Below are positions 1 to 64,000 of a DNA stretch of 64,000 bases, one piece after another. Source of the stretch: Orbicella franksi (taxonomy: Eukaryota); assembly GCA_964199315.1 (NCBI GenBank), contig OZ116705.1, positions 7,874,001 through 7,938,000 on the forward strand, given 5' to 3'. Made by a program: the position numbers and the translations under genes. The notes under the pieces were generated by a model, which was not told the DNA's origin, did not search any database, and worked only from the letters and a program-made list of their open reading frames with translations. The number at the start of each line of letters is the position of its first letter. Position 1 is the first letter of the stretch.

Positions 1-242
1 TTTATACAAAGGTCTGGCAAAAAAATCAATCTTGTGCGTGGAGAGTAAAGCGAAATAAAGATATACTGCATGTTGATAGGAGATACTATGTACATAAGCC
101 CTCAGCACTCACTCCTAAATTACTCTGTTCTTTAAAATGTTTGAATATTTATTTTTGTTTCACACTTTAATTATAAAAGCCTGTTTCAAATTTTCCTTTA
201 TTTATTATAAGCTCTAGATAAACATGTTTACATTTTTTTCAG

Positions 243-502
243 ATGGAGGACGTGAGCTGTACTTTCCAGCCCACTATTTCTATGCTGAGAAACGTTTAGT
301 GAACCACTGGATAAAGACCATGATTGTCAATGACTTGGACGAGTGTGAATACCGTTGCTACCTGGATGCAAACTGTGTCAGTCTTAATATTAAGAACAAA
401 GATCCCAACGGAACACATGAATGTGAGCTGAATAACTCCACTCACTTGGAGCACGATGGGAATCTGACGGACAACCATCTTTACTATTATCGTGGCGCCG
501 AA
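243..502 (+). CDS. Gene copy 1, exon 2: PAN/apple-like domain of a secreted PAN-EGF-cbEGF-D8C (uromodulin/OIT3-like) protein
   Basis: Acceptor ttttttcAG at 241-242, donor GTaagt at 503. The 260-nt phase 1-0 exon translates (D)GGRELYFPAHYFYAEKRLVNHWIKTMIVNDLDECEYRCYLDANCVSLNIK...HECELNNSTH...YYYRGAE. The C-x3-C-x5-C...CELN pattern is typical of cnidarian PAN-like modules. Near-identical exons lie at 32060 and 62592. Confidence 0.85.
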
Positions 503-798
503 GTAAGTGACTATCATTTTTTTTTTTTTTTTTTTTTTAAACTTTTCGCCTTCAGTTGTTTGATAAGCCAATTTACACCAAAGTTAATGGACATATAAGC
601 TCTCCACGAAAATCTTAATGTTTGTGCATAAATTACTTTTCTTACGTCCGGGTTGCGTCGGCTAAAATCGGCTGACAAGAATTTCAATCCCAAGAGTGAA
701 ATAAACGTGTGTCTTGAGCAGTCATTCATTCATTTATTCTAACAACAAGAGAGTAGTAGATTATTTATAAGCAACTATTTTCCTTTTCTGCGTTTCAG

Positions 799-919
799 AA
801 CAAGTGCGGAAAGATCGGACGGAAGTGCGAGAACAACTCAACTTGTCAGTCCGGTTTTACACAGAAAGGATATCGATGTTCGTGTACTACTGGGTTCGAG
901 GGCGAACACTGTGAGAATG
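799..919 (+). CDS. Gene copy 1, exon 3: EGF-like domain
   Basis: Acceptor tttcAG at 797-798, donor GT at 920. Phase 0-1, in frame with exon 2. NKCGKIGRKCENNSTCQSGFTQKGYRCSCTTGFEGEHCEN has 6 Cys with EGF spacing. Confidence 0.9.
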
Positions 920-1307
920 GTAACTATGCTACTCCTAACATACCCTTGTGTTGTAACTATCATTTAGCGCAAATTTCGTTGAACATCAAACATTCTGTGG
1001 TAGAAGTTAAAAGTTTGAACATGCCGTTCTTTATATGTTAACATTAAAACTCGCATATTTTCAGAAAATTAGTTCACCATAATTTTTGACTCTGTTAAAC
1101 GAATTTTCCGGTGTTTTCCCCAGACAAAGTCTCCATCACTTACAGACAGCATTTCGTTAAAAATTAACAGATAAATTGTCTCGTAAAACCAAGTTTAACT
1201 GATATTCCAAATTTTATACTTTTTAGAGGTAATCTGACGAATTAAAGGCACTTAGTTGCTTTTCCGATTCAGTGGATCCTATGAAACATGTTTTACCTTA
1301 ACTTTAG

Positions 1308-1430
1308 ATATTGATGAATGCGATAGAGGTTCTCACAAATGCCACGTGAACGCCAGCTGCAACAACACCAAGGGAGGGTACAACTGCTCTTGTAAAGACG
1401 GATACACTGGAGATGGACAAAATTGCGCAG
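1308..1430 (+). CDS. Gene copy 1, exon 4: calcium-binding EGF domain
   Basis: Acceptor tttAG at 1306-1307, donor GT at 1431. 123 nt, phase 1-1. DIDECDRGSHKCHVNASCNNTKGGYNCSCKDGYTGDGQNCA carries the cbEGF DIDEC and CxNxxGxYxC signatures. Confidence 0.92.
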
Positions 1431-1784
1431 GTTTCTTTCATGTCTGTGTATAGCATACTTTAAGCCAATGATACAAGGTTTAACATTTGATGAGCAACAA
1501 ATATTGCAGCTGCTGTTCAACAAATGCTGAACAGTGCATAATGTGATGTTGAACGTTGAAATATGCCGTTCAATATGTTGAAAGTTGTTGAACGAAAATA
1601 GAACTTGACTCTATTCCGTTCAACAGTCTGATTGAAAATCCGTTGGAACGAGGTCGCATGACCGATACAGAATATGCTTGTTTAACACGCCTTTGTCACT
1701 TGGATGCGAATTGGACAGGAACTAAGATATGTATTTTACAACGGTGGATAAATATAACATTCATATCACATTCTCTCATGTCAG

Positions 1785-1913
1785 ATATCGACGAATGTGC
1801 TGCACAGGTCAACCCATGCGTTACAGTTGCTAAACCTGAGTGCATGAATACGGATGGTTCGTACAACTGCCTTTGCAAAGGTGGATTTGTAATGGAGGGT
1901 TCTAGCTGCGAAG
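1785..1913 (+). CDS. Gene copy 1, exon 5: calcium-binding EGF domain
   Basis: Acceptor tcAG at 1783-1784, donor GT at 1914. 129 nt, phase 1-1. DIDECAAQVNPCVTVAKPECMNTDGSYNCLCKGGFVMEGSSCE. Confidence 0.92.
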
Positions 1914-2798
1914 GTATATATAATGTAATTTTGTTCATAGTATAGGTAATACACTTTGCTTAAGACTAACTTCAGGGAGCCGTAACAAGTCATTATTCAC
2001 TACATTATTTGTAACCCATATATTATCTGATGGTATACCTGACTGTCTGAATCGAACTGAACCGAAACTACATTATTTTTGAATTAAAATTCTCTCAAAA
2101 GAATTGCTTTCCATGAAATTAAACCAACTAAGTAATGATTGAGCTTTAAATATATTATAGTAATTTTCAGGTCACGTAACTTTTTGTTGGTTTGAAAATT
2201 GGTCAGAGCATTCAAGCATAAAGCACTAGTTAAAAGTTTTCCATTCTTTTTTTGAAGGAAGCTATGAATTAGTTATCGTCAAGCAATCAGCTTTAAGTAA
2301 GACATTCCACAATCGGGGTCCAGCAATATAAACCTAAGTTTAACTTCCCATGAAAGTGAATAACAACTGAAACATGCTGTAAACGGACGTTACAAGAAAC
2401 GCCTTAATTAATACTTATGTTCTTGCCTGCTATTATATTTTGGGGTCATACAATTAGCACTAAAAGTAAAAATGTGCGTTGCACTTGCTGTTCTCGAAGT
2501 TAAGGCCAATAAAAATTGAAATTTTCAGTATTTTACCCCCAATACGCCAAACTTACAACGCATGCGAAAATCTATATGATATTTATATAATGTTAACAAT
2601 GCGAGAGCTATTTTACTTCAGAAACTGCATGAGAAAAAGGAACACAACAATGATATGTGGGGTAAGGGGTTGGGAATGAAGTTCTCCAATAACAGGCCAG
2701 TGGAACTACATGTAAATGCCATCACTAAACGAATCACTAACCTGGCTTGGTAAAGGGGGGTGGGGGGCGTCAAACCCCCCTCCTCTCCGAGGATGGAG

Positions 2799-3056
2799 GT
2801 CACAAACCCCTGGGAGAGGTTCCTAATCCTCTTCGGGGCTGCAGTCACAATACCCCGAAAGAGGTCCTTACTCCCTTTCAGGGCTGCAGGTCACAATACC
2901 CTGAAAAGGTCCCTACTACCCCTCAGGGCTGCATGTCACAATACCCTGAAAAGGTCCCTACTCCCCCTCAGGGCTGCAGGTCACAATACCCTGAAAGAGG
3001 TCCTTACTCCCCTCCAGGGCTGCAGGTCACAATACCCTGAAAGAGGTTCCTAGTCC
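2799..3056. repeat. GC-rich 45-46 bp minisatellite, ~6 copies, in intron 5 of copy 1
   Basis: The unit gtcacaataccctgaaaaggtccctactccccctcagggctgcag is repeated with small variants. Confidence 0.9.
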
Positions 3057-4263
3057 TAAGGGAGTTTAGACTCATGGTTACATGGCAACCCATCAATTCT
3101 GAGTCTATGGGGCCAATAGTGCCTGTATGGGAGCACTTCATCCCAACCCAAAGTTTATTTGTGTATTTCAATTAGACAAATCTAAACCGTAGACTAACTC
3201 CTTAATACAATTATGCAGTCTTTGAGATTAGACAAGGCTAATCAGTCCATTCAGTGTCTTTGATGCAGATAAACTGCATAAGTGCCAATAGCATTGGTCG
3301 CTAACAGTTACAAAAAATAGCTCCTAACTGTAACGTTTTGTGTAAAGAGATCTCAATATATATTGCTGTGTATCTGAGAATTAGATACAGGTACATTGGC
3401 TGTACATAGTAAAGCTAGTCAATAATCCCGTAACATGGGAGCCAAAGGCCCAGCTGAGAAGCTTAAGTAGGATATATAACTATTCATAAATTCACAAACA
3501 TTGTGTATTTCGTGTGTGACATGCTCAAACCATAGGGTGGGGAGGGAGGGAAAATCACGTCATCGAAGAAGGCAAATACAGTTTGCTAGCTCGCAGCGAA
3601 AGAATGAATGAACACACCACTCGTGCTCGATGCCTGGGAATCGATTGACAGTGACATACCAGCTCAGCCAATTCTGATTGGCTTAGCGTACAGTTTGCGT
3701 CACTAATGCATGTGATCACACTAAACTTTGGACTGTGAAACCCTACCCTCTACCTTTTTGCATGTCACACAACCAGCACGTAATCACTCATGGTTGTCCC
3801 ATTAACTTAAATTTGTGAGGACATAAATTGGTCTTGCATGTAAGAGTAAAATCATGGAAAAAAAAGATAACGAAAAAATCGGTGCAATTTTGTACTGCAC
3901 GCGATGAAAATAGCGCCTTAATAGCAAAAGGAATACGCACCGGCCTTACGTACATTGGAAGAGACGTGATCGAGATCCCAGAAATGATTTAATTTTTGCA
4001 ATAGAATGTTGCTGTTTAAGCAGAGTTTTCCATCTTAATATCTCAATTTTAATTTTTTGATATAATAATGACACATGATATGTGTTAATTTTTTTCTGCT
4101 AGGAAGGCTTATATTGTCACTGTCATGTAATACGTCGCGTAAATAGCATTGTCATATAACTATGACTCTGATTGACTCTAGATGTCGCAACAACCTTGTT
4201 ATCGTCCTTGCGTCTCACGAGAAAGCACTGGGTGCGAGTGGCCTAACTGCCAATCATACCTCT

Positions 4264-4312
<49 letters not shown>
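4264..4312. repeat. (GA)n microsatellite
   Basis: Direct reading of the sequence. Confidence 0.95.
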
Positions 4313-4314
<2 letters not shown>

Positions 4315-4766
4315 GAAAGAGTTGTTGAAAACAGCCCAAAATTTGGTCGCAAATTAATCTCAGAAGACCCCCATGGAGCTGATAGCCAGAACTCGGCTGT
4401 AAACTGACAATGAAACTGAAACTTTGGCATTTTACATAAGTCTGCATAAGGGATTTGTGTTTACATTTTAAGGACAATCAGCCAAACACTATTTGGGTGA
4501 AAATATTGGTTTTTATAATATTTCAGACGTCATTAAATTAGTGTGTCTCAAATTTAGAAAAAAAAAAAGAAGAAGAAAACTCACCTCCATAGCGAAACGC
4601 TCTGTTGAAACAAAACCCTTACGCCGCTAGCTAGTGACATTGATTTTGAGAACTTTCTAATTTTGCTGAGGTCATGTGAAAACGAACTATACAGATTGGG
4701 ATTTTGATGAAGTGTGGTTGCATTTATTATTTTATTCCTTTTTGACTCTGAAAAAGTCTGATTTAA

Positions 4767-5559
4767 GGGCCCATTAACTGATTTATGTACGCGCTCGCGC
4801 GCGTTGCTAAGGAGGTGAAATTTCACTTCCGGTTACTAACGTCAGCCTGAGTGCGGAAAATAAAAACAGCTCAAAAACTTGCAAATTCCCTTACATTTTA
4901 GATGTTTTTCTTTGTGTTTCACAAAATGCAAAGTAAAAAAAGTATAAGCAAAGACAAAATAAGAGAAAGACAGAAAAACAAAGAGCAATAGAAAGAGAAA
5001 AACTGACTCAGTGTGGCTTTGTTTGATCTTACCGAAGTGCCCTGGTAGTGTAAATTGCGCACGCGCTAATAGGGTAACTTCCAATAGATATCAGGCGCAC
5101 TTCCGGTTTCTTTAAATGCTAAAGGAAACGCGGTTTTTCATTAAATCCAGCTTTTTTCGACGAATTTCGATTAATGCAAACGTTGGAAACATAGCTATGC
5201 ATTCCTTTTCCGAAATCATGCTTTTTTCAGAAAATTATAAATTTTTCAATATTTTGAAATTCTCTCAAAATCTGACCTTTTAGCCATGAAACAAAATCGA
5301 TGCATAGCGTAATGAGGATTTACATTAAAATATTAAATCAATGAAAAAAATTCCGCTAAAGTAATATGCCTGGGAGCCTTTGCACTTTTTCCGTATTAGT
5401 CACATGACCATGGGCGCGGCCTGATGACGTCATTACTAGTGTTACTGATCATGAAAAAGTTAAGACACATGAAATAACTCTGAACTAACTAAAAATGATG
5501 AGGTTATATGAGAATAAATTTTCCTAAGCAACGGCTCGAAAAGATCGGTTAATGGGCCC
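4767..5559. mobile_element. Non-autonomous DNA transposon with TTAA TSD, Kolobok-like
   Basis: TIR GGGCCCATTAAC at 4767 and GTTAATGGGCCC ending at 5559, with TTAA on both flanks (4763-4766, 5560-5563). RR...YY termini with a TTAA TSD fit Kolobok rather than piggyBac (CCC...GGG). Confidence 0.75.
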
Positions 5560-6037
5560 TTAACTTATCACAAGGAACGCAGAATCCTGTGTATATAAAC
5601 TAAATATCATTATGAACGTTTAATCATGAATTTATTATGATTTATTGATATCATGATATGTGTTGTGTTGTGTTGTGTTGCTGATGGCTGGCCAATTTAT
5701 CGCTATTTTTCATCACTGTAAAGCAAGTTTATTAATGCGCGCGCGTTCGTTTCTTTCTCTTTTATACTATAAAAGAGTAATCGTACGAAAGCTCCAGCAA
5801 TTGAGGATTCACGATAATTGAAAATATTTTCAAATTGTACAGGCGTAAAAAGCGAATTTTCGAATGTCTCTCGTAGTGTTAATTAATCTTTTAATATTCA
5901 CATTTTTTTTATTTCATTGATATACTTATTCACCTCGTGATACTTGTTTTCTGTTGTTTTTGTTGTTGTTGTTGTTGTTTTTAGTACATACAGTATTGTG
6001 CAAAATTAATACAAATATTAATTTTTCTTTTTTTTAG

Positions 6038-6399
6038 CTGACATATGTAACAACTACCAAAATCTGACTGATGCGGAAAGAAAATATAACTACACAACAC
6101 AAAATGAGAAATGTGACAACTTACCCGATAACTGGTATCGTTTCCAAGGAGCTGCAGGCACAAAAATGGTGACCACATGTCCACCGATGAAGAGATGTGA
6201 TGCACACTTCCCTATCTGGTTGAAAGAGAATCACCCTACAGTTGCTGAGGGTACAGTCCAAAGAAAATTCTGCATTCACATGGAGAGTAACTGTTGCAAG
6301 GTTTTGGTCTTCATTAAAGTAAAGAACTGCGGCTCCTACTATATCTACAACTTATTTTACCCAGGGGAGTGTAACGCTCGTTACTGTAGCACTGACTAA
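6038..6399 (+). CDS. Gene copy 1, terminal exon: UMOD/GP2/OIT3-type D8C (D10C) cysteine-rich domain
   Basis: Poly-T acceptor AG at 6036-6037, phase 1, stop TAA at 6397-6399. DICNNYQNLTDAERK...CDNLPDNWYRFQGAAGTKMVTTCPPMKRCDAHFPIWLKENHPTVAEGTVQRKFC...CC...IKVKNCGSYYIY...CNARYCSTD contains the WYRF, C..RC...P.WL...HP and V.NC..YY.Y motifs and 10 Cys. Confidence 0.92.
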
Positions 6400-7062
6400 T
6401 CCATTTACAAATGATTTTAGTGTTAAACCAATATTGACGGCTCTTTCGTGACGTGATTGCTACCCGTTTGCTTACGTTGATCTTCCGTTTATCATTTGAG
6501 AACTGCAACTACTAGAAAGACACTCGATAAATCTGCAAACGGAGAAAAAAACATACAATTTACATGTTATAATTTATTTGAAGATTAATGATAACTTGTC
6601 CTCAAACCCAGGGAACGGGCGAAACATTTGACGTGTAAAGAGACGTCCTAGAAGCATGTTTTTGACTTGAAATGTCGCGATGTAATTTGCAACTGCTCCA
6701 CACAGTGCCAACTTGTCGACATTAGATCGTGAACGACTTTTTCATACACCGTAGATCGGTGCTCTTAATTATTTTCAATTCACCTATATTCAGTGGGCTA
6801 TCTAATTGTTCGACGGTTAGGTCTGGCACCACTAAATGGAACATAAACATAGAGAAACTCCAGTTTTTTCAGAACTTCGTCGCTCGTATTTGAGGAAGGA
6901 CGATCACACTTCAAATATCAGTCAAGGGTCTCGTGACCTTATCATCCGGTGTACAAAGATCTACAAATGCCTATATGGATAAGGTCCTATTGTTAAGCGA
7001 TCTCAAATTCATGGTGTTTCCACTAAGAAGTCCAATAACATTAACAATTAGAGGACGTCTTT

Positions 7063-7318
7063 AATTGCTGATTTTCAGTGTCACGCAATTCAAAATTGAT
7101 CAAAATCAAAATCAAAACCGGTCAATAGATAAAGTCCAGAATCTGGGAAATGAAAGAAGGTAAATATGCAAAGACTCTCGCCAAAATTCTGGTCACAGCA
7201 ATTTTTGTTATGCGAGATACGCGGAGAAATTTTTTAACCCAAATTTATAGAGATTTGTATGGGGACGCCATGCTGGTGCCCACCCGTATGGGCACCAACA
7301 TGGCGGCCGGAAACCAAC

Positions 7319-7364
<46 letters not shown>

Positions 7365-7673
7365 CTCGAGGAACTCTAAAACATTAAAATAATACTTTTT
7401 ATAAGCATGAACTGTTCAGATAGCCAAGTTCCCCGAAATAAGTCAGTTTTTTAACCATCATGACAGCTTTATAGGCCGTCATGTAAATGCCGCGTCACGC
7501 AAAAGCTTAGAAATTCAAGTGTAGTGTATCACAAAACCAAGAACCCATTCGGAGCGAAAATTTGTATGAATATTATTTTTCAGCTGCTCTTATACATCAT
7601 TAAATTAAAATCTCAGGATGATCAATAGTTTTGTAGTTCGAATTTTAGTGACGTCATGTGAAAACCAGCTATT
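7063..7673. mobile_element. MITE-like element with imperfect TIRs
   Basis: The left end AATTGCTGATTTTCA matches the reverse complement of the right end (AATAGCTGGTTTTCA) at 13/15. There is no coding capacity. Confidence 0.5.
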
Positions 7674-8209
7674 GGCCTAACATTCCTGTCCGTGAAACGC
7701 TTGAATGAGTTTGGCCATGAGATTAAAAATTCTCCATTATCCAGCTTGTTCAAAAAGACGGTGAAAACCCCCTGGTTTTCATGATATATCTATATAATTG
7801 TCCTACATCATATTGTATAATTTTTAACCTGGAATTTTAATTAGTTTTCATAAATTTTATATTAATATAAATTAATTCTGAAAAACCCACCAGGGAGAAC
7901 TGATAAATAGTATAGGGTTGTATTGTAAGTGGAGGGTCGTACAGGCTCCATATTGTAAATCACTCTCGACAGACGACTCTAAGCATTCAGAGGACTCGCA
8001 TCTCAAAATCACATAGAGTAGAGTAGTGAAATCACGAATATCGGTTAATAATTCAATTTCTTCACAGGTCACGCAAAACCTTAAGGTCACGCAGTTCGGA
8101 AGAACAATTTCTTAAATTCATGTTTCACCGAAAAGTGAAATCAGGTAATCACGCATCGTGAGAATACCCCTGTACGACCCTCTAAGTGCATAACTGGTGT
8201 AACAGATAA

Positions 8210-8560
8210 TTGTTAGTTGTTTGTTTGCTTGTTTTTTTTGTTTGTTTGTTTGTTTGTTTTACTAGCTTGTTCCGTCTATATTTACATGCTGGCAATGCTC
8301 TTTCTTCGTGTTTGTTTCTTCCCTTGTTTGTGTTTATTCGTTTCCTTGTTTTCATGTCTCTTTCTTTACTTTCATGTTTCTACTATAGTTTGCTTTTCTA
8401 TTTCGTTTGTTTCGTTTTTTTTTTACGAAGTTGCTTTTCATTTTTGTCTTGTTTTATTGTCTGTGTATTAGTTTGCAGTCCTATATGTTCGTCCTTCTTT
8501 CATTCATTTCCTCGTTTCCTTTTTTTCCTGCTTGGTTTAATTTATGTGGTTTTTATCTCG
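8210..8560. repeat. T-rich low-complexity (GTTT/TTTC) tract
   Basis: Degenerate gttt/ttgt/tttc repeats. A similar tract follows copy 2 at ~37060-37350. Confidence 0.85.
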
Positions 8561-11500
8561 TGCAACCATGGTTACAAAGAATTTTCTAGAAGGGGATTTT
8601 TGTCCCTAACTCTTTAGAAAGAAGAACAATAAATGGAAAGGGATTTAAGTTATTTTAAGTGTTTTGATAGTGTATATTGGGGAGTATCTGTGTAGGACGG
8701 GGTGGGTAGAGGTAAAAGAGTATCGTCCACTTCAGCTCAGGCTAAAGTAGTGAGAAGAATTAATTTGTTCACTTCAATGAAGTGCTTGGTTGCAATGATA
8801 ACTCACTTCACCGATAAATTAAAGGTGAATAGTGTTTACTTCGTTGCAGCAGTTTATGGAAATAACGCTATTATTATTTATAGAATGCTGAGGAATTGCT
8901 ATTTAAGCAGTTCTTTTGTTTAAGCTGATTTCTTCACGGGTAGCTCAAACTAAGCACGTGAGCGTAATTAACACTTAACGAAATATTTAACTATAGTTCG
9001 ACCCTTACACCTGTTATTAAAAAACATAAAATAAGATAATTAAATTTACTATTGTAAAGTGCCATAAACAATTAGTGGAGTAAAGCGGTCTGGGAATTTT
9101 TTTCTCTTAATTTTAATATCCTTATAACAGTAAGTAGTCATGACCTATAATATTTTAAAAGATCTTATGAAAAATACACCTGGCGCTTCAAAATGTACAA
9201 AACTAGGAATAAAATGCTACTTTAATCCTAGTTATGTTGTCTTTATGTACCCTTTCTGAGATATAAGCATTTAAACTGATACTACGGATACATTTTTAAC
9301 AGATATATACCGTGGCTATAGTAACCTATTATGCCATGAAGATGACCACAACTTATTCACCAATAATTGGAAATTTTTGTGATACCATCATTTTGACAAG
9401 TGTCATTATTTATCTGTCAAAGTTCAACTGCTGGAGACTATTAAAGGCACTTTAGAGAAAGTATTACATGTGTGTAATATCAGGATACAAAAAAAAAAAA
9501 AAAAGAAAAAAAAAAAAGAAAATACAGTCATGATATTAACAAATCGTGAAATTCCTTAATTACAGACTAATCATTTTAAACATAGGCGTACGGGCTTAAG
9601 GGGGAGGGGTTCGGTGGCCAACCACCCCGCCACCACCCCTCCGTTTTGAAAATTGTAAATTAAAACCTTTCAAGAAAAACGATGACTCAGGCAACAGCAC
9701 TTGGGAGAAAACGTTCCAAAATAGTGCCGTGGGCGTGATTTCCAGAACTCGTAAATAAATTTTCTAGTTAATTTTAGTATCATGACATGTATTAGCTCTG
9801 TATATCTGCTGCTGACTTGTAGTATCGTTGGCGCCCGAGAGACCCCACTGTGGTCAGTGGCCTTTCAGACTCCCGACAGAGAAACCTCTTTTTGTTTGTT
9901 TGTTTTCAAGGTTTCCAGGCTTGTCAGCTACTTCCTCTGACATTTGCCTTGCCAAAAAAAAAACCCTCAGATGATTTTAAGGACCTGTGGTATTCTGCTT
10001 TCGAAAACATACTATTTGGTCAAATGTGCATCGTGGAGATGCACGATAAGGATATTATTTATGTTCCCAATTTCCATCAACAAAACAATGACTAAAGAAT
10101 CACAGTTAACAACGACCAAGACTTTCATTTTTTCGGTGGCTCTAAAAGGTCCATTTTGAATTCTCCAGGAAAAAGCGGAACAAAGAAACGAAGGAACGAT
10201 AAATTTAAACAATAAATTTGAACGTCACCTAACTGAAGATGAGCGAAGCAACAAGTTTGCATACAAGCAACCAACTGTTCAAAATAAAATGCATGCTAAA
10301 AATTGTAATCTGCGTTTGCCTTTAAATAAGAACGGCCAATTAGCACACGTATTTCTAACGCGGCTTTCGGTTGACAGAACACGCAATTGTAATGAACAGA
10401 ACGTTTTAACCAGTCTAAAATCACTTACTTCTTGCCTTCCAGCCTTTTACAAGAGTGATCAAAATCCAATTTCGTCTTAAGACATCCATGCAATGACGCA
10501 TAAAACGGTAATGAGAATAAAAACAATCGTCAAATGGGCGATATTATTTTGATGTACCACCAGAATTTCAAAACCAGCATATTATAAAATCCCAGAAATA
10601 GCTGAGAAAAAGGTTAGGGTGCTTACATGCAGCAAATATGAGAACACAGTTTGTGCTGTAACCATTCAAAGAAGCAAATTAATATTTTAAGTTTGTGTTT
10701 TACTATATAATTACAATGCGCCTCATCTTTCATGCAGTCTTTCTTGCCACCATGTGTGTCTTGGACACTCCGCACCTTTACACCCTTATTTTAAGCTTTA
10801 AATGCATGGAACCCGGAAGTTGTTGTGTCGCGTGTAATCGTGATATATCTGAACACTGTACACGGGTAAGCTTCGATCAACTTATTTAACACTATTCCGT
10901 GAAATAAAACAAAGATCTGCTACTTCGCGAATTAATAATCCTGGAAAATGTCTTAAATAATAGGAAAGAGCTCTAATCCCATTTTTCTTGAAGCAGATCG
11001 CAAATTTCGTTCTATTACAGGTGGTTACGAGTTATATTCCGCGAATATCTGCACCGAGCCTTAATCCAGATCGATGTAGAAAAGTTCTGTCCAATTTACA
11101 GAGACAAAGTGTACGTCATTGACCCGAAATCAAATTCTAAAATATTGTGACGCCATGAAAATCGTTGGCGTTACCTTCACTAGAAAATTCTTCGCATATT
11201 TCTTTCAGACAATTCCGGACAAACGTAGTTGGGACAGCTGAGCTGGATCACGTATTCCCCACCCCTCTAATCAAAGTTGGCAAATGTCGCGTTTTTCTCA
11301 ACAAAAAGGGACAAAATCACCTGATTATCAACATTGGGATTGTAGACTGGTTACCAGTCATACAAAGTCATGCAATATATTCCATGACCCACTGCTCTTG
11401 GAACGCCCTCTGGTCTGAACAGGGGAAGTGCTGCACCATGTTGAACGACATCAAACAATCCCTGCACAGTCCAGGTTTTAAATACATTATTTCAGCCTCT

Positions 11501-11690
11501 AAATGAACAGATTTACATGTAAATAGTATTCTCTAAAACATATCAAATTCACAGCTTCTAGTATCACGAACCTACATGTATACGCTAAGTTAACTTTTGA
11601 GTTGACAGTTAAGGGTTATTTTTGAAATCCATGACAGGCCATTTTTAGCACTTGTTCTAACCTAAAAGTCTTGGTGTCTTTCGTTTTCTG

Positions 11691-11722
<32 letters not shown>

Positions 11723-12461
11723 TTCTTTTCTTTTCTTTCTCTTTTTTTTTTTTATTTTGTCGTTAGATGTAACTAGACACTCTAAGAGCGTTTACTCGGT
11801 GACGACTTTTTTTTCACCGTATAACAAATTAAAACGACAGCACCGTATCAATAGGATGGGCCGTAATCTTTTTTCTCAGGGTTAGAAAATTTAAGATTTG
11901 GAAAGAAATGTAAGCTTATCTTCATCACTCGTATTTTGTGTTGTGTGGCGGCCATAATAAGATTTAAATACGCGGTCAACTGGTGCGAGGTCTGGAACCA
12001 AGAATTCAGGAAAATAAGGGAAATTCTGATACCTCACCGAGCCACTCCCTGTCAATCACTGATGTAGTTATAATTTTACATTAACAAGATTATACAATGT
12101 AATTTTGAAATTCGACTCCATTGCGAAGATTCTCTCCTTGCTGTCTACGTTGACACCGGTTTTCAAATTGCGAGAAAGGTTCGCAGGTTTTTTTTCTTTT
12201 GTTCGCTTTTGTTTCTTTGTTTGTTCTTGGGGAGGGGGTGGGGGGGATAGTTCTTTTTGCCCTTTGAATCGTGTGCTCGTTTTGTAACCAGTGTAGCTAT
12301 CTTTTTAAAATCCATAAATTATCAGACTGAAAACCGTAATGAAAAAAATCAAGAACTGCAACGGTGGACAAAAGCCCTTGGGAGACTGATGTAATTCAAC
12401 GTGCTTGTCTGTGTTTATCTTTTATCTTTTTCACTGAAGTTTGAAAAAGCACTGATATTCT

Positions 12462-12546
12462 TTTAAAGAATTGCTATCTTTAAAGAATTGCTATCTTTAA
12501 AGAATTGCTATCTTTAAAGAATTGCTATCTTTAAAGAATTGCTATT
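12462..12546. repeat. 17-bp tandem repeat, 5 copies
   Basis: TTTAAAGAATTGCTATC x5, near perfect. Confidence 0.95.
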
Positions 12547-12954
12547 CTCTCCTGCCTACTAAATACAATGTTAAAACTCAGGCGAAATTACGCATTGTAG
12601 GTAGGGTGGGGGGAAAGGCTAAGCAGGTGAAGTTGTTCTTGCTCGCGACTGTCGTCTGGCGTGTGTGCAAAAGTGCCAAGAGCGCAAGTTTGTCTCAAGA
12701 CTTTTGTCCATGATTGCAGGTGAAAACTAAATTAACTGAATCCTCTTAGTTCTGTGGGGGTGTCTGATGAAGGGTTTATAGTGGTAGCACTTTTACAGCG
12801 ATGTGGTCCATCTTAGTGCCAGGCAACTGGTGAATGGCTGACTGGCTGTGCTGGTTCACACATACATTGAACGCCCCAACTCGCACCCTTGACATGGTGA
12901 CGGCCACACTCCGGGCAACGGTATCAACCTGCCGGGTAAACTAGATAACTAATA

Positions 12955-13030
12955 GCTGTCCGCTTCACCACGTGGGATATAGGGCCGCAACATCTTCTCT
13001 CCACCTCAATCTGTCCCTAACCCTGTGCTT
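12955..13030 (-). mobile_element. 3' fragment of an RTE-type LINE
   Basis: The minus strand reads VRDRLRWREDVAALYPTW, resembling the RDR..WR..VAAL C-terminus of RTE ORF2. A paralogous copy lies at ~52130-52200. Confidence 0.5.
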
Positions 13031-14506
13031 TGTTTCTGTCACAACCCTTTCGGGAATTCTTCTTCAATAGAAATATATACTATTTTAAGAATGACGAAGC
13101 CAAACTGTGAATATAAACCCTGGTCGCATAATGATCACAATTTCTTTTAGACTGACAACATGTGGTTTAGCTAAACTACCTCCAGTTGACAATCTTTATC
13201 TTCCGCTTTCTTCGCCTCTTGGAGACTTAAAGATATTTTCGGAAACAAGGGGGCAAGGTCATCATGTTACATGGAAAAACGGATAATTTTGGATTATTTT
13301 AAGGGAACAAGTGCTGTCTGGGAATTATCAACAGACACCTGATGTCAAGGAGCAAAATTGCAAAAGTTTTATGACATTATGAAAAAGTGTAAGCTCTGAC
13401 TAGAAGATATTGCGTCGTAAACCTTATTGATTTTTAGCACCTTTTACTCCCAATATTCTATAACTCCTCTTGGTATTCAACATCGAGAATTTATCATTTA
13501 AAATGAAATATATTCAGGTACAACACGCGGGATGAAAAAGGGAAATCGTTAACGATACCAACTTGATAAGCCATCCAGTTCACAAAAATAACATTCAAAC
13601 TATTCTCACTGCATAATTAATTAGCCCATTGCAAAACATGGTGTTATTCCATAACATTCCCCCGTTTTCGCCCGTGCTGGTGGCGTCGGTAATGCTCCGC
13701 ACCATTTGGAGTTTATATTTGGTCTCACCGCTTGAAGCGTGGTCTTTTTGTCCTGTACTCCACAAAGACAGTCGTCTTTTGCGACCCGACCACCTCCCCT
13801 GGTGGCGGTTGACCAAGCTCCTATCTGCTCATATCTTCGTTGCATGCCTACTGCCTCATCAGTCGCGGACTCTTCCCATAACTTAATCTTATGCGATGAG
13901 GTAATGAGTATGCAGTGAGGATATGGTACTAATGAGAGTATACCAATCAAGAAGCTTGATGCGATGAGAAGAAATAGCGAGAATCTGAAGCTGAGTCATC
14001 TTGCGCGTAGTTATTTGCGATAAGTAAAACCGGAATTTTGGAAGTTTATTTTCTTCTGTGATCCAAGGTTTAACTGCAGAAAATCCCTTTTAATATCGCT
14101 TGAAGACAGTGAATTAGCTTACCTATGTCTTTTATTTCGAATAAAGAAAAAGTTCACATTTACACAAGAATGGCTATCCTTTAGACATATCCAGCAAACC
14201 TTGGTAAACGAATTAATTAAATAACAGTATCCTCTTTCCTCATTACAAATGTGCAATTAGAACAGAATTAAAGCATATACGAGCTGTGGTCTGCTGAGTC
14301 GTCCGTCATGCGAGAAAGTGACATGATTGGCTCATGTCTGACATCAAAACGTTGTTTTAACTGTGAGTCATATCATGCCATCTTTCATTAGTCGTTGTTA
14401 GCTTTTGTTTCAGCATAATTCGACTAGACATCACAGATGATTATTCGATATTATATTGACTTCTATCTGAGAGTGATTAGATAAAGACATCCGTCGCAAT
14501 TTAAGA

Positions 14507-14576
14507 ATGAGTGTTTCTCTGCTTTTCGTTTTCGTGCCATGGATTTCAGTAATCCTCTGTCCAACTCGGGCGCATG
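14507..14576 (+). CDS. Signal-peptide first exon A (upstream alternative or orphan) of copy 2
   Basis: ATG at 14507; MSVSLLFVFVPWISVILCPTRAH + G, then donor GTGAGT at 14577. The hydrophobic leader ends in phase 1, compatible with exon 2 (G+AT = Asp). Confidence 0.7.
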
Positions 14577-17164
14577 GTGAGTTTGAAAATGTACTATTTA
14601 CCTGCTTTGTAATTTATATAGATAGTATCTTAATTAAGTTTTCTTCAGTTTAGCTAAAGATGGCTGTTGAAGAATTCTTGATAATTTGGAAAACGAATCG
14701 ATAGGCAGAAATTATACCTAATTTGTTCGAATTCACATCAAACCCTTTCTATTAGGTCTTACGCGCAGTCAGCCCCATATCTCTCCGCCGTACTGTATTA
14801 ATCTTGTCAAGCGCGGACATGTGACGAGAATAAAGAAAATCAAGCCTAGCACAGACTGTTAATGTCACGATATTCTGACCAATTTTGTAATTTAAATGAT
14901 ATCTTAGCAGGCCATCTGCTTCTCTTCGAGATCAAGGGTTATAGTTTTAAGTCTTTTGTTTGAATCAGGAGCCAAGACGGTCGCTGATGATCTCCGATTA
15001 GCCGTAGATTTGGAAGTGATGTGATAAAATGCTACGCGCATTTGTGCTCATAGCCAATTCATTCTAAAAAAATGATGCATTGTCAAAATCTAGAACGAAG
15101 AAGTGAAGCGGCTCTTAAGTCAGCAGCTTTACCTGTAAAATATGAAACGAAACCGACAGCTGTAGAAAAAAAAAAAAAAAGCTGTGTTTACCATCCCTTA
15201 CCAAAACAGCTGTATTTTTAAACTGTTTTGAACGTATTTTGACGATTTAAACAGTATTTTGAAGTCACGATAGGGTATTTTTGTGCTATTTTGTACAAAA
15301 TTCAAAATTTTGCTTCTTGTTTGTAATGTATTTCAAGTATAGTTAAAACCTACTTCATGATATTGGAATGATTTTCACTCTGTTTTTAACGTAGTTTGAG
15401 CTCAAAACAGGGTTTAAATAGGGGATTTAAAATCTATTTTAATACTATGGCCACAAAAATTTCGTTCAAACAGTTTAAAAATTCTAGTTAAACCCTGTTT
15501 TGAAAGTTATGTTGGCAATGGCCGTAGGTTTAAAAAGTATTTTACAAATTTTCAGTGTTAAAATAGTCTTTAAATAGGATATTTAAAATGTAGTTGACAT
15601 GCCAAGAACATAAAATATGTTTTAAATAGGAAGTTTAAAACTTATTTGAGATAGCAATTCATATTATAAGCTTTAAAATACAACCAAAACATTCTGTTTT
15701 AAACATATTTTAAGTTTTAATCAGGCGAGTATACTATTTAAATAGTAGTTTTAAATAATGACAATAATGTCTATCTTAAAAACAGATTTTAAATACACTA
15801 TTTTTGCACTATTTATAAATCTAGCCCAATGGAAATTTATAATTCAATCAACATAATTTGCATCCCCTTTTTGAAAACTGCTTTAGTGTGTAAGCTTTTA
15901 AGACTCTCTCAATATCAAAATCAATCAAAAATTTAGCCAAGCCAAAAACATGAATCTGTGGACAAACAAACCTTTTCGCAAAATAGCACTCTCTTGCCGC
16001 CCTGCATGTACATGTATTCCTGTCTTTCTTTTTTTTCGAAGTATCAAGCACTGTTTACAACCAAAATGGCAGGCAAAGACTGAACAACTCCAGGACTTCC
16101 CAGAGGAGTTTTTCTATAGGGGTTAAAGTAAATCCCAGTCTTCTCTAAAAGGACATGGTCACAGATGCCATGTTTGTTCACAAGTGAGCTTCAGGTTGAG
16201 AGCGTGTGCTAGGCCGCATGTACATGAACAATATATAAGTTCTATCAAAAGTGTCAGCACTTTAAAAATTTACCAGGAGCAATCAAATCTCTGAAAGCAG
16301 CAACTAATAACTCAAGGAAAATTGATCCAAGTAATTGGTTGACATTACTTATTACTGATTGGGGCTACTCCTAATGGCAAAACATGCCATCACTCACAAA
16401 GTAGACCAGAATTAAGATCTCACAATCAAATCACAAAAAAATCACATCTACTCAATATTAAAAAGAAAATTTCAAGGTACATGTAACTAGCTTGCAGTAA
16501 TTAGCAAATTATTGATTGTGGTCAGTCATCATGTACGTGCTTCAAGGTTACATAATTACATACATGTAATTTTGGCAGAAAGTGTCCCACTCACAGTGTG
16601 CACGTGAAAGATCTCAAAACAAATCACAAGAAATGACAACCAGTGAATGTGAAAAAGAAAATTGCTTGTAGTAATCAGCCAGTTATTTATTGTGGTCCCT
16701 CATCATGGTATACATGCTTCAAGATCTTGCAAAAGTGCTGTCACTCACAAAGTGCACCAAAATCAAGATCTCACAACCAAATTCCTTTTTTTTTTTTGTT
16801 CTTTCAAACAATTCTTTTTTCCTGTTTCCCATATGAGCAGTTACAGTTTTCCAGATTTGACAGTCATTTAATTTTGAAGTCAAAAGTGGTTTGAACTAAT
16901 ATTTGTGTACAACAGTTTATTCATTATTGTTAGCAATGTAGGAAATCCATTTTTTTTTTTGTCTAAACAGTTGTTAATGATAAAAGTTGTTGTTCCAGTC
17001 TGTTATGAGCAGACTTATGTTGAATTTAGTGGTTGGTTTCAATGACAGATGCTGTGACCAGGCTAATATTATGAGAGTCTGTGCTCTGATCTGTTAACAA
17101 GAGGCATTCACTACTAACATCACAGCAAGCTGGCAAAAAGCGCCGGTTCCACAATAACTGTGAA

Positions 17165-17515
17165 TAATAATTATTATTGGATGAGGTTGAGCAAAATATC
17201 ATGATTTGTCAGTGGCAAGCAGATCAATTATTTCCCGAAGCTGAAGGCTGAGGCAAATAATTGATCTGTGACCACCCAGTTTGGTTTCACATTTAAATCA
17301 CTCTCTGACAGCTCAGCTCAGCGATCTGCCATTTAAATTATTTCACTTGAGAGCTTGGTTTCAATTACGCATGAGAGGAAAATTCAATATTATTTGCAGC
17401 AAACACATTTACACGGCACTATGCATGAGCAGATCATTATTTGTAGGCAGTTATTTACACGTCACTTGGTGGGCTCTCAGCCAATGAAAAGGAAGACAAA
17501 ATGCATCGAATGATA
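17165..17515. repeat. Interspersed repeat with internal hairpin
   Basis: CAGATCAATTATTT(17220)...AAATAATTGATCTG(17268) is a perfect 14-bp inverted repeat. The boundaries of the surrounding repeat are approximate. Confidence 0.55.
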
Positions 17516-18650
17516 AAAAGTTTTATTTTTCAGTTGTCAACAATAACATTTCAGAACACCTAGAGGCCTTTGCGCATTTGCTTGGATGCCATCTTGCAAA
17601 CTAGAGCACAAGCTTCAAGATCTCGCGAACAACAACTACCGAACCAAGACTTGGAACATGTCATTATTAATTATGTACATGAATCAACTGCATTATCCAC
17701 TTACCCATTCATTCATGTCCTAGTGGGCTATTCTGTAACTGGTTAAATTTACTCTGTTTCTTGAAAATGTTACAAGCAAAAGCGAATAAAGAACCCTCAC
17801 TGGACCACATAAAAATGCCTTGGTGGTAAATCACACTGGTTCCGCAAATCTTTCCCAACTTAATTGTTTCATCTGCTTCAGTTTCTTGCAAAGAATGAAA
17901 TACTTCAGCTACATGTAGTTTTCTGTGTTTTCATCCTTCTCTTATTACTTTGTCCTCTTATCTTTCATTATTTTTTCTTCTTCTTGCCAGGTAATTTCTT
18001 CTTCCTGAACCTTTGTTGCGCTTAACCATATTTTTTGGAAATATATCAACCTGCCACATAAATATAGTGCATTCATCTAGTCAAAAATCTGTTGAATTTG
18101 AACTACACTGAATGCTTGTCTATCCCCCACTGAAGGTCAAAACTAACATGTGCATGGGGAGAAGTCCCTATCACTAGGCCCTTCAACCATTTTCCAGAGC
18201 CCCTTTGTGTGAATATCATTTTTGCCAAGAAATCTACACCCATAATATAGAAGAATGAAAATAATTAAAGTAAAATTAACGATAGAAACAATAGGACGAA
18301 TACAGGTTGAGTGACACCTAAAGTCGCAACCAAAATGCAAGGATTCGACTGTTCATGGCAGGCTTGATTCAAGCTTGGATTTCATGTGTTATAGCATGCA
18401 ATTACTCAATACATGAACATGTGTACAACACATTCTTGCACGACAACAAAGTGCGATTCCATTCATTCGAATGTCCCAATTTTGTTCTTCGAGTGTTCGG
18501 ACCCAATCGTTCGATTAAGTTCGATTGATTTCGATAAAGTTCGTTTAATCGAACGTTCCATTTGGTACGTGATTAGTTACGTCTGGAGCAAAGCCATGCA
18601 TCTAAGAGAAAGCTTCTTTTACGAATAAACATTTGGCGCATCCAAACAAG

Positions 18651-19540
18651 GGTATCCGGTCGTTTCGCCAACGTCCTAAGTCGCTTCGCCAACGTCCCAC
18701 TGGTCAATTCGCCAACGTCTAAATAAAAGTTTACCTTCACTTGTGTGTGTTGTATCAGGCTTGTATCAGACAATAAACTTAAACGAATTCAACGTAGTGT
18801 CACTTGGAATATCCAGGCTAAGCTATTTGTAAGCTGGGAAGAGTACGAGAACAACGAAAAGACTGCCACCCAACTACTCCAGACTTGCGCTCGGCTTAAC
18901 GGAACAGCTCGTGCGTATTAGAACTTCTCTGTAAATAGGATAAATTGGTTTCAGATAAATATAGGTTTCAATCAGGTTTTGTAAATAGGTTTCATAGGTT
19001 TTTTGTGCTTGTAAATATTTGATACTATATACTGTAATGAAATTGCTGTTGTTATTTACTTGACGTTCCATTTTATTTCAAACTCGATATATTATAAGGT
19101 TGGAAAATTAAAACAAACTCTGTATGCTTTTGAAAAAGGAAAAGATATAATGTTAATTTACATCGTAATGCATTATCAGCGAATTGGAAGCCATCGGACT
19201 ATGGTATTCAACAGTCAATTTTCACCGTGAAAATTACCGCGATGTAGCGCCCACGAGCCGGCTTGTGAAACTGTCAAAAACATGCAAATTGATCTCAAGG
19301 CAGTCAAGCGAAACTGGCAGTGACTTAAAATTTCTTGACCCAAGGATCACTCAAGGATCAGGATTGCATTCCAAACATCAATAAACAGCTTTTTTTTTTT
19401 TCGTTTATAGTACTGGATATCTGACGTTGGCGAATTGACCAGTAGGACGTTGGCGAAACGACTTAGGACGTTGGCGAATCGACTAAGACGTTGGCGAACG
19501 AGTCGTTGGCGAAACGACTCGTTGGCGAAACGACCGCAAT
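18651..19540 (+). mobile_element. Mutator-like (MULE) deletion derivative nested in the 8.5 kb element
   Basis: Flanked by the 10-bp direct repeat TCCAAACAAG (18641-18650, 19541-19550). The ends carry inverted CGGTCGTTTCGCCAAC and multiple ACGTTGGCGAA subterminal repeats. An internal remnant (18754-18921) reads IRLVSDNKLKRIQRSVTWNIQAKLFVSWEEYENNEKTATQLLQTCARLNG, resembling MULE transposase C-termini as I recall them. Confidence 0.75.
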
Positions 19541-20561
19541 TCCAAACAAGAAATCGCCAAGCATTACCCGCGTATGTCTCAATGTAAAATACCTGAAAAT
19601 AAGCTTGAAAAAGTTACGAGGGTTGTAAACAAAAAAAATGAAGTTTAAGCAGATAAAATAAACAGATACCGTACCGTTAAAAATCCTGGGCTAAGAACTA
19701 TATCCAATGTGGCGATCGATGCGATCCCCTTGCTTCGTTTTGGCGGTCGTAACTTTTGGCGCAAACGGATTTTCCGGTCGATTTTCCGCTGACCCGCCGG
19801 TGCAATACTCTGATGCGAGCATTTTGGTCAGCTGTGATTGCATGAAACATCATGTGAGTGACCACGTGACTTGTTTCCATTTCAAAATTGCTGTGTAAAA
19901 CGGAGGTTTCGTTCCAGTCGTTTAAAACCAGTGCAACAGTTCATTTGTTTGTTTTTTTTACCTTTTACTGGACGAAAAGTTAAGGGACCGAACCGAATCA
20001 TATGACTCGTGGGTGCAGCGACCATGATTTATCTTTCTGATAGACTTCAACTTGGTAATGTCTCAAGGAAATGGAGATAAGCCGACCATCTTCTGTCTTG
20101 GTGCGTCTTTCATTCGAAAAGATGCATGCGCATGTAAATACATGTAACATATCTGTAACCACATCAGCTGTTTTATCGAATTAGATGATTGCCTGTGAAA
20201 CATAGATCTGAATTTTGAATTGTTCTTCGTCCAGTCTACATAATTAGGTACTGTTCTATATACATGTATGATCGGTTATATGGCAGTTATATGTTTGCAA
20301 CTGTGTATGCCATTTTTGTGCAGCCGTAAATTACTCATCCATTGTGATCATTTTACTATCTTGACACGGCATAAACTGATCGATCTCTTCGTAGGGAAAT
20401 TAAAGTGCGAGCTGTGGAAGTTGAATCAAACAGTTTGTTTTTCTTCAAGTGGAAAGGCAACTTTATAGACTTAACATGATAACAAAACATACATGGAGGC
20501 TAAAATATTAAACCCTGCAATAACTAAACAATGCAGTAAATAATTTTGTTTTTATTTTCAG

Positions 20562-20684
20562 CTTTGAGAAACAGGAGATGGAGAGTGGTGCTGCCCTGTT
20601 AGGGCCAAAGTCTCTGTGAGTTTGATAGGGGTCTTTCAACTGCCTTCCGGTTACAAAGTTATTGCTGCAATTCTGCAATCGTTG
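20562..20684 (+). pseudogene. Exon-like remnant, possibly a SAM-like domain, inside the 8.5 kb element
   Basis: Acceptor ttttcAG at 20560-20561 and donor GT at 20685. FEKQEMESGAALLGPKSL*VLIGVFQLPSGYKVIAAILQSL has one in-frame TGA (20617). The SAM resemblance is by eye only. Confidence 0.3.
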
Positions 20685-21553
20685 GTAAATTTTTAAAGGA
20701 GGAAATAACTAAATTTAGGGTTAGAAAGGAAGCTATATGTAGCTACTACAGTCATGCCACATCAGTGAAAGTACAGTTGTTTCTTGTTGGAAATGAATGA
20801 ACGTTACAACTTGATGGGATAATTTTTGTTAACTGGTAAATAATAATATTATCGATCATATATTACATACACTGCGGCTACAAAGTTTATTTCAAGGGGA
20901 ACATGGTATGCATTAATTAATTCTTTCATGATTGAATACTGTGGTCTTTGTAAAACTTTACCTCAAATTGCACATGACCTTGACTTGTGACAGCTTGGGT
21001 TCCCTATAACTTACCGCAAGTGGTTTTGGTTTATTAAGCTTCATCTTGCGAGGGCCGGAAAAAAAATGAAATCTAGCTGCCCAGTGGGCCAGTATATTTT
21101 AGTTTTCAGTTGGCTCCACTAAAATATTACTAATGCCCAATGGGCATGTAGGGTTCATGCCTTATCAACTACATCATTTACTAGTTGCTGTCTATATTCA
21201 GTGATAGACTATAACAAAATGAGTTTACTGGCACTATGAAACTAGGTGAAAGAAACTACCAACAGTGACAATTGTTGTGTCAGATACAAAGTATGCTTGG
21301 ATTTTAAATTAATCCATGCTTTCAACTCACTGTTTTGCTCATCTTGCAGTCTTAAGTTTTGAAATAGGCTTTGATTGGAAATTATCATTCACAAGATTAT
21401 ATGTACTGAGGCTAATTTCACTTGCCCACCTGACCAGACCTCCAAACTTCCATTTTCACGTGCCAAGAGCAAAATTTACTTTCCCCAGGCGATGGGATGT
21501 GGGTTTTTCCCTGCCCTGCTTGCTAAGACTACGAGTATTCCCTCTTTGGCTTA

Positions 21554-21841
21554 GGGCCTCTTCATATGAGCCCGGTCAACCAGCCTGGCTCATTTTCTGA
21601 GATCTCACCTGGCCACTCTTTCCTTCGTAAAAATTTTGATGTGTTCATATATGTATGAGAAGCCAGGCTGGCCCGGTTACGGAGATCTCAGTTTTTGCGT
21701 CCAAGATCTCAGTGACCAGGATGAAAATTTTCCCATATGAACACTCCAGCCCGGGTAACCAGGACGAAACTTTTTAGGCAAAATAGCTTCGCTTTTGCAA
21801 CACAGCACTTGGCCAGCTACCTCGCTCATACGAAGAGGCCC
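21554..21841. mobile_element. PIF/Harbinger-type MITE
   Basis: TIR GGGCCTCTTCATATGAGC / GCTCATACGAAGAGGCCC, with TTA TSD at 21551-21553 and 21842-21844. Confidence 0.85.
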
Positions 21842-22295
21842 TTAGTCTATGTATCATGCGTGACACAAAAGAAAATCAACATATTTTTCTTGCTGTTTTC
21901 ATTTGCATCACACACAATAGACTAAGCGAAAGAGGCCGGGACTACTCATAGTCTGAATATCTGTAGGCCCAATAAGATGGCACAGCTTTAATTGCTACAT
22001 GCACTTGTACATGTACATAAAACAAGTCCATGACTCAAAATCAAACCCACAACTTGCTTGCAACTGTAACATGGACCACATAAATGATGCAGGGTTTAGT
22101 TGCAGCCTCAGACATTGCTCAGTGATGAAAGATGAACAAAACCTTTGCACAACATGATCATCACCTACTAAATTTACAAAAGTCACACATAATGAGTTGT
22201 ACCCTCTAAATTGGCCTAACGGTTCCCTTGATTAGAAGTGATTGATGCATGTACTGCATGTACGTTTACAATGTATATAGTTCCCATGTACAGAC

Positions 22296-22474
22296 CAGGG
22301 TTGTCATTAATTTTTTAGTCACCTGTAGCCTTATTCTCCACACCCATAGCAAATTTGTTACTTTGTGGGTGATTTCTCTAAACAACAGGGAATTTCACCT
22401 GTAGCATCAAGGGAAAATCAAGCATACTCAGCCATAACAGGCGTTACGGCTTACAACCCTTAATGACAGCCCTG
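22296..22474. mobile_element. 179-bp MITE with CAGGG termini
   Basis: CAGGGTTGTCATTAA / TTAATGACAGCCCTG (14/15 inverted match). CAGAC lies directly on both flanks. Confidence 0.7.
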
Positions 22475-25400
22475 CAGACATAGCATACCAGTACAAGTAA
22501 ATAACCTGTATTTAGTCTTAAAATGAGTGATATAGAAGATGTTTTATACTAAGTAATGGACCCTTAGCCTCAAGTTCTCAATTGGTATTGATACATGCAT
22601 GTTCCTTTGACTCCTTTACATTGTTTGCAATTCTTCTTAACAAAGAAAATATGTACCACTGATGATGGCCGTACACTCAAAAATGTTTTGGTTTTTAAAA
22701 CTGTAGTAACTTTTAGCCTTTTATACATGTACAGTAGACAAAAAAAATATTATCGCAGGCTCAACTGTTATTACAGCTTTTCATATACAGATACAGTAAG
22801 TGTAGAGCTACATACATTGATTATACAAGTAAAGAAAGAAGTAGAGCCAAGCACCCCCATTAAGCTTGAGTTTGCCCTACACTTACTTCTAGCATGTCAT
22901 GTGTTGTTCACAGCTAGAGCAAAGTTACATGTAAGTTTAAGATTTTTTTGGCACTATTGTTATGCTGTTTTGACACTATTTTTGAACTATTTTAATACTA
23001 TTTTTATACTATTTTTACAGTATTTTCATACTGTTTTTAGACTATTTTGTGCTATTTTAATGCTGTTTTATACTATATTACTGTATGCCATTTCTAGACT
23101 ATTTTAAAGCTATTTTCATATATTTATATCGTATTTGACATATTTTTTTCATATATGATCCACTTTAATTTTTAAACTGTTTAAAGTACTATTGAAATAT
23201 GTTTTGAGACAGTGGATTTCAATAGTGTTTTAAACAGGTTTTAACACCTTTAAAATCAGTCGAAAAATATGTTAAAAATATAATTTTGCACCTATTTTAA
23301 ACCTATTTTGTACAAAATACTTTTAAAATTGTCATTTAAACTAGTTTAAAAATAGTCTTGCAGATTAAAAGCTGTTTTTAAAACGATTTGTGTCCTGTTT
23401 TTATTCCGAATGCTGTGTTCCTCGAGAGATTTTTAAAGTAGTTACAGACTATTTTAATTTTATTTTTAAACTTAGCAAAGGATTTCGAGTTTTGGAATTT
23501 TAACTATATTTTTAAAAGCTTTTCAAAATACATTTCAAACTTTGTTTCAATAGTGTTTTAAACAGGTTTAAACACCATTAAAGGCAGTCGAAAACTACGT
23601 TAAAAATACACTTTTCGCCCTGTTTTTAATCTATTTCATAAAATAGGTTTAAAACAGTTTTTAAAAATAGTATTTACATACATTTAAAATAGTGTTAGGT
23701 TTGGTAAGGGCATGATAAAAGGTTGATGCTGAGTATTTTCCTCTTCATTGGAAAAAGTGTGTCTAACAGTTAACTTGAGGTGCTTACCGTAAATCCTTGA
23801 ACAATCACTCGATCCTTTTAAGTCTTGTAAACAATGTCGAAATTGTATTAATTCAGTTATCAAATTATCAAACTACTTTAATATTCTTATCTTGTGACGT
23901 GAACATAATTTTACTTTGTATCATATGTATATAATCGATGCTTTGAATTAAAATAGTCGGTTTCTTAGCAAAAGAAGCATAATGTTCCCTACCTTTTCTT
24001 AGCCTGTAATTCAAATTGCATGCTAGAGGAAGTTAATTTGCTACCGTTTGTTTAAAACCACCCGCAATGCAGGCTAATTTGCGCAAGCAACAGAAATCTG
24101 TTCTATTATTTATTTGTTCGGTTATTCAGCTCGTACTTGTAGGAAGTTTTACTTCCATAATCCGATAGAAACACAAAACTCGAAAAAAATCTCGCGAAAG
24201 TATCCGAAAAAAGTGTGTAAAAAGAAACTAAATAGGAACATCAAATTTTATTATATTCTTATTAACAGTGTAATGAAGAAAATGGCTCTGATCATGATGT
24301 TTACCTACCGCTAATTTGAAATAACTCTCTCAGCGGAGGTTGACGCAAGAGGTCTTGACGCAAGGGTAAAAATCTTATAGAATTAAATGCTAATCCTGCC
24401 AAAGATGAAGACCCACTCTCGTTTAAATTTGCCATACATACAACTGTACCTAAAAAAATACGTTCATGATGCAGATTTAACAAAGTTTTCGTTTCCGTAT
24501 AATTAACAATTTCCTTGGCAATCTATTTTCTGTCTTCTTGCACGAAACTTCTTCTTAAAAAATAATCAGCCCTAACAGTCGACCAAACAGAAGCTAATAA
24601 TTCGAAGGAACGGTTCCTCCTTTTTCTATGAACTAAAAACGCGAGTTCTAAACCTATTATTTTTTGAACAAAACTTGAAAAGCTAATAGGCACCTCTTTC
24701 CTTATCAGAATATTAATATGCTGTCTGCATAGACAGGTGGCAAGAACAAGGTGGATATTATATCGATGTAACACCAAATCCTCACAAGGACAATTACTTA
24801 TAAATGTATGATGATTAGTAGTGAGAATTTACGCTTCATCTCGGGGACGGATAGATTAAAAAAAAACATGTCGCCCCTCGCACTTTTAAAAGTCGATTTC
24901 AATTTACGTTCTTCCCTAATTACCACTTAATTACGACTTCGAGGTGCCCAGTGTCCCAAGATTAGTGTCCAATGTGGTATAAAGAAGGAATGCACCAGAA
25001 GTTCGAGTAACAAATAGTAAAAAAAGAAAACGTACCCAGATTATTTACATGGTATTGCAAACTTCTGTGCGACTGTTTTAAATATCTTCCCAAAATTAAC
25101 TTTTAACAAGCAGGTCATAATTCAAGACCAGTAAGCTATTTTCTCTGACATTTTCGTTCCAAAAAAGAAAAAAAAAAAAAAAACCGTCAAATGATCTTGA
25201 AGTTTTCGTACGCGGGGTTTCTTCAGTACGTCCACCTTGTTTGCCACCGTAATATCATCTCTCCTGAATGAATGAATGCCGAATGAACGAACGAACGAAT
25301 ATATTGAGACGAGCACGAGCTGCCAATAAATTAAATGAATTTTACCATTAATTTGAACGTCTCCTAACAACAGATGAGCTAAGCCACAAGTTTGCTTGCG

Positions 25401-28028
25401 AGCAACCAAATGTTCATGCATGCTTAAATTACTTGCTAAAATTTGCAAGCTGCGTTGCCTTTAAAGTGCCTATGAAATAAAAAAAAATGTTGCCTACTTG
25501 AAAGGCTTCTGAAAGTAAAGAACAATGTCGTTTTCCTGGCCTTTCCTGTTTAAAAAATAACATCATATAGAAAAACGTGAACCTCATTAACATTATATAA
25601 CTAAACGGAGCTTGAGGCCTGCACTGAACTTTTCTGCAAGATGTGGCATGCTCGTCAAAACAAAAGCTTTATTATCGCTAAAAGCTTTTTTCCTTCCCGC
25701 ATTCGACGCAAGTAGAAAAGCATAAAACTGGCACTAGGGTGTTGAAAACCCATCGACGTAAACCCAGCTTTGAGGAGCGTGGTGAAGCTAAAACTTCATA
25801 ACTCTCTTTCAAATTTGCCCACATGCATTTTTTTTAAATATAGTTTTACTCAACCATATGCTGTTCTCCTCAGTAGTTTACTGACATACATTTTTACATA
25901 TAGCAGTTGGGAGAAACTGCTTGAATATCAGGAAGATGTATGTCACTTTTACCGTAATCATCTTCTTTAGTTAAAACATCTTAACGAGAATGCTCATGAT
26001 TTAATAAGTACTTCAATCATGTAGAGAAATTTGTGCTGATCGTTATTGAAACTTGAAGGGATAACGCTCTATAAAGAGATACATGCAAGTCGTAGTTCTT
26101 CTTGTAGAAAACAAAGCTGATCGACAGTCTGAGGATAAAGGATGGGCCGAGCAATCAGTTTTCCACACGTCTAATCTAACTTTATAAATTCGTCATCTTT
26201 CAAGAGAGAACAAAGGTTCTCTACTGGAACAGCTTCTTTATTTTCCTTACAAATGTTAAACATAAGTTGTTGATTTAACGCTTTTCATAATTTCGGGATT
26301 AGCAAGCTACATTGTACATGTCATGGACTCACTGGACATCTTCTTCCTTGCATTAAGCGCTTGAAAATTCACGAAAGAGAAACCTTCTCTACAGGAAGTG
26401 CTGCTTTATTTTCCTTGTATTTGTAAACATTAAGTTCTAAGTAGCCTTTATTTCGATAATTTCGGGATTAGTTTAACTCGCCACTCTAACCAATTTGTGA
26501 TAGGGTGGTAAATGTATTTGGTGATATTTCAATTATATTGCAGATTTAAGTTCAACAAACGTTTATTTAGTAGACAAGGTTCGCACTTTTCATAAAGCGA
26601 AAATAAAATGTCTCTTAGCTTTGGTAGAATAGTCAGCTTAATTAACGTACATGATGGTGGGCAAACTAAACACATCTGTTGCGTATTTACCTCAATTCGC
26701 CTTAATTTAGGTCACGTTAACTTCAAATACCTCAATTAACATGAGTATTAATTTCCTTTAGAAAATGGACCTTCTAAGAACTGCACTTTAGTAAGTTTGG
26801 TTGCGTGTTTTATTATGTATTTCTCACAGCCTTTGAGCGAATCGTCTTTAAATAGAAACGTAAACTCCTCGAAACACGACGGCGTCAAACTGTGCAAACA
26901 AACAACTGGTCGAATGATGAACACTTTTCCATTAACACACGTAAATCTAAAGTGCTTGTACTTTAAAATCTCTATCTTTCTCGTTCTTTGCTTGTTGGAG
27001 ACTCCAAAGGTTTTTGGGAAGAAGGAATTATAGCCTTTTGCATGAGACAAGAGATAATTTTCAATTACTTTAATGGAACAAGTGATGTCTTGGAACTATC
27101 AACAGAAACTTGATATCAAGGGGCAAAATTGCATAAATTCAAAGTTTTAAGGCATTGGTAGGAAGTGTAAACTCCGATTAGGAAATCTGTCGTCGTTTAC
27201 TTTATTGATTCTTGAGTAGCTTTCTCTCCCAATAGTCTTTCACATGTCTGGGTATTCAACATGTACACTTTCTCATTGTAGAATGTACAAATTTACGGGC
27301 AAACACGCGGGATGAAAAAGGGATATCATTAAGGAAGGTTACCGTCTCAATAAACTATATATGATGTTCAAAAAAAAAAAATAATAACATTCAAACAAAT
27401 GAAAGTATAACAATAAAATATCTAGATGCAAGACTAAATAGCGGAAATATGAAACTGAATCATCGCTGCGTTCAGTTTAAGAAAGAATATTATTTCTTAG
27501 AAGGAAAACCGAAATTTGAGAAATTTATTTTCTTCATTGATCTGAGGTTTAACTGCAGATAATTTATTCAATCAACGCTTGAGGACAGTGAATTAGCGTA
27601 ACGACCTTAACCATGCCTTTTATTTTGATAAAAAGCAAAACAAAACAAAACAAAACAAAACAACTAAAACTCAAGCTTTCACTAGAGTGGTTCTCCTTCA
27701 AATGTATTCAGTAACCAACCTACATGTAGGTAAATAAATTAACTAAAGAACCGTATTCTATTTACTCATTAAAAATGCACAATCAGAGCAGAAAGTTTAT
27801 ACGTACTTTGTGGAGTGCAGTCTCTTGTCAAGTTAATAAGTAACATGATTGGTTTACGTCTGTTATCTGAGCACTGTTTTAAATTTAAGCCATATCATGC
27901 CATCTTTCAGTAGTCGTTGGTAGCTTTTGCTGGAGCTTAATTCGACAAGACACCACTGGTGACTATTCAATACTTTATTGACTTGTATCTGAGACTTATT
28001 AAGTGGAGACATCCGCCGCAAGTTAAGA

Positions 28029-28098
28029 ATGAGTTTCTCTCTGCTTTTCGTTCTCGTGTCATGGATTTCAGTAATCCCTTGTCCAACTCGGGCGCAGG
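28029..28098 (+). CDS. Signal-peptide first exon B (proximal) of copy 2
   Basis: ATG at 28029; MSFSLLFVLVSWISVIPCPTRAQ + G, donor GTGAGT at 28099, phase 1. Confidence 0.78.
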
Positions 28099-29399
28099 GT
28101 GAGTTTAAAAAAATTTCCTCTTTACCTGCTTTGTATTTTATAGATGCTATCTTAATTTCTAAGTCAGCGTTCCCCAGTTTGGTTAAAGATGGCTGTTAAA
28201 GGATTCTTGATAATTTGGGAAACGAATCTTTAGTCGGAAATTATACTTAGACTAATATGTTCGAATAAGCATCACATTGTTTCCATTCTGTCTTACGCTG
28301 AGTCAGTGCCGTATCTCTCTGTACCGCATTAATCCTGGGAAGCGCGGACGTATGACGAGAATAAAGGAAATCAAGCGTAGCATAAACTGATATTGTCACA
28401 ATAGTCTTTTGAAAATTAAGTGATATGTAAGCAAGCCTATCTACTTCTCTTTGTGATCGAGGGTTAGTCTGTAGTCCACTGGTTGAATCGGGAACCAAGA
28501 CATTCGCTGATGATCTCTGATTAGTCGTAGATTTGGAAGCGATGTGATAGAATGCTACACCCGTTTGTCTTCATAACCAGTTAAATAATTCCAAAAAGTG
28601 CCGCATTGTCAGCATGTAAAACGAGGAAGTGAGACAAATCTTAAACTAGCTTTACCTCTAATACATAAAAAGGCAAATGACAACAGTTTGAAGAAACCAT
28701 GTTTCCTTGATTAAAGGTTAAGCTGAGCATTTTCCTCTTCATTGGAAAGTGTGTCTAACAGTTAACTAGAGCTGCTTACTGTAAATCCTTGGACAGTCAC
28801 TCGATCTTTTTAAGTCTAATAAACAATATCTCGTATGAGATACGTGCGTCATTTGAATACCATATCATGTATACGATACGTGCATCAGCCGTGTTTACCA
28901 AATTCAAATTACTTCAATTTTCTTATCTTGTGTTTTAAACCTGATTTTACTTTGTGATACATGTATGTACGGCTCATGCTTTTTATTAAAACAGTCCGTT
29001 TCCTAGCGCGAGTAGAATAATCAATTCTGCAATTTTTTGGCCTGTAGATCGAAACTCAAAGATTTCAGAGGAAGTTGCTGCTGTTTCTCAAAAATCACCC
29101 AAAAGCCAGGCAAATTTTTGAGCAGACAAGAGAACTCTGATGTGATATTTATTTGTTCGGTTTGGTGTTCGTTCATGTACAAGCCTTCCTTGTGAAATGC
29201 GATACAAACGCAGAACCTGAGAAAGCGCTGTTGACATTGTGATGGCACGAGTAAAGAGAATTAATATTATGATTTTTCTTCATTTTCTTGCATTTTTTCC
29301 CGAGGAAAAGGAATTTAAAACATAGTATAAATTAACTTGAATTCAAGATCGTGCAGTGGGTAATAGTCAGGTGCTTGAATATGTATGATAAAAAGAGGA

Positions 29400-30230
29400 A
29401 ATTTAAGGTGTGTTAACGCGCACAATTCAAGGAGTGTTAAAGTGCACAATTTAATGAGTAGTATAGTGTGGGATTTAAGGAGTCTTATTGTGTACAATTT
29501 AAGGAGCCTTAAAATGCGCAATTTAAGGATTGTTAAAGTGCACAATTTTAAGAGTCTTAAAGTGCGTAATTTAAGGAGTGTTTAGTTGCACAAATTAAGG
29601 AGCCTTAAATTGCGGAATTTCTAGAGCCTCAATGTGCGTAATTTAAGGAGCCTTAAAGTGCACAATTTAAGGAGTCTTAAACTGCGCTATTAAAGGAGTC
29701 TTAAAGTGCGCAATTTAAGAAGTCTTAAAGTGCGCTTTTTAAACAGTCTTCAAGTGCGCAATTCAAGGGGTCTTTAAGTGCGCTATTTAAGTTGTGTTAA
29801 AGTGTGCAATTTTAGGAGTCTTAAAGTGCGTAATTTAAGAAGTGTTTAACTGCGCAAATTAAGGAGTCTTGAATTGCACAATTTTAGGAGTCTTAAATTG
29901 CGCAATTTCAGGAGTCTTAATGTGCGTAACATAAGAAGCCTTAAACTGCACAACTTAAGGAGCCTTAAATCGTGCTATTTAAGGAGTCTTAGAGTGCGCT
30001 GTTTAAGTAGTCTTAAAGTGCGTAATTTAAGAAGTCTTAAAGTGCGCTATTTATAAACAGTCTTAAAGTGCGCAATTCAAGGAGTCTTAAAGTGTACTAT
30101 TTGAGGAGTCTTAAAGAGCGCAAGTTAAGGAGTGTTAAAGAACGCAATTGAAGGAGTCTGAAAGTACATACGTTAAGGAGTGTTAAAGTGCGCAACTGAA
30201 AGAGTCTTAAAGTGTTTAATTTAAGGAGTG
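29400..30230. repeat. 24-bp minisatellite, ~35 diverged copies, in intron 1 of copy 2
   Basis: Consensus TTAAAGTGCGCAATTTAAGGAGTC, varying mostly by substitution. Confidence 0.95.
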
Positions 30231-32059
30231 ATAAGCGCCCAATGAAACTTGAAACTAGATATATTACGTAAAGCATTTTTTGGTGATTTTACGAAAGCTT
30301 TAATAAAGAAGACTTGGCCCAGATACTGATAATGTTCCAAATTGTTTCTGTGGTTCAGGACCAATTTACAGAAACACTCGTGAAAGTATCAGAAAAATGC
30401 ATAAAAAAAGCTGGATAGGAATACAGAATTTTATCTTATTTTTCACCCACAGTGTAACGACTAAAATTGTCGTGATTCTCATCATTACCCACCGCTAATT
30501 TAAAATAACAATACTGTTAGTAGAGGTTGTTTAAGCGCAAATTCTAAAGAAAAGTTTGCCAGGGTCTAGACCCAATAGTAAAAGTGTTATCGAATTAAAT
30601 GCGAATTATTTTGTAAAAATTTGCCAAAGATTAAAATCGATGATGATGTAAATCCGACATAGATGTCGTGTCTCGTACTAATTAGCCATTTCCAAATTTA
30701 AGGCAATCTAATTTCTCTCTTGCAACACGGAAATTTTCTCGAAGACTTGATCTGACCTATCAGTCAACAAAAGCTAATATTAGGAGGGGACGGTTCCTTC
30801 TTCTGCCGTTGAGCGAAATTTCGGGTTCCAGAACTACTAATTTTTTTAAAACTAAACTTGAAAAGCTTGTTCAGCACTCGCTATTGTCAGAATATTAACA
30901 GGCTGTCTAAATAGAGAGTTGGCAAAAAACAAAAAAAAAACAAAAAAAAAAAACAAAAAAAACATGGGTACTTTGTTGAAATACCTCCAAATTCTCACAA
31001 AGACAGTAACTGAGAAATGTGTGATGCTTAGATAGGAGAATTTACGCTTGATATCGGCAATGAGAAGATTACAAAACAAGCCGTCACTTGCACTACGTTG
31101 TTCTCTAATTATTACTAAATTACGACTTCGAGGTGTCCAGTCTTCTAAATATTCGTAGTTTGCTATTTCATTTAAACACCAAGTAAGTGATTTAAGCATC
31201 AGGGTGGAATTTTTAAGAAAAAATTCACCTGAGGTACGAGTAGCATGTAAACAAACACTTTGTACTGAGATTGTCTACATCGTGTTGCAAAATTCTGTTT
31301 CACTGTTTTAAAATTCTTCTGAAAAATTAATTATTTCTAACACACTACATAGGGAAAAAACACTTGAAAGTACTGGTGAAATGAAAGTAATGATATAATT
31401 TTACCTGCGTTTGCATTATTTCTTTGAACTGTGAAATTTATTTTATCCAGTTCCCATAAATAAGATGTTATCAGTGTTACTCAAGGTACCTAGTTGATAT
31501 ATCTTTAGGTTTAAGAAAATGTAAAAGGGACTGAAAAGTACCTAAAATTAATCTGGTCCACTAAAAACTGAAATTTCTCGATTTACTATCGCATTTCGTC
31601 GTAAATTCTTCATAAAAAAGCGATGGCACTGAAAGGTGAACTCGGAAATAAATCATGCAGTTATCATGGATCCTCACAAGACTTAGCAAGCGGGAAAGAA
31701 AATTGCGACTACACTCTTAACTCCCCTTTAAAGAAGTTATTTCATATATATTTGGTATCACAACAATAACGAACCGGTTAGAAATTATAGTTTCACCGAT
31801 TTCTTTATACAAAGGTCTGGCAAAAAAAAAAATCAATCTTGTGCGTGGAGAGTAAAGCCAAATAAAGATATACTGCGTGTTGATAGGAGATACTTTGTAC
31901 ATAAGCCCTCATCGCTCACTCCTAAATTACTCTGTTCTTTTTAAAATGTTCGACTATTTATTCTTGTTTCAGACTTTAATTATAAAAGCATGTTTCAAAT
32001 TTTCTTTTATTTATTATAAGCTCTAGATAAACATATATATATATATTTTTTTTTTTCAG

Positions 32060-32319
32060 ATGGAGGACGTGAGCTGTACTTTCCAGCCTACTATTTCTAT
32101 GCTGAGAAACGTTTAGTGAACCACACGATAAAAACCATGATTGTTAAGGACTTGGACGAGTATGAATACCGTTGCTACCTGGATGCAAACTGTGTCAGTC
32201 TTAATATTAAGAACAAAGATCCTAACGGAACACATGAATGTGAGCTGAATAACTCCACTCACTTGGAGCATGACGGGGATCTGAGGAACAACCAGCTTTA
32301 CTACTATCGTGGCGCCGAA
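32060..32319 (+). CDS. Gene copy 2, exon 2: PAN/apple-like domain (one Cys>Tyr)
   Basis: AG at 32058-32059, GT at 32320, 260 nt. About 15 differences from copy 1 by my count. DEYEYRC replaces DECEYRC. Confidence 0.8.
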
Positions 32320-33737
32320 GTAAGTAACCATGACATTTTTAACCTTGCGCCCTCGATTGCTTTGTTAGATTGTATATTACCACCGGGAGTCCTCACTCAC
32401 AAACGTTTGAGGCTTGAACAAGTAATGAGAACAAGCAGGCCTTAAGCCAGAGACAAGAAGTGAGCAGGACTCGGAAGAGAACACAATTCATCCTTGTAGG
32501 GAGGAAGTGGTTGGGGTTGGCAAAAGTCTATAGTTGAAAAGAAAACAATATAAGAGAGAAGACAATTGCAGGATAATGCTGGCCTATACATATCCAACCA
32601 GCGTATACATTTGTAACGAATTATCCCACAGCTTATGACACAGTTAACGTTTGGCCAACTGATTTTAACCCTTTTTTCACTGATTATTGCAGTCTGTTGA
32701 TAAACAGAAATTTATTAGGCGACTTCTTTTGTTTCAAACACGAGTAGTATCTTTCTAGTCATGCAGGAAAAACAAACACCGGAAGCTTGAAGTTTGTGGA
32801 GCTAACCGCCAATCAATTTTAGAATATTGCGATCGATATAAGATACTGTACTGCAACAAGAGGCTAAAGAGTCGTTCTCGTTATAGGTTTCATGTAAATT
32901 TTGGTTAGAATTAGGCGATACGCCCAAAATATCCCAGTATTTTATCACAAATGAAATGGCTTAGATCACACTCGGGTTGTGTTTAATAATACCTCCTTTT
33001 TCTTCCGCATTTTGTCGGGTAACAGAATTTCAGTTTAAAAAGTAAAGAAGAGCTATATCATGTCATTCGAAGATACCTCATTCGTACTTAACCTTGCGCG
33101 TTCTTAATTTCGCGAGGTTTTATTTCGCGACTTCAGGATATGATGTTGAGAAAAGAACATTAAAAATCGCAAAAGTACGTCGAGAAAGATCAAATAACAC
33201 TTGATGAGGCAATTACTTGACTTCGTAAATTGATTACCGTAGCTAATTTCGCGAGCGTTTTTTGCGAGTCTTAAAATTCGGAAAAAATCACGAAAATTAA
33301 TACTCGCGAAAAAACTGAGAGCGCGAAAAAATATGGGAACTTTAACACCAGATTATGTAAGAAATAATCCTTGGCTAATTTTAAATGATGTTTAGTCACG
33401 GGTTCGTTGGTTATCGGTTGATTATTTTTCCCTGAAAATATCCAGTCTTTATGTGGTCTTGCTTTCAACTAATTAGCATTCTTCCTGCGATTCACCGTCA
33501 TCTTTAGCTTGTAAATTCACAAAAACCTCTTTAGTACAGTCATAAAATTTCCATTTGTAGGCTACTTCTGGGGAAACGGGATCCTCGGATAAGGAACTGG
33601 GAGATTAAAACAATGGGAAAGCTGTGAAATTAAATGTACTTGTGAAATTTGTTTTCCTGCAATCGCGAAATGCAGCTCCCAGATTCTCGCGAAAATTAGT
33701 AAGAATAACCTAACTAATTTTTGTTACTTTGATTTAG

Positions 33738-33858
33738 AATCATTGTGGAAAGCCCCAGGAGAAGTGCCAAAACAACGCAACTTGTCTGTCCGATTTTACA
33801 AGTAAGAAATATCGATGTGTGTGCAGTCCTGGTTTTGAGGGCGAAAACTGCGAAAACG
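33738..33858 (+). CDS. Gene copy 2, exon 3: EGF-like domain
   Basis: AG at 33736-33737, GT at 33859, 121 nt. NHCGKPQEKCQNNATCLSDFTSKKYRCVCSPGFEGENCEN. Confidence 0.85.
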
Positions 33859-34189
33859 GTAGGTATAAAAGATATCTTGAGTCGTAACAAGAGAAACAAA
33901 AAAACATCTTATCTTGTAGGAACTTTTAAGCAAGCCAAGAGATATTATTATGCTAAAAATGACTTTCCATGTCTTACTACAACGAAAACCCAGAGGGTGC
34001 TTCTGTCCACCTACTCCTCCCTTGCACTACGGTCGGGGTGCGAGTGAGGAAAAAATAGCAGAACATGACCCACCATGCTTAACACACAGAGTCAGTTTCA
34101 AAAACCGTTAGGTTAGAAAACCGACGGAAAAAATCACATTTTTGACCGTTGGCTTAAATATAACAATTATATCACATTCTATCTCCCAG

Positions 34190-34318
34190 ATATCAATGAG
34201 TGTGATGCACAGGACAACCCATGTGCTGCCGTTGCTAACTCTGTGTGCAGTAATACGAATGGATCGTACTATTGCAAGTGTAAAGATGGATTCGTAAAGA
34301 ACGGTGCAACCTGTGAAG
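34190..34318 (+). CDS. Gene copy 2, exon 4: calcium-binding EGF domain
   Basis: AG at 34188-34189, GT at 34319, 129 nt. DINECDAQDNPCAAVANSVCSNTNGSYYCKCKDGFVKNGATCE corresponds to copy 1 exon 5. Confidence 0.87.
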
Positions 34319-34463
34319 GTGCAATATAATTTGGTTCATAACATGAGTATCCTTACGTTGCTTAAAACTAGTTACAACCTGTCCGTAAGGAGTTGCTATC
34401 CGCTCCATCCCCCATTATGTGTAAGACACACCTCATTTTCGTATTCTCGGTGTTGGACTGGAA

Positions 34464-34771
34464 CTACAATCGTTGACAAAAGTCCATGGGACACTTATGT
34501 AATATAACAAATTATCTGTGTTTTAGAACTGACGTTTGACAAAAAGAAGAAGAAGAAAAAAACGCTGCTATATCCTTTAAAAACCCGTTGCTGTTCCCCC
34601 TTCCCACCCAACGCAATGTTGAAAATCATGTGAAATTGCAGGTACTAGTTTTCAACATTGTATGGGAGGTGGGGGGCGAGGTTAGGCAGGTGAAGTTGTA
34701 TTCGCCTCTGGCGTGTGAGCAAAAGCGCCAAAAGTGCAAATTTGTCACAAGACTTTTGTCCATGATTGCAG
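34464..34771. mobile_element. MITE with ~21-bp TIRs (CTRCAATCRTKGACAAAAGTC)
   Basis: CTACAATCGTTGACAAAAGTC at 34464 and GACTTTTGTCCATGATTGCAG ending at 34771. Right ends of the same family lie at ~12700-12720 and ~51590-51610. Confidence 0.7.
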
Positions 34772-35331
34772 CTTGCGACTGCGGCTAATGCGGGGAGTAT
34801 TTTCAAATGCAAATGACTTTAATCTCCTTTTGATGATATTCCCCCACACGAGCCTCCATTGCAAGCTACAGCCATGGTCACAAGCGTTAGGAATCGTCAT
34901 TCTTTTCGCATTTTGCCCCTCCCTACCCCTGTGTAATGTTGACATAACACTTAAGTCCAACACAAGTTTGCATTAGACCATTTTCCAACATTGAAAGGGG
35001 GAATGAGGCGGACACTCATTCTGTAGATATAACAGTTAAGATTATTTTCCAACACAATTTTTCCATGATTGCAGTTCCAGTCCAATACTGAGAATACGAA
35101 AATGTTCTCTTAGTGCACCTCTTCCTATTTCACGTGATTTACACTAATGGAAATTTAGTTCCTTTTTTTTTTTTGTATTTCATACGCCAAACGAAAAATC
35201 GGAGAGCATTAAAGACGCTAGAGTTTCTCTCGACTGCGCATCTAGCAGCTTTATGATCCACGCTAAAGCATGAATCAATTCTTAATTACGTTTATCACAT
35301 ATTTATTTACACATTTGTGTATTTTCTTTAG

Positions 35332-35696
35332 ATGATGTATGTCACTGGCAAAAATACCAAAATCTCTCAGATGCAGACAGAAAACATGACTACGTAACAA
35401 CAAACGCCAAATGTGACAACACACTCAATGGCTGGTATCGCTTCCAGGGAGCTGCAGGCACAAAAATGGTGACAGCATGTCCACCGATGAACCATTGTGA
35501 TGCAAACTTTCCTATCTGGTTGAATGGTAGTCATCCTACAGTGGCTGAGGGTAAAGTCACAAGAAACGTCTACATCAATAAGTTTGGCTGTTGTGACCCA
35601 TTCTTCCCCATTTAAGTAAAGAACTGCAGCTCCTACTACATCTACAAGTTGGGTAACGTACGGGATTGTAACGCCCGTTACTGCAGCACTGACTAA
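35332..35696 (+). pseudogene. Gene copy 2, terminal D8C exon with premature stop
   Basis: AG at 35330-35331. DDVCHWQKYQNLSDADRK...WYRFQGAAGTKMVTAC...CCDPFFPI*VKNCSSYYIYKLGNVRDCNARYCSTD*. In-frame TAA at 35613-35615 (copy 1 has AAA); ancestral stop at 35694-35696. Confidence 0.85.
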
Positions 35697-35802
35697 TCCA
35701 GTTACAAATGACGTTACTGTAATACCTAGACATCGCGATTACTAACAGGCCCGGGCACCCGAAAAACAAGCAAATGGAACTACAGAAGAAATTTACCTAG
35801 CA

Positions 35803-36002
35803 TTAGACCTTTTCCGAGTGGGCGGTTTGTTGCCCCATTTCAGACCACGTGATAATACTCTTGAGAATTCTTCCCCTCAAATATTCAAATTGTCCCGTGT
35901 ATGTGAATAAATAATTTTTAGATGGATAAAAGAACAATTCTCTAGAGAATATCACGTGGTCTGTAATAGGAAAACAAACCGCCCAAGCGAAAAAGGCTTA
36001 TT
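35803..36002. mobile_element. Fold-back MITE with long imperfect TIRs
   Basis: The left arm ttagaccttttccgagtgggcggtttgtt...cagaccacgtgata mirrors the right arm tatcacgtggtctg...aacaaaccgcccaagcgaaaaaggcttat. Confidence 0.7.
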
Positions 36003-36288
36003 AAAGACAATATTATATCATGGGGTGATCCCTCAATGTTGGACTTTACAAGTACAAGTATTTCTACACAGATTGTTTCATGTTGTAGAAATCATGGGGG
36101 TTGAGGGTCACGAGGTTAACAATTTTTGGTCAAAATATCTTCTTTACAGCTAGATTTTTTTCTTTGTTCTCTGTCTCCCTTGCGTTTTCGAAGGGGAGAG
36201 TGCAAGCTGCGCATGATTTTTTTTTTTAATGAATTTTCTTCTTTTTTATTTTTATTACCAGCTGTATTCTTGCTATACAACTGTAGTA

Positions 36289-36408
36289 CAGTAATAGCCC
36301 ACGTATAAGAACCTGTTAGGCTAAAATTTTTATTTTAAGCCCCCTCCACATAAGAACCTATTTAGGCTAAATTGAAAAATTCAGGTTCTTATACGTGGGC
36401 TATCACTG
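36289..36408. mobile_element. Tc1/mariner-type MITE, 120 bp
   Basis: 27-bp TIR CAGTAATAGCCCACGTATAAGAACCTG / CAGGTTCTTATACGTGGGCTATCACTG (1 mismatch), with TA on both flanks. Confidence 0.85.
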
Positions 36409-37059
36409 TACTATAGTACACGTGACTCCACACTCACTCGAATGATGCCGCGCGGAATGAGGTATATCATGTACAACACTTTACTAATAATACTAATTTA
36501 GAGGCATTCCAAAGATCGTTCAATGTCAAGATTGATAACATTCAGCCTGAGTCGACCATACCAGACTCAAGTTGTTAATCAAGCACGTAACCAAGGAACG
36601 ACCAATAAGAACATGCATCAAGCAATAAGGCTTGTTGTTGCATCAAACCGGACGAAATTCCAGCTCCATTACAATGTCTCTTGAGAGTTTTTTTACCGTG
36701 GAAAACAGAACAGCTACAGTGTAGCTGTTCTGTAATATCACAATGCGGTAAAAAAAGTATGCAGCCATTTCTAGATTATTCCTGAACGATTGCCACTTCC
36801 AACTAAATCCTTTTCCTCAAACCAAGAATCCAGTTGGAACATTTGAGGTATAAAGAACATCGTTCAGACTGCTCTGGCATTTTTCTATTTCATTACTAAT
36901 TCCCTCGATGCTAACTGGACGGCATTAGAGTGTGAATTACGTTTTCGCACACCATAAAGGTAAGCGCACAAGCTGGAGTCACTCTGAAAAACAAAAACAA
37001 AAAATTATTTAATAATAAGGACAGACACTTGCTAGTTGCTTCTTTGATTGTTTATTGAC

Positions 37060-37350
37060 TTCACAATTTAGTTTCGAGTTGGCTTGTTTGTTGGTAATAT
37101 CTTTTTTTCGTGTTTCCTAGTTTTCGTGTTTGTTTGTTTGTTTATGTTTGTTACTTTGCTTGTTTGTTCGTTTGCTTGTTTTGATGTCTGTTTCCTAGTT
37201 TGCATGCTTGTTATCTTGTTTTAATGTTTGCTTGTTTCCTTTGTTTGTTTGTTTTGTTTTTGTTTCATTTTCCATCGTGCTGCTTTATTGTCTGTGTTTG
37301 CTTGTAACATTTAATTATTTTTGCTCTTTCTTTCACTGGTGTTTTTGTTT
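37060..37350. repeat. T-rich low-complexity (GTTT) tract
   Basis: Degenerate gttt/ttgc repeats, positionally equivalent to 8210-8560. Confidence 0.8.
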
Positions 37351-37416
37351 GAAACATTGTTAACCACGTGAAGTATATATGAAATAACTCATATTTGAAC
37401 TGCGGTTGTAGATGAA

Positions 37417-37713
37417 AGTGAAGAATGATCGTCGCAGTAAATTTTCCAATTTAAGCAATTGGAAAGAAGAAGCCTGAAAAAAATCAGAACGTCAACGGGA
37501 TTCGAACCCGTGACCTCCGTGATACCGCTGCGATGTTCTACCAACTGAGCTATGAAGCCACACATACTTCATAGCTCAGTTGGGTAGAGCATCGCACCGG
37601 TATCGCGAAGGTCACAGAATCGAATCCTGTTGAAGCCTTGATTTTTTTTTTTTTAGGCTTCCTCTTTCCAATTGCTTAAATCGGAAAACTCACTGCGATG
37701 ATCATTCTTCACT
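37417..37713. repeat. Palindromic element made of two inverted tRNA-like heads (tRNA-derived repeat, not a functional tRNA)
   Basis: The + arm (37567-37637) CTTCATAGCTCAGTTGGGTAGAGCATCGCACCGGTATCGCGAAGGTCACAGAATCGAATCCTGTTGAAGC contains A- and B-box-like motifs. The mirror arm lies at 37488-37558, and the outer arms extend the inverted repeat to ~145 bp each. Confidence 0.8.
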
Positions 37714-37828
37714 GTCATTGTTAAACACGTCAAGTGAAAGAGTCGTTGAATTATTGCGCCTTTCAAAAACACGCAAACTCTGAAGCTCAGTCAAACCTCA
37801 ACTAAGTTATTTTTGGTGTTGTTTTTTT

Positions 37829-37861
<33 letters not shown>

Positions 37862-38197
37862 GCTGTGGTCAATAATAATGACAAGGACATAAGGAGATAA
37901 GAGAAAGACACCGCTTAATAGCGACAACGGACATTTTTCTCTATCTCAAGCGACAAGTTCTTGACCGCGTTTTACAGACACTGGTTATCTGAGCACTGCA
38001 GTTTTCATAATTATGTACCAATACTAATCTGTTAGAAAACGAAAGCTTGTAATTTCACTAAACTTACTATAATAAATGAGTATTGACGCCCTTGCACTTG
38101 AGAAGGGAACTTTAAATTGAGTGCGAGACATTTGCATGTTTGTTCTTCAGTTACATAGATTGAATAGATATTTTGGAAGTAGATTTTAATTCAGTAA

Positions 38198-38200
<3 letters not shown>

Positions 38201-38238
<38 letters not shown>
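38201..38238. repeat. (TA)n microsatellite
   Basis: Direct reading of the sequence. Confidence 0.95.
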
Positions 38239-38243
<5 letters not shown>

Positions 38244-41200
38244 AGATAAGATAGGTTTATACTCAATACTTTTTGCCATTTTTTCTGTTACAATAAATTG
38301 TAATTTAGAGCGTCCTCTATTAGCTCTGTTAAGCTAAATACATTGGCACTATGAAATAAAGTTATGATTTATTTACACATCGACAAAACATGTGTTCGTT
38401 AAGTCTATTACGAGAACCCGGTTAATACGGACACCCGAGTAATGTAGATACTTTTGCGTATCTGTTCCATGGTGCTCTACAGAAGTCTAACATGCACGCT
38501 GTACTGCGACTAGCAGGAGGCTGATCAGTTGCCTATTTACAAAGTATGAAGAGGTAATTTCGCGACAAGCAAGAACAAGTCGAGTATAATATGCAGCAAC
38601 ATAGAGGACTATAACGTAAGGCATTTGGATTATCAAATTAAACATTGTCAAATACTTGTGAAATGTTCGTGGCTAGTCTGACGCGGCGTTTCGTCTCGGC
38701 CAAGAGACTCTTCAGAGACCTTTAGAATTCAAAGGCAAACTCGTTGAGCATCACGCCCAAAGTCCCGTTCGCAAATTCTTGATGTTGACAGTCTGGCCCT
38801 CTATCGCAGAAGGATTCCCAACCGTACGTTCACGAGTTAAATGCTGTTTAAAATATATATATATATATTAAAATCAATAAATGAAACCTTAAAAGTGGGA
38901 ATTAATGTATTTGCCATTCGATTTCGGAGGAACTAAACTGTACATGACAGTGACAGAAGGAGAAAGTAAATATTTTTCTGTTGGTATGATATGCACGTGT
39001 GTCGCTTAAGACTGATTTATTGAGTCTTGTTTTAAGGTTGGTTTGACAGTTGTTAAGCATGGATCTCAGCTTTTCTATTTTGAAATTTTATTAGCACTAG
39101 TTTATATCTGAAGGTCTGTGAATGCTTTAATTACCTCTAACCCGCAGAGGTTGATGTACTTGCACTGCAATTCGTTCCCAATTTTTCCCGCTGGGTTTTT
39201 GGGTTTTCGAATGAGGCGGCTCCGCAAGCTTTATCACCTGAGTGCTATTTAATTTTGTTGTTTACCTTACAACTAGTATCTTATTTGAGTTACGTAAGGC
39301 TGCACGACAGACAGTAAACATTGCGGCTCACGATTTGAGCTGCACAGCAATTCCTGAATACGAGTCGCAGATATAAATAACACATCACAGATACCGTCAC
39401 GCCAGCAAGAATGACCAAAACTGCAATCCTGGTCCCTATTACTGGGATTTGACAACAACGCGGGAAGACGCAAACAAGAATGCATGTTCTCAGACGTAGT
39501 GGTAATTGTGGTAATTTGGGATTATCGTTTATGTCAAAAATTCATCTTACCTCAGAACATTAGGAACCAGTCCCTTGTAAAATCCTTTCACCCCTTCGTA
39601 TCTAGAATTTTGAAAGGGAACACGAAGGAAGATGTCAGCAGGCTGCTAAGGGGACAATGATATAACTGTGACACGTCTCGCATGACCCAGTCAAGCTTAA
39701 GACACCTGCTGGGTTTGAAAACGCGTCCCTCGCCTAATACTGACAAGTAATACGAATAATTCTCTACTTCCTAAGAGTGTCGGTTGTATAAATACATTTA
39801 GATGGAGGGTGCTTTCCACTACATCCCAAATTTCGGTTTGAATTTCCAGACCGACAATTCCCGAGTGGAACAGCATTTTTCAGAATTTCCAGATTTTGGT
39901 ATGCTCAAATTTTGTCGAGTTTCTCCCCGTGGATTTCCGTTTCATTTTATTTTGCTTGCAGCATTTTCCAATTTCTTAGTTGAATGCCGGTTCGCTTTTC
40001 AAAAATTTAAAAATTTTGGAAATTTCCAGAGACTTTGGTAGGACATTTCCGTACCATTTGCCTGGATTTGGAAATTCAGGAACTTTTACTCCAAGCCGCA
40101 TAGCGCCGAAAATTTCATTAACTACGCATTACTGATCTATTAACACAGACGTTGTAATCAATGGGAAAGCGAAGTTGAGATGGACCTCTCTTGCTCGCTT
40201 AGGCCGTGGAGTAAGGATTGGACCCCTTCTGGCTCCAATAACGAGGCGGGGGCGGGGGGAGGGACTTTCAGTTTTTTGGGCCTTATATCTTTTTAGGCGT
40301 GAGGGGTAAGGGAGGAGTCCCTTCCCTTGTTGTTCTACTGAAGACGCCCCTAGCCACACTGCTCAACAATTTGTTAGAGGACGTGGCAAACACTGAGAAA
40401 GGACAGTACAACTTAAAGACAGTCAACTGAGTCATCCACTCTTAGCCTAAGTCGAACACAATAACCATTTACTATTTAATTTCATTGTTTCTCGCTGAGT
40501 AAGAGATCTCGACTCGACTCTCACCTAAACGTTTTTCGTACCATGTCCACTGCTCCTTTGTACTCGGCCATGGTGTACTGATTCTTAAAATTAGAAATTT
40601 GACAATTGCGATAGTCCAGTTCAGGTATCGTGACTTAACATAGAGCCCTCCTCTCAGCAAATACCGCCATCTTTTGAATCTGTTCTTTAAAATAAGGTCT
40701 GTTCTTCCCATGACGCGTGGCTGGAACTTTATTCGACCGCCAAAAGATACCATTTAAAACGGAAATGACAGCATTTTTCTTGTTACTTTTCTGTTTGTAT
40801 TTCTTCTCGAGAGTGCACCCTAAAAGATACTCTGACGGCCAAAAATAGTGCCGTTTTGTCTTAAGCATCTTAAGTGAAACCAAAATCCGTGATTTCCACT
40901 CAGGAAAATTAAGGCATGGGTCAGCAATTATTTTCCTCAAAACAGTTAGGGGGTGGTCTACGTTCTGAGGCTTAGTTCATAACAACATAAACTTTTGGGA
41001 GACAAATACATCCTCTAAAGTGATTATTTTTGAATTGTCAAACTTATGCAAATTAGGTCACGTGACTTGATACGGCCAAAAAACGTGGAAAATCTTTAAG
41101 CAAAAATGGGAACAGTTTGCAAAAAGAAGGCTTCAACAGAACTGGTACGGGATAAGTCCTAATGACAACAGCAAAGGAACTGTGCTTGGCAATTGTTGAA

Positions 41201-41903
41201 TAGTTCATTATTTCTGGAAATAAACGGTTTCTTCTACTAGTACCCAGTCCCCCACTAAAAGTGATTTGTCTTTTTAAAAGTTCCTATTTACGTATCTTAA
41301 CTTTTCCAAGCGCAGAAACGATGTATCTAATGACCCTAAACTCATGAAACTAACATCAAAGTTTAAGGACACAAGAAAAGTGTTCCCATTTAACAAAAGA
41401 GATTATTTGACTTGAAGAGACCACGTGACCTAATTTGCATATTTTCGACATTCGAAATTGACACAAACTGTCAACCTTTTGACCTGGCAAAGTTTCATGC
41501 TGCTACAACTAAAGCTTCAAAAGATACACTACCCCCTAACTTTCCGGGTGAATAACTGGAGGCCCTTGCCTTAATTTACTTGAGCACCCCTAAGCGAATG
41601 GGAGTTCCCGCCCACCTCCAACCCCTCCTTACTTTACCAGCACTTACTTTAAACGCCTGAACATTAAATTGCAATAAGCGAAGGACAAATAGCTAAAAAC
41701 TGCAATGATTTTGCTGTACATGTAGCTCAAATAGCTTCGTTCAACAGTTGAACACCACACATTGGTAACCTCCTCTTGACTGGTTACCAGTCCTACAAAG
41801 CCATGACCCACTGCTCTTGAAACGCCTTCTGGTCTAAAAAGCTTTACATGGGAATTGTTGCACCATTTTGAATGAGATTAAACAATCCCTCATCAGTCCT
41901 TAC

Positions 41904-41997
41904 GTGAAGCCTTGACCTGACCACTTGATAGGGATATGTTGCAGTGGCGGCAAACATTTTTTGACAATGAAGCCATTACAAGATATTCTGTGGAGTT
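41904..41997 (-). pseudogene. SLC25A32: Next pseudo-exon of SLC25A32-like carrier
   Basis: TAG acceptor at 42000-41998 and GTAAG donor at 41903. Reads NSTEYLVMASLSK[+1 A][18 protein letters not shown], matching human [31 protein letters not shown]. Confidence 0.88.
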
Positions 41998-42418
41998 CTA
42001 GGAAAAATGTAATAATTGAGTCAGATTCTAAATGCATTACAGTGTATTTCAGCCTCTACATTAACAGATTTACATGTATATACTATTCTCTAAAACGTAT
42101 CACAGCTTCTAGTATCACTGACCTACATGTATATGCTAGGTTAACTTTTGAGTTGGGAGTGAAGTGTTATTTTATTTTTGGAATCCATTAAAGGACATTT
42201 ATTAGCACCTATTCTAGCCTTGGTGTATTTCATTTTTTCAAGATAATTCAGTTTTATCCTCCTTGCAAGTAATAAGCTTGTAAGCCACACATGTACGCAC
42301 TGCAGACATATTTTCACAGAGTGTTTGAATGTCTGCTTGCATGTTTTGTTGGAGTACCTTTGCTTCAATCTTAGTCTTAAGGTTTCAAACACATATTAAA
42401 ACAATGACATTTATTTAC

Positions 42419-42537
42419 CAGTTTCTTATTGATTGGTGTTCCAAAGTACTGGCTGTGGCCCTTCTTAAGTTCCTCATATGCCATAAACTGCAGCGCTCCA
42501 TGTGAAATTAAACACCAATAAGTCCCAGTACATACCC
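42419..42537 (-). pseudogene. SLC25A32: Pseudo-exon of mitochondrial folate/FAD carrier (SLC25A32-like)
   Basis: CAG acceptor at 42540-42538 and GT donor at 42418. Reads GYVLGLIGV[5-nt insertion][40 protein letters not shown] is the SLC25A32 signature (human [23 protein letters not shown]). Confidence 0.88.
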
Positions 42538-42935
42538 CTGCAGATCAAACAAAATTTACATACGATGCTTGCAGATTCTCGATTTTCCCCAATAAATGAA
42601 CAAGAAAAGATAAAATTGAATTTTTCTAGGATTGAATTTTAAAAATCAGAAAACTAAAAAGAGACATTCACCAATTATTACTAAATCTTTTTTCAATGTA
42701 AAGATTGTTAATAATATATCATTTTATTGATTGTGCCATTGGACTTAAGAAGAGTGTTAAATATGTTAAATATGTTGTCACAGCTGACAGTTTTCATTTT
42801 ATTTACAGTGTATGTATATGTAAGATCTCTACATACACATATCAAGACTGAAAATCACATATTTCTCAGTTGAAAATAGTTCACAATGGGAATCTTGTAG
42901 ACGAATTTCCCCGTCATATTTTACCTTCATTTTAG

Positions 42936-43040
42936 ATGTTGATGAATGCAAATGAGGTTCTCACAAATGCCACAACACCAATGGAGGGTATAACTGCTCT
43001 TGTAAAGGCGGATACTCTGGAGATGGACATAATTGCACAG
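42936..43040 (+). pseudogene. Relic paralog: disabled cbEGF exon (homolog of 1308-1430)
   Basis: DVDECK*GSHKCH[18-nt deletion]NTNGGYNCSCKGGYSGDGHNCT. TGA at 42953; AG/GT borders intact. Confidence 0.88.
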
Positions 43041-43464
43041 GTATGTTTATTGTCTGTATATAACAGTATATCTTAGGATATTTTATGTCGAGAAATGGTT
43101 GAGATTCATTGACTTCACGTCAGCCTATGCAAACCTAATCAGCACGGAAGCCAGCAGGACAAACAGACAAGCAAACAAAAGAGAAATAGTATTTTGACAG
43201 CATGTTATTCCTGTGTGGATTAATGGCGGTAACATTGCGTCAAGTGGTGTCAACGATTCTCCTGTACACATTTATAATCCCTTGTGGAGAAAAGAAGTGA
43301 GAGTAAGGTGTCTTGACTCGCCAATAGCATAGGTCGACGATGTAAAGCTGTAGAGGCCACAGAAGGCATAAAATGTTAGCAGCATGTCAAGTCCTAATGC
43401 TATCACGGTTCCTCTGATTTGAATCATTCGACCACCAATATTTGCATTCGATCGCACCTTTCAG

Positions 43465-43598
43465 ATATCGACGAGTGTGCTACCGGAAGCCATACCTGTG
43501 AAAACAAACCGAATTCTGGGTGCAGTAATACCGAGGGTCATTCAACTGCTCCTGTGATTTTGGATACGTAAGCAACGACAATAGGCAAACTTGTACAG
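43465..43598 (+). pseudogene. Relic paralog: frameshifted cbEGF exon
   Basis: DIDECATGSHTCENKPNSGCSNTEG[-1]SFNCSCDFGYVSNDNRQTCT. 134 nt instead of 135; AG/GT borders intact. Confidence 0.85.
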
Positions 43599-43886
43599 GT
43601 AAACACTCCACATCTTATTACATTTTAATTACCTTTCAATCCATTGGCTCTTGTCTAGTAAGGACTTCTTTCATTCGATTAGCCATTTTTTCGCGTAGGT
43701 GATTGTCCATTTACCCACGCTCGAGAAGGCGGTAAAAACCTGAAGCGCAATTTGAATACTGATTATTTTTGCCAAGGGCTTTGCAGTCGTCGACCCTAGC
43801 TATATTTGACATGTAAATACATTTTCTCGAGCATTTTAGCGAGCCGAATAAATTGAGGAAATCTCCATACTTAGTAAACACAGCAT

Positions 43887-44051
43887 TAGACCACGAATAG
43901 TCCCTCTTCCGCTTAGTCCGTCGAGCGAGACCGTAAATAAACCGCCAGAAAAAAAAATGGCCGCGTGAACTCGCGCGGCGATTTTCTTCTCGCGGTTTTC
44001 TATCGCGTCACCCACGACGGACAAAGCGAAAGAGGGGCTACTGGTAGTCTA
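43887..44051. mobile_element. 165-bp MITE with TAGAC...GTCTA termini
   Basis: TAGACCACGAATAGTCCCTCTT matches the reverse complement of the right end, TAGACTACCAGTAGCCCCTCTT. Confidence 0.7.
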
Positions 44052-44894
44052 ACAAAATATGCAAGCGTCAAATATAACAAATCCTGTTACGTTCGCAACT
44101 AGCAAAACTCGCCTGACAGTATTTACAAATACAGTTTTATTATTTTTAGACATGAGTTTTGTATCGGTGAAAACCGAGAGAAAACTATTTGTTTACAATA
44201 TGCACCTTAAACAACTGAACTTACAACAAAGCATGCAACTCAAGTGTCATTATTTAGGAATAAGCGGAATCAAAACAAAAAATAAATTTATTAAGTGTCT
44301 CACAGCATGGTTTCATGATCAAATCAGGAAGAATTTACAAATCCTATTGAACATATCTCGTCGAAGCAACGTCACAGTTTTTATAGAAAACGCGACGAAG
44401 GTTTCTACAACAAAGAGTCGCTTACCGCAATTTGGCAATTCGCTTCAGTGTGAATCTTCCGGGAAGAAACGCCAAGCAAAATTTGCGAAGAGTGAAATGA
44501 ACTAATGTTTTTGATTGATCAATGAATCAACCACATTTTACCGTTTTTACCGTTTCTTAAAGTCTCTAAACACACCAGACACGTTTGATTTTTCTAGTTG
44601 ATCCATGTGATTTTCTCCCGCAATGTCTGTACGCGGATGGTCGCTCGCTTGCTCTTACGGGGACGTTATAACCAAATTTTCTTGCCCTGATAGTTTAGTA
44701 AAACTCTCTACCCATGGTGCTCCTCTGATGCACTTCGCGAGCTGAAGCTCCGCTATGAACCAATTCTTTTATACCATCAAAATTAAATAGGAAACAAACT
44801 GTACGTGCGATGATGAAATGAAGTTCACAGTTTATGCATAGAGTAATTTAACTCACTCTCTTTTCTCAATTTTGGTGTTTGTTTTTCCCTTTAG

Positions 44895-45266
44895 TTGATC
44901 CATGCCATTAATACGAAACTCTAAACAGTTCTGATAAAAATATTAACAACGAAGAATCTCCGGATAATCCATTGTGTGACAGTTATCAATCGCTGTCCAG
45001 CAATGGCAGCTGGTATCGTTTTCAAGGAGTTGCAGGAACAAGATTACCAACCCAAAGTGTCCAGCAACCTTTAGATGTCACATTCGATATCCTGGATGTT
45101 GAATGTTAAATACAAACCCTTGTCACCAGAAGGCGTAACAGAAAACGGCATGACTAATTGTTGCGCCGAATATATATTCATTCACATAAAAAATTGTAGT
45201 TCCTACTTCGTCTACATGTTGTTGCCTACTCCTACATGTAATCTCCGATACTGTGGGACCGACTAA
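44895..45266 (+). pseudogene. Relic paralog: disabled D8C terminal exon
   Basis: VDPCH*YETLNSSDK...LCD...SWYRFQGVAGTRLPT, followed by frameshifts, ending ...CCAEYIFIHIKNCSSYFVYMLLPTPTCNLRYCGTD*. Stop at 44909. Confidence 0.88.
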
Positions 45267-45409
45267 ACCAAGCAAATACACTAAATAGGTATCCAGAGAG
45301 TATTGTGAGAGTTTGTATTGAGCTTTGTATGAGTTATAGATTTATAAAATTGGATCAAGAACTATATCCTTTTTCCCTTTGAAAAGGTACAATTGAGAAT
45401 TAGTAAAAA

Positions 45410-45660
45410 TCTATTTACTAACACCAGCGATATACCATTCTCTTGTTGGCTACGCTATCAACTATTTATTATGTAGATAAAAAGTAGCCTAATCGTGTGC
45501 GGTTGTTAACAAAATGGCGACCACTTCTTCGCGTTTTCCAAGCGTCAGTGCAGAGGATTTAGATAACTTTATGACCGACAAGAGAATTTATACTTAAACA
45601 ATTAGATTATGGCTCGATTATGCGAGATATTTCGAACTCATTAGCTAACTCAGTAGTTAA
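45410..45660 (+). mobile_element. Crypton-like non-autonomous relic
   Basis: From 45514 it reads MATTSSRFPSVSAEDLDNFMTDK, resembling the SRF..VS.E....F N-terminus of Crypton-type tyrosine-recombinase ORFs (from memory). The frame is lost immediately afterwards. Confidence 0.4.
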
Positions 45661-45754
45661 ATAGAAAACATTGCTTGTGTTTCGTTGGCCGAACGCGAGT
45701 TACTGTGGAAACACGAGTTGCAGGCGAGTGCTTCTACCTTTTTCCAGTCCCGCA

Positions 45755-46685
45755 GCGGTAGCGGTAGAAGCAGCAGTACAAACAGCAGAAGTAATAGCAG
45801 CAGCAGTAGTTCGCGTAGTGGCAGTAGCCGCAACAGCAGCAAGTAGCAATATCAGTGGTAGCAGCAGTGGTAGAAGTAGTAGCAGGAGCGNNNNNNNNNN
45901 NNNNNNNNNNNNNNNNNNNNNNNNNNNNNNNNNNNNNNNNNNNNNNNNNNNNNNNNNNNNNNNNNNNNNNNNNNNNNNNNNNNNNNNNNNNNNNNNNNNN
46001 NNNNNNNNNNNNNNNNNNNNNNNNNNNNNNNNNNNNNNNNNNNNNNNNNNNNNNNNNNNNNNNNNNNNNNNNNNNNNNNNNNNNNNNNNNNNNNNNNNNN
46101 NNNNNNNNNNNNNNNNNNNNNNNNNNNNNNNNNNNNNNNNNNNNNNNNNNNNNNNNNNNNNNNNNNNNNNNNNNNNNNNNNNNNNNNNNNNNNNNNNNNN
46201 NNNNNNNNNNNNNNNNNNNNNNNNNNNNNNNNNNNNNNNNNNNNNNNNNNNNNNNNNNNNNNNNNNNNNNNNNNNNNNNNNNNNNNNNNNNNNNNNNNNN
46301 NNNNNNNNNNNNNNNNNNNNNNNNNNNNNNNNNNNNNNNNNNNNNNNNNNNNNNNNNNNNNNNNNNNNNNNNNNNNNNNNNNNNNNNNNNNNNNNNNNNN
46401 NNNNNNNNNNNNNNNNNNNNNNNNNNNNNNNNNNNNNNNNNNNNNNNNNNNNNNNNNNNNNNNNNNNNNNNNNNNNNNNNNNNNNNNNNNNNNNNNNNNN
46501 NNNNNNNNNNNNNNNNNNNNNNNNNNNNNNNNNNNNNNNNNNNNNNNNNNNNNNNGCAGATGCAGTGGCAGCAGCAGTAGAAGCAGTGGCAGTAGCAGTA
46601 GCAGTAGCAGAAGCAGAAGCTGTAGCAGTAGAGCAGCAGTTGTAGTTGCAGAAAGAGTAGTAGCCGTAGCAGTGGCAGTATAGCA
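45755..46685. repeat. AGC/AGT trinucleotide-type microsatellite spanning an assembly gap
   Basis: agtagcagc-type repeats flank both sides of the N-run. Confidence 0.9.
45891..46555. other. Assembly gap (665 N)
   Basis: Run of N. Confidence 1.
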
Positions 46686-48386
46686 GATTGCTTAGTATTT
46701 AGATATTGTCCAGTTTTCCTTCCGGGTTAGATGATGAAAAACCATTTTACTAATATCAAATAATCACTAACAGAGAAGCAAAAGCTCTTCTCGCTTTCGA
46801 GTTGATTGGGTACGAAGTCAGGCTTCTCATAAAGGGAACGAGAAAGTGTGTCTGGCCGTTTTCTCTGACGTGTTTTGCCTTGACTAAAAAGGTTACAAAA
46901 ATAAACCATGCCAGGGAATTCGATTTGTTCATATTGATAACAATATAAAAACATCTTTATATTTTTTCGTCATTACGAAGATCGCTATATAGTTACGTTA
47001 TGTTTAAATTCAGGAAAGGTTGTTCAAATAAGGTAACTGTTTTATTCACTTTTTTTTTTTTTTTTTTAATGAGACTGGAGGCTACATGAACCGTTAGGTT
47101 TTCAAGTTATCCCCCAACTTTGGTATGTCTAATTGTAGAACAGGAAAAATGAAAAAAGAACTTAAAGTTTGACTTTTCTTGAAGAAATGAGATGGATAAG
47201 ATCGAAGGCATGAGAAGATGGCCAAAAAACGAAAAAAAAAAAAAAAAGAATTCGCGCCTTAAACTTGCTAGAGAAGAGTTTTTGAACATATTTTAAATTT
47301 CTAAATCTTTAAAATTTGAAATTTAACTTTATTCTTAGCGTTGCGTATAGTAGTTTTTAAATTTTACTTTATTAGCTTAATTTTTTTAACTTTATTAACG
47401 GAAGTGAATTCCCCATTCCAGCTGATGGGAGTTTTTCGCCCAATATCGCATTCCACGCTATGACGATTAAGAATACTGGTCGTCAGTTGTCATCGGATAC
47501 ACGCTTTTACAGAGTGAATATATTTAACGACGTTCGCGCTCATTCCTACGTCGAGGTTTTTTTTTTTTTTTTTTTTTTTAACGAAAACTTGCCATGCGGT
47601 AAGGTAAAGAATGGTGGGGGTCATCATGCATCGTTTCGAAATAAGGCGCATTGGACACCCTGAGTTTAAGAAGCTTCTGTTATTTTAAACAGTTTTAGCG
47701 TGTGCCTATCGGCAACAAAATAAGCAACATTAGTGAACTTTAGACCAAGTAAACGTACATACTCAATTCAACACAGCTGATGTAGTTCCTTCGAACAAAA
47801 CTTCGGTCGCTCGAGAGGAAAACAGGCGAAATATTTGCCACTTCTCACTTACGGCTTTTTTTTCTGGGGTTTGTTCACCTTAGGAGAAAGTCAGCTATTG
47901 AGGCGATCTATGAAAAGAAAAGAGGGGGTCACCGACCATTAAGACAGTAAACTGTAGGTGAAGTTAACGCAACCAGCACCGAGCCCTACTTACTCATGTC
48001 TCACTTGGCGCGCGCGCTCGATGTGTGACGTCGTTTGACGTTGCAACATAAATTAAAAATTGGCCAGTATCAATCGCATTAGTGTGGACAGCGAAAATAG
48101 ATCCTTTTGGAAATGTTAGCGACATTCACATAACATCGTAGGCGCAGATAATGGTTGTGTATTTACAATACTCTTCACGTATTAACCTCTTAGAGCGTTT
48201 TAGCATGAATTTGTGTGGACGAGGAATGTGCTACGAAAATAGTAGCGTGGACGTAAAGCTTTTCATACCTTTTCAGTAAAAAGACACATCATTGAACACG
48301 CATCATTTCCGGAAAACGCACTGAAAACAGATTGTGAAGGGGCCTAGATCAACTAATATTTCAATCAACGGTCTTACTCAATTAAA

Positions 48387-50450
48387 TAGGGAGTTTAAGA
48401 AAATCACGACGGCAACGGCACCGGGTACGTCGCTAAACAAAAAGTTTAATGAGCAGAACAATGGTTGTGCACGCGCGTTATAATTTTAGGTACATTTCTC
48501 TACCGTCCTCTGAAAAACAACGTGAAATGACTAAATTCTGCGTTGTCTGGGGAACGTGTTTAGTTTTATTTTCATGACTGTAAAGCGATATAGAACTTTG
48601 TATATACTCGCTATATGAATAAAGTTATTGTATTGTATTGTTGTAACGTGAACCACGACGGTTAATTTTTTAAAGTTTTATTTCAAATTTATCGCTGTGT
48701 CCCTAATTCAGTTTCGTGACAGTTAAAATCCCGATCAGTGTTTACTGCAATTTAAGAGTTTTCATAGGGTTATCCATCATAATTGTTCACGTTGTTAGTT
48801 GTGGACCAGGATGTAGATTCGTTTCTGTGCAGGCTACGTAATTATGCTAAAAAGCTGCTATTTAAGAAGTTTGTCCGTTAGGAGTTGTCACTCGACGGCG
48901 TCTCCGTTTTTGATCACTCCATTCTGGAAATTTTGTTTTTGGTATATATATATATTTTTTGTTTAGCACATTTGTTGTATTAATAAGTATCCTAAGGCTG
49001 CTTATGTTTATAACAATAAACTATGCTAAGGCTGTTTATGTTTGATCAATAAACAAGATGCCCCCTCCTACAAGACTGGTTTTTTTTTTACTTGTACTAC
49101 GTTAGAAATTATTTTGTTTTCGTTTCACTGCAGAGTGATTAGACAGCAAGAGCCATTACACCCTGCTCTACAAATATGTCAAGCGCACGCGTAATTGTTT
49201 GGGTCGTTTTTATTCTCATTTTACTTTAGTTTTCTATATTATTGTGGGGGCTATTTTTAAGAAAACAATTACTTCAATCACGCTTGTTGGATATGAGCTG
49301 ATCACAGCTTCGTTGGCTATCTATTAAGGAGCTTAAAAAACCACGAGGGCAACTGCAACGGGAGCGTCCCTAAACAAGATATTGATTATTATAGGGAGCT
49401 TTAGCAAACCACGACGGCGACGGCAACGAGGGCGTCACCAAAACAAAAGATTTAATGATGAAAACAATCATCCTGTGCACGTGCATTACGGCTGCCGCAC
49501 ACTACCCGATTTTTTTGTTGTTGAACTGCAAATTTTTTGTCGCGGTCAAATCGGGTTAAAATTTGTCGGACCATCAGCTTCCTGCACACCAGCCGAGGCT
49601 TGGGGCTGAGTCATTTAAAATCAAGATGGCGCCTCTTACGCTGACGTGACTCTCATGACATTTTCTACTTGGTTGAGGCGCGCGCGAGCCCCGTCAAATT
49701 GTCTTCGTCCACTGCACACTAGCCGAAAAGGCCCGACAAATTGTTTTTAGATCTCGCGTTGTCAGATAAAATTGCCTGACAAGCCCCGATCTTGTTGCAG
49801 ACTTGTCTGAATTCACCGCACACTAGCCGACAAGTGAAGATATTTTGTCGGCCGACAAAAAATCGGCTAATATGCGGCGGCTCTTATAAATCTATGTACA
49901 TTTCTTTGCCGTTCTCTACAAAACAGCGACGTGAAATGGCCAATTTTTCGTACCTTCTTTAAGAATTGAAAGCTGTCGGTGCATGTTTGGCCTGAGCAAG
50001 GTTTTAGACCGATAGGCGTACTGAACAGATTTACACAGTTGCAATATTCGAAGATAAAATATAAATACATTTTCTACGAGGCATCGTCCTCGGCGTCGCT
50101 GTCGTCATTGCTAAAGCTCCCTGAATAGCTTTACCAACGACGAAGAGGGCAACGCCGAGGACGATGCCTGGTGAAAACTGAGCTTATTGTTTACCAGCGA
50201 AATTCCTAGTTGTTTAGATCTGCTCAGTTCGCCAATGGCTCTAAAAACCTGCTCACACTAAATATGCAATGACAGCTTTCAAGTTCAAATGGAAATACCA
50301 TAAATTAGCCGTCGTTGATTCCGTCCCTCAGGCTACGCAGAACTTGGTCATTTCAATTTCTTGTTTTGTAGAGGGCGGCAAAGAAATGTACAAAGAATTA
50401 TAACGCACGTGTATAGCTATAGTTTTGCTCATTTTAAAAACTTCTGATTA
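48387..50450. repeat. Cluster of related interspersed repeats beginning AGGGAGYTTWAG...ACGACGGC
   Basis: Copies start at ~48387 (+), ~49325 (+, short) and 49391 (+). An inverted copy ends at 50122 (-) and abuts another at ~50123 (+). They share the motifs TGCACGCGCG/ATTTCTTTGCCG/ACGTGAAATG. Confidence 0.65.
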
Positions 50451-53400
50451 GTAGCGTTCTCGTTCCCTGTTGTTAATTTTGCATACGGAGACTAAGCCCA
50501 CAGTAAGAGCGCCAGTCAAAACTGTCCTACTAAAACGAAACGATATCAGATAGTCTTTTTCTTCGCAACTAACAAAACTTTAGACAACGCTAAAATTGTT
50601 GTGGCCTCTTTGAATACTTAGCTCGAGAATTCAGGGTTCAATCTCACGAGGAACAACTTACAGTATTTTCTTCAAAATTGCACTACTATTTTTCTACCTG
50701 AGACACTCGACGAACTACATGCAAATAAGTTGCCGGACGCGTGATATCCATTTTCTGGCTCCAAATTAAAGGCTTGGAGACACAAAATGTTAACGTTCAT
50801 AAAAATTTTCACTGTATATATTTACAATCTCATAGAGTTTTCGGAATTATAAATCCCTTTTCTGGAATATATATTCGATGCCGTCTCCAGTGAGAAAGGC
50901 TGTCTGACTGCAATTATTACTTCTACTTATGGTCCAAGACAGTTCAATGGGCAAAGTTTTAGGGAAACTGTTTTCCGATCTGAAATGCAGTGGACCGTTT
51001 TTACAACTGCATTGTTCCCTCGTCTTTGCACTTCTAAGGTGACGCTTAGATTTATTCATAACGACTTTTTTTCACCGTATAAGAAATTAAAACGACAACA
51101 CCGTATCAATCGGATGGGCCGTAATCTTTTTTTCTCAGGGTTAGCAAATTTAAGATTTGAAGAGAAATGTAAGCTTATCTTCATCGCTCGTATTTTGTGT
51201 TGTGTGGCGGCCGTAATAAAATTTAAGTGCGCGGTCAACTGGTGCGAGGTCTGGAACCAAGAATTTAGGAAAATAAGGATGAAAACCGTTAGAAAACAAA
51301 TCAAGAACAGCAATGGTGGACAAAAACCCTTGGGAGACTGATTTAATTCAACGTGCTTGTCCGTGTTTCTCTTTTATCTTTTTCACTGAAGTTTGAAAAA
51401 GCGCTGCAATTCTTATAAAGAGGCGTTGCTATTCTCTCCTCCCTACTAAATACAATGTTAAAACTCAGGCCAAATTACACATTGTAGGTAGGGTGGGGGA
51501 GGGGGAAGGCTAAGCAGGTAAAGTTGTTTTCGCTCGCGACTATTGTCTGCCGTGTGTGCAAAAGCGCCAAGAGCGCAAATTTTTCTCAAGACTTTTGTCC
51601 ATGACTGCAGGTGAGAACTAAATTAACTGAATCCTCTTCGTTTTATGGGGGTGTCTCGTGAAGGGTTTATAGTGGAAGCACGTTTACAGACCGGTCCAAC
51701 GGTCCAAGTGGAGAGAAGCCCTGACCAAACACCTAAAATCAGGGGAGGAGAAGCTGACACGCCGCCACAGAGAGGCGGGTCCGCAGAAAACAAAGCGACA
51801 GCCTCGACAGACCAGAGACAGAACACAAATGCAGCCTCTGCAATACAGACTGTCACTCCCGCATCGGCCTCCACAGCCACAGACACCGGTGCTCCAGCCA
51901 AGTAGACAACTAGGATGCTACCCATGGTCAACCCTGACCGACGGAGGCCTACAACAACGTTTACAGAGATGTGGTCCATCTTAGTGCCAGGCAACTGGTG
52001 AATGACTGACTGGCTGTACTGGTTCACACATACGTTGAACGCCCCAACTCGCACCTTTTGACAAGGTGACGGCCACACTCCGGGCAACGGTATCGACCTG
52101 CCCCGTAAACTACATAACTAATAACTGTCCACTATATGCCACGTGGCATATAGGGCCGCAGCATCTTCCCTCTACCTCAATTTGTCTCTAGCCCTGACAG
52201 TGCTCTGTTTCTCTCACAACCCTTTCGCGAATTCTTATTCAATAAAAATATGAACTATTTTAAGAATGAAGAAGTCAAACTGTGAATATAAACACTGGTC
52301 GCATAATGATCACAATTTATTCTATATTGACAACGTGGGGTTTAGCTAAACTACGTCTACTTGACAATCTGTATCTTCCGCTTTCTTCACCTATTGGAGA
52401 TCTAGACTTAAAGATATTTTCGGGAACAAGAGGGCGAGCTTGTCCTGTTACATGGAAAAAGGTATAATTTTGGATTATTTTAAGGGAACAAGTGCTGTCT
52501 GGGAATTATCAACAGACACCTGATGTCAAGGAGCAAAATTGCAATAGTTTTATGATATTATGAAAAAGTGTAAGCTCTGACTAGAAGATCTTGCGTTGTA
52601 AACCTTATTGATTTGAGCACCTTTTATTCCCAATATTCCGTAACTCCTCTGGGTATTCAACATCGAGAATTTATCATTTAAAATGAAATATATTCAGGTA
52701 CAACACGCCGGATGAAAAAGGGAAATCATTAACGATACCAACTTGATAAGCCATCCAGTTCACAAAAATAACATTCAAACTATTCTCACTGCATAGTTAA
52801 TTAGCTCATTGCAAAACATGCTGTTATTCCATAACATTCCCCCGTTTTCGCCCGTGCTGGTGGCGTCGGTAATGCTTTGCGCCATTTGGAGTTTATATTT
52901 GGTCTGCATGTCCGCTTGAAGCGTGCTCTTTTCGACCTGTACTCCACAAAGACAGTCGTCTTTTGCGACCCGCCCACCTCGATCCCCTGGTGGTGGTTGA
53001 CCAAGCTTCTATTTGCTCATATCCTCATTACATGCCTACTGCCTCATCAGTCGCGGACTCTTCCCATAACTTAATCTTATGCGATGAGGTAATGAGTATG
53101 CAGTGAGGATATGGTACTAATGAGAGTATACCAATCAAGAAGCTTGATGCGATAAGAAGAAATAGCGAGAATCTGAAGCTGCGTCATCGTGCGCGTAGTT
53201 ATTTGTGATAACTAAAACCGGAATTTTTGAAGTTTATTTTCTTCTGTGATCTAAGATTTAACTGCAGAAAATCTATTTTAATATCGCTTCAAGACAGTGA
53301 ATTAGCTTACCTACGTCTTTTATTTCGAATAAAGAAAAAGTTCACATTTACACAAGAAAGGCTATCCTTTAGACATATCCAGCCAACCTTGGTAAACGAA

Positions 53401-53694
53401 TTAATTAAATAACAGTATCCTCTTTCCTTATTACAAATGTGCAGTTAGAACAGAATTAAAGCATAGACGAGCTGTGGTCTGCTGAGTCATCCGTCACGCG
53501 AAAAAGTGACATGATTGGCTTATGTCTGACATCAAAGCGTGGTTTTAACTGTGAGTCATATCATGCCATCTTTCATTAGTCGTTGTTAGCTTTTGTTTCA
53601 GCATAATTCGACTAGACATCACTGGTGATTATTCGATATTATATTGACTTCTATCTGAGAGTGATTAGATAAAGACATCCGTCGCAATTTAAGA

Positions 53695-53764
53695 ATGAGT
53701 GTTTCTCTGCTTTTCGTTTTCGTGCCATGGATTTCAGTAATCCTCTGTCCAACTCGAGCGCAGG
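53695..53764 (+). CDS. Signal-peptide first exon A of copy 3
   Basis: MSVSLLFVFVPWISVILCPTRAQ + G, donor GTGAGT at 53765. Confidence 0.7.
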
Positions 53765-56700
53765 GTGAGTTTGAAAATGTACTATTTACCTGCTTTGTAA
53801 TTTATATAGATAGTATCTTAATTAAGTTTTCTTTAGTTAAGATAAAAGTGGCTGTTAAAGGATTCTTGATAATTTGGAAAACGAATCGATAGGCAGAAAT
53901 TATACCTAATTTGTTCGAATTCACATCAAACCTTTTCTATTCGGTCTTACGCAAAGTCAGCCCCATATCTCTCCGCCGTAGTGTATTAATCTTGTTAAGT
54001 GCGGACATGTGACGAGAATAAAGAAAATCAAGCGTTGCACAGACTGTTAATGTCATGATATTCTGACCAATTTTGTAATTTAAATGACATCTTAGCAAGC
54101 CATCTGCTTCTCTTCGAGATCAAGGGTTATGGTTTTAAGTCTTTTGTTTGAATCGGGAGCCAAGACGGTCGCTGATGATCTCCGAATAGCCGTAGATTTG
54201 GAAGTGATGTGATTAAATGCTATACGCATTTGTGCTCATAACCAATTCATTCTAAAAAAAATGATGCATTGTCAAAATCTAGAACGAAGAAGTGAAGCGG
54301 CTCTTAAGTCAGCAGCTTTCCCTGTAAAATATGAAACGAAACCGACAGCAGTAGAAAAAAAATAAAGCTGTGTTTACTTGATAAAAGGTTGATGCTGAGT
54401 ATTTTCCTCTTCATTGGAAAAAGTGTGTCTAACAGTTAACTTGAGGTGCTTACCGTAAATCCTTGAACAATCACTCGATCCTTTTAAGTCTTGTAGACAA
54501 CGTCGAAATTGTATTAATTCAGTTATCAAATTATCAAATTACTTTAATTTTCTTATCTTCTGACGTGAACATAATTTTACTTTGTATCATATGTACATAA
54601 TCGATGCTTTGAATTAAAATAGTTGGTTTCTTAGCGAAAGAAGCATAATGTTCCCTACCTTTTCTTAGCCTGTAATTCAAATTGCATGCTAGAGGAAGTT
54701 AATTTGCTACCGTTTGTTTAAAACCACCCGCAATGCAGGCCAATTTGCGCAAGCAACAGAAATCTGTTCTATTATTTATTTGTTCGGTTTTTCAGCTCGT
54801 ACTTGTAAGAAGGTTTACTTCCATAATCCGATAGAAACACATAACTCGAAAAAAATCTCGCGAAAGTATCCGAAAAAAGTGTATAAAAAGAAACTAAATA
54901 GGAACATCAAATTTTATTATATTCTTATTAACAGTGTAATGAAGAAAATGGCTCTGATCATGATGTTTACCTACCGCTAATTTGAAATAACTCTCTCAGC
55001 GGAGGTTGACGCAAGAGGTCTTGACGCAAGGGTAAAAATATTATGGAATTAAATGCCAATCCTGCCAGAGACGAAGACCCACTATCGTTTAAATTTGCCA
55101 TACATACAACTGTACCTAAAAGAAATACGTTCATGATGCAGATTTAACAAAGTTTTCGTGTCCGTATAATTAGCAATTTCCTTGGCAACCTATTTTCTGT
55201 CTTGTTGCACGAAACTTCTTCTTAAAAAAATAATCAGCCCTAATAGTCGACCAAACAGAAGCTAATAATTCGAAGGAACGGTTCCTCCTTTTTCTATGAA
55301 CTGGGAAAAACGCAAGTTCTAAACCTATTATTTTTTGAACAAAACTTGAAAAGCTAATAGGCACCTCTTTCCTTATCAGAATATTAATATGCTGTCTGCA
55401 TAAACAGGTGGCAAGAACAATGTGGCTATTATATTGATGTAACACCAAATCCTCACAAGGACAATTACTAATAAATGTATGATGATTAGTAGTGAGAATT
55501 TACGCTTCATCTCGAGGACGGATAGATTAAAAAAAAACATGCCGCCCCTCGCACTTTTAAAAGTCGATTTTAATTTACGTTCTTCCCTAATTACCACTAA
55601 ATTACGACTTCGAGGTGCCCAGTGTCCCAACATCAGTGTCCAATGTGGTATAAAGAAGGAATACACCAGAAGTTCGAGTAACAAACAGTAAAAAAAAAAA
55701 ATGTACCCAGATTATTTACATGGTATTGCAAACTTCTGTGCGACTGTTTTAAATATCTTCCCAAAATTAACTTTTAACAAGCAGGTCATAATTCAAGACC
55801 AGTAAGCTATTTTCTCTGACATTTTCGTTCCAAAAAAGAAAAAAAAAAAAACGTCAAATGATCTTGAAGTTTTCGTACGCGGGGTTTCTTAAGTACGTCC
55901 ACCTTGTTTGCCACCGTAATATCATCTCTTCTGAATGAATGAATGCCAAATAGACGAACGAACGAATATATTGAGACGAGTACGAGCTGCCAATAAATTA
56001 GCTGAATTTTACCATTAATTTGAACGTCTCCTAACGACAGATGAGCTAAGTCACAAGTTTGCTTGCAAGCAACGAAATGTTCATGTATGCTTAAATTACT
56101 TGCTAAAATTTGCAAGCTGCGTAGCCTTTAAAGTGCCTATGAAGTAAAAAAAATTGCTGCCTACTCGAAAGGCTTCTCAAAGTAAAGAAGAATGGCGTTT
56201 TCCTGGCCTTTCCTGTTTAAAAAATAACATCATATAGAGAAACATGAACCTCATTAACATTATATAACTAAACGGAGCTTGAGGCCTGTACTGAACTTTT
56301 CTGCAAGATGTGGCATGCTCGTCAAAACAAAAGCTTTATTATCGCTAAAAGCTTTTTTCCTTCCATTGGACGCAAGTAGAAAAGCATAAAACTGGCACTA
56401 GGGTGTTGAAAACCCGTCGACGTAAACCCAGCTTTGAGAAGCGTGGTGAAGCTAAAACTTCATAACTCTCTTTCAAATTTGCCCACATGCATTTTTTTTT
56501 AATATAGTTTTAATCAACCATATGCTGTTCTCCTCAGTAGTTTACTGACATACATTTTCACATGTAGCAGTTGGGAGAAACTGCTTGAATATCAGGCAGA
56601 TGTATGTCACTTTTACCGTAATCATCTTCTTTAGTTAAAACATCTTAACGAGAATGCTCATGATTTAATAAGTATTTCAATCATGAGCTCTATAAAAAGA

Positions 56701-58637
56701 TACATACAAGTCATAGTTCTTCTTGTAGAAAACAAAGCTGATCGACAACCTGAGGATAAAGGATGGGCCGAACACTCAGTTTTCCACACGTCTAATCTAA
56801 CTTTATAAATTCTTCATCTTTCAACAGAGAACAAAGGTTCTCTACTGGAACAGCTTCTTTATTTTCCTTACAAATGTTAAACATAAATTGTTCATTAAAC
56901 GCTTTTCATAATTTCGGGATTAGCAAGCTACATTGTACATGTCATGGACTCACTGGACATCTTCTTCCTTGCATTAAGCGCTTGAAAATTCACGAAAGAG
57001 AAACCTTCTCTACAGGAAGTGCTGCTTTATTTTCCTTGTATTTGTAAACATTAAGTTCTAAGTAGCCTTTATTTCGATAATTTCGGGATTAGTTTAAGTC
57101 GCCATTCTAACCAATTTGTGATAGGGTGGTAAATGTATTTGGTGATATTTCAATTATATTACAGATTTAAGTTCAACAAACGTTTATTTAGCAGACAAGG
57201 TTCGCACTTTTCATAAAGCGAAAATAAAATGTCTCTTAGCTTTGGTAGAATAGTCAGCTTAATTAACGTACATGATGGTGGGCAAACTAAACACACCTGT
57301 TGCGTATTTACCTCAATTCGCCTTAATTTAGGTCACGTTAACTTCAAATACCTCAATTAACATGAGTATTAATTTCCTTTAGAAAATGGACCTTCTAAGA
57401 ACTGCACTTTAGTAAGTTTGGTTGCGTGTTTTATTATGTATTTCTAACAGCCTTTGAGCGAATCGTCTTTAAATAGAAACGTAAACTCCTCGAAACATGA
57501 CGGCGTCAAACTGTTCAAACAAACAACTGGTCGAATGATAAACACTTTTCAATTAATACACGTAAATCTAAAGTGCTTGTACTTTAAAATCTTTATCTTT
57601 CTCGTTCTTTGCTTGTTGGAGACTCCAAAGGTTTTTGGGAAGAAGAAATTATAGCCTTTTGCATGAGACAAGGGATAATTTTCAATTACTTTAATGGAAC
57701 AAGTGATGTCTTGGAACTATCAACAGAAACTTGATATCAAGGGGCAAAATTGCATAAATTTAAAGTTTTAAGGCATTGGTAGGAAGTGTAAACTCTGATT
57801 AGGAAATCTGTCGTCGTTTACTTTATTGATTCTTGAGTAGCTTTCTCTCCCAATAGTCTTTCACATGTCTGGGTATTCAACATGTACACTTTCTCATTGT
57901 AGAATGTACAAATTTAAGGGCAAACACGCGGGATGAAAAAGGGATATCATTAACGAAGGTTACCGTCTCAATAAACTATATATGATGTTCAAAAAAAATA
58001 ACATTCAAACAAATGAAAGTATAACAATAAAATATCTAGATGCAAGACTAAATAGCGGAAATATGAAACTGAATCATCGCTGCGTTCAGTTTAAGAAAGA
58101 ATGTTATTTCTTAGAAGGAAAACCGAAATTTGAGAAATTTATTTTCTTCGTTGATCTGAGGTTTAACTACAGATAATTTATTCTATCAACGCTTGAGGAC
58201 AGTGAATTAGCGTAACGACCTTAACCATGCCTTTTATTTCGATAAAAAGCAAAACAAAACAAAACAAAACAACTAAAACTCAAACTTTCACTAGAGTGGT
58301 TCTCCTTCAAATGTATTCAGTAACCAACCTACATGTAGGTAAATAAATTAACTAAAGAACCGTATTCTATTTACTCATTAAAAATGCACAATCAGAGCAG
58401 AAAGTTTATATGTACTTTATGGAGTGTACTCTCTTGTCAAGTGAATAAGTAACATGATTGGTTTACGTCTGTTATCTGAGCACTGTTTTAAATTTAAGCC
58501 ATATCATGCCATCTTTCATTAGTCGTTGTTAGCTTTTGCTGGAGCTTAATTCGACAAGACATCACTGGTGATTACTCAATACTGTATTGACTTGTATCTG
58601 AGTCTTATTAAGTGGAGACATCCGCCGCAAGTTAAGA

Positions 58638-58707
58638 ATGAATTTCTCTCTGCTTTTCGTTCTCGTGTCATGGATTTCAGTAATCCCTTGTCCAACTCGG
58701 GCGCAGG
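58638..58707 (+). CDS. Signal-peptide first exon B of copy 3
   Basis: MNFSLLFVLVSWISVIPCPTRAQ + G, donor GTGAGT at 58708. Confidence 0.78.
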
Positions 58708-60010
58708 GTGAGTTTAAAAAAATTTCCTCTTTACCTGCTTTGTATTTTATAGATGCTATCTTAATTTCTAAGTCAGCGTTCCACAGTTTGGTTAAAGATG
58801 GCTGTTAAAGGATTCTTGATAATTTGGGAAACGAATCTTTAGTCGGAAATTATACTTAGACTAATATGTTCGAATAAGCATCACATTGTTTCCATTCTGT
58901 CTTACGCTGAGTCAGTGCTGTATCTCTCTGTACTGCATTTATCCTGGCAAGCGCGGACGTATGACGAGAATAAAGGAAATCAAGCGAAGCATAAACTGAT
59001 ATTGTCACAATAGTCTTCCAATTTTTGAAAATTAAGTGATATGTAAGCAAGCCTATCTACTTCTCTTCGTGATCGAGGGTGAGTCTGTAGTCCACTGGTT
59101 GAATCGGGAACCAAGACATTCGCTTATGATCTCTGATTAGCCGTAGATTTGGAAGCGATGTGATAGAATGGTACACCCGTTTGTCTTCATAACCAGGTCA
59201 TTCAAAAAAGTGCCGCATTGTCATGTAAAACGAGGAAGTGAGACAAATCTTAAACTAGGTTTACCTCTAATACATAAAAAGGCAAATGACAACAGTTTGA
59301 AGAAACCATGTTTCCTTGATTAAAGGTTAAGCTGAGCATTTTCCTCTCCATTGGAAAGTGTGTCTAACAGTTAACTAGAGGTGCTTACTGTAAATCCTTG
59401 GACAGTCACTCAATCTTTTTAAGTCTAATAAACAATATCTCGTATGAGATACGTGCGTCATTTGAATACCATATCATGTATACGATACGTGCATCAGCCG
59501 TGTTTACCAAATTCAAATTACTTCAATTTTCTTATCTTGTGTTTTAAACCTGATTTTACTTTGTGATACATGTATGTACGGCTCATGCTTTTTATTAAAA
59601 CAGTCCGTTTCCTAGCGCGAGTAGAATAATCAATTCTGCAATTTTTTGGCCTGTAGATCGAAACTCACAAAGATTTCAGAGGAAGTTGCTGCTGTTTCTC
59701 AAAAATCACCCAAAAGCCAGGCAAATTTTTGAGCAGACAAGAGAACTCTGATCTGATATTTATTTGTTCGGTTTGGTGTTCGTTCATGTACAAGCCTTCC
59801 TTGTGAAATGCGATACAAACACAGAACCTGAGAAAGCGCTGTTGACATTGTGATGGCACGAGTAAAGAGAATTAATATTTTGATTTTTCTTCATTTTCTT
59901 GCATTTTTTCCCGAGGAAAAGGAATTTAAAACATAGTATAAATTAACTTGAATTCAAGATCGTGCAGTGGGTAATAGTCAGGTGCTTGAATATGTATGAT
60001 AAAAAGAGGA

Positions 60011-60792
60011 AATTTAAGGAGTGTTAACGCGCGCAATTCAAGGAGTGTTAAAGCGCGCAATTTAATGACTGTTATAGTCTGGGATTTAAGGGGCCTTAAA
60101 ATGCGCGATTTAAGGATTGTTAAAGTGCACAATTTTAAGAGTCTTAAAGTGCGTAATTTAAGGAGTGTTTAGTTGCACAAATTAAGGAGCCTTAAATTGC
60201 GAAATTTCTAGAGCCTCAATGTGCGTAATTTAAGGAGCCTTAAAGTGCACAATTTAAGGAGTCTTAAAGTGCGCTATTAAAGGAGTCTTAAAGTGCGCAA
60301 TTTAAGAAGTCTTAAAGTGCGCTATTTAAACAGTCTTAAAGTGCGCAATTCAAGGGGTCTTTAAGTGCGCTATTTAAGTTGTGTTAAAGTGTGCAATTTT
60401 AGGAGTCTTAAAGTGTGTAATTTAAGAAGTGTTTAACTGCGGAAATTAAGGAGTCTTAAATTGCGCAATTTCAGGAGTCTTAATGTGCGTAACATAAGAA
60501 GCCTTAAACTGCACAATTTAAGGAGCCTTAAATCGTGCTATTTAAGGAGTCTTAGAGTGCGCTGTTTAAGTAGTCTTAAAGTGCGTAATTTAAGAAGTCT
60601 TAAAGTGCGCTATTTATAAACAGTCTTAAAGTGCGCAATTCAAGGAGTCTTAAAGTGTACTATTTGAGGAGTCTTAAAGAGCGCAAGTTAAGGAGTGTTA
60701 AAGAACGCAATTGAAGGAGTCTGAAAGTACATACGTTAAGGAGTCTTAAAGTGCGCAACTGAAAGAGTCTTAAAGTGTTTAATTTAAGGAGT
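60011..60792. repeat. 24-bp minisatellite (paralog of 29400-30230)
   Basis: Same consensus and variant order, about two units shorter. Confidence 0.95.
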
Positions 60793-62591
60793 GATAAGCG
60801 CCCAATGAAACTTGAAACTAGATATATTACGTAAAGCATTTTTTGGTGATTTTACGAAAGCTTTAATAAAGAAGTCTTGGCCCAGATACTGATAATGTTC
60901 CAAATTGTTTCTGTGGTTCAGGACCAATTTACAGAAACACTCGTGAAAGTATCAGAAAAATACATAAAAAAAGCTGGATAGGAATACAGAATTTCATCCT
61001 ATTTTTCACCCACAGTGTAACGACTAAAATTGTCGTGATTCTCATCAATACCCACCGCTAATTTAAAATAACAATACTGTTAGTAGAGGTTGTTTAAGCG
61101 CAAATTCTAAAGAAAAGTTTGCCGGGGTCTAGACCCAATAGTAAAAGTGTTATCGAATTAAATGCGAATTATTTTGTAAAAATTTGCCAAAGATTAAAAT
61201 CGATGATGATGTAAATCCGACATAGACGTCGTGTCTCGTACTAATTAGCCATTTCCAAATTTAAGGCAATCTAATTTCTCTCTTGCAACACGTAAATTTT
61301 CTCGAAGACTTGATCTGACCTATCAGTCAACAAAAGCTAATATTTGAAGGGGACGGTTCCTTCTTCTGCCGTTGAGCGAAATTTCGGGTTCCACAACTAC
61401 TAATTTTTTTAAAACTAAACTTGAAAAGCTTGATCAGCACTCTCTATTGTCAGAATATTAACAGGCTGTCTGAATAGACAGTTGGCAAAAAAACAAAAAA
61501 CAAAAAAAAACATGGGTATTATGTTGAAATACCTCCAAATTCTCACAAAGAGAGTAACTGAGAAATGTGTGATGCTTAGATAGGAGAATTTACGCTTGAT
61601 ATCGGCAATGAGATTACAAAACAAGCCGTCACTTGCACTACGTTGTTCTCTAATTATTACTAAATTACGACTTCGAGGTGTCCAGTCTTCTAAATATTTG
61701 TAGTTTGCTATTTCATTTAAACACCAAGTAAGTGATTTAAGCATCAGGGTGGAATTTTTAAGAAAGAATTCACCTGAGGTACGAATAGCATGTAAACAAA
61801 CACTTTGTACTGAGATTGTCTACATCGTGTTGCAAGCTTCTGTTTGACTGTTTTAAAATTCTTCTGAAAATATAATTATTTCTAACACATTACATATGGA
61901 AAAAACAGTTGAAAGTACTGGTGAAATGAAACTAATGATATAATTTTACCTGCGTTTGCATTATTTCTTTGAACTGTGAAATTTATTTTATCTAGCTCCC
62001 ATAAATAAGATGTTATCAGTGTTATTCAAGGTACCTAGTTGATATATCTTTAGCTTTAAGAAAATGTAAAAGGGACTGAAAAGTACCTAAAATTAATCTG
62101 GTCCACTTAAAACTGAAATTTCTCGATTTACTATCGTAATTCGTCGTAAATTCTTCATAAAAAAGCGATGACACTGAAAGGTGAACTCGGAAATAAATCA
62201 TGCAGTTATCATGGATCCTCACAAGACTTAGCAAGCGGGAAAGAAAATTGCGAGTACACTCTTAGCTCCCCTTTAAAGAAGTTATTTCATATATATTTGG
62301 TATCACAACAATAACGAACCGGTTAGAAATTATAGTTTTACCGATTTGTTTATACAAAGGTCTGGCAAAAAAAATCAATCTCGTGCGTGGAGAGTAAAGC
62401 GAAATAAAGATATACTGCATGTTGATAGGAGATACTATGTACATAAGCCCTCATCGCTCACTCCTAAATTACTCTGTTCTTTAAAATGTTTGAATATTTA
62501 TTTTTGTCTCAGACTTTAATTATAAAAGCCTGTTTCAAATTTTCCTTTATTTATTATAAGCTCTAGATAAACATGTTTACATTTTTTTCAG

Positions 62592-62851
62592 ATGGAGGAC
62601 GTGAGCTGTACTTTCCAGCCCACTATTTCTATGCTGAGAAACGTTTAGTGAACCACTGGATAAAGACCATGATTGTCAATGACTTGGACGAGTGTGAATA
62701 CCGTTGCTACCTGGATGCAAACTGTGTCAGTCTTAATATTAAGAACAAAGATCCCAACGGAACACATGAATGTGAGCTGAATAACTCCACTCACTTGGAG
62801 CACGATGGGAATCTGACGGACAACCAGCTTTACTATTATCGTGGCGCCGAA
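62592..62851 (+). CDS. Gene copy 3, exon 2: PAN/apple-like domain; downstream exons lie beyond the window
   Basis: AG at 62590-62591, GT at 62852. 259/260 identical to copy 1 exon 2 by my reading, with all Cys intact. Confidence 0.85.
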
Positions 62852-64000
62852 GTAAGTAACCATGACATTTTTAACCTTAAGCCCTCGATTGCTTTGTTAG
62901 ATTGTATATTACCACCGGGAGTCCTCACTCACAAACGTTTGAGGCTTGAATAAGTAATGAGAACAAGCAGGCCTTAAGCCAGAGACAAGAAGCGAGCAGG
63001 ACTCGGAAGAGAACACAATTCATCCTTGTAGGGAGGAAGTGGTTGGGGTTGGCAAAAGTCTATAGTTGAAAAGAAAACAATGTAAGAGAGAAGACAATTG
63101 CAGGATAATGCTGACCTATACATATCCAACCAGCGTATACATTTATAACGAATTATCCCACAGCTTATGACACAGTTAACGTTTGGCCAACTGATTTTAA
63201 CCCTTTTTTCACTGATTATTGCAGTCTGTTGATAAACAGAAATTTATTAGGTGACTTCTTTTGTTTCAAACACGAGTAGTATCTTTCTATTCATGCAGGA
63301 AAAACAAACACCGGAAGCTTGAAGTTTGTCGAGCTAACTGCCAATGAAGTTAAGAATATTGCGATCGATATAAGATACTGTACTGCAACAAAATACTCTT
63401 TAATAAGGCTAAAGAGTCGTTTTCGTTATAGGTTTCATGCAAATTTTGGTTAGAATTAGGCGATACGCCCAAAATATCCCAGTATTTTATCACAAATGAA
63501 ATGGCTTAGATCACACTCGGGTTGTGTTTAATAATACCTCCTTTTTCTTCCGCATTTTGTCGGGTAACAGAATTTCAGTTTAAAAAGTAAAGAAGAGCTG
63601 TATCGTGTCATTCGAAGATATCTCATTCGTAAATAACCTTGCGCGTTCTTAATTTCGCGAGGTTTTATTTCGCGACTTCAGGATATGATGTTAAGAAAAG
63701 AACATTAAAAATCGCAAAAGTACGCCGAGAAAGGTCAAATAACACTTGATGAGGCAATTACTTGACCTCGTAAATTGATTACCGTAGTTAATTTCGCGAG
63801 CGTTTTTTGCGAGTCTTAAAATTCGGAAAAAATCACGAAAATTAATACTCGCGAAAAAACTGAGAGCGCGAAAAAATAAGGGAACTTTAACACCAGATTA
63901 CGTAAGAAATAATCCTTGGCTAATTTTAAATGATGTTTAGTCACGGGTTCGTTGGTAGTCGGTTGATTATTTTTTCCTTGAAAATATCCAGTCTTTATGT

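What the first reader, a model, noticed from the sequence alone, without database searches (positions are those of the whole stretch)
480..62960. 5' halves homogenised, 3' halves diverged: recombination breakpoint at the exon2/intron2 border makes chimeric genes
Seen: intron 1 and exon 2 of all copies are ~94-99% identical (copy 1 vs copy 3 exon 2 differ at 1 of 260 nt). Right after the donor, copy 1 intron 2 (296 bp) is unalignable to copy 2 intron 2 (1418 bp), and their EGF and D8C exons differ at roughly a quarter or more of sites. Copy 3 has a copy-1-type exon 2 (WIK, NDL, DEC, GNLTD) but a copy-2-type intron 2 (gtaagtaaccatgacattttt...). Diagnostic bases interleave in the last 30 nt of the exon (CAG as in copy 2, TATTAT as in copy 1). 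Inference: unequal crossover or gene conversion swaps a common promoter-signal-PAN cassette onto divergent EGF-D8C cassettes, giving combinatorial diversification.
Basis: partly seen in the sequence, partly recalled or inferred. Interest (0 to 1): 0.72.

Follow-up and report, generated by a model that had tools for sequence, protein, structure and literature searches.

The report
Mosaic coral PAN-EGF-D8C gene array
A tandem array of secreted coral PAN-EGF-D8C genes has been repeatedly reshuffled by recombination between copies, so genes with near-identical front halves carry anciently diverged back halves; the process is well known, and this is a clear example in an animal group where it is reported to be rare.

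Summary
Copy 1 and copy 3 differ at 1 of 260 nt in exon 2. Intron 2 is 296 bp in copy 1 and 1418 bp in copy 2, and the two cannot be aligned. EGF and D8C exons differ at 22-27% of sites. Identity steps at the donor instead of decaying.

The window (a coral genome, C8:7.874-7.938 Mb) lies in an array of at least 14 signal-PAN-EGF-D8C genes. The DNA downstream of exon 2 falls into three old classes, A, B and C (EGF1 dS 0.72-0.87 between A and B). The 5' region groups the genes differently: six genes, two A and four B, share a 96-99% identical promoter, exon 1 and intron 1. An AU test rejects class monophyly there (p ~1e-47).

Copy 3 is a triple mosaic. Its 5' region is 99% like the next gene downstream. 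A 345-bp tract is copy-1-like (344/345). Its intron 2 is copy-2-like.

The best explanation is recurrent gene conversion and unequal crossover between array members. The "breakpoint" at the donor is the edge of shared homology, not a shown hotspot. Other breakpoints exist elsewhere, and several copies are disabled, copy 2 included. Combinatorial diversification as a function is unproven.

The N gap is intergenic, inside a simple repeat, and does not affect the finding.

The parts
243..502 (+). Copy 1 (class A) exon 2, encoding the PAN/Apple domain. Exon 1 lies 3.7 kb upstream of the window.
   Evidence: Pfam PAN_1, 24.6 bits against a cutoff of 21.4. Splice sites. The spliced ORF is an intact 354 aa.
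503..798 (+). Copy 1 intron 2 (296 bp, class A). High identity to copies 2 and 3 ends at 502-521.
   Evidence: BLAST alignments to copies 2 and 3 stop at 521. No significant local alignment to the class B intron.
799..1913 (+). Copy 1 EGF exon (799-919) and two calcium-binding EGF exons (1308-1430, 1785-1913).
   Evidence: Pfam EGF and EGF_CA. Exon ends.
6038..6399 (+). Copy 1 last exon, D8C domain, stop TAA at 6397-6399. No ZP module follows.
   Evidence: Pfam D8C_UMOD, E 3.4e-16. Translation.
11802..15191 (+). Upstream block with an orphan duplicate of the signal-peptide exon (exon 1', about 14507-14575). Paralogous to 51061-54377 at 93%.
   Evidence: Self-BLAST; tblastn.
23713..33454 (+). 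Copy 2 promoter, exon 1, intron 1, exon 2 and intron 2, duplicated as 54379-64000 at about 96% (copy 3).
   Evidence: Self-BLAST.
28029..28098 (+). Copy 2 exon 1 (signal peptide MSFSLLFVLVSWISVIPCPTRAQ), GTGAGT donor, phase 1.
   Evidence: The N-terminus is homologous to that of an annotated Oculina protein, P0006.
32060..32319 (+). Copy 2 (class B) exon 2, PAN. A PAN cysteine is lost (DEC to DEY).
32320..33737 (+). Copy 2 intron 2 (1418 bp, class B). Found in five B genes plus one 5'-truncated copy; contains a ~400-bp dispersed repeat.
33738..35696 (+). Copy 2 EGF exon (33738-33858), cbEGF exon (34190-34318) and D8C exon (35332-35696). The D8C exon has a premature TAA at 35613-35615 and a Cys-to-Tyr change, so copy 2 is probably a pseudogene.
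42938..45263 (+). Decayed EGF-EGF-D8C pseudogene with stops, a frameshift and deletions, and no PAN exon.
   Evidence: tblastn. A paralogue lies at big 158487-160858.
45891..46555 (.). Assembly gap in intergenic DNA, inside a GCAGTA-type simple repeat.
58638..58707 (+). Copy 3 exon 1 (signal peptide).
62513..62857 (+). Copy-1-like conversion tract in copy 3: the last 79 nt of intron 1, all of exon 2 (62592-62851) and 6 nt of intron 2. The minimal tract is 62530-62836. The switch to copy-2-like sequence falls between 62836 and 62858.
   Evidence: 344/345 identical to copy 1, against 326/345 to copy 2. The best scan window holds 18 of 18 informative sites, reached by 0 of 300 permutations. Fisher p 2e-7.
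62852..64000 (+). Copy 3 intron 2, class B, 97-98% to copy 2. It runs 283 bp past the window end.

Best explanation
The window is part of a tandem array in a reef-coral genome (C8, 7.70-8.25 Mb, at least 14 copies). The genes encode secreted proteins built as signal peptide, PAN domain, one EGF, one or two calcium-binding EGFs, and a D8C domain.

The array evolves by recurrent non-allelic homologous recombination between misaligned copies. Unequal crossovers and partial duplications move whole 5' or 3' blocks, and short gene-conversion tracts patch individual exons. Each gene is therefore a mosaic.

Downstream of exon 2 the genes fall into old classes A, B and C. The block from the promoter through exon 2 has been exchanged among them. 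In the window and its neighbours, one 5' lineage 96-99% identical now sits on two A and four B gene bodies.

The step in identity at the exon 2 donor marks where A/B homology ends. Exchanges started anywhere in the shared 5' block must resolve before it. Copy 3 shows this: a very recent ~345-bp tract from a copy-1-like donor ends within 22 bp of the donor.

Shown here: discordant histories, the step, the tract, and further breakpoints. Inferred: the molecular mechanism, the direction of transfer (copy 1 to copy 3), and the shares of crossover and conversion.
For: 1. Step in identity. Copy 1 (A) is collinear with copies 2 and 3 (B) at 89-97% from more than 20 kb upstream to 19 nt past the donor. 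After that, intron 2 cannot be aligned. Between copies 1 and 2, dS is 0.13 in exon 2, 0.74 in EGF1, 0.59 in the cbEGF exon and 0.37 in D8C.

2. Family-wide discordance. The 1.5 kb downstream of exon 2 splits 14 copies into A (7), B (5) and C (2), with no BLAST alignment between classes beyond a short match of up to 79 nt. The upstream 1.7 kb groups them differently. The tree of intron 1 has starred clades that mix A and B. The AU test rejects A or B as one clade (delta lnL 220-235, p ~1e-47).

3. The shared 5' lineage. Copy 3's promoter, exon 1 and intron 1 are 99% to L002 (A), 98% to L005 (B), 97% to copy 2 and g6 (B), and 96% to copy 1 (A).

4. The copy 3 tract. It is 344/345 identical to copy 1, inside a background where the three copies are 97-98% alike. 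The best scan window holds 18 of 18 informative sites, reached by 0 of 300 permutations. The intron just upstream is closest to L002.

5. Other mosaics. g5 has class A exon 2 to EGF2 joined to class B EGF3 and D8C. g1 has a g4-like 5' (92%), a copy-1-like middle (92%) and a B-like D8C (88%).

6. Not an obvious artefact. A 3387-nt contig of run X1 covers 60199-63585 with no difference. All 4 sampled 31-mers of 62810-62880 are held by 20 runs; all runs holding any part of it come from 11 studies.
Against: Crossover and conversion cannot be told apart for most events without the flanks of every copy, and only 248 kb of the ~570-kb array was read.

Run X1 may come from the same individual as the assembly. 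The 4-word k-mer search is weak and could not be followed up by laying reads.

A GENECONV-style run test on eight copies did not single out the copy 1/copy 3 tract (p 0.11). Only the triplet analysis did.

The origin of the sharp A/B boundary itself remains unexplained. It could be an ancient exon-shuffling join, or a barrier that sharpened over time.
Confidence: 0.85

Rival explanations
1. One ancient chimeric join and nothing since. A single old exon-shuffling or unequal-crossover event in intron 2 put the signal-PAN cassette on two kinds of EGF-D8C body. Later whole-unit tandem duplications alone produced today's pattern.
For: The A/B boundary lies at the same place, within about 10 nt of the donor, in all copies. 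In other coral proteins the same signal-PAN-EGF front is joined to TLDc, C-type lectin, LamG/pentraxin, fibrinogen-C or FN2 domains, so the front module was shuffled in the past.
Against: Whole-unit duplication predicts matching 5' and 3' trees, and that is rejected. It cannot give a 345-bp copy-1-like island inside an L002-like 5' and a copy-2-like 3'. Nor can it give the extra breakpoints in g1 and g5.
Confidence: 0.07
2. Assembly artefact. Copy 3, or the whole copy 3 unit beyond the gap, is a haplotig or a chimera of reads from different copies.
For: An N gap separates the copy 2 and copy 3 units. The two units are 96-98% alike, and arrays of near-identical repeats are hard to assemble.
Against: The DNA right of the gap continues what follows the pseudogene in the paralogous unit. 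It does not repeat what precedes copy 2's upstream block. Copy 3 differs structurally from copy 2: it has no 8.5-kb insert, the cbEGF exon is absent, and its D8C part is only 84% alike. The X1 contig spans the junction exactly, and junction words occur in many runs. The family-wide discordance does not depend on copy 3.
Confidence: 0.04
3. Selection only. The front half is alike because the PAN domain and its regulation are under strong purifying selection, while the back half evolves fast.
For: Exon 2 has pN/pS of about 0.4, and the signal peptide is almost invariant.
Against: Non-coding DNA (promoter, 4 kb of intron 1, more than 20 kb of intergenic DNA) is 89-99% alike between A and B genes. 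Synonymous divergence jumps from 0.13 to 0.74 across one intron.
Confidence: 0.02
4. A selected diversity-generating system. Cassette exchange is favoured because it creates new receptor combinations.
For: There are many 5'/3' combinations. Within class B, dN is at or above dS in some cbEGF and D8C comparisons (for example g4 vs copy 2: dS 0.04, dN 0.118). Relatives carry lectin-like C-terminal domains.
Against: There are no expression data: 0 RNA reads were laid. Several copies are disabled. Block-wise pN/pS in PAN stays below 1. The dN/dS values rest on about 40 codons each.
Confidence: 0.1

Closest known systems
Interlocus gene conversion and unequal crossover in tandem gene families (haemoglobin Lepore, red/green opsin hybrids, RHD/RHCE, CYP21A2/CYP21A1P, glycophorin A/B hybrids). 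This comparison rests on established knowledge, not on a test made here.
   Same: Paralogues in tandem exchange segments. Hybrid genes arise with a front from one copy and a back from another. Short tracts are bounded on both sides, and part of the gene evolves in concert while the rest diverges.
   Different: This is a cnidarian array of uncharacterised secreted genes with at least 14 members. There are three old 3' classes and several 5' lineages, so the result is a multi-block mosaic, not a two-gene hybrid.
Mosaic immune or recognition gene arrays of invertebrates (sea urchin Sp185/333, snail FREPs, Hydractinia Alr allorecognition genes with sequence donation from neighbouring copies). Recalled from memory, so a lead and not a test.
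   Same: Clustered secreted or surface genes whose variants are patchworks made by recombination among neighbours.
   Different: No link to immunity or allorecognition has been shown here. There are no population data, and many copies look dead.
Uromodulin / GP2 / OIT3 (the D8C domain family)
   Same: EGF and calcium-binding EGF domains followed by a D8C domain (Pfam PF23283).
   Different: There is no ZP polymerisation module and no membrane anchor: the ORF stops immediately after the final CSTD residues that follow the D8C domain. A PAN domain sits at the N-terminus instead.
Tandemly duplicated genes of corals (Noel et al. 2023, Genome Biol 24:123, PMC10236652)
   Same: A large tandem array retained in a coral genome. 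EGF-type domains are among the amplified families in that paper.
   Different: That paper states that gene conversion 'is very rare' in coral tandem duplicates. This array shows clear exchange between copies.

Membership tests
Interlocus gene conversion / NAHR mosaic in a tandem family | Adjacent segments of the same genes give significantly different trees | tested here: met
   Classes defined on the downstream DNA are rejected as clades on intron 1 plus exon 2 (AU p 4e-47 and 5e-49). Starred clades mix the classes.
Interlocus gene conversion / NAHR mosaic in a tandem family | The likeness extends to silent and non-coding sites, so it is not selection alone | tested here: met
   dS is 0.13 in exon 2 against 0.74 in EGF1 for copies 1 and 2. 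Intron 1 and the promoter are 96-99% alike among six genes.
Interlocus gene conversion / NAHR mosaic in a tandem family | A tract bounded on both sides by sequence of another history (conversion, not crossover) | tested here: met
   In copy 3, 62513-62857 is copy-1-like (344/345). It is flanked by L002-like intron 1 and copy-2-like intron 2.
Interlocus gene conversion / NAHR mosaic in a tandem family | Paralogues are more alike than orthologues in the exchanged part | not tested
   No orthologous array from another coral species could be fetched with these tools.
Interlocus gene conversion / NAHR mosaic in a tandem family | The mosaic is present in the DNA of the animal and not only in the assembly | tested here: inconclusive
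   An X1 contig of 3387 nt spans the junction with 0 differences, but X1 may be the same individual.
UMOD/GP2/OIT3 family | D8C domain | tested here: met
   PF23283, 59.6 bits against a cutoff of 27.
UMOD/GP2/OIT3 family | C-terminal ZP module with a membrane anchor | tested here: not met
   The stop codon comes immediately after the final CSTD residues that follow the D8C domain, in copies 1 and 2 and in four other genes.
PAN/Apple domain proteins | PAN domain above the Pfam threshold | tested here: met
   PF00024, 24.6 bits against a cutoff of 21.4. This is a marginal pass.

The most novel reading that the evidence does not exclude
The array could be a germline diversity generator for a coral secreted recognition family. 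A constant promoter-signal-PAN front would be recombined onto variable EGF-D8C backs often enough that individuals carry different repertoires of hybrid genes. That would resemble sea urchin Sp185/333 or Hydractinia Alr, with the wider PAN-EGF-X superfamily (lectin, fibrinogen, pentraxin-like and TLDc ends) built the same way.
Probability: 0.1. Interest if true: 0.75.

Novelty: new member of a known kind. Interest (0 to 1): 0.4.

Why it matters
It is a well-resolved case of partial concerted evolution and hybrid-gene formation in a coral. A recent genome paper concluded that gene conversion between tandem duplicates is very rare in this group (PMC10236652). It also marks an uncharacterised, strongly expanded family of secreted PAN-EGF-D8C proteins whose front module occurs on many different C-terminal domains in corals. 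The array warns annotators and population geneticists that paralogue exchange here will mimic allelic variation. The mechanism itself is textbook, and no function has been shown.

Tried and rejected
1. Fetching the whole array. Only C8:7690001-7874000 came through. Copy 3's later exons and eight other copies are therefore known only from 3.5-kb loci or from hit tables.

2. RNA evidence. Two raw poly(A) RNA runs laid no read on 58001-64000 (no test of expression). RNA runs that "hold" the stretch hold mostly intron words, so they say nothing about splicing.

3. A GENECONV-like longest-run test on eight copies flagged other pairs but not copy 1/copy 3 (p 0.11).

4. Positive selection in PAN. Block-wise pN/pS is 0.27-0.72 in the variable blocks and 0 in the invariant last six codons, so there is no support.

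5. A first global three-way alignment timed out and was redone with a faster setting.

6. Literature searches on D8C, PAN and coral, and on uromodulin in Acropora, found nothing on this family.

7. The candidate mini exon 1 just upstream of exon 2 (MFEYLF...) was rejected in favour of the conserved signal-peptide exon 4 kb upstream.

8. The long ORFs at 45671-46645 run through the N gap and are not genes.


Full report
**What the window is.** The window is G000:C8:7874001-7938000 of a 497-Mb eukaryotic genome. Public runs that hold it are labelled coral or coral metagenome. Relatives of its proteins come from Acropora, Montipora and Oculina.

Five exon translations of copy 1 hit Pfam PAN_1, EGF, EGF_CA (twice) and D8C_UMOD. 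With the signal-peptide exon 3.7 kb upstream of the window, copy 1 splices to an intact 354-aa secreted protein. The order is signal, PAN, EGF, cbEGF, cbEGF, D8C, and the ORF stops right after "CSTD".

Copy 2 (exons at 28029-28098, 32060-32319, 33738-33858, 34190-34318 and 35332-35696) has one cbEGF fewer. It also has a TAA at 35613-35615 and two Cys-to-Tyr changes, so it is probably a pseudogene. For copy 3, only exon 1 (58638-58707), exon 2 (62592-62851) and most of intron 2 lie in the window.

**The gap.** N 45891-46555 lies between a decayed EGF-EGF-D8C pseudogene (42938-45263) and copy 3's upstream block. It sits inside GCAGTA-type repeats. Nothing coding crosses it. Its two sides map in order onto the paralogous unit upstream. 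It does not touch any junction in the finding.

**The observation.**
- Copy 1 and copy 3 differ at 1 of 260 nt in exon 2.
- Copy 1 and copy 2 differ at 15 of 260 nt.
- Intron 2 is 296 bp in copy 1 and 1418 bp in copy 2. The two do not align better than shuffled sequence.
- EGF and D8C exons are 73-78% identical between copies 1 and 2.
- Copy 3 starts intron 2 with the copy-2 form.
- Diagnostic bases interleave at 62819, 62827 and 62836.

Identity steps and does not decay. Copy 1 against copy 3 is 344/345 up to 62857 and noise from 62858 on.

**What lies behind it.** The exon 2 cassette occurs at least 14 times on C8 between 7.70 and 8.25 Mb. The 1.5 kb after exon 2 sorts these copies into three classes with no BLAST alignment between them beyond a short match of up to 79 nt: A (7 copies, including copy 1), B (5 copies, including copies 2 and 3) and C (2 copies). 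The 1.7 kb before exon 2 sorts them differently.

A maximum-likelihood tree of intron 1 has fully supported clades that mix A and B, for example L002(A) with copy 3(B) and L004(A) with L007(B). The AU test rejects A or B as a clade on intron 1 plus exon 2, with p of about 1e-47.

Copy 1 is collinear with copies 2 and 3 at 89-97% for more than 20 kb upstream, right up to the donor.

Silent sites tell the same story. Between copies 1 and 2, dS is 0.13 in exon 2 and 0.74 in the next exon. Between A and B generally, EGF1 dS is 0.72-0.87, while within a class it is 0-0.04. So the back halves are old paralogues and the front halves are recent relatives. Selection on the protein cannot explain this.

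**Copy 3 in detail.** Copies 1, 2 and 3 are about equally alike (97-98% by substitutions) through the promoter, exon 1 and intron 1. Copy 3's closest relative there is the next gene downstream, L002 (class A). The match is 99% over 3.25 kb of promoter, exon 1 and intron 1, and 17 differences in the last 1.66 kb of intron 1.

Within 62513-62857, copy 3 instead matches copy 1 at 344/345. The best scan window holds 18 of 18 informative sites, reached by 0 of 300 permutations, and a shared 8-bp indel lies in the tract. From 62858 on it is copy-2-like at 97-98%.

Copy 3 is therefore a triple mosaic. The copy-1-like part is a short, recent conversion tract and not a whole front half.

Hit tables give a view past the window. 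Copy 3's EGF1 part is 98% to copy 2. About 344 bp that include the cbEGF exon are absent. The D8C part is only 84% alike. This suggests yet another breakpoint, but the sequence itself could not be read.

**Other mosaics.**
- g5 (C8:7.786-7.795 Mb) has class A sequence from exon 2 to the first cbEGF, then class B sequence from 300 bp before the next cbEGF to the end.
- g1 has a 5' region 92% like g4 (B), a middle 92% like copy 1 (A) and a D8C 88% like B genes.
- In L013 and L014, homology to the other copies starts only about 42 nt before exon 2.
- A class B body without a front cassette lies at about 8.009-8.012 Mb.
- Orphan signal-peptide exons lie about 5-13 kb upstream of most genes.

The 5' halves are not uniformly homogenised either. 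Several 5' lineages, 77-88% alike, are distributed independently of class.

**Mechanism.** The pattern is what recurrent non-allelic homologous recombination in a tandem array produces. Unequal crossovers and partial duplications shuffle large blocks, and conversions patch short ones.

The junction at the donor is the edge of A/B homology. Any exchange in the shared front block must resolve before it. Its recurrence at the exon/intron border therefore needs explaining only once, when the A/B difference arose. I cannot tell whether that origin was an old exon-shuffling join or a barrier that sharpened with divergence. Related coral proteins carry the same signal-PAN-EGF front on TLDc, C-type lectin, LamG/pentraxin, fibrinogen-C or FN2 ends. 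That fits a history of shuffling of this front module.

**Artefact check.** A 3387-nt contig of run X1 covers 60199-63585 without a difference. X1 carries a SMART cDNA primer at one loose end, so it is probably long-read cDNA, possibly from the same animal.

Of the 41 possible 31-mers in 62810-62880, 27 are unique to copy 3 among the 14 copies read here (from the alignment). All 4 sampled words of that stretch are held by 20 runs; all runs holding any part of it come from 11 studies, under several species labels. The family-wide discordance does not depend on copy 3.

**Function.** No function is shown. No RNA reads were found. Disabled copies are common: copy 2; the class C genes, which have CT in place of GT at the donor; g4, with a D8C Cys-to-Ser change; and g5, with an EGF Cys-to-Tyr change. 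Some within-class cbEGF and D8C comparisons have dN at or above dS, but they rest on few codons. PAN shows pN/pS below 1 throughout.

**Context.** Noel et al. 2023 wrote that gene conversion "is very rare" among coral tandem duplicates, and this array is a counter-example. The kind of event is long known from many tandem families. I rate it a new member of a known kind, of moderate interest.

Noticed in passing
window 14507-14575 and 53695-53763 (also big 89803, 135986 and 167840): Orphan duplicates of the signal-peptide exon (about 82% aa identity, MSVSLLFVFV...) with their promoter-like block (77-78% nt) lie about 5-13 kb upstream of the true exon 1 of most genes. They could be alternative first exons or relics of partial duplication.
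   Followed up: partly
window 29400-30243 and about 60010-60800: Intron 1 of copies 2 and 3, and of copy 1 outside the window, carries a 24-nt tandem repeat array of about 35 units (consensus AATTCAAGGAGTGTTAAAGCGCAC).
   Followed up: no
window 42915-43062 vs 1287-1452: The first EGF exon of the decayed pseudogene is 87-88% identical, intron flanks included, to the extra cbEGF exon that only class A genes have. This hints that class A bodies and these pseudogenes share ancestry.
   Followed up: no
window 15192-23712: An 8.5-kb insert is present upstream of copy 2 and absent upstream of copy 3. It has no ORF of 180 aa or more. Copy 1 has a different insert of about 8 kb at the same place.
   Followed up: partly
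C8:9.66-11.9 Mb (outside the window): At least 40 further EGF-D8C exon sets, 76-87% identical to those of the window, lie in a much larger tandem array on the same chromosome.
   Followed up: no
C8:7938146-7939984 (just past the window): By hit coordinates, copy 3 lacks the ~344 bp holding the cbEGF exon, and its D8C part is only 84% like copy 2's. The frame would be kept, because the exon is phase 1-1. The sequence itself could not be read.
   Followed up: partly
window 59507: Run X1 has a contig end reading CAGTGGTATCAACGCAGAGTACT, a SMART cDNA primer, next to unspliced intron sequence. This points to internal priming or an unspliced or antisense transcript across copy 3.
   Followed up: no
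proteins P0036, P0038, P0041, P0046, P0063, P0118: In Acropora, Montipora and Oculina the same signal-PAN-EGF front is joined to TLDc, C-type lectin, LamG/pentraxin, FN2 or fibrinogen-C domains. All are annotated as uncharacterised or misnamed Notch-like or NELL1-like.
   Followed up: partly
L009 and L010 (C8:8.247 and 8.025 Mb): Both class C genes have CTAAGT in place of GTAAGT at the exon 2 donor.
   Followed up: no
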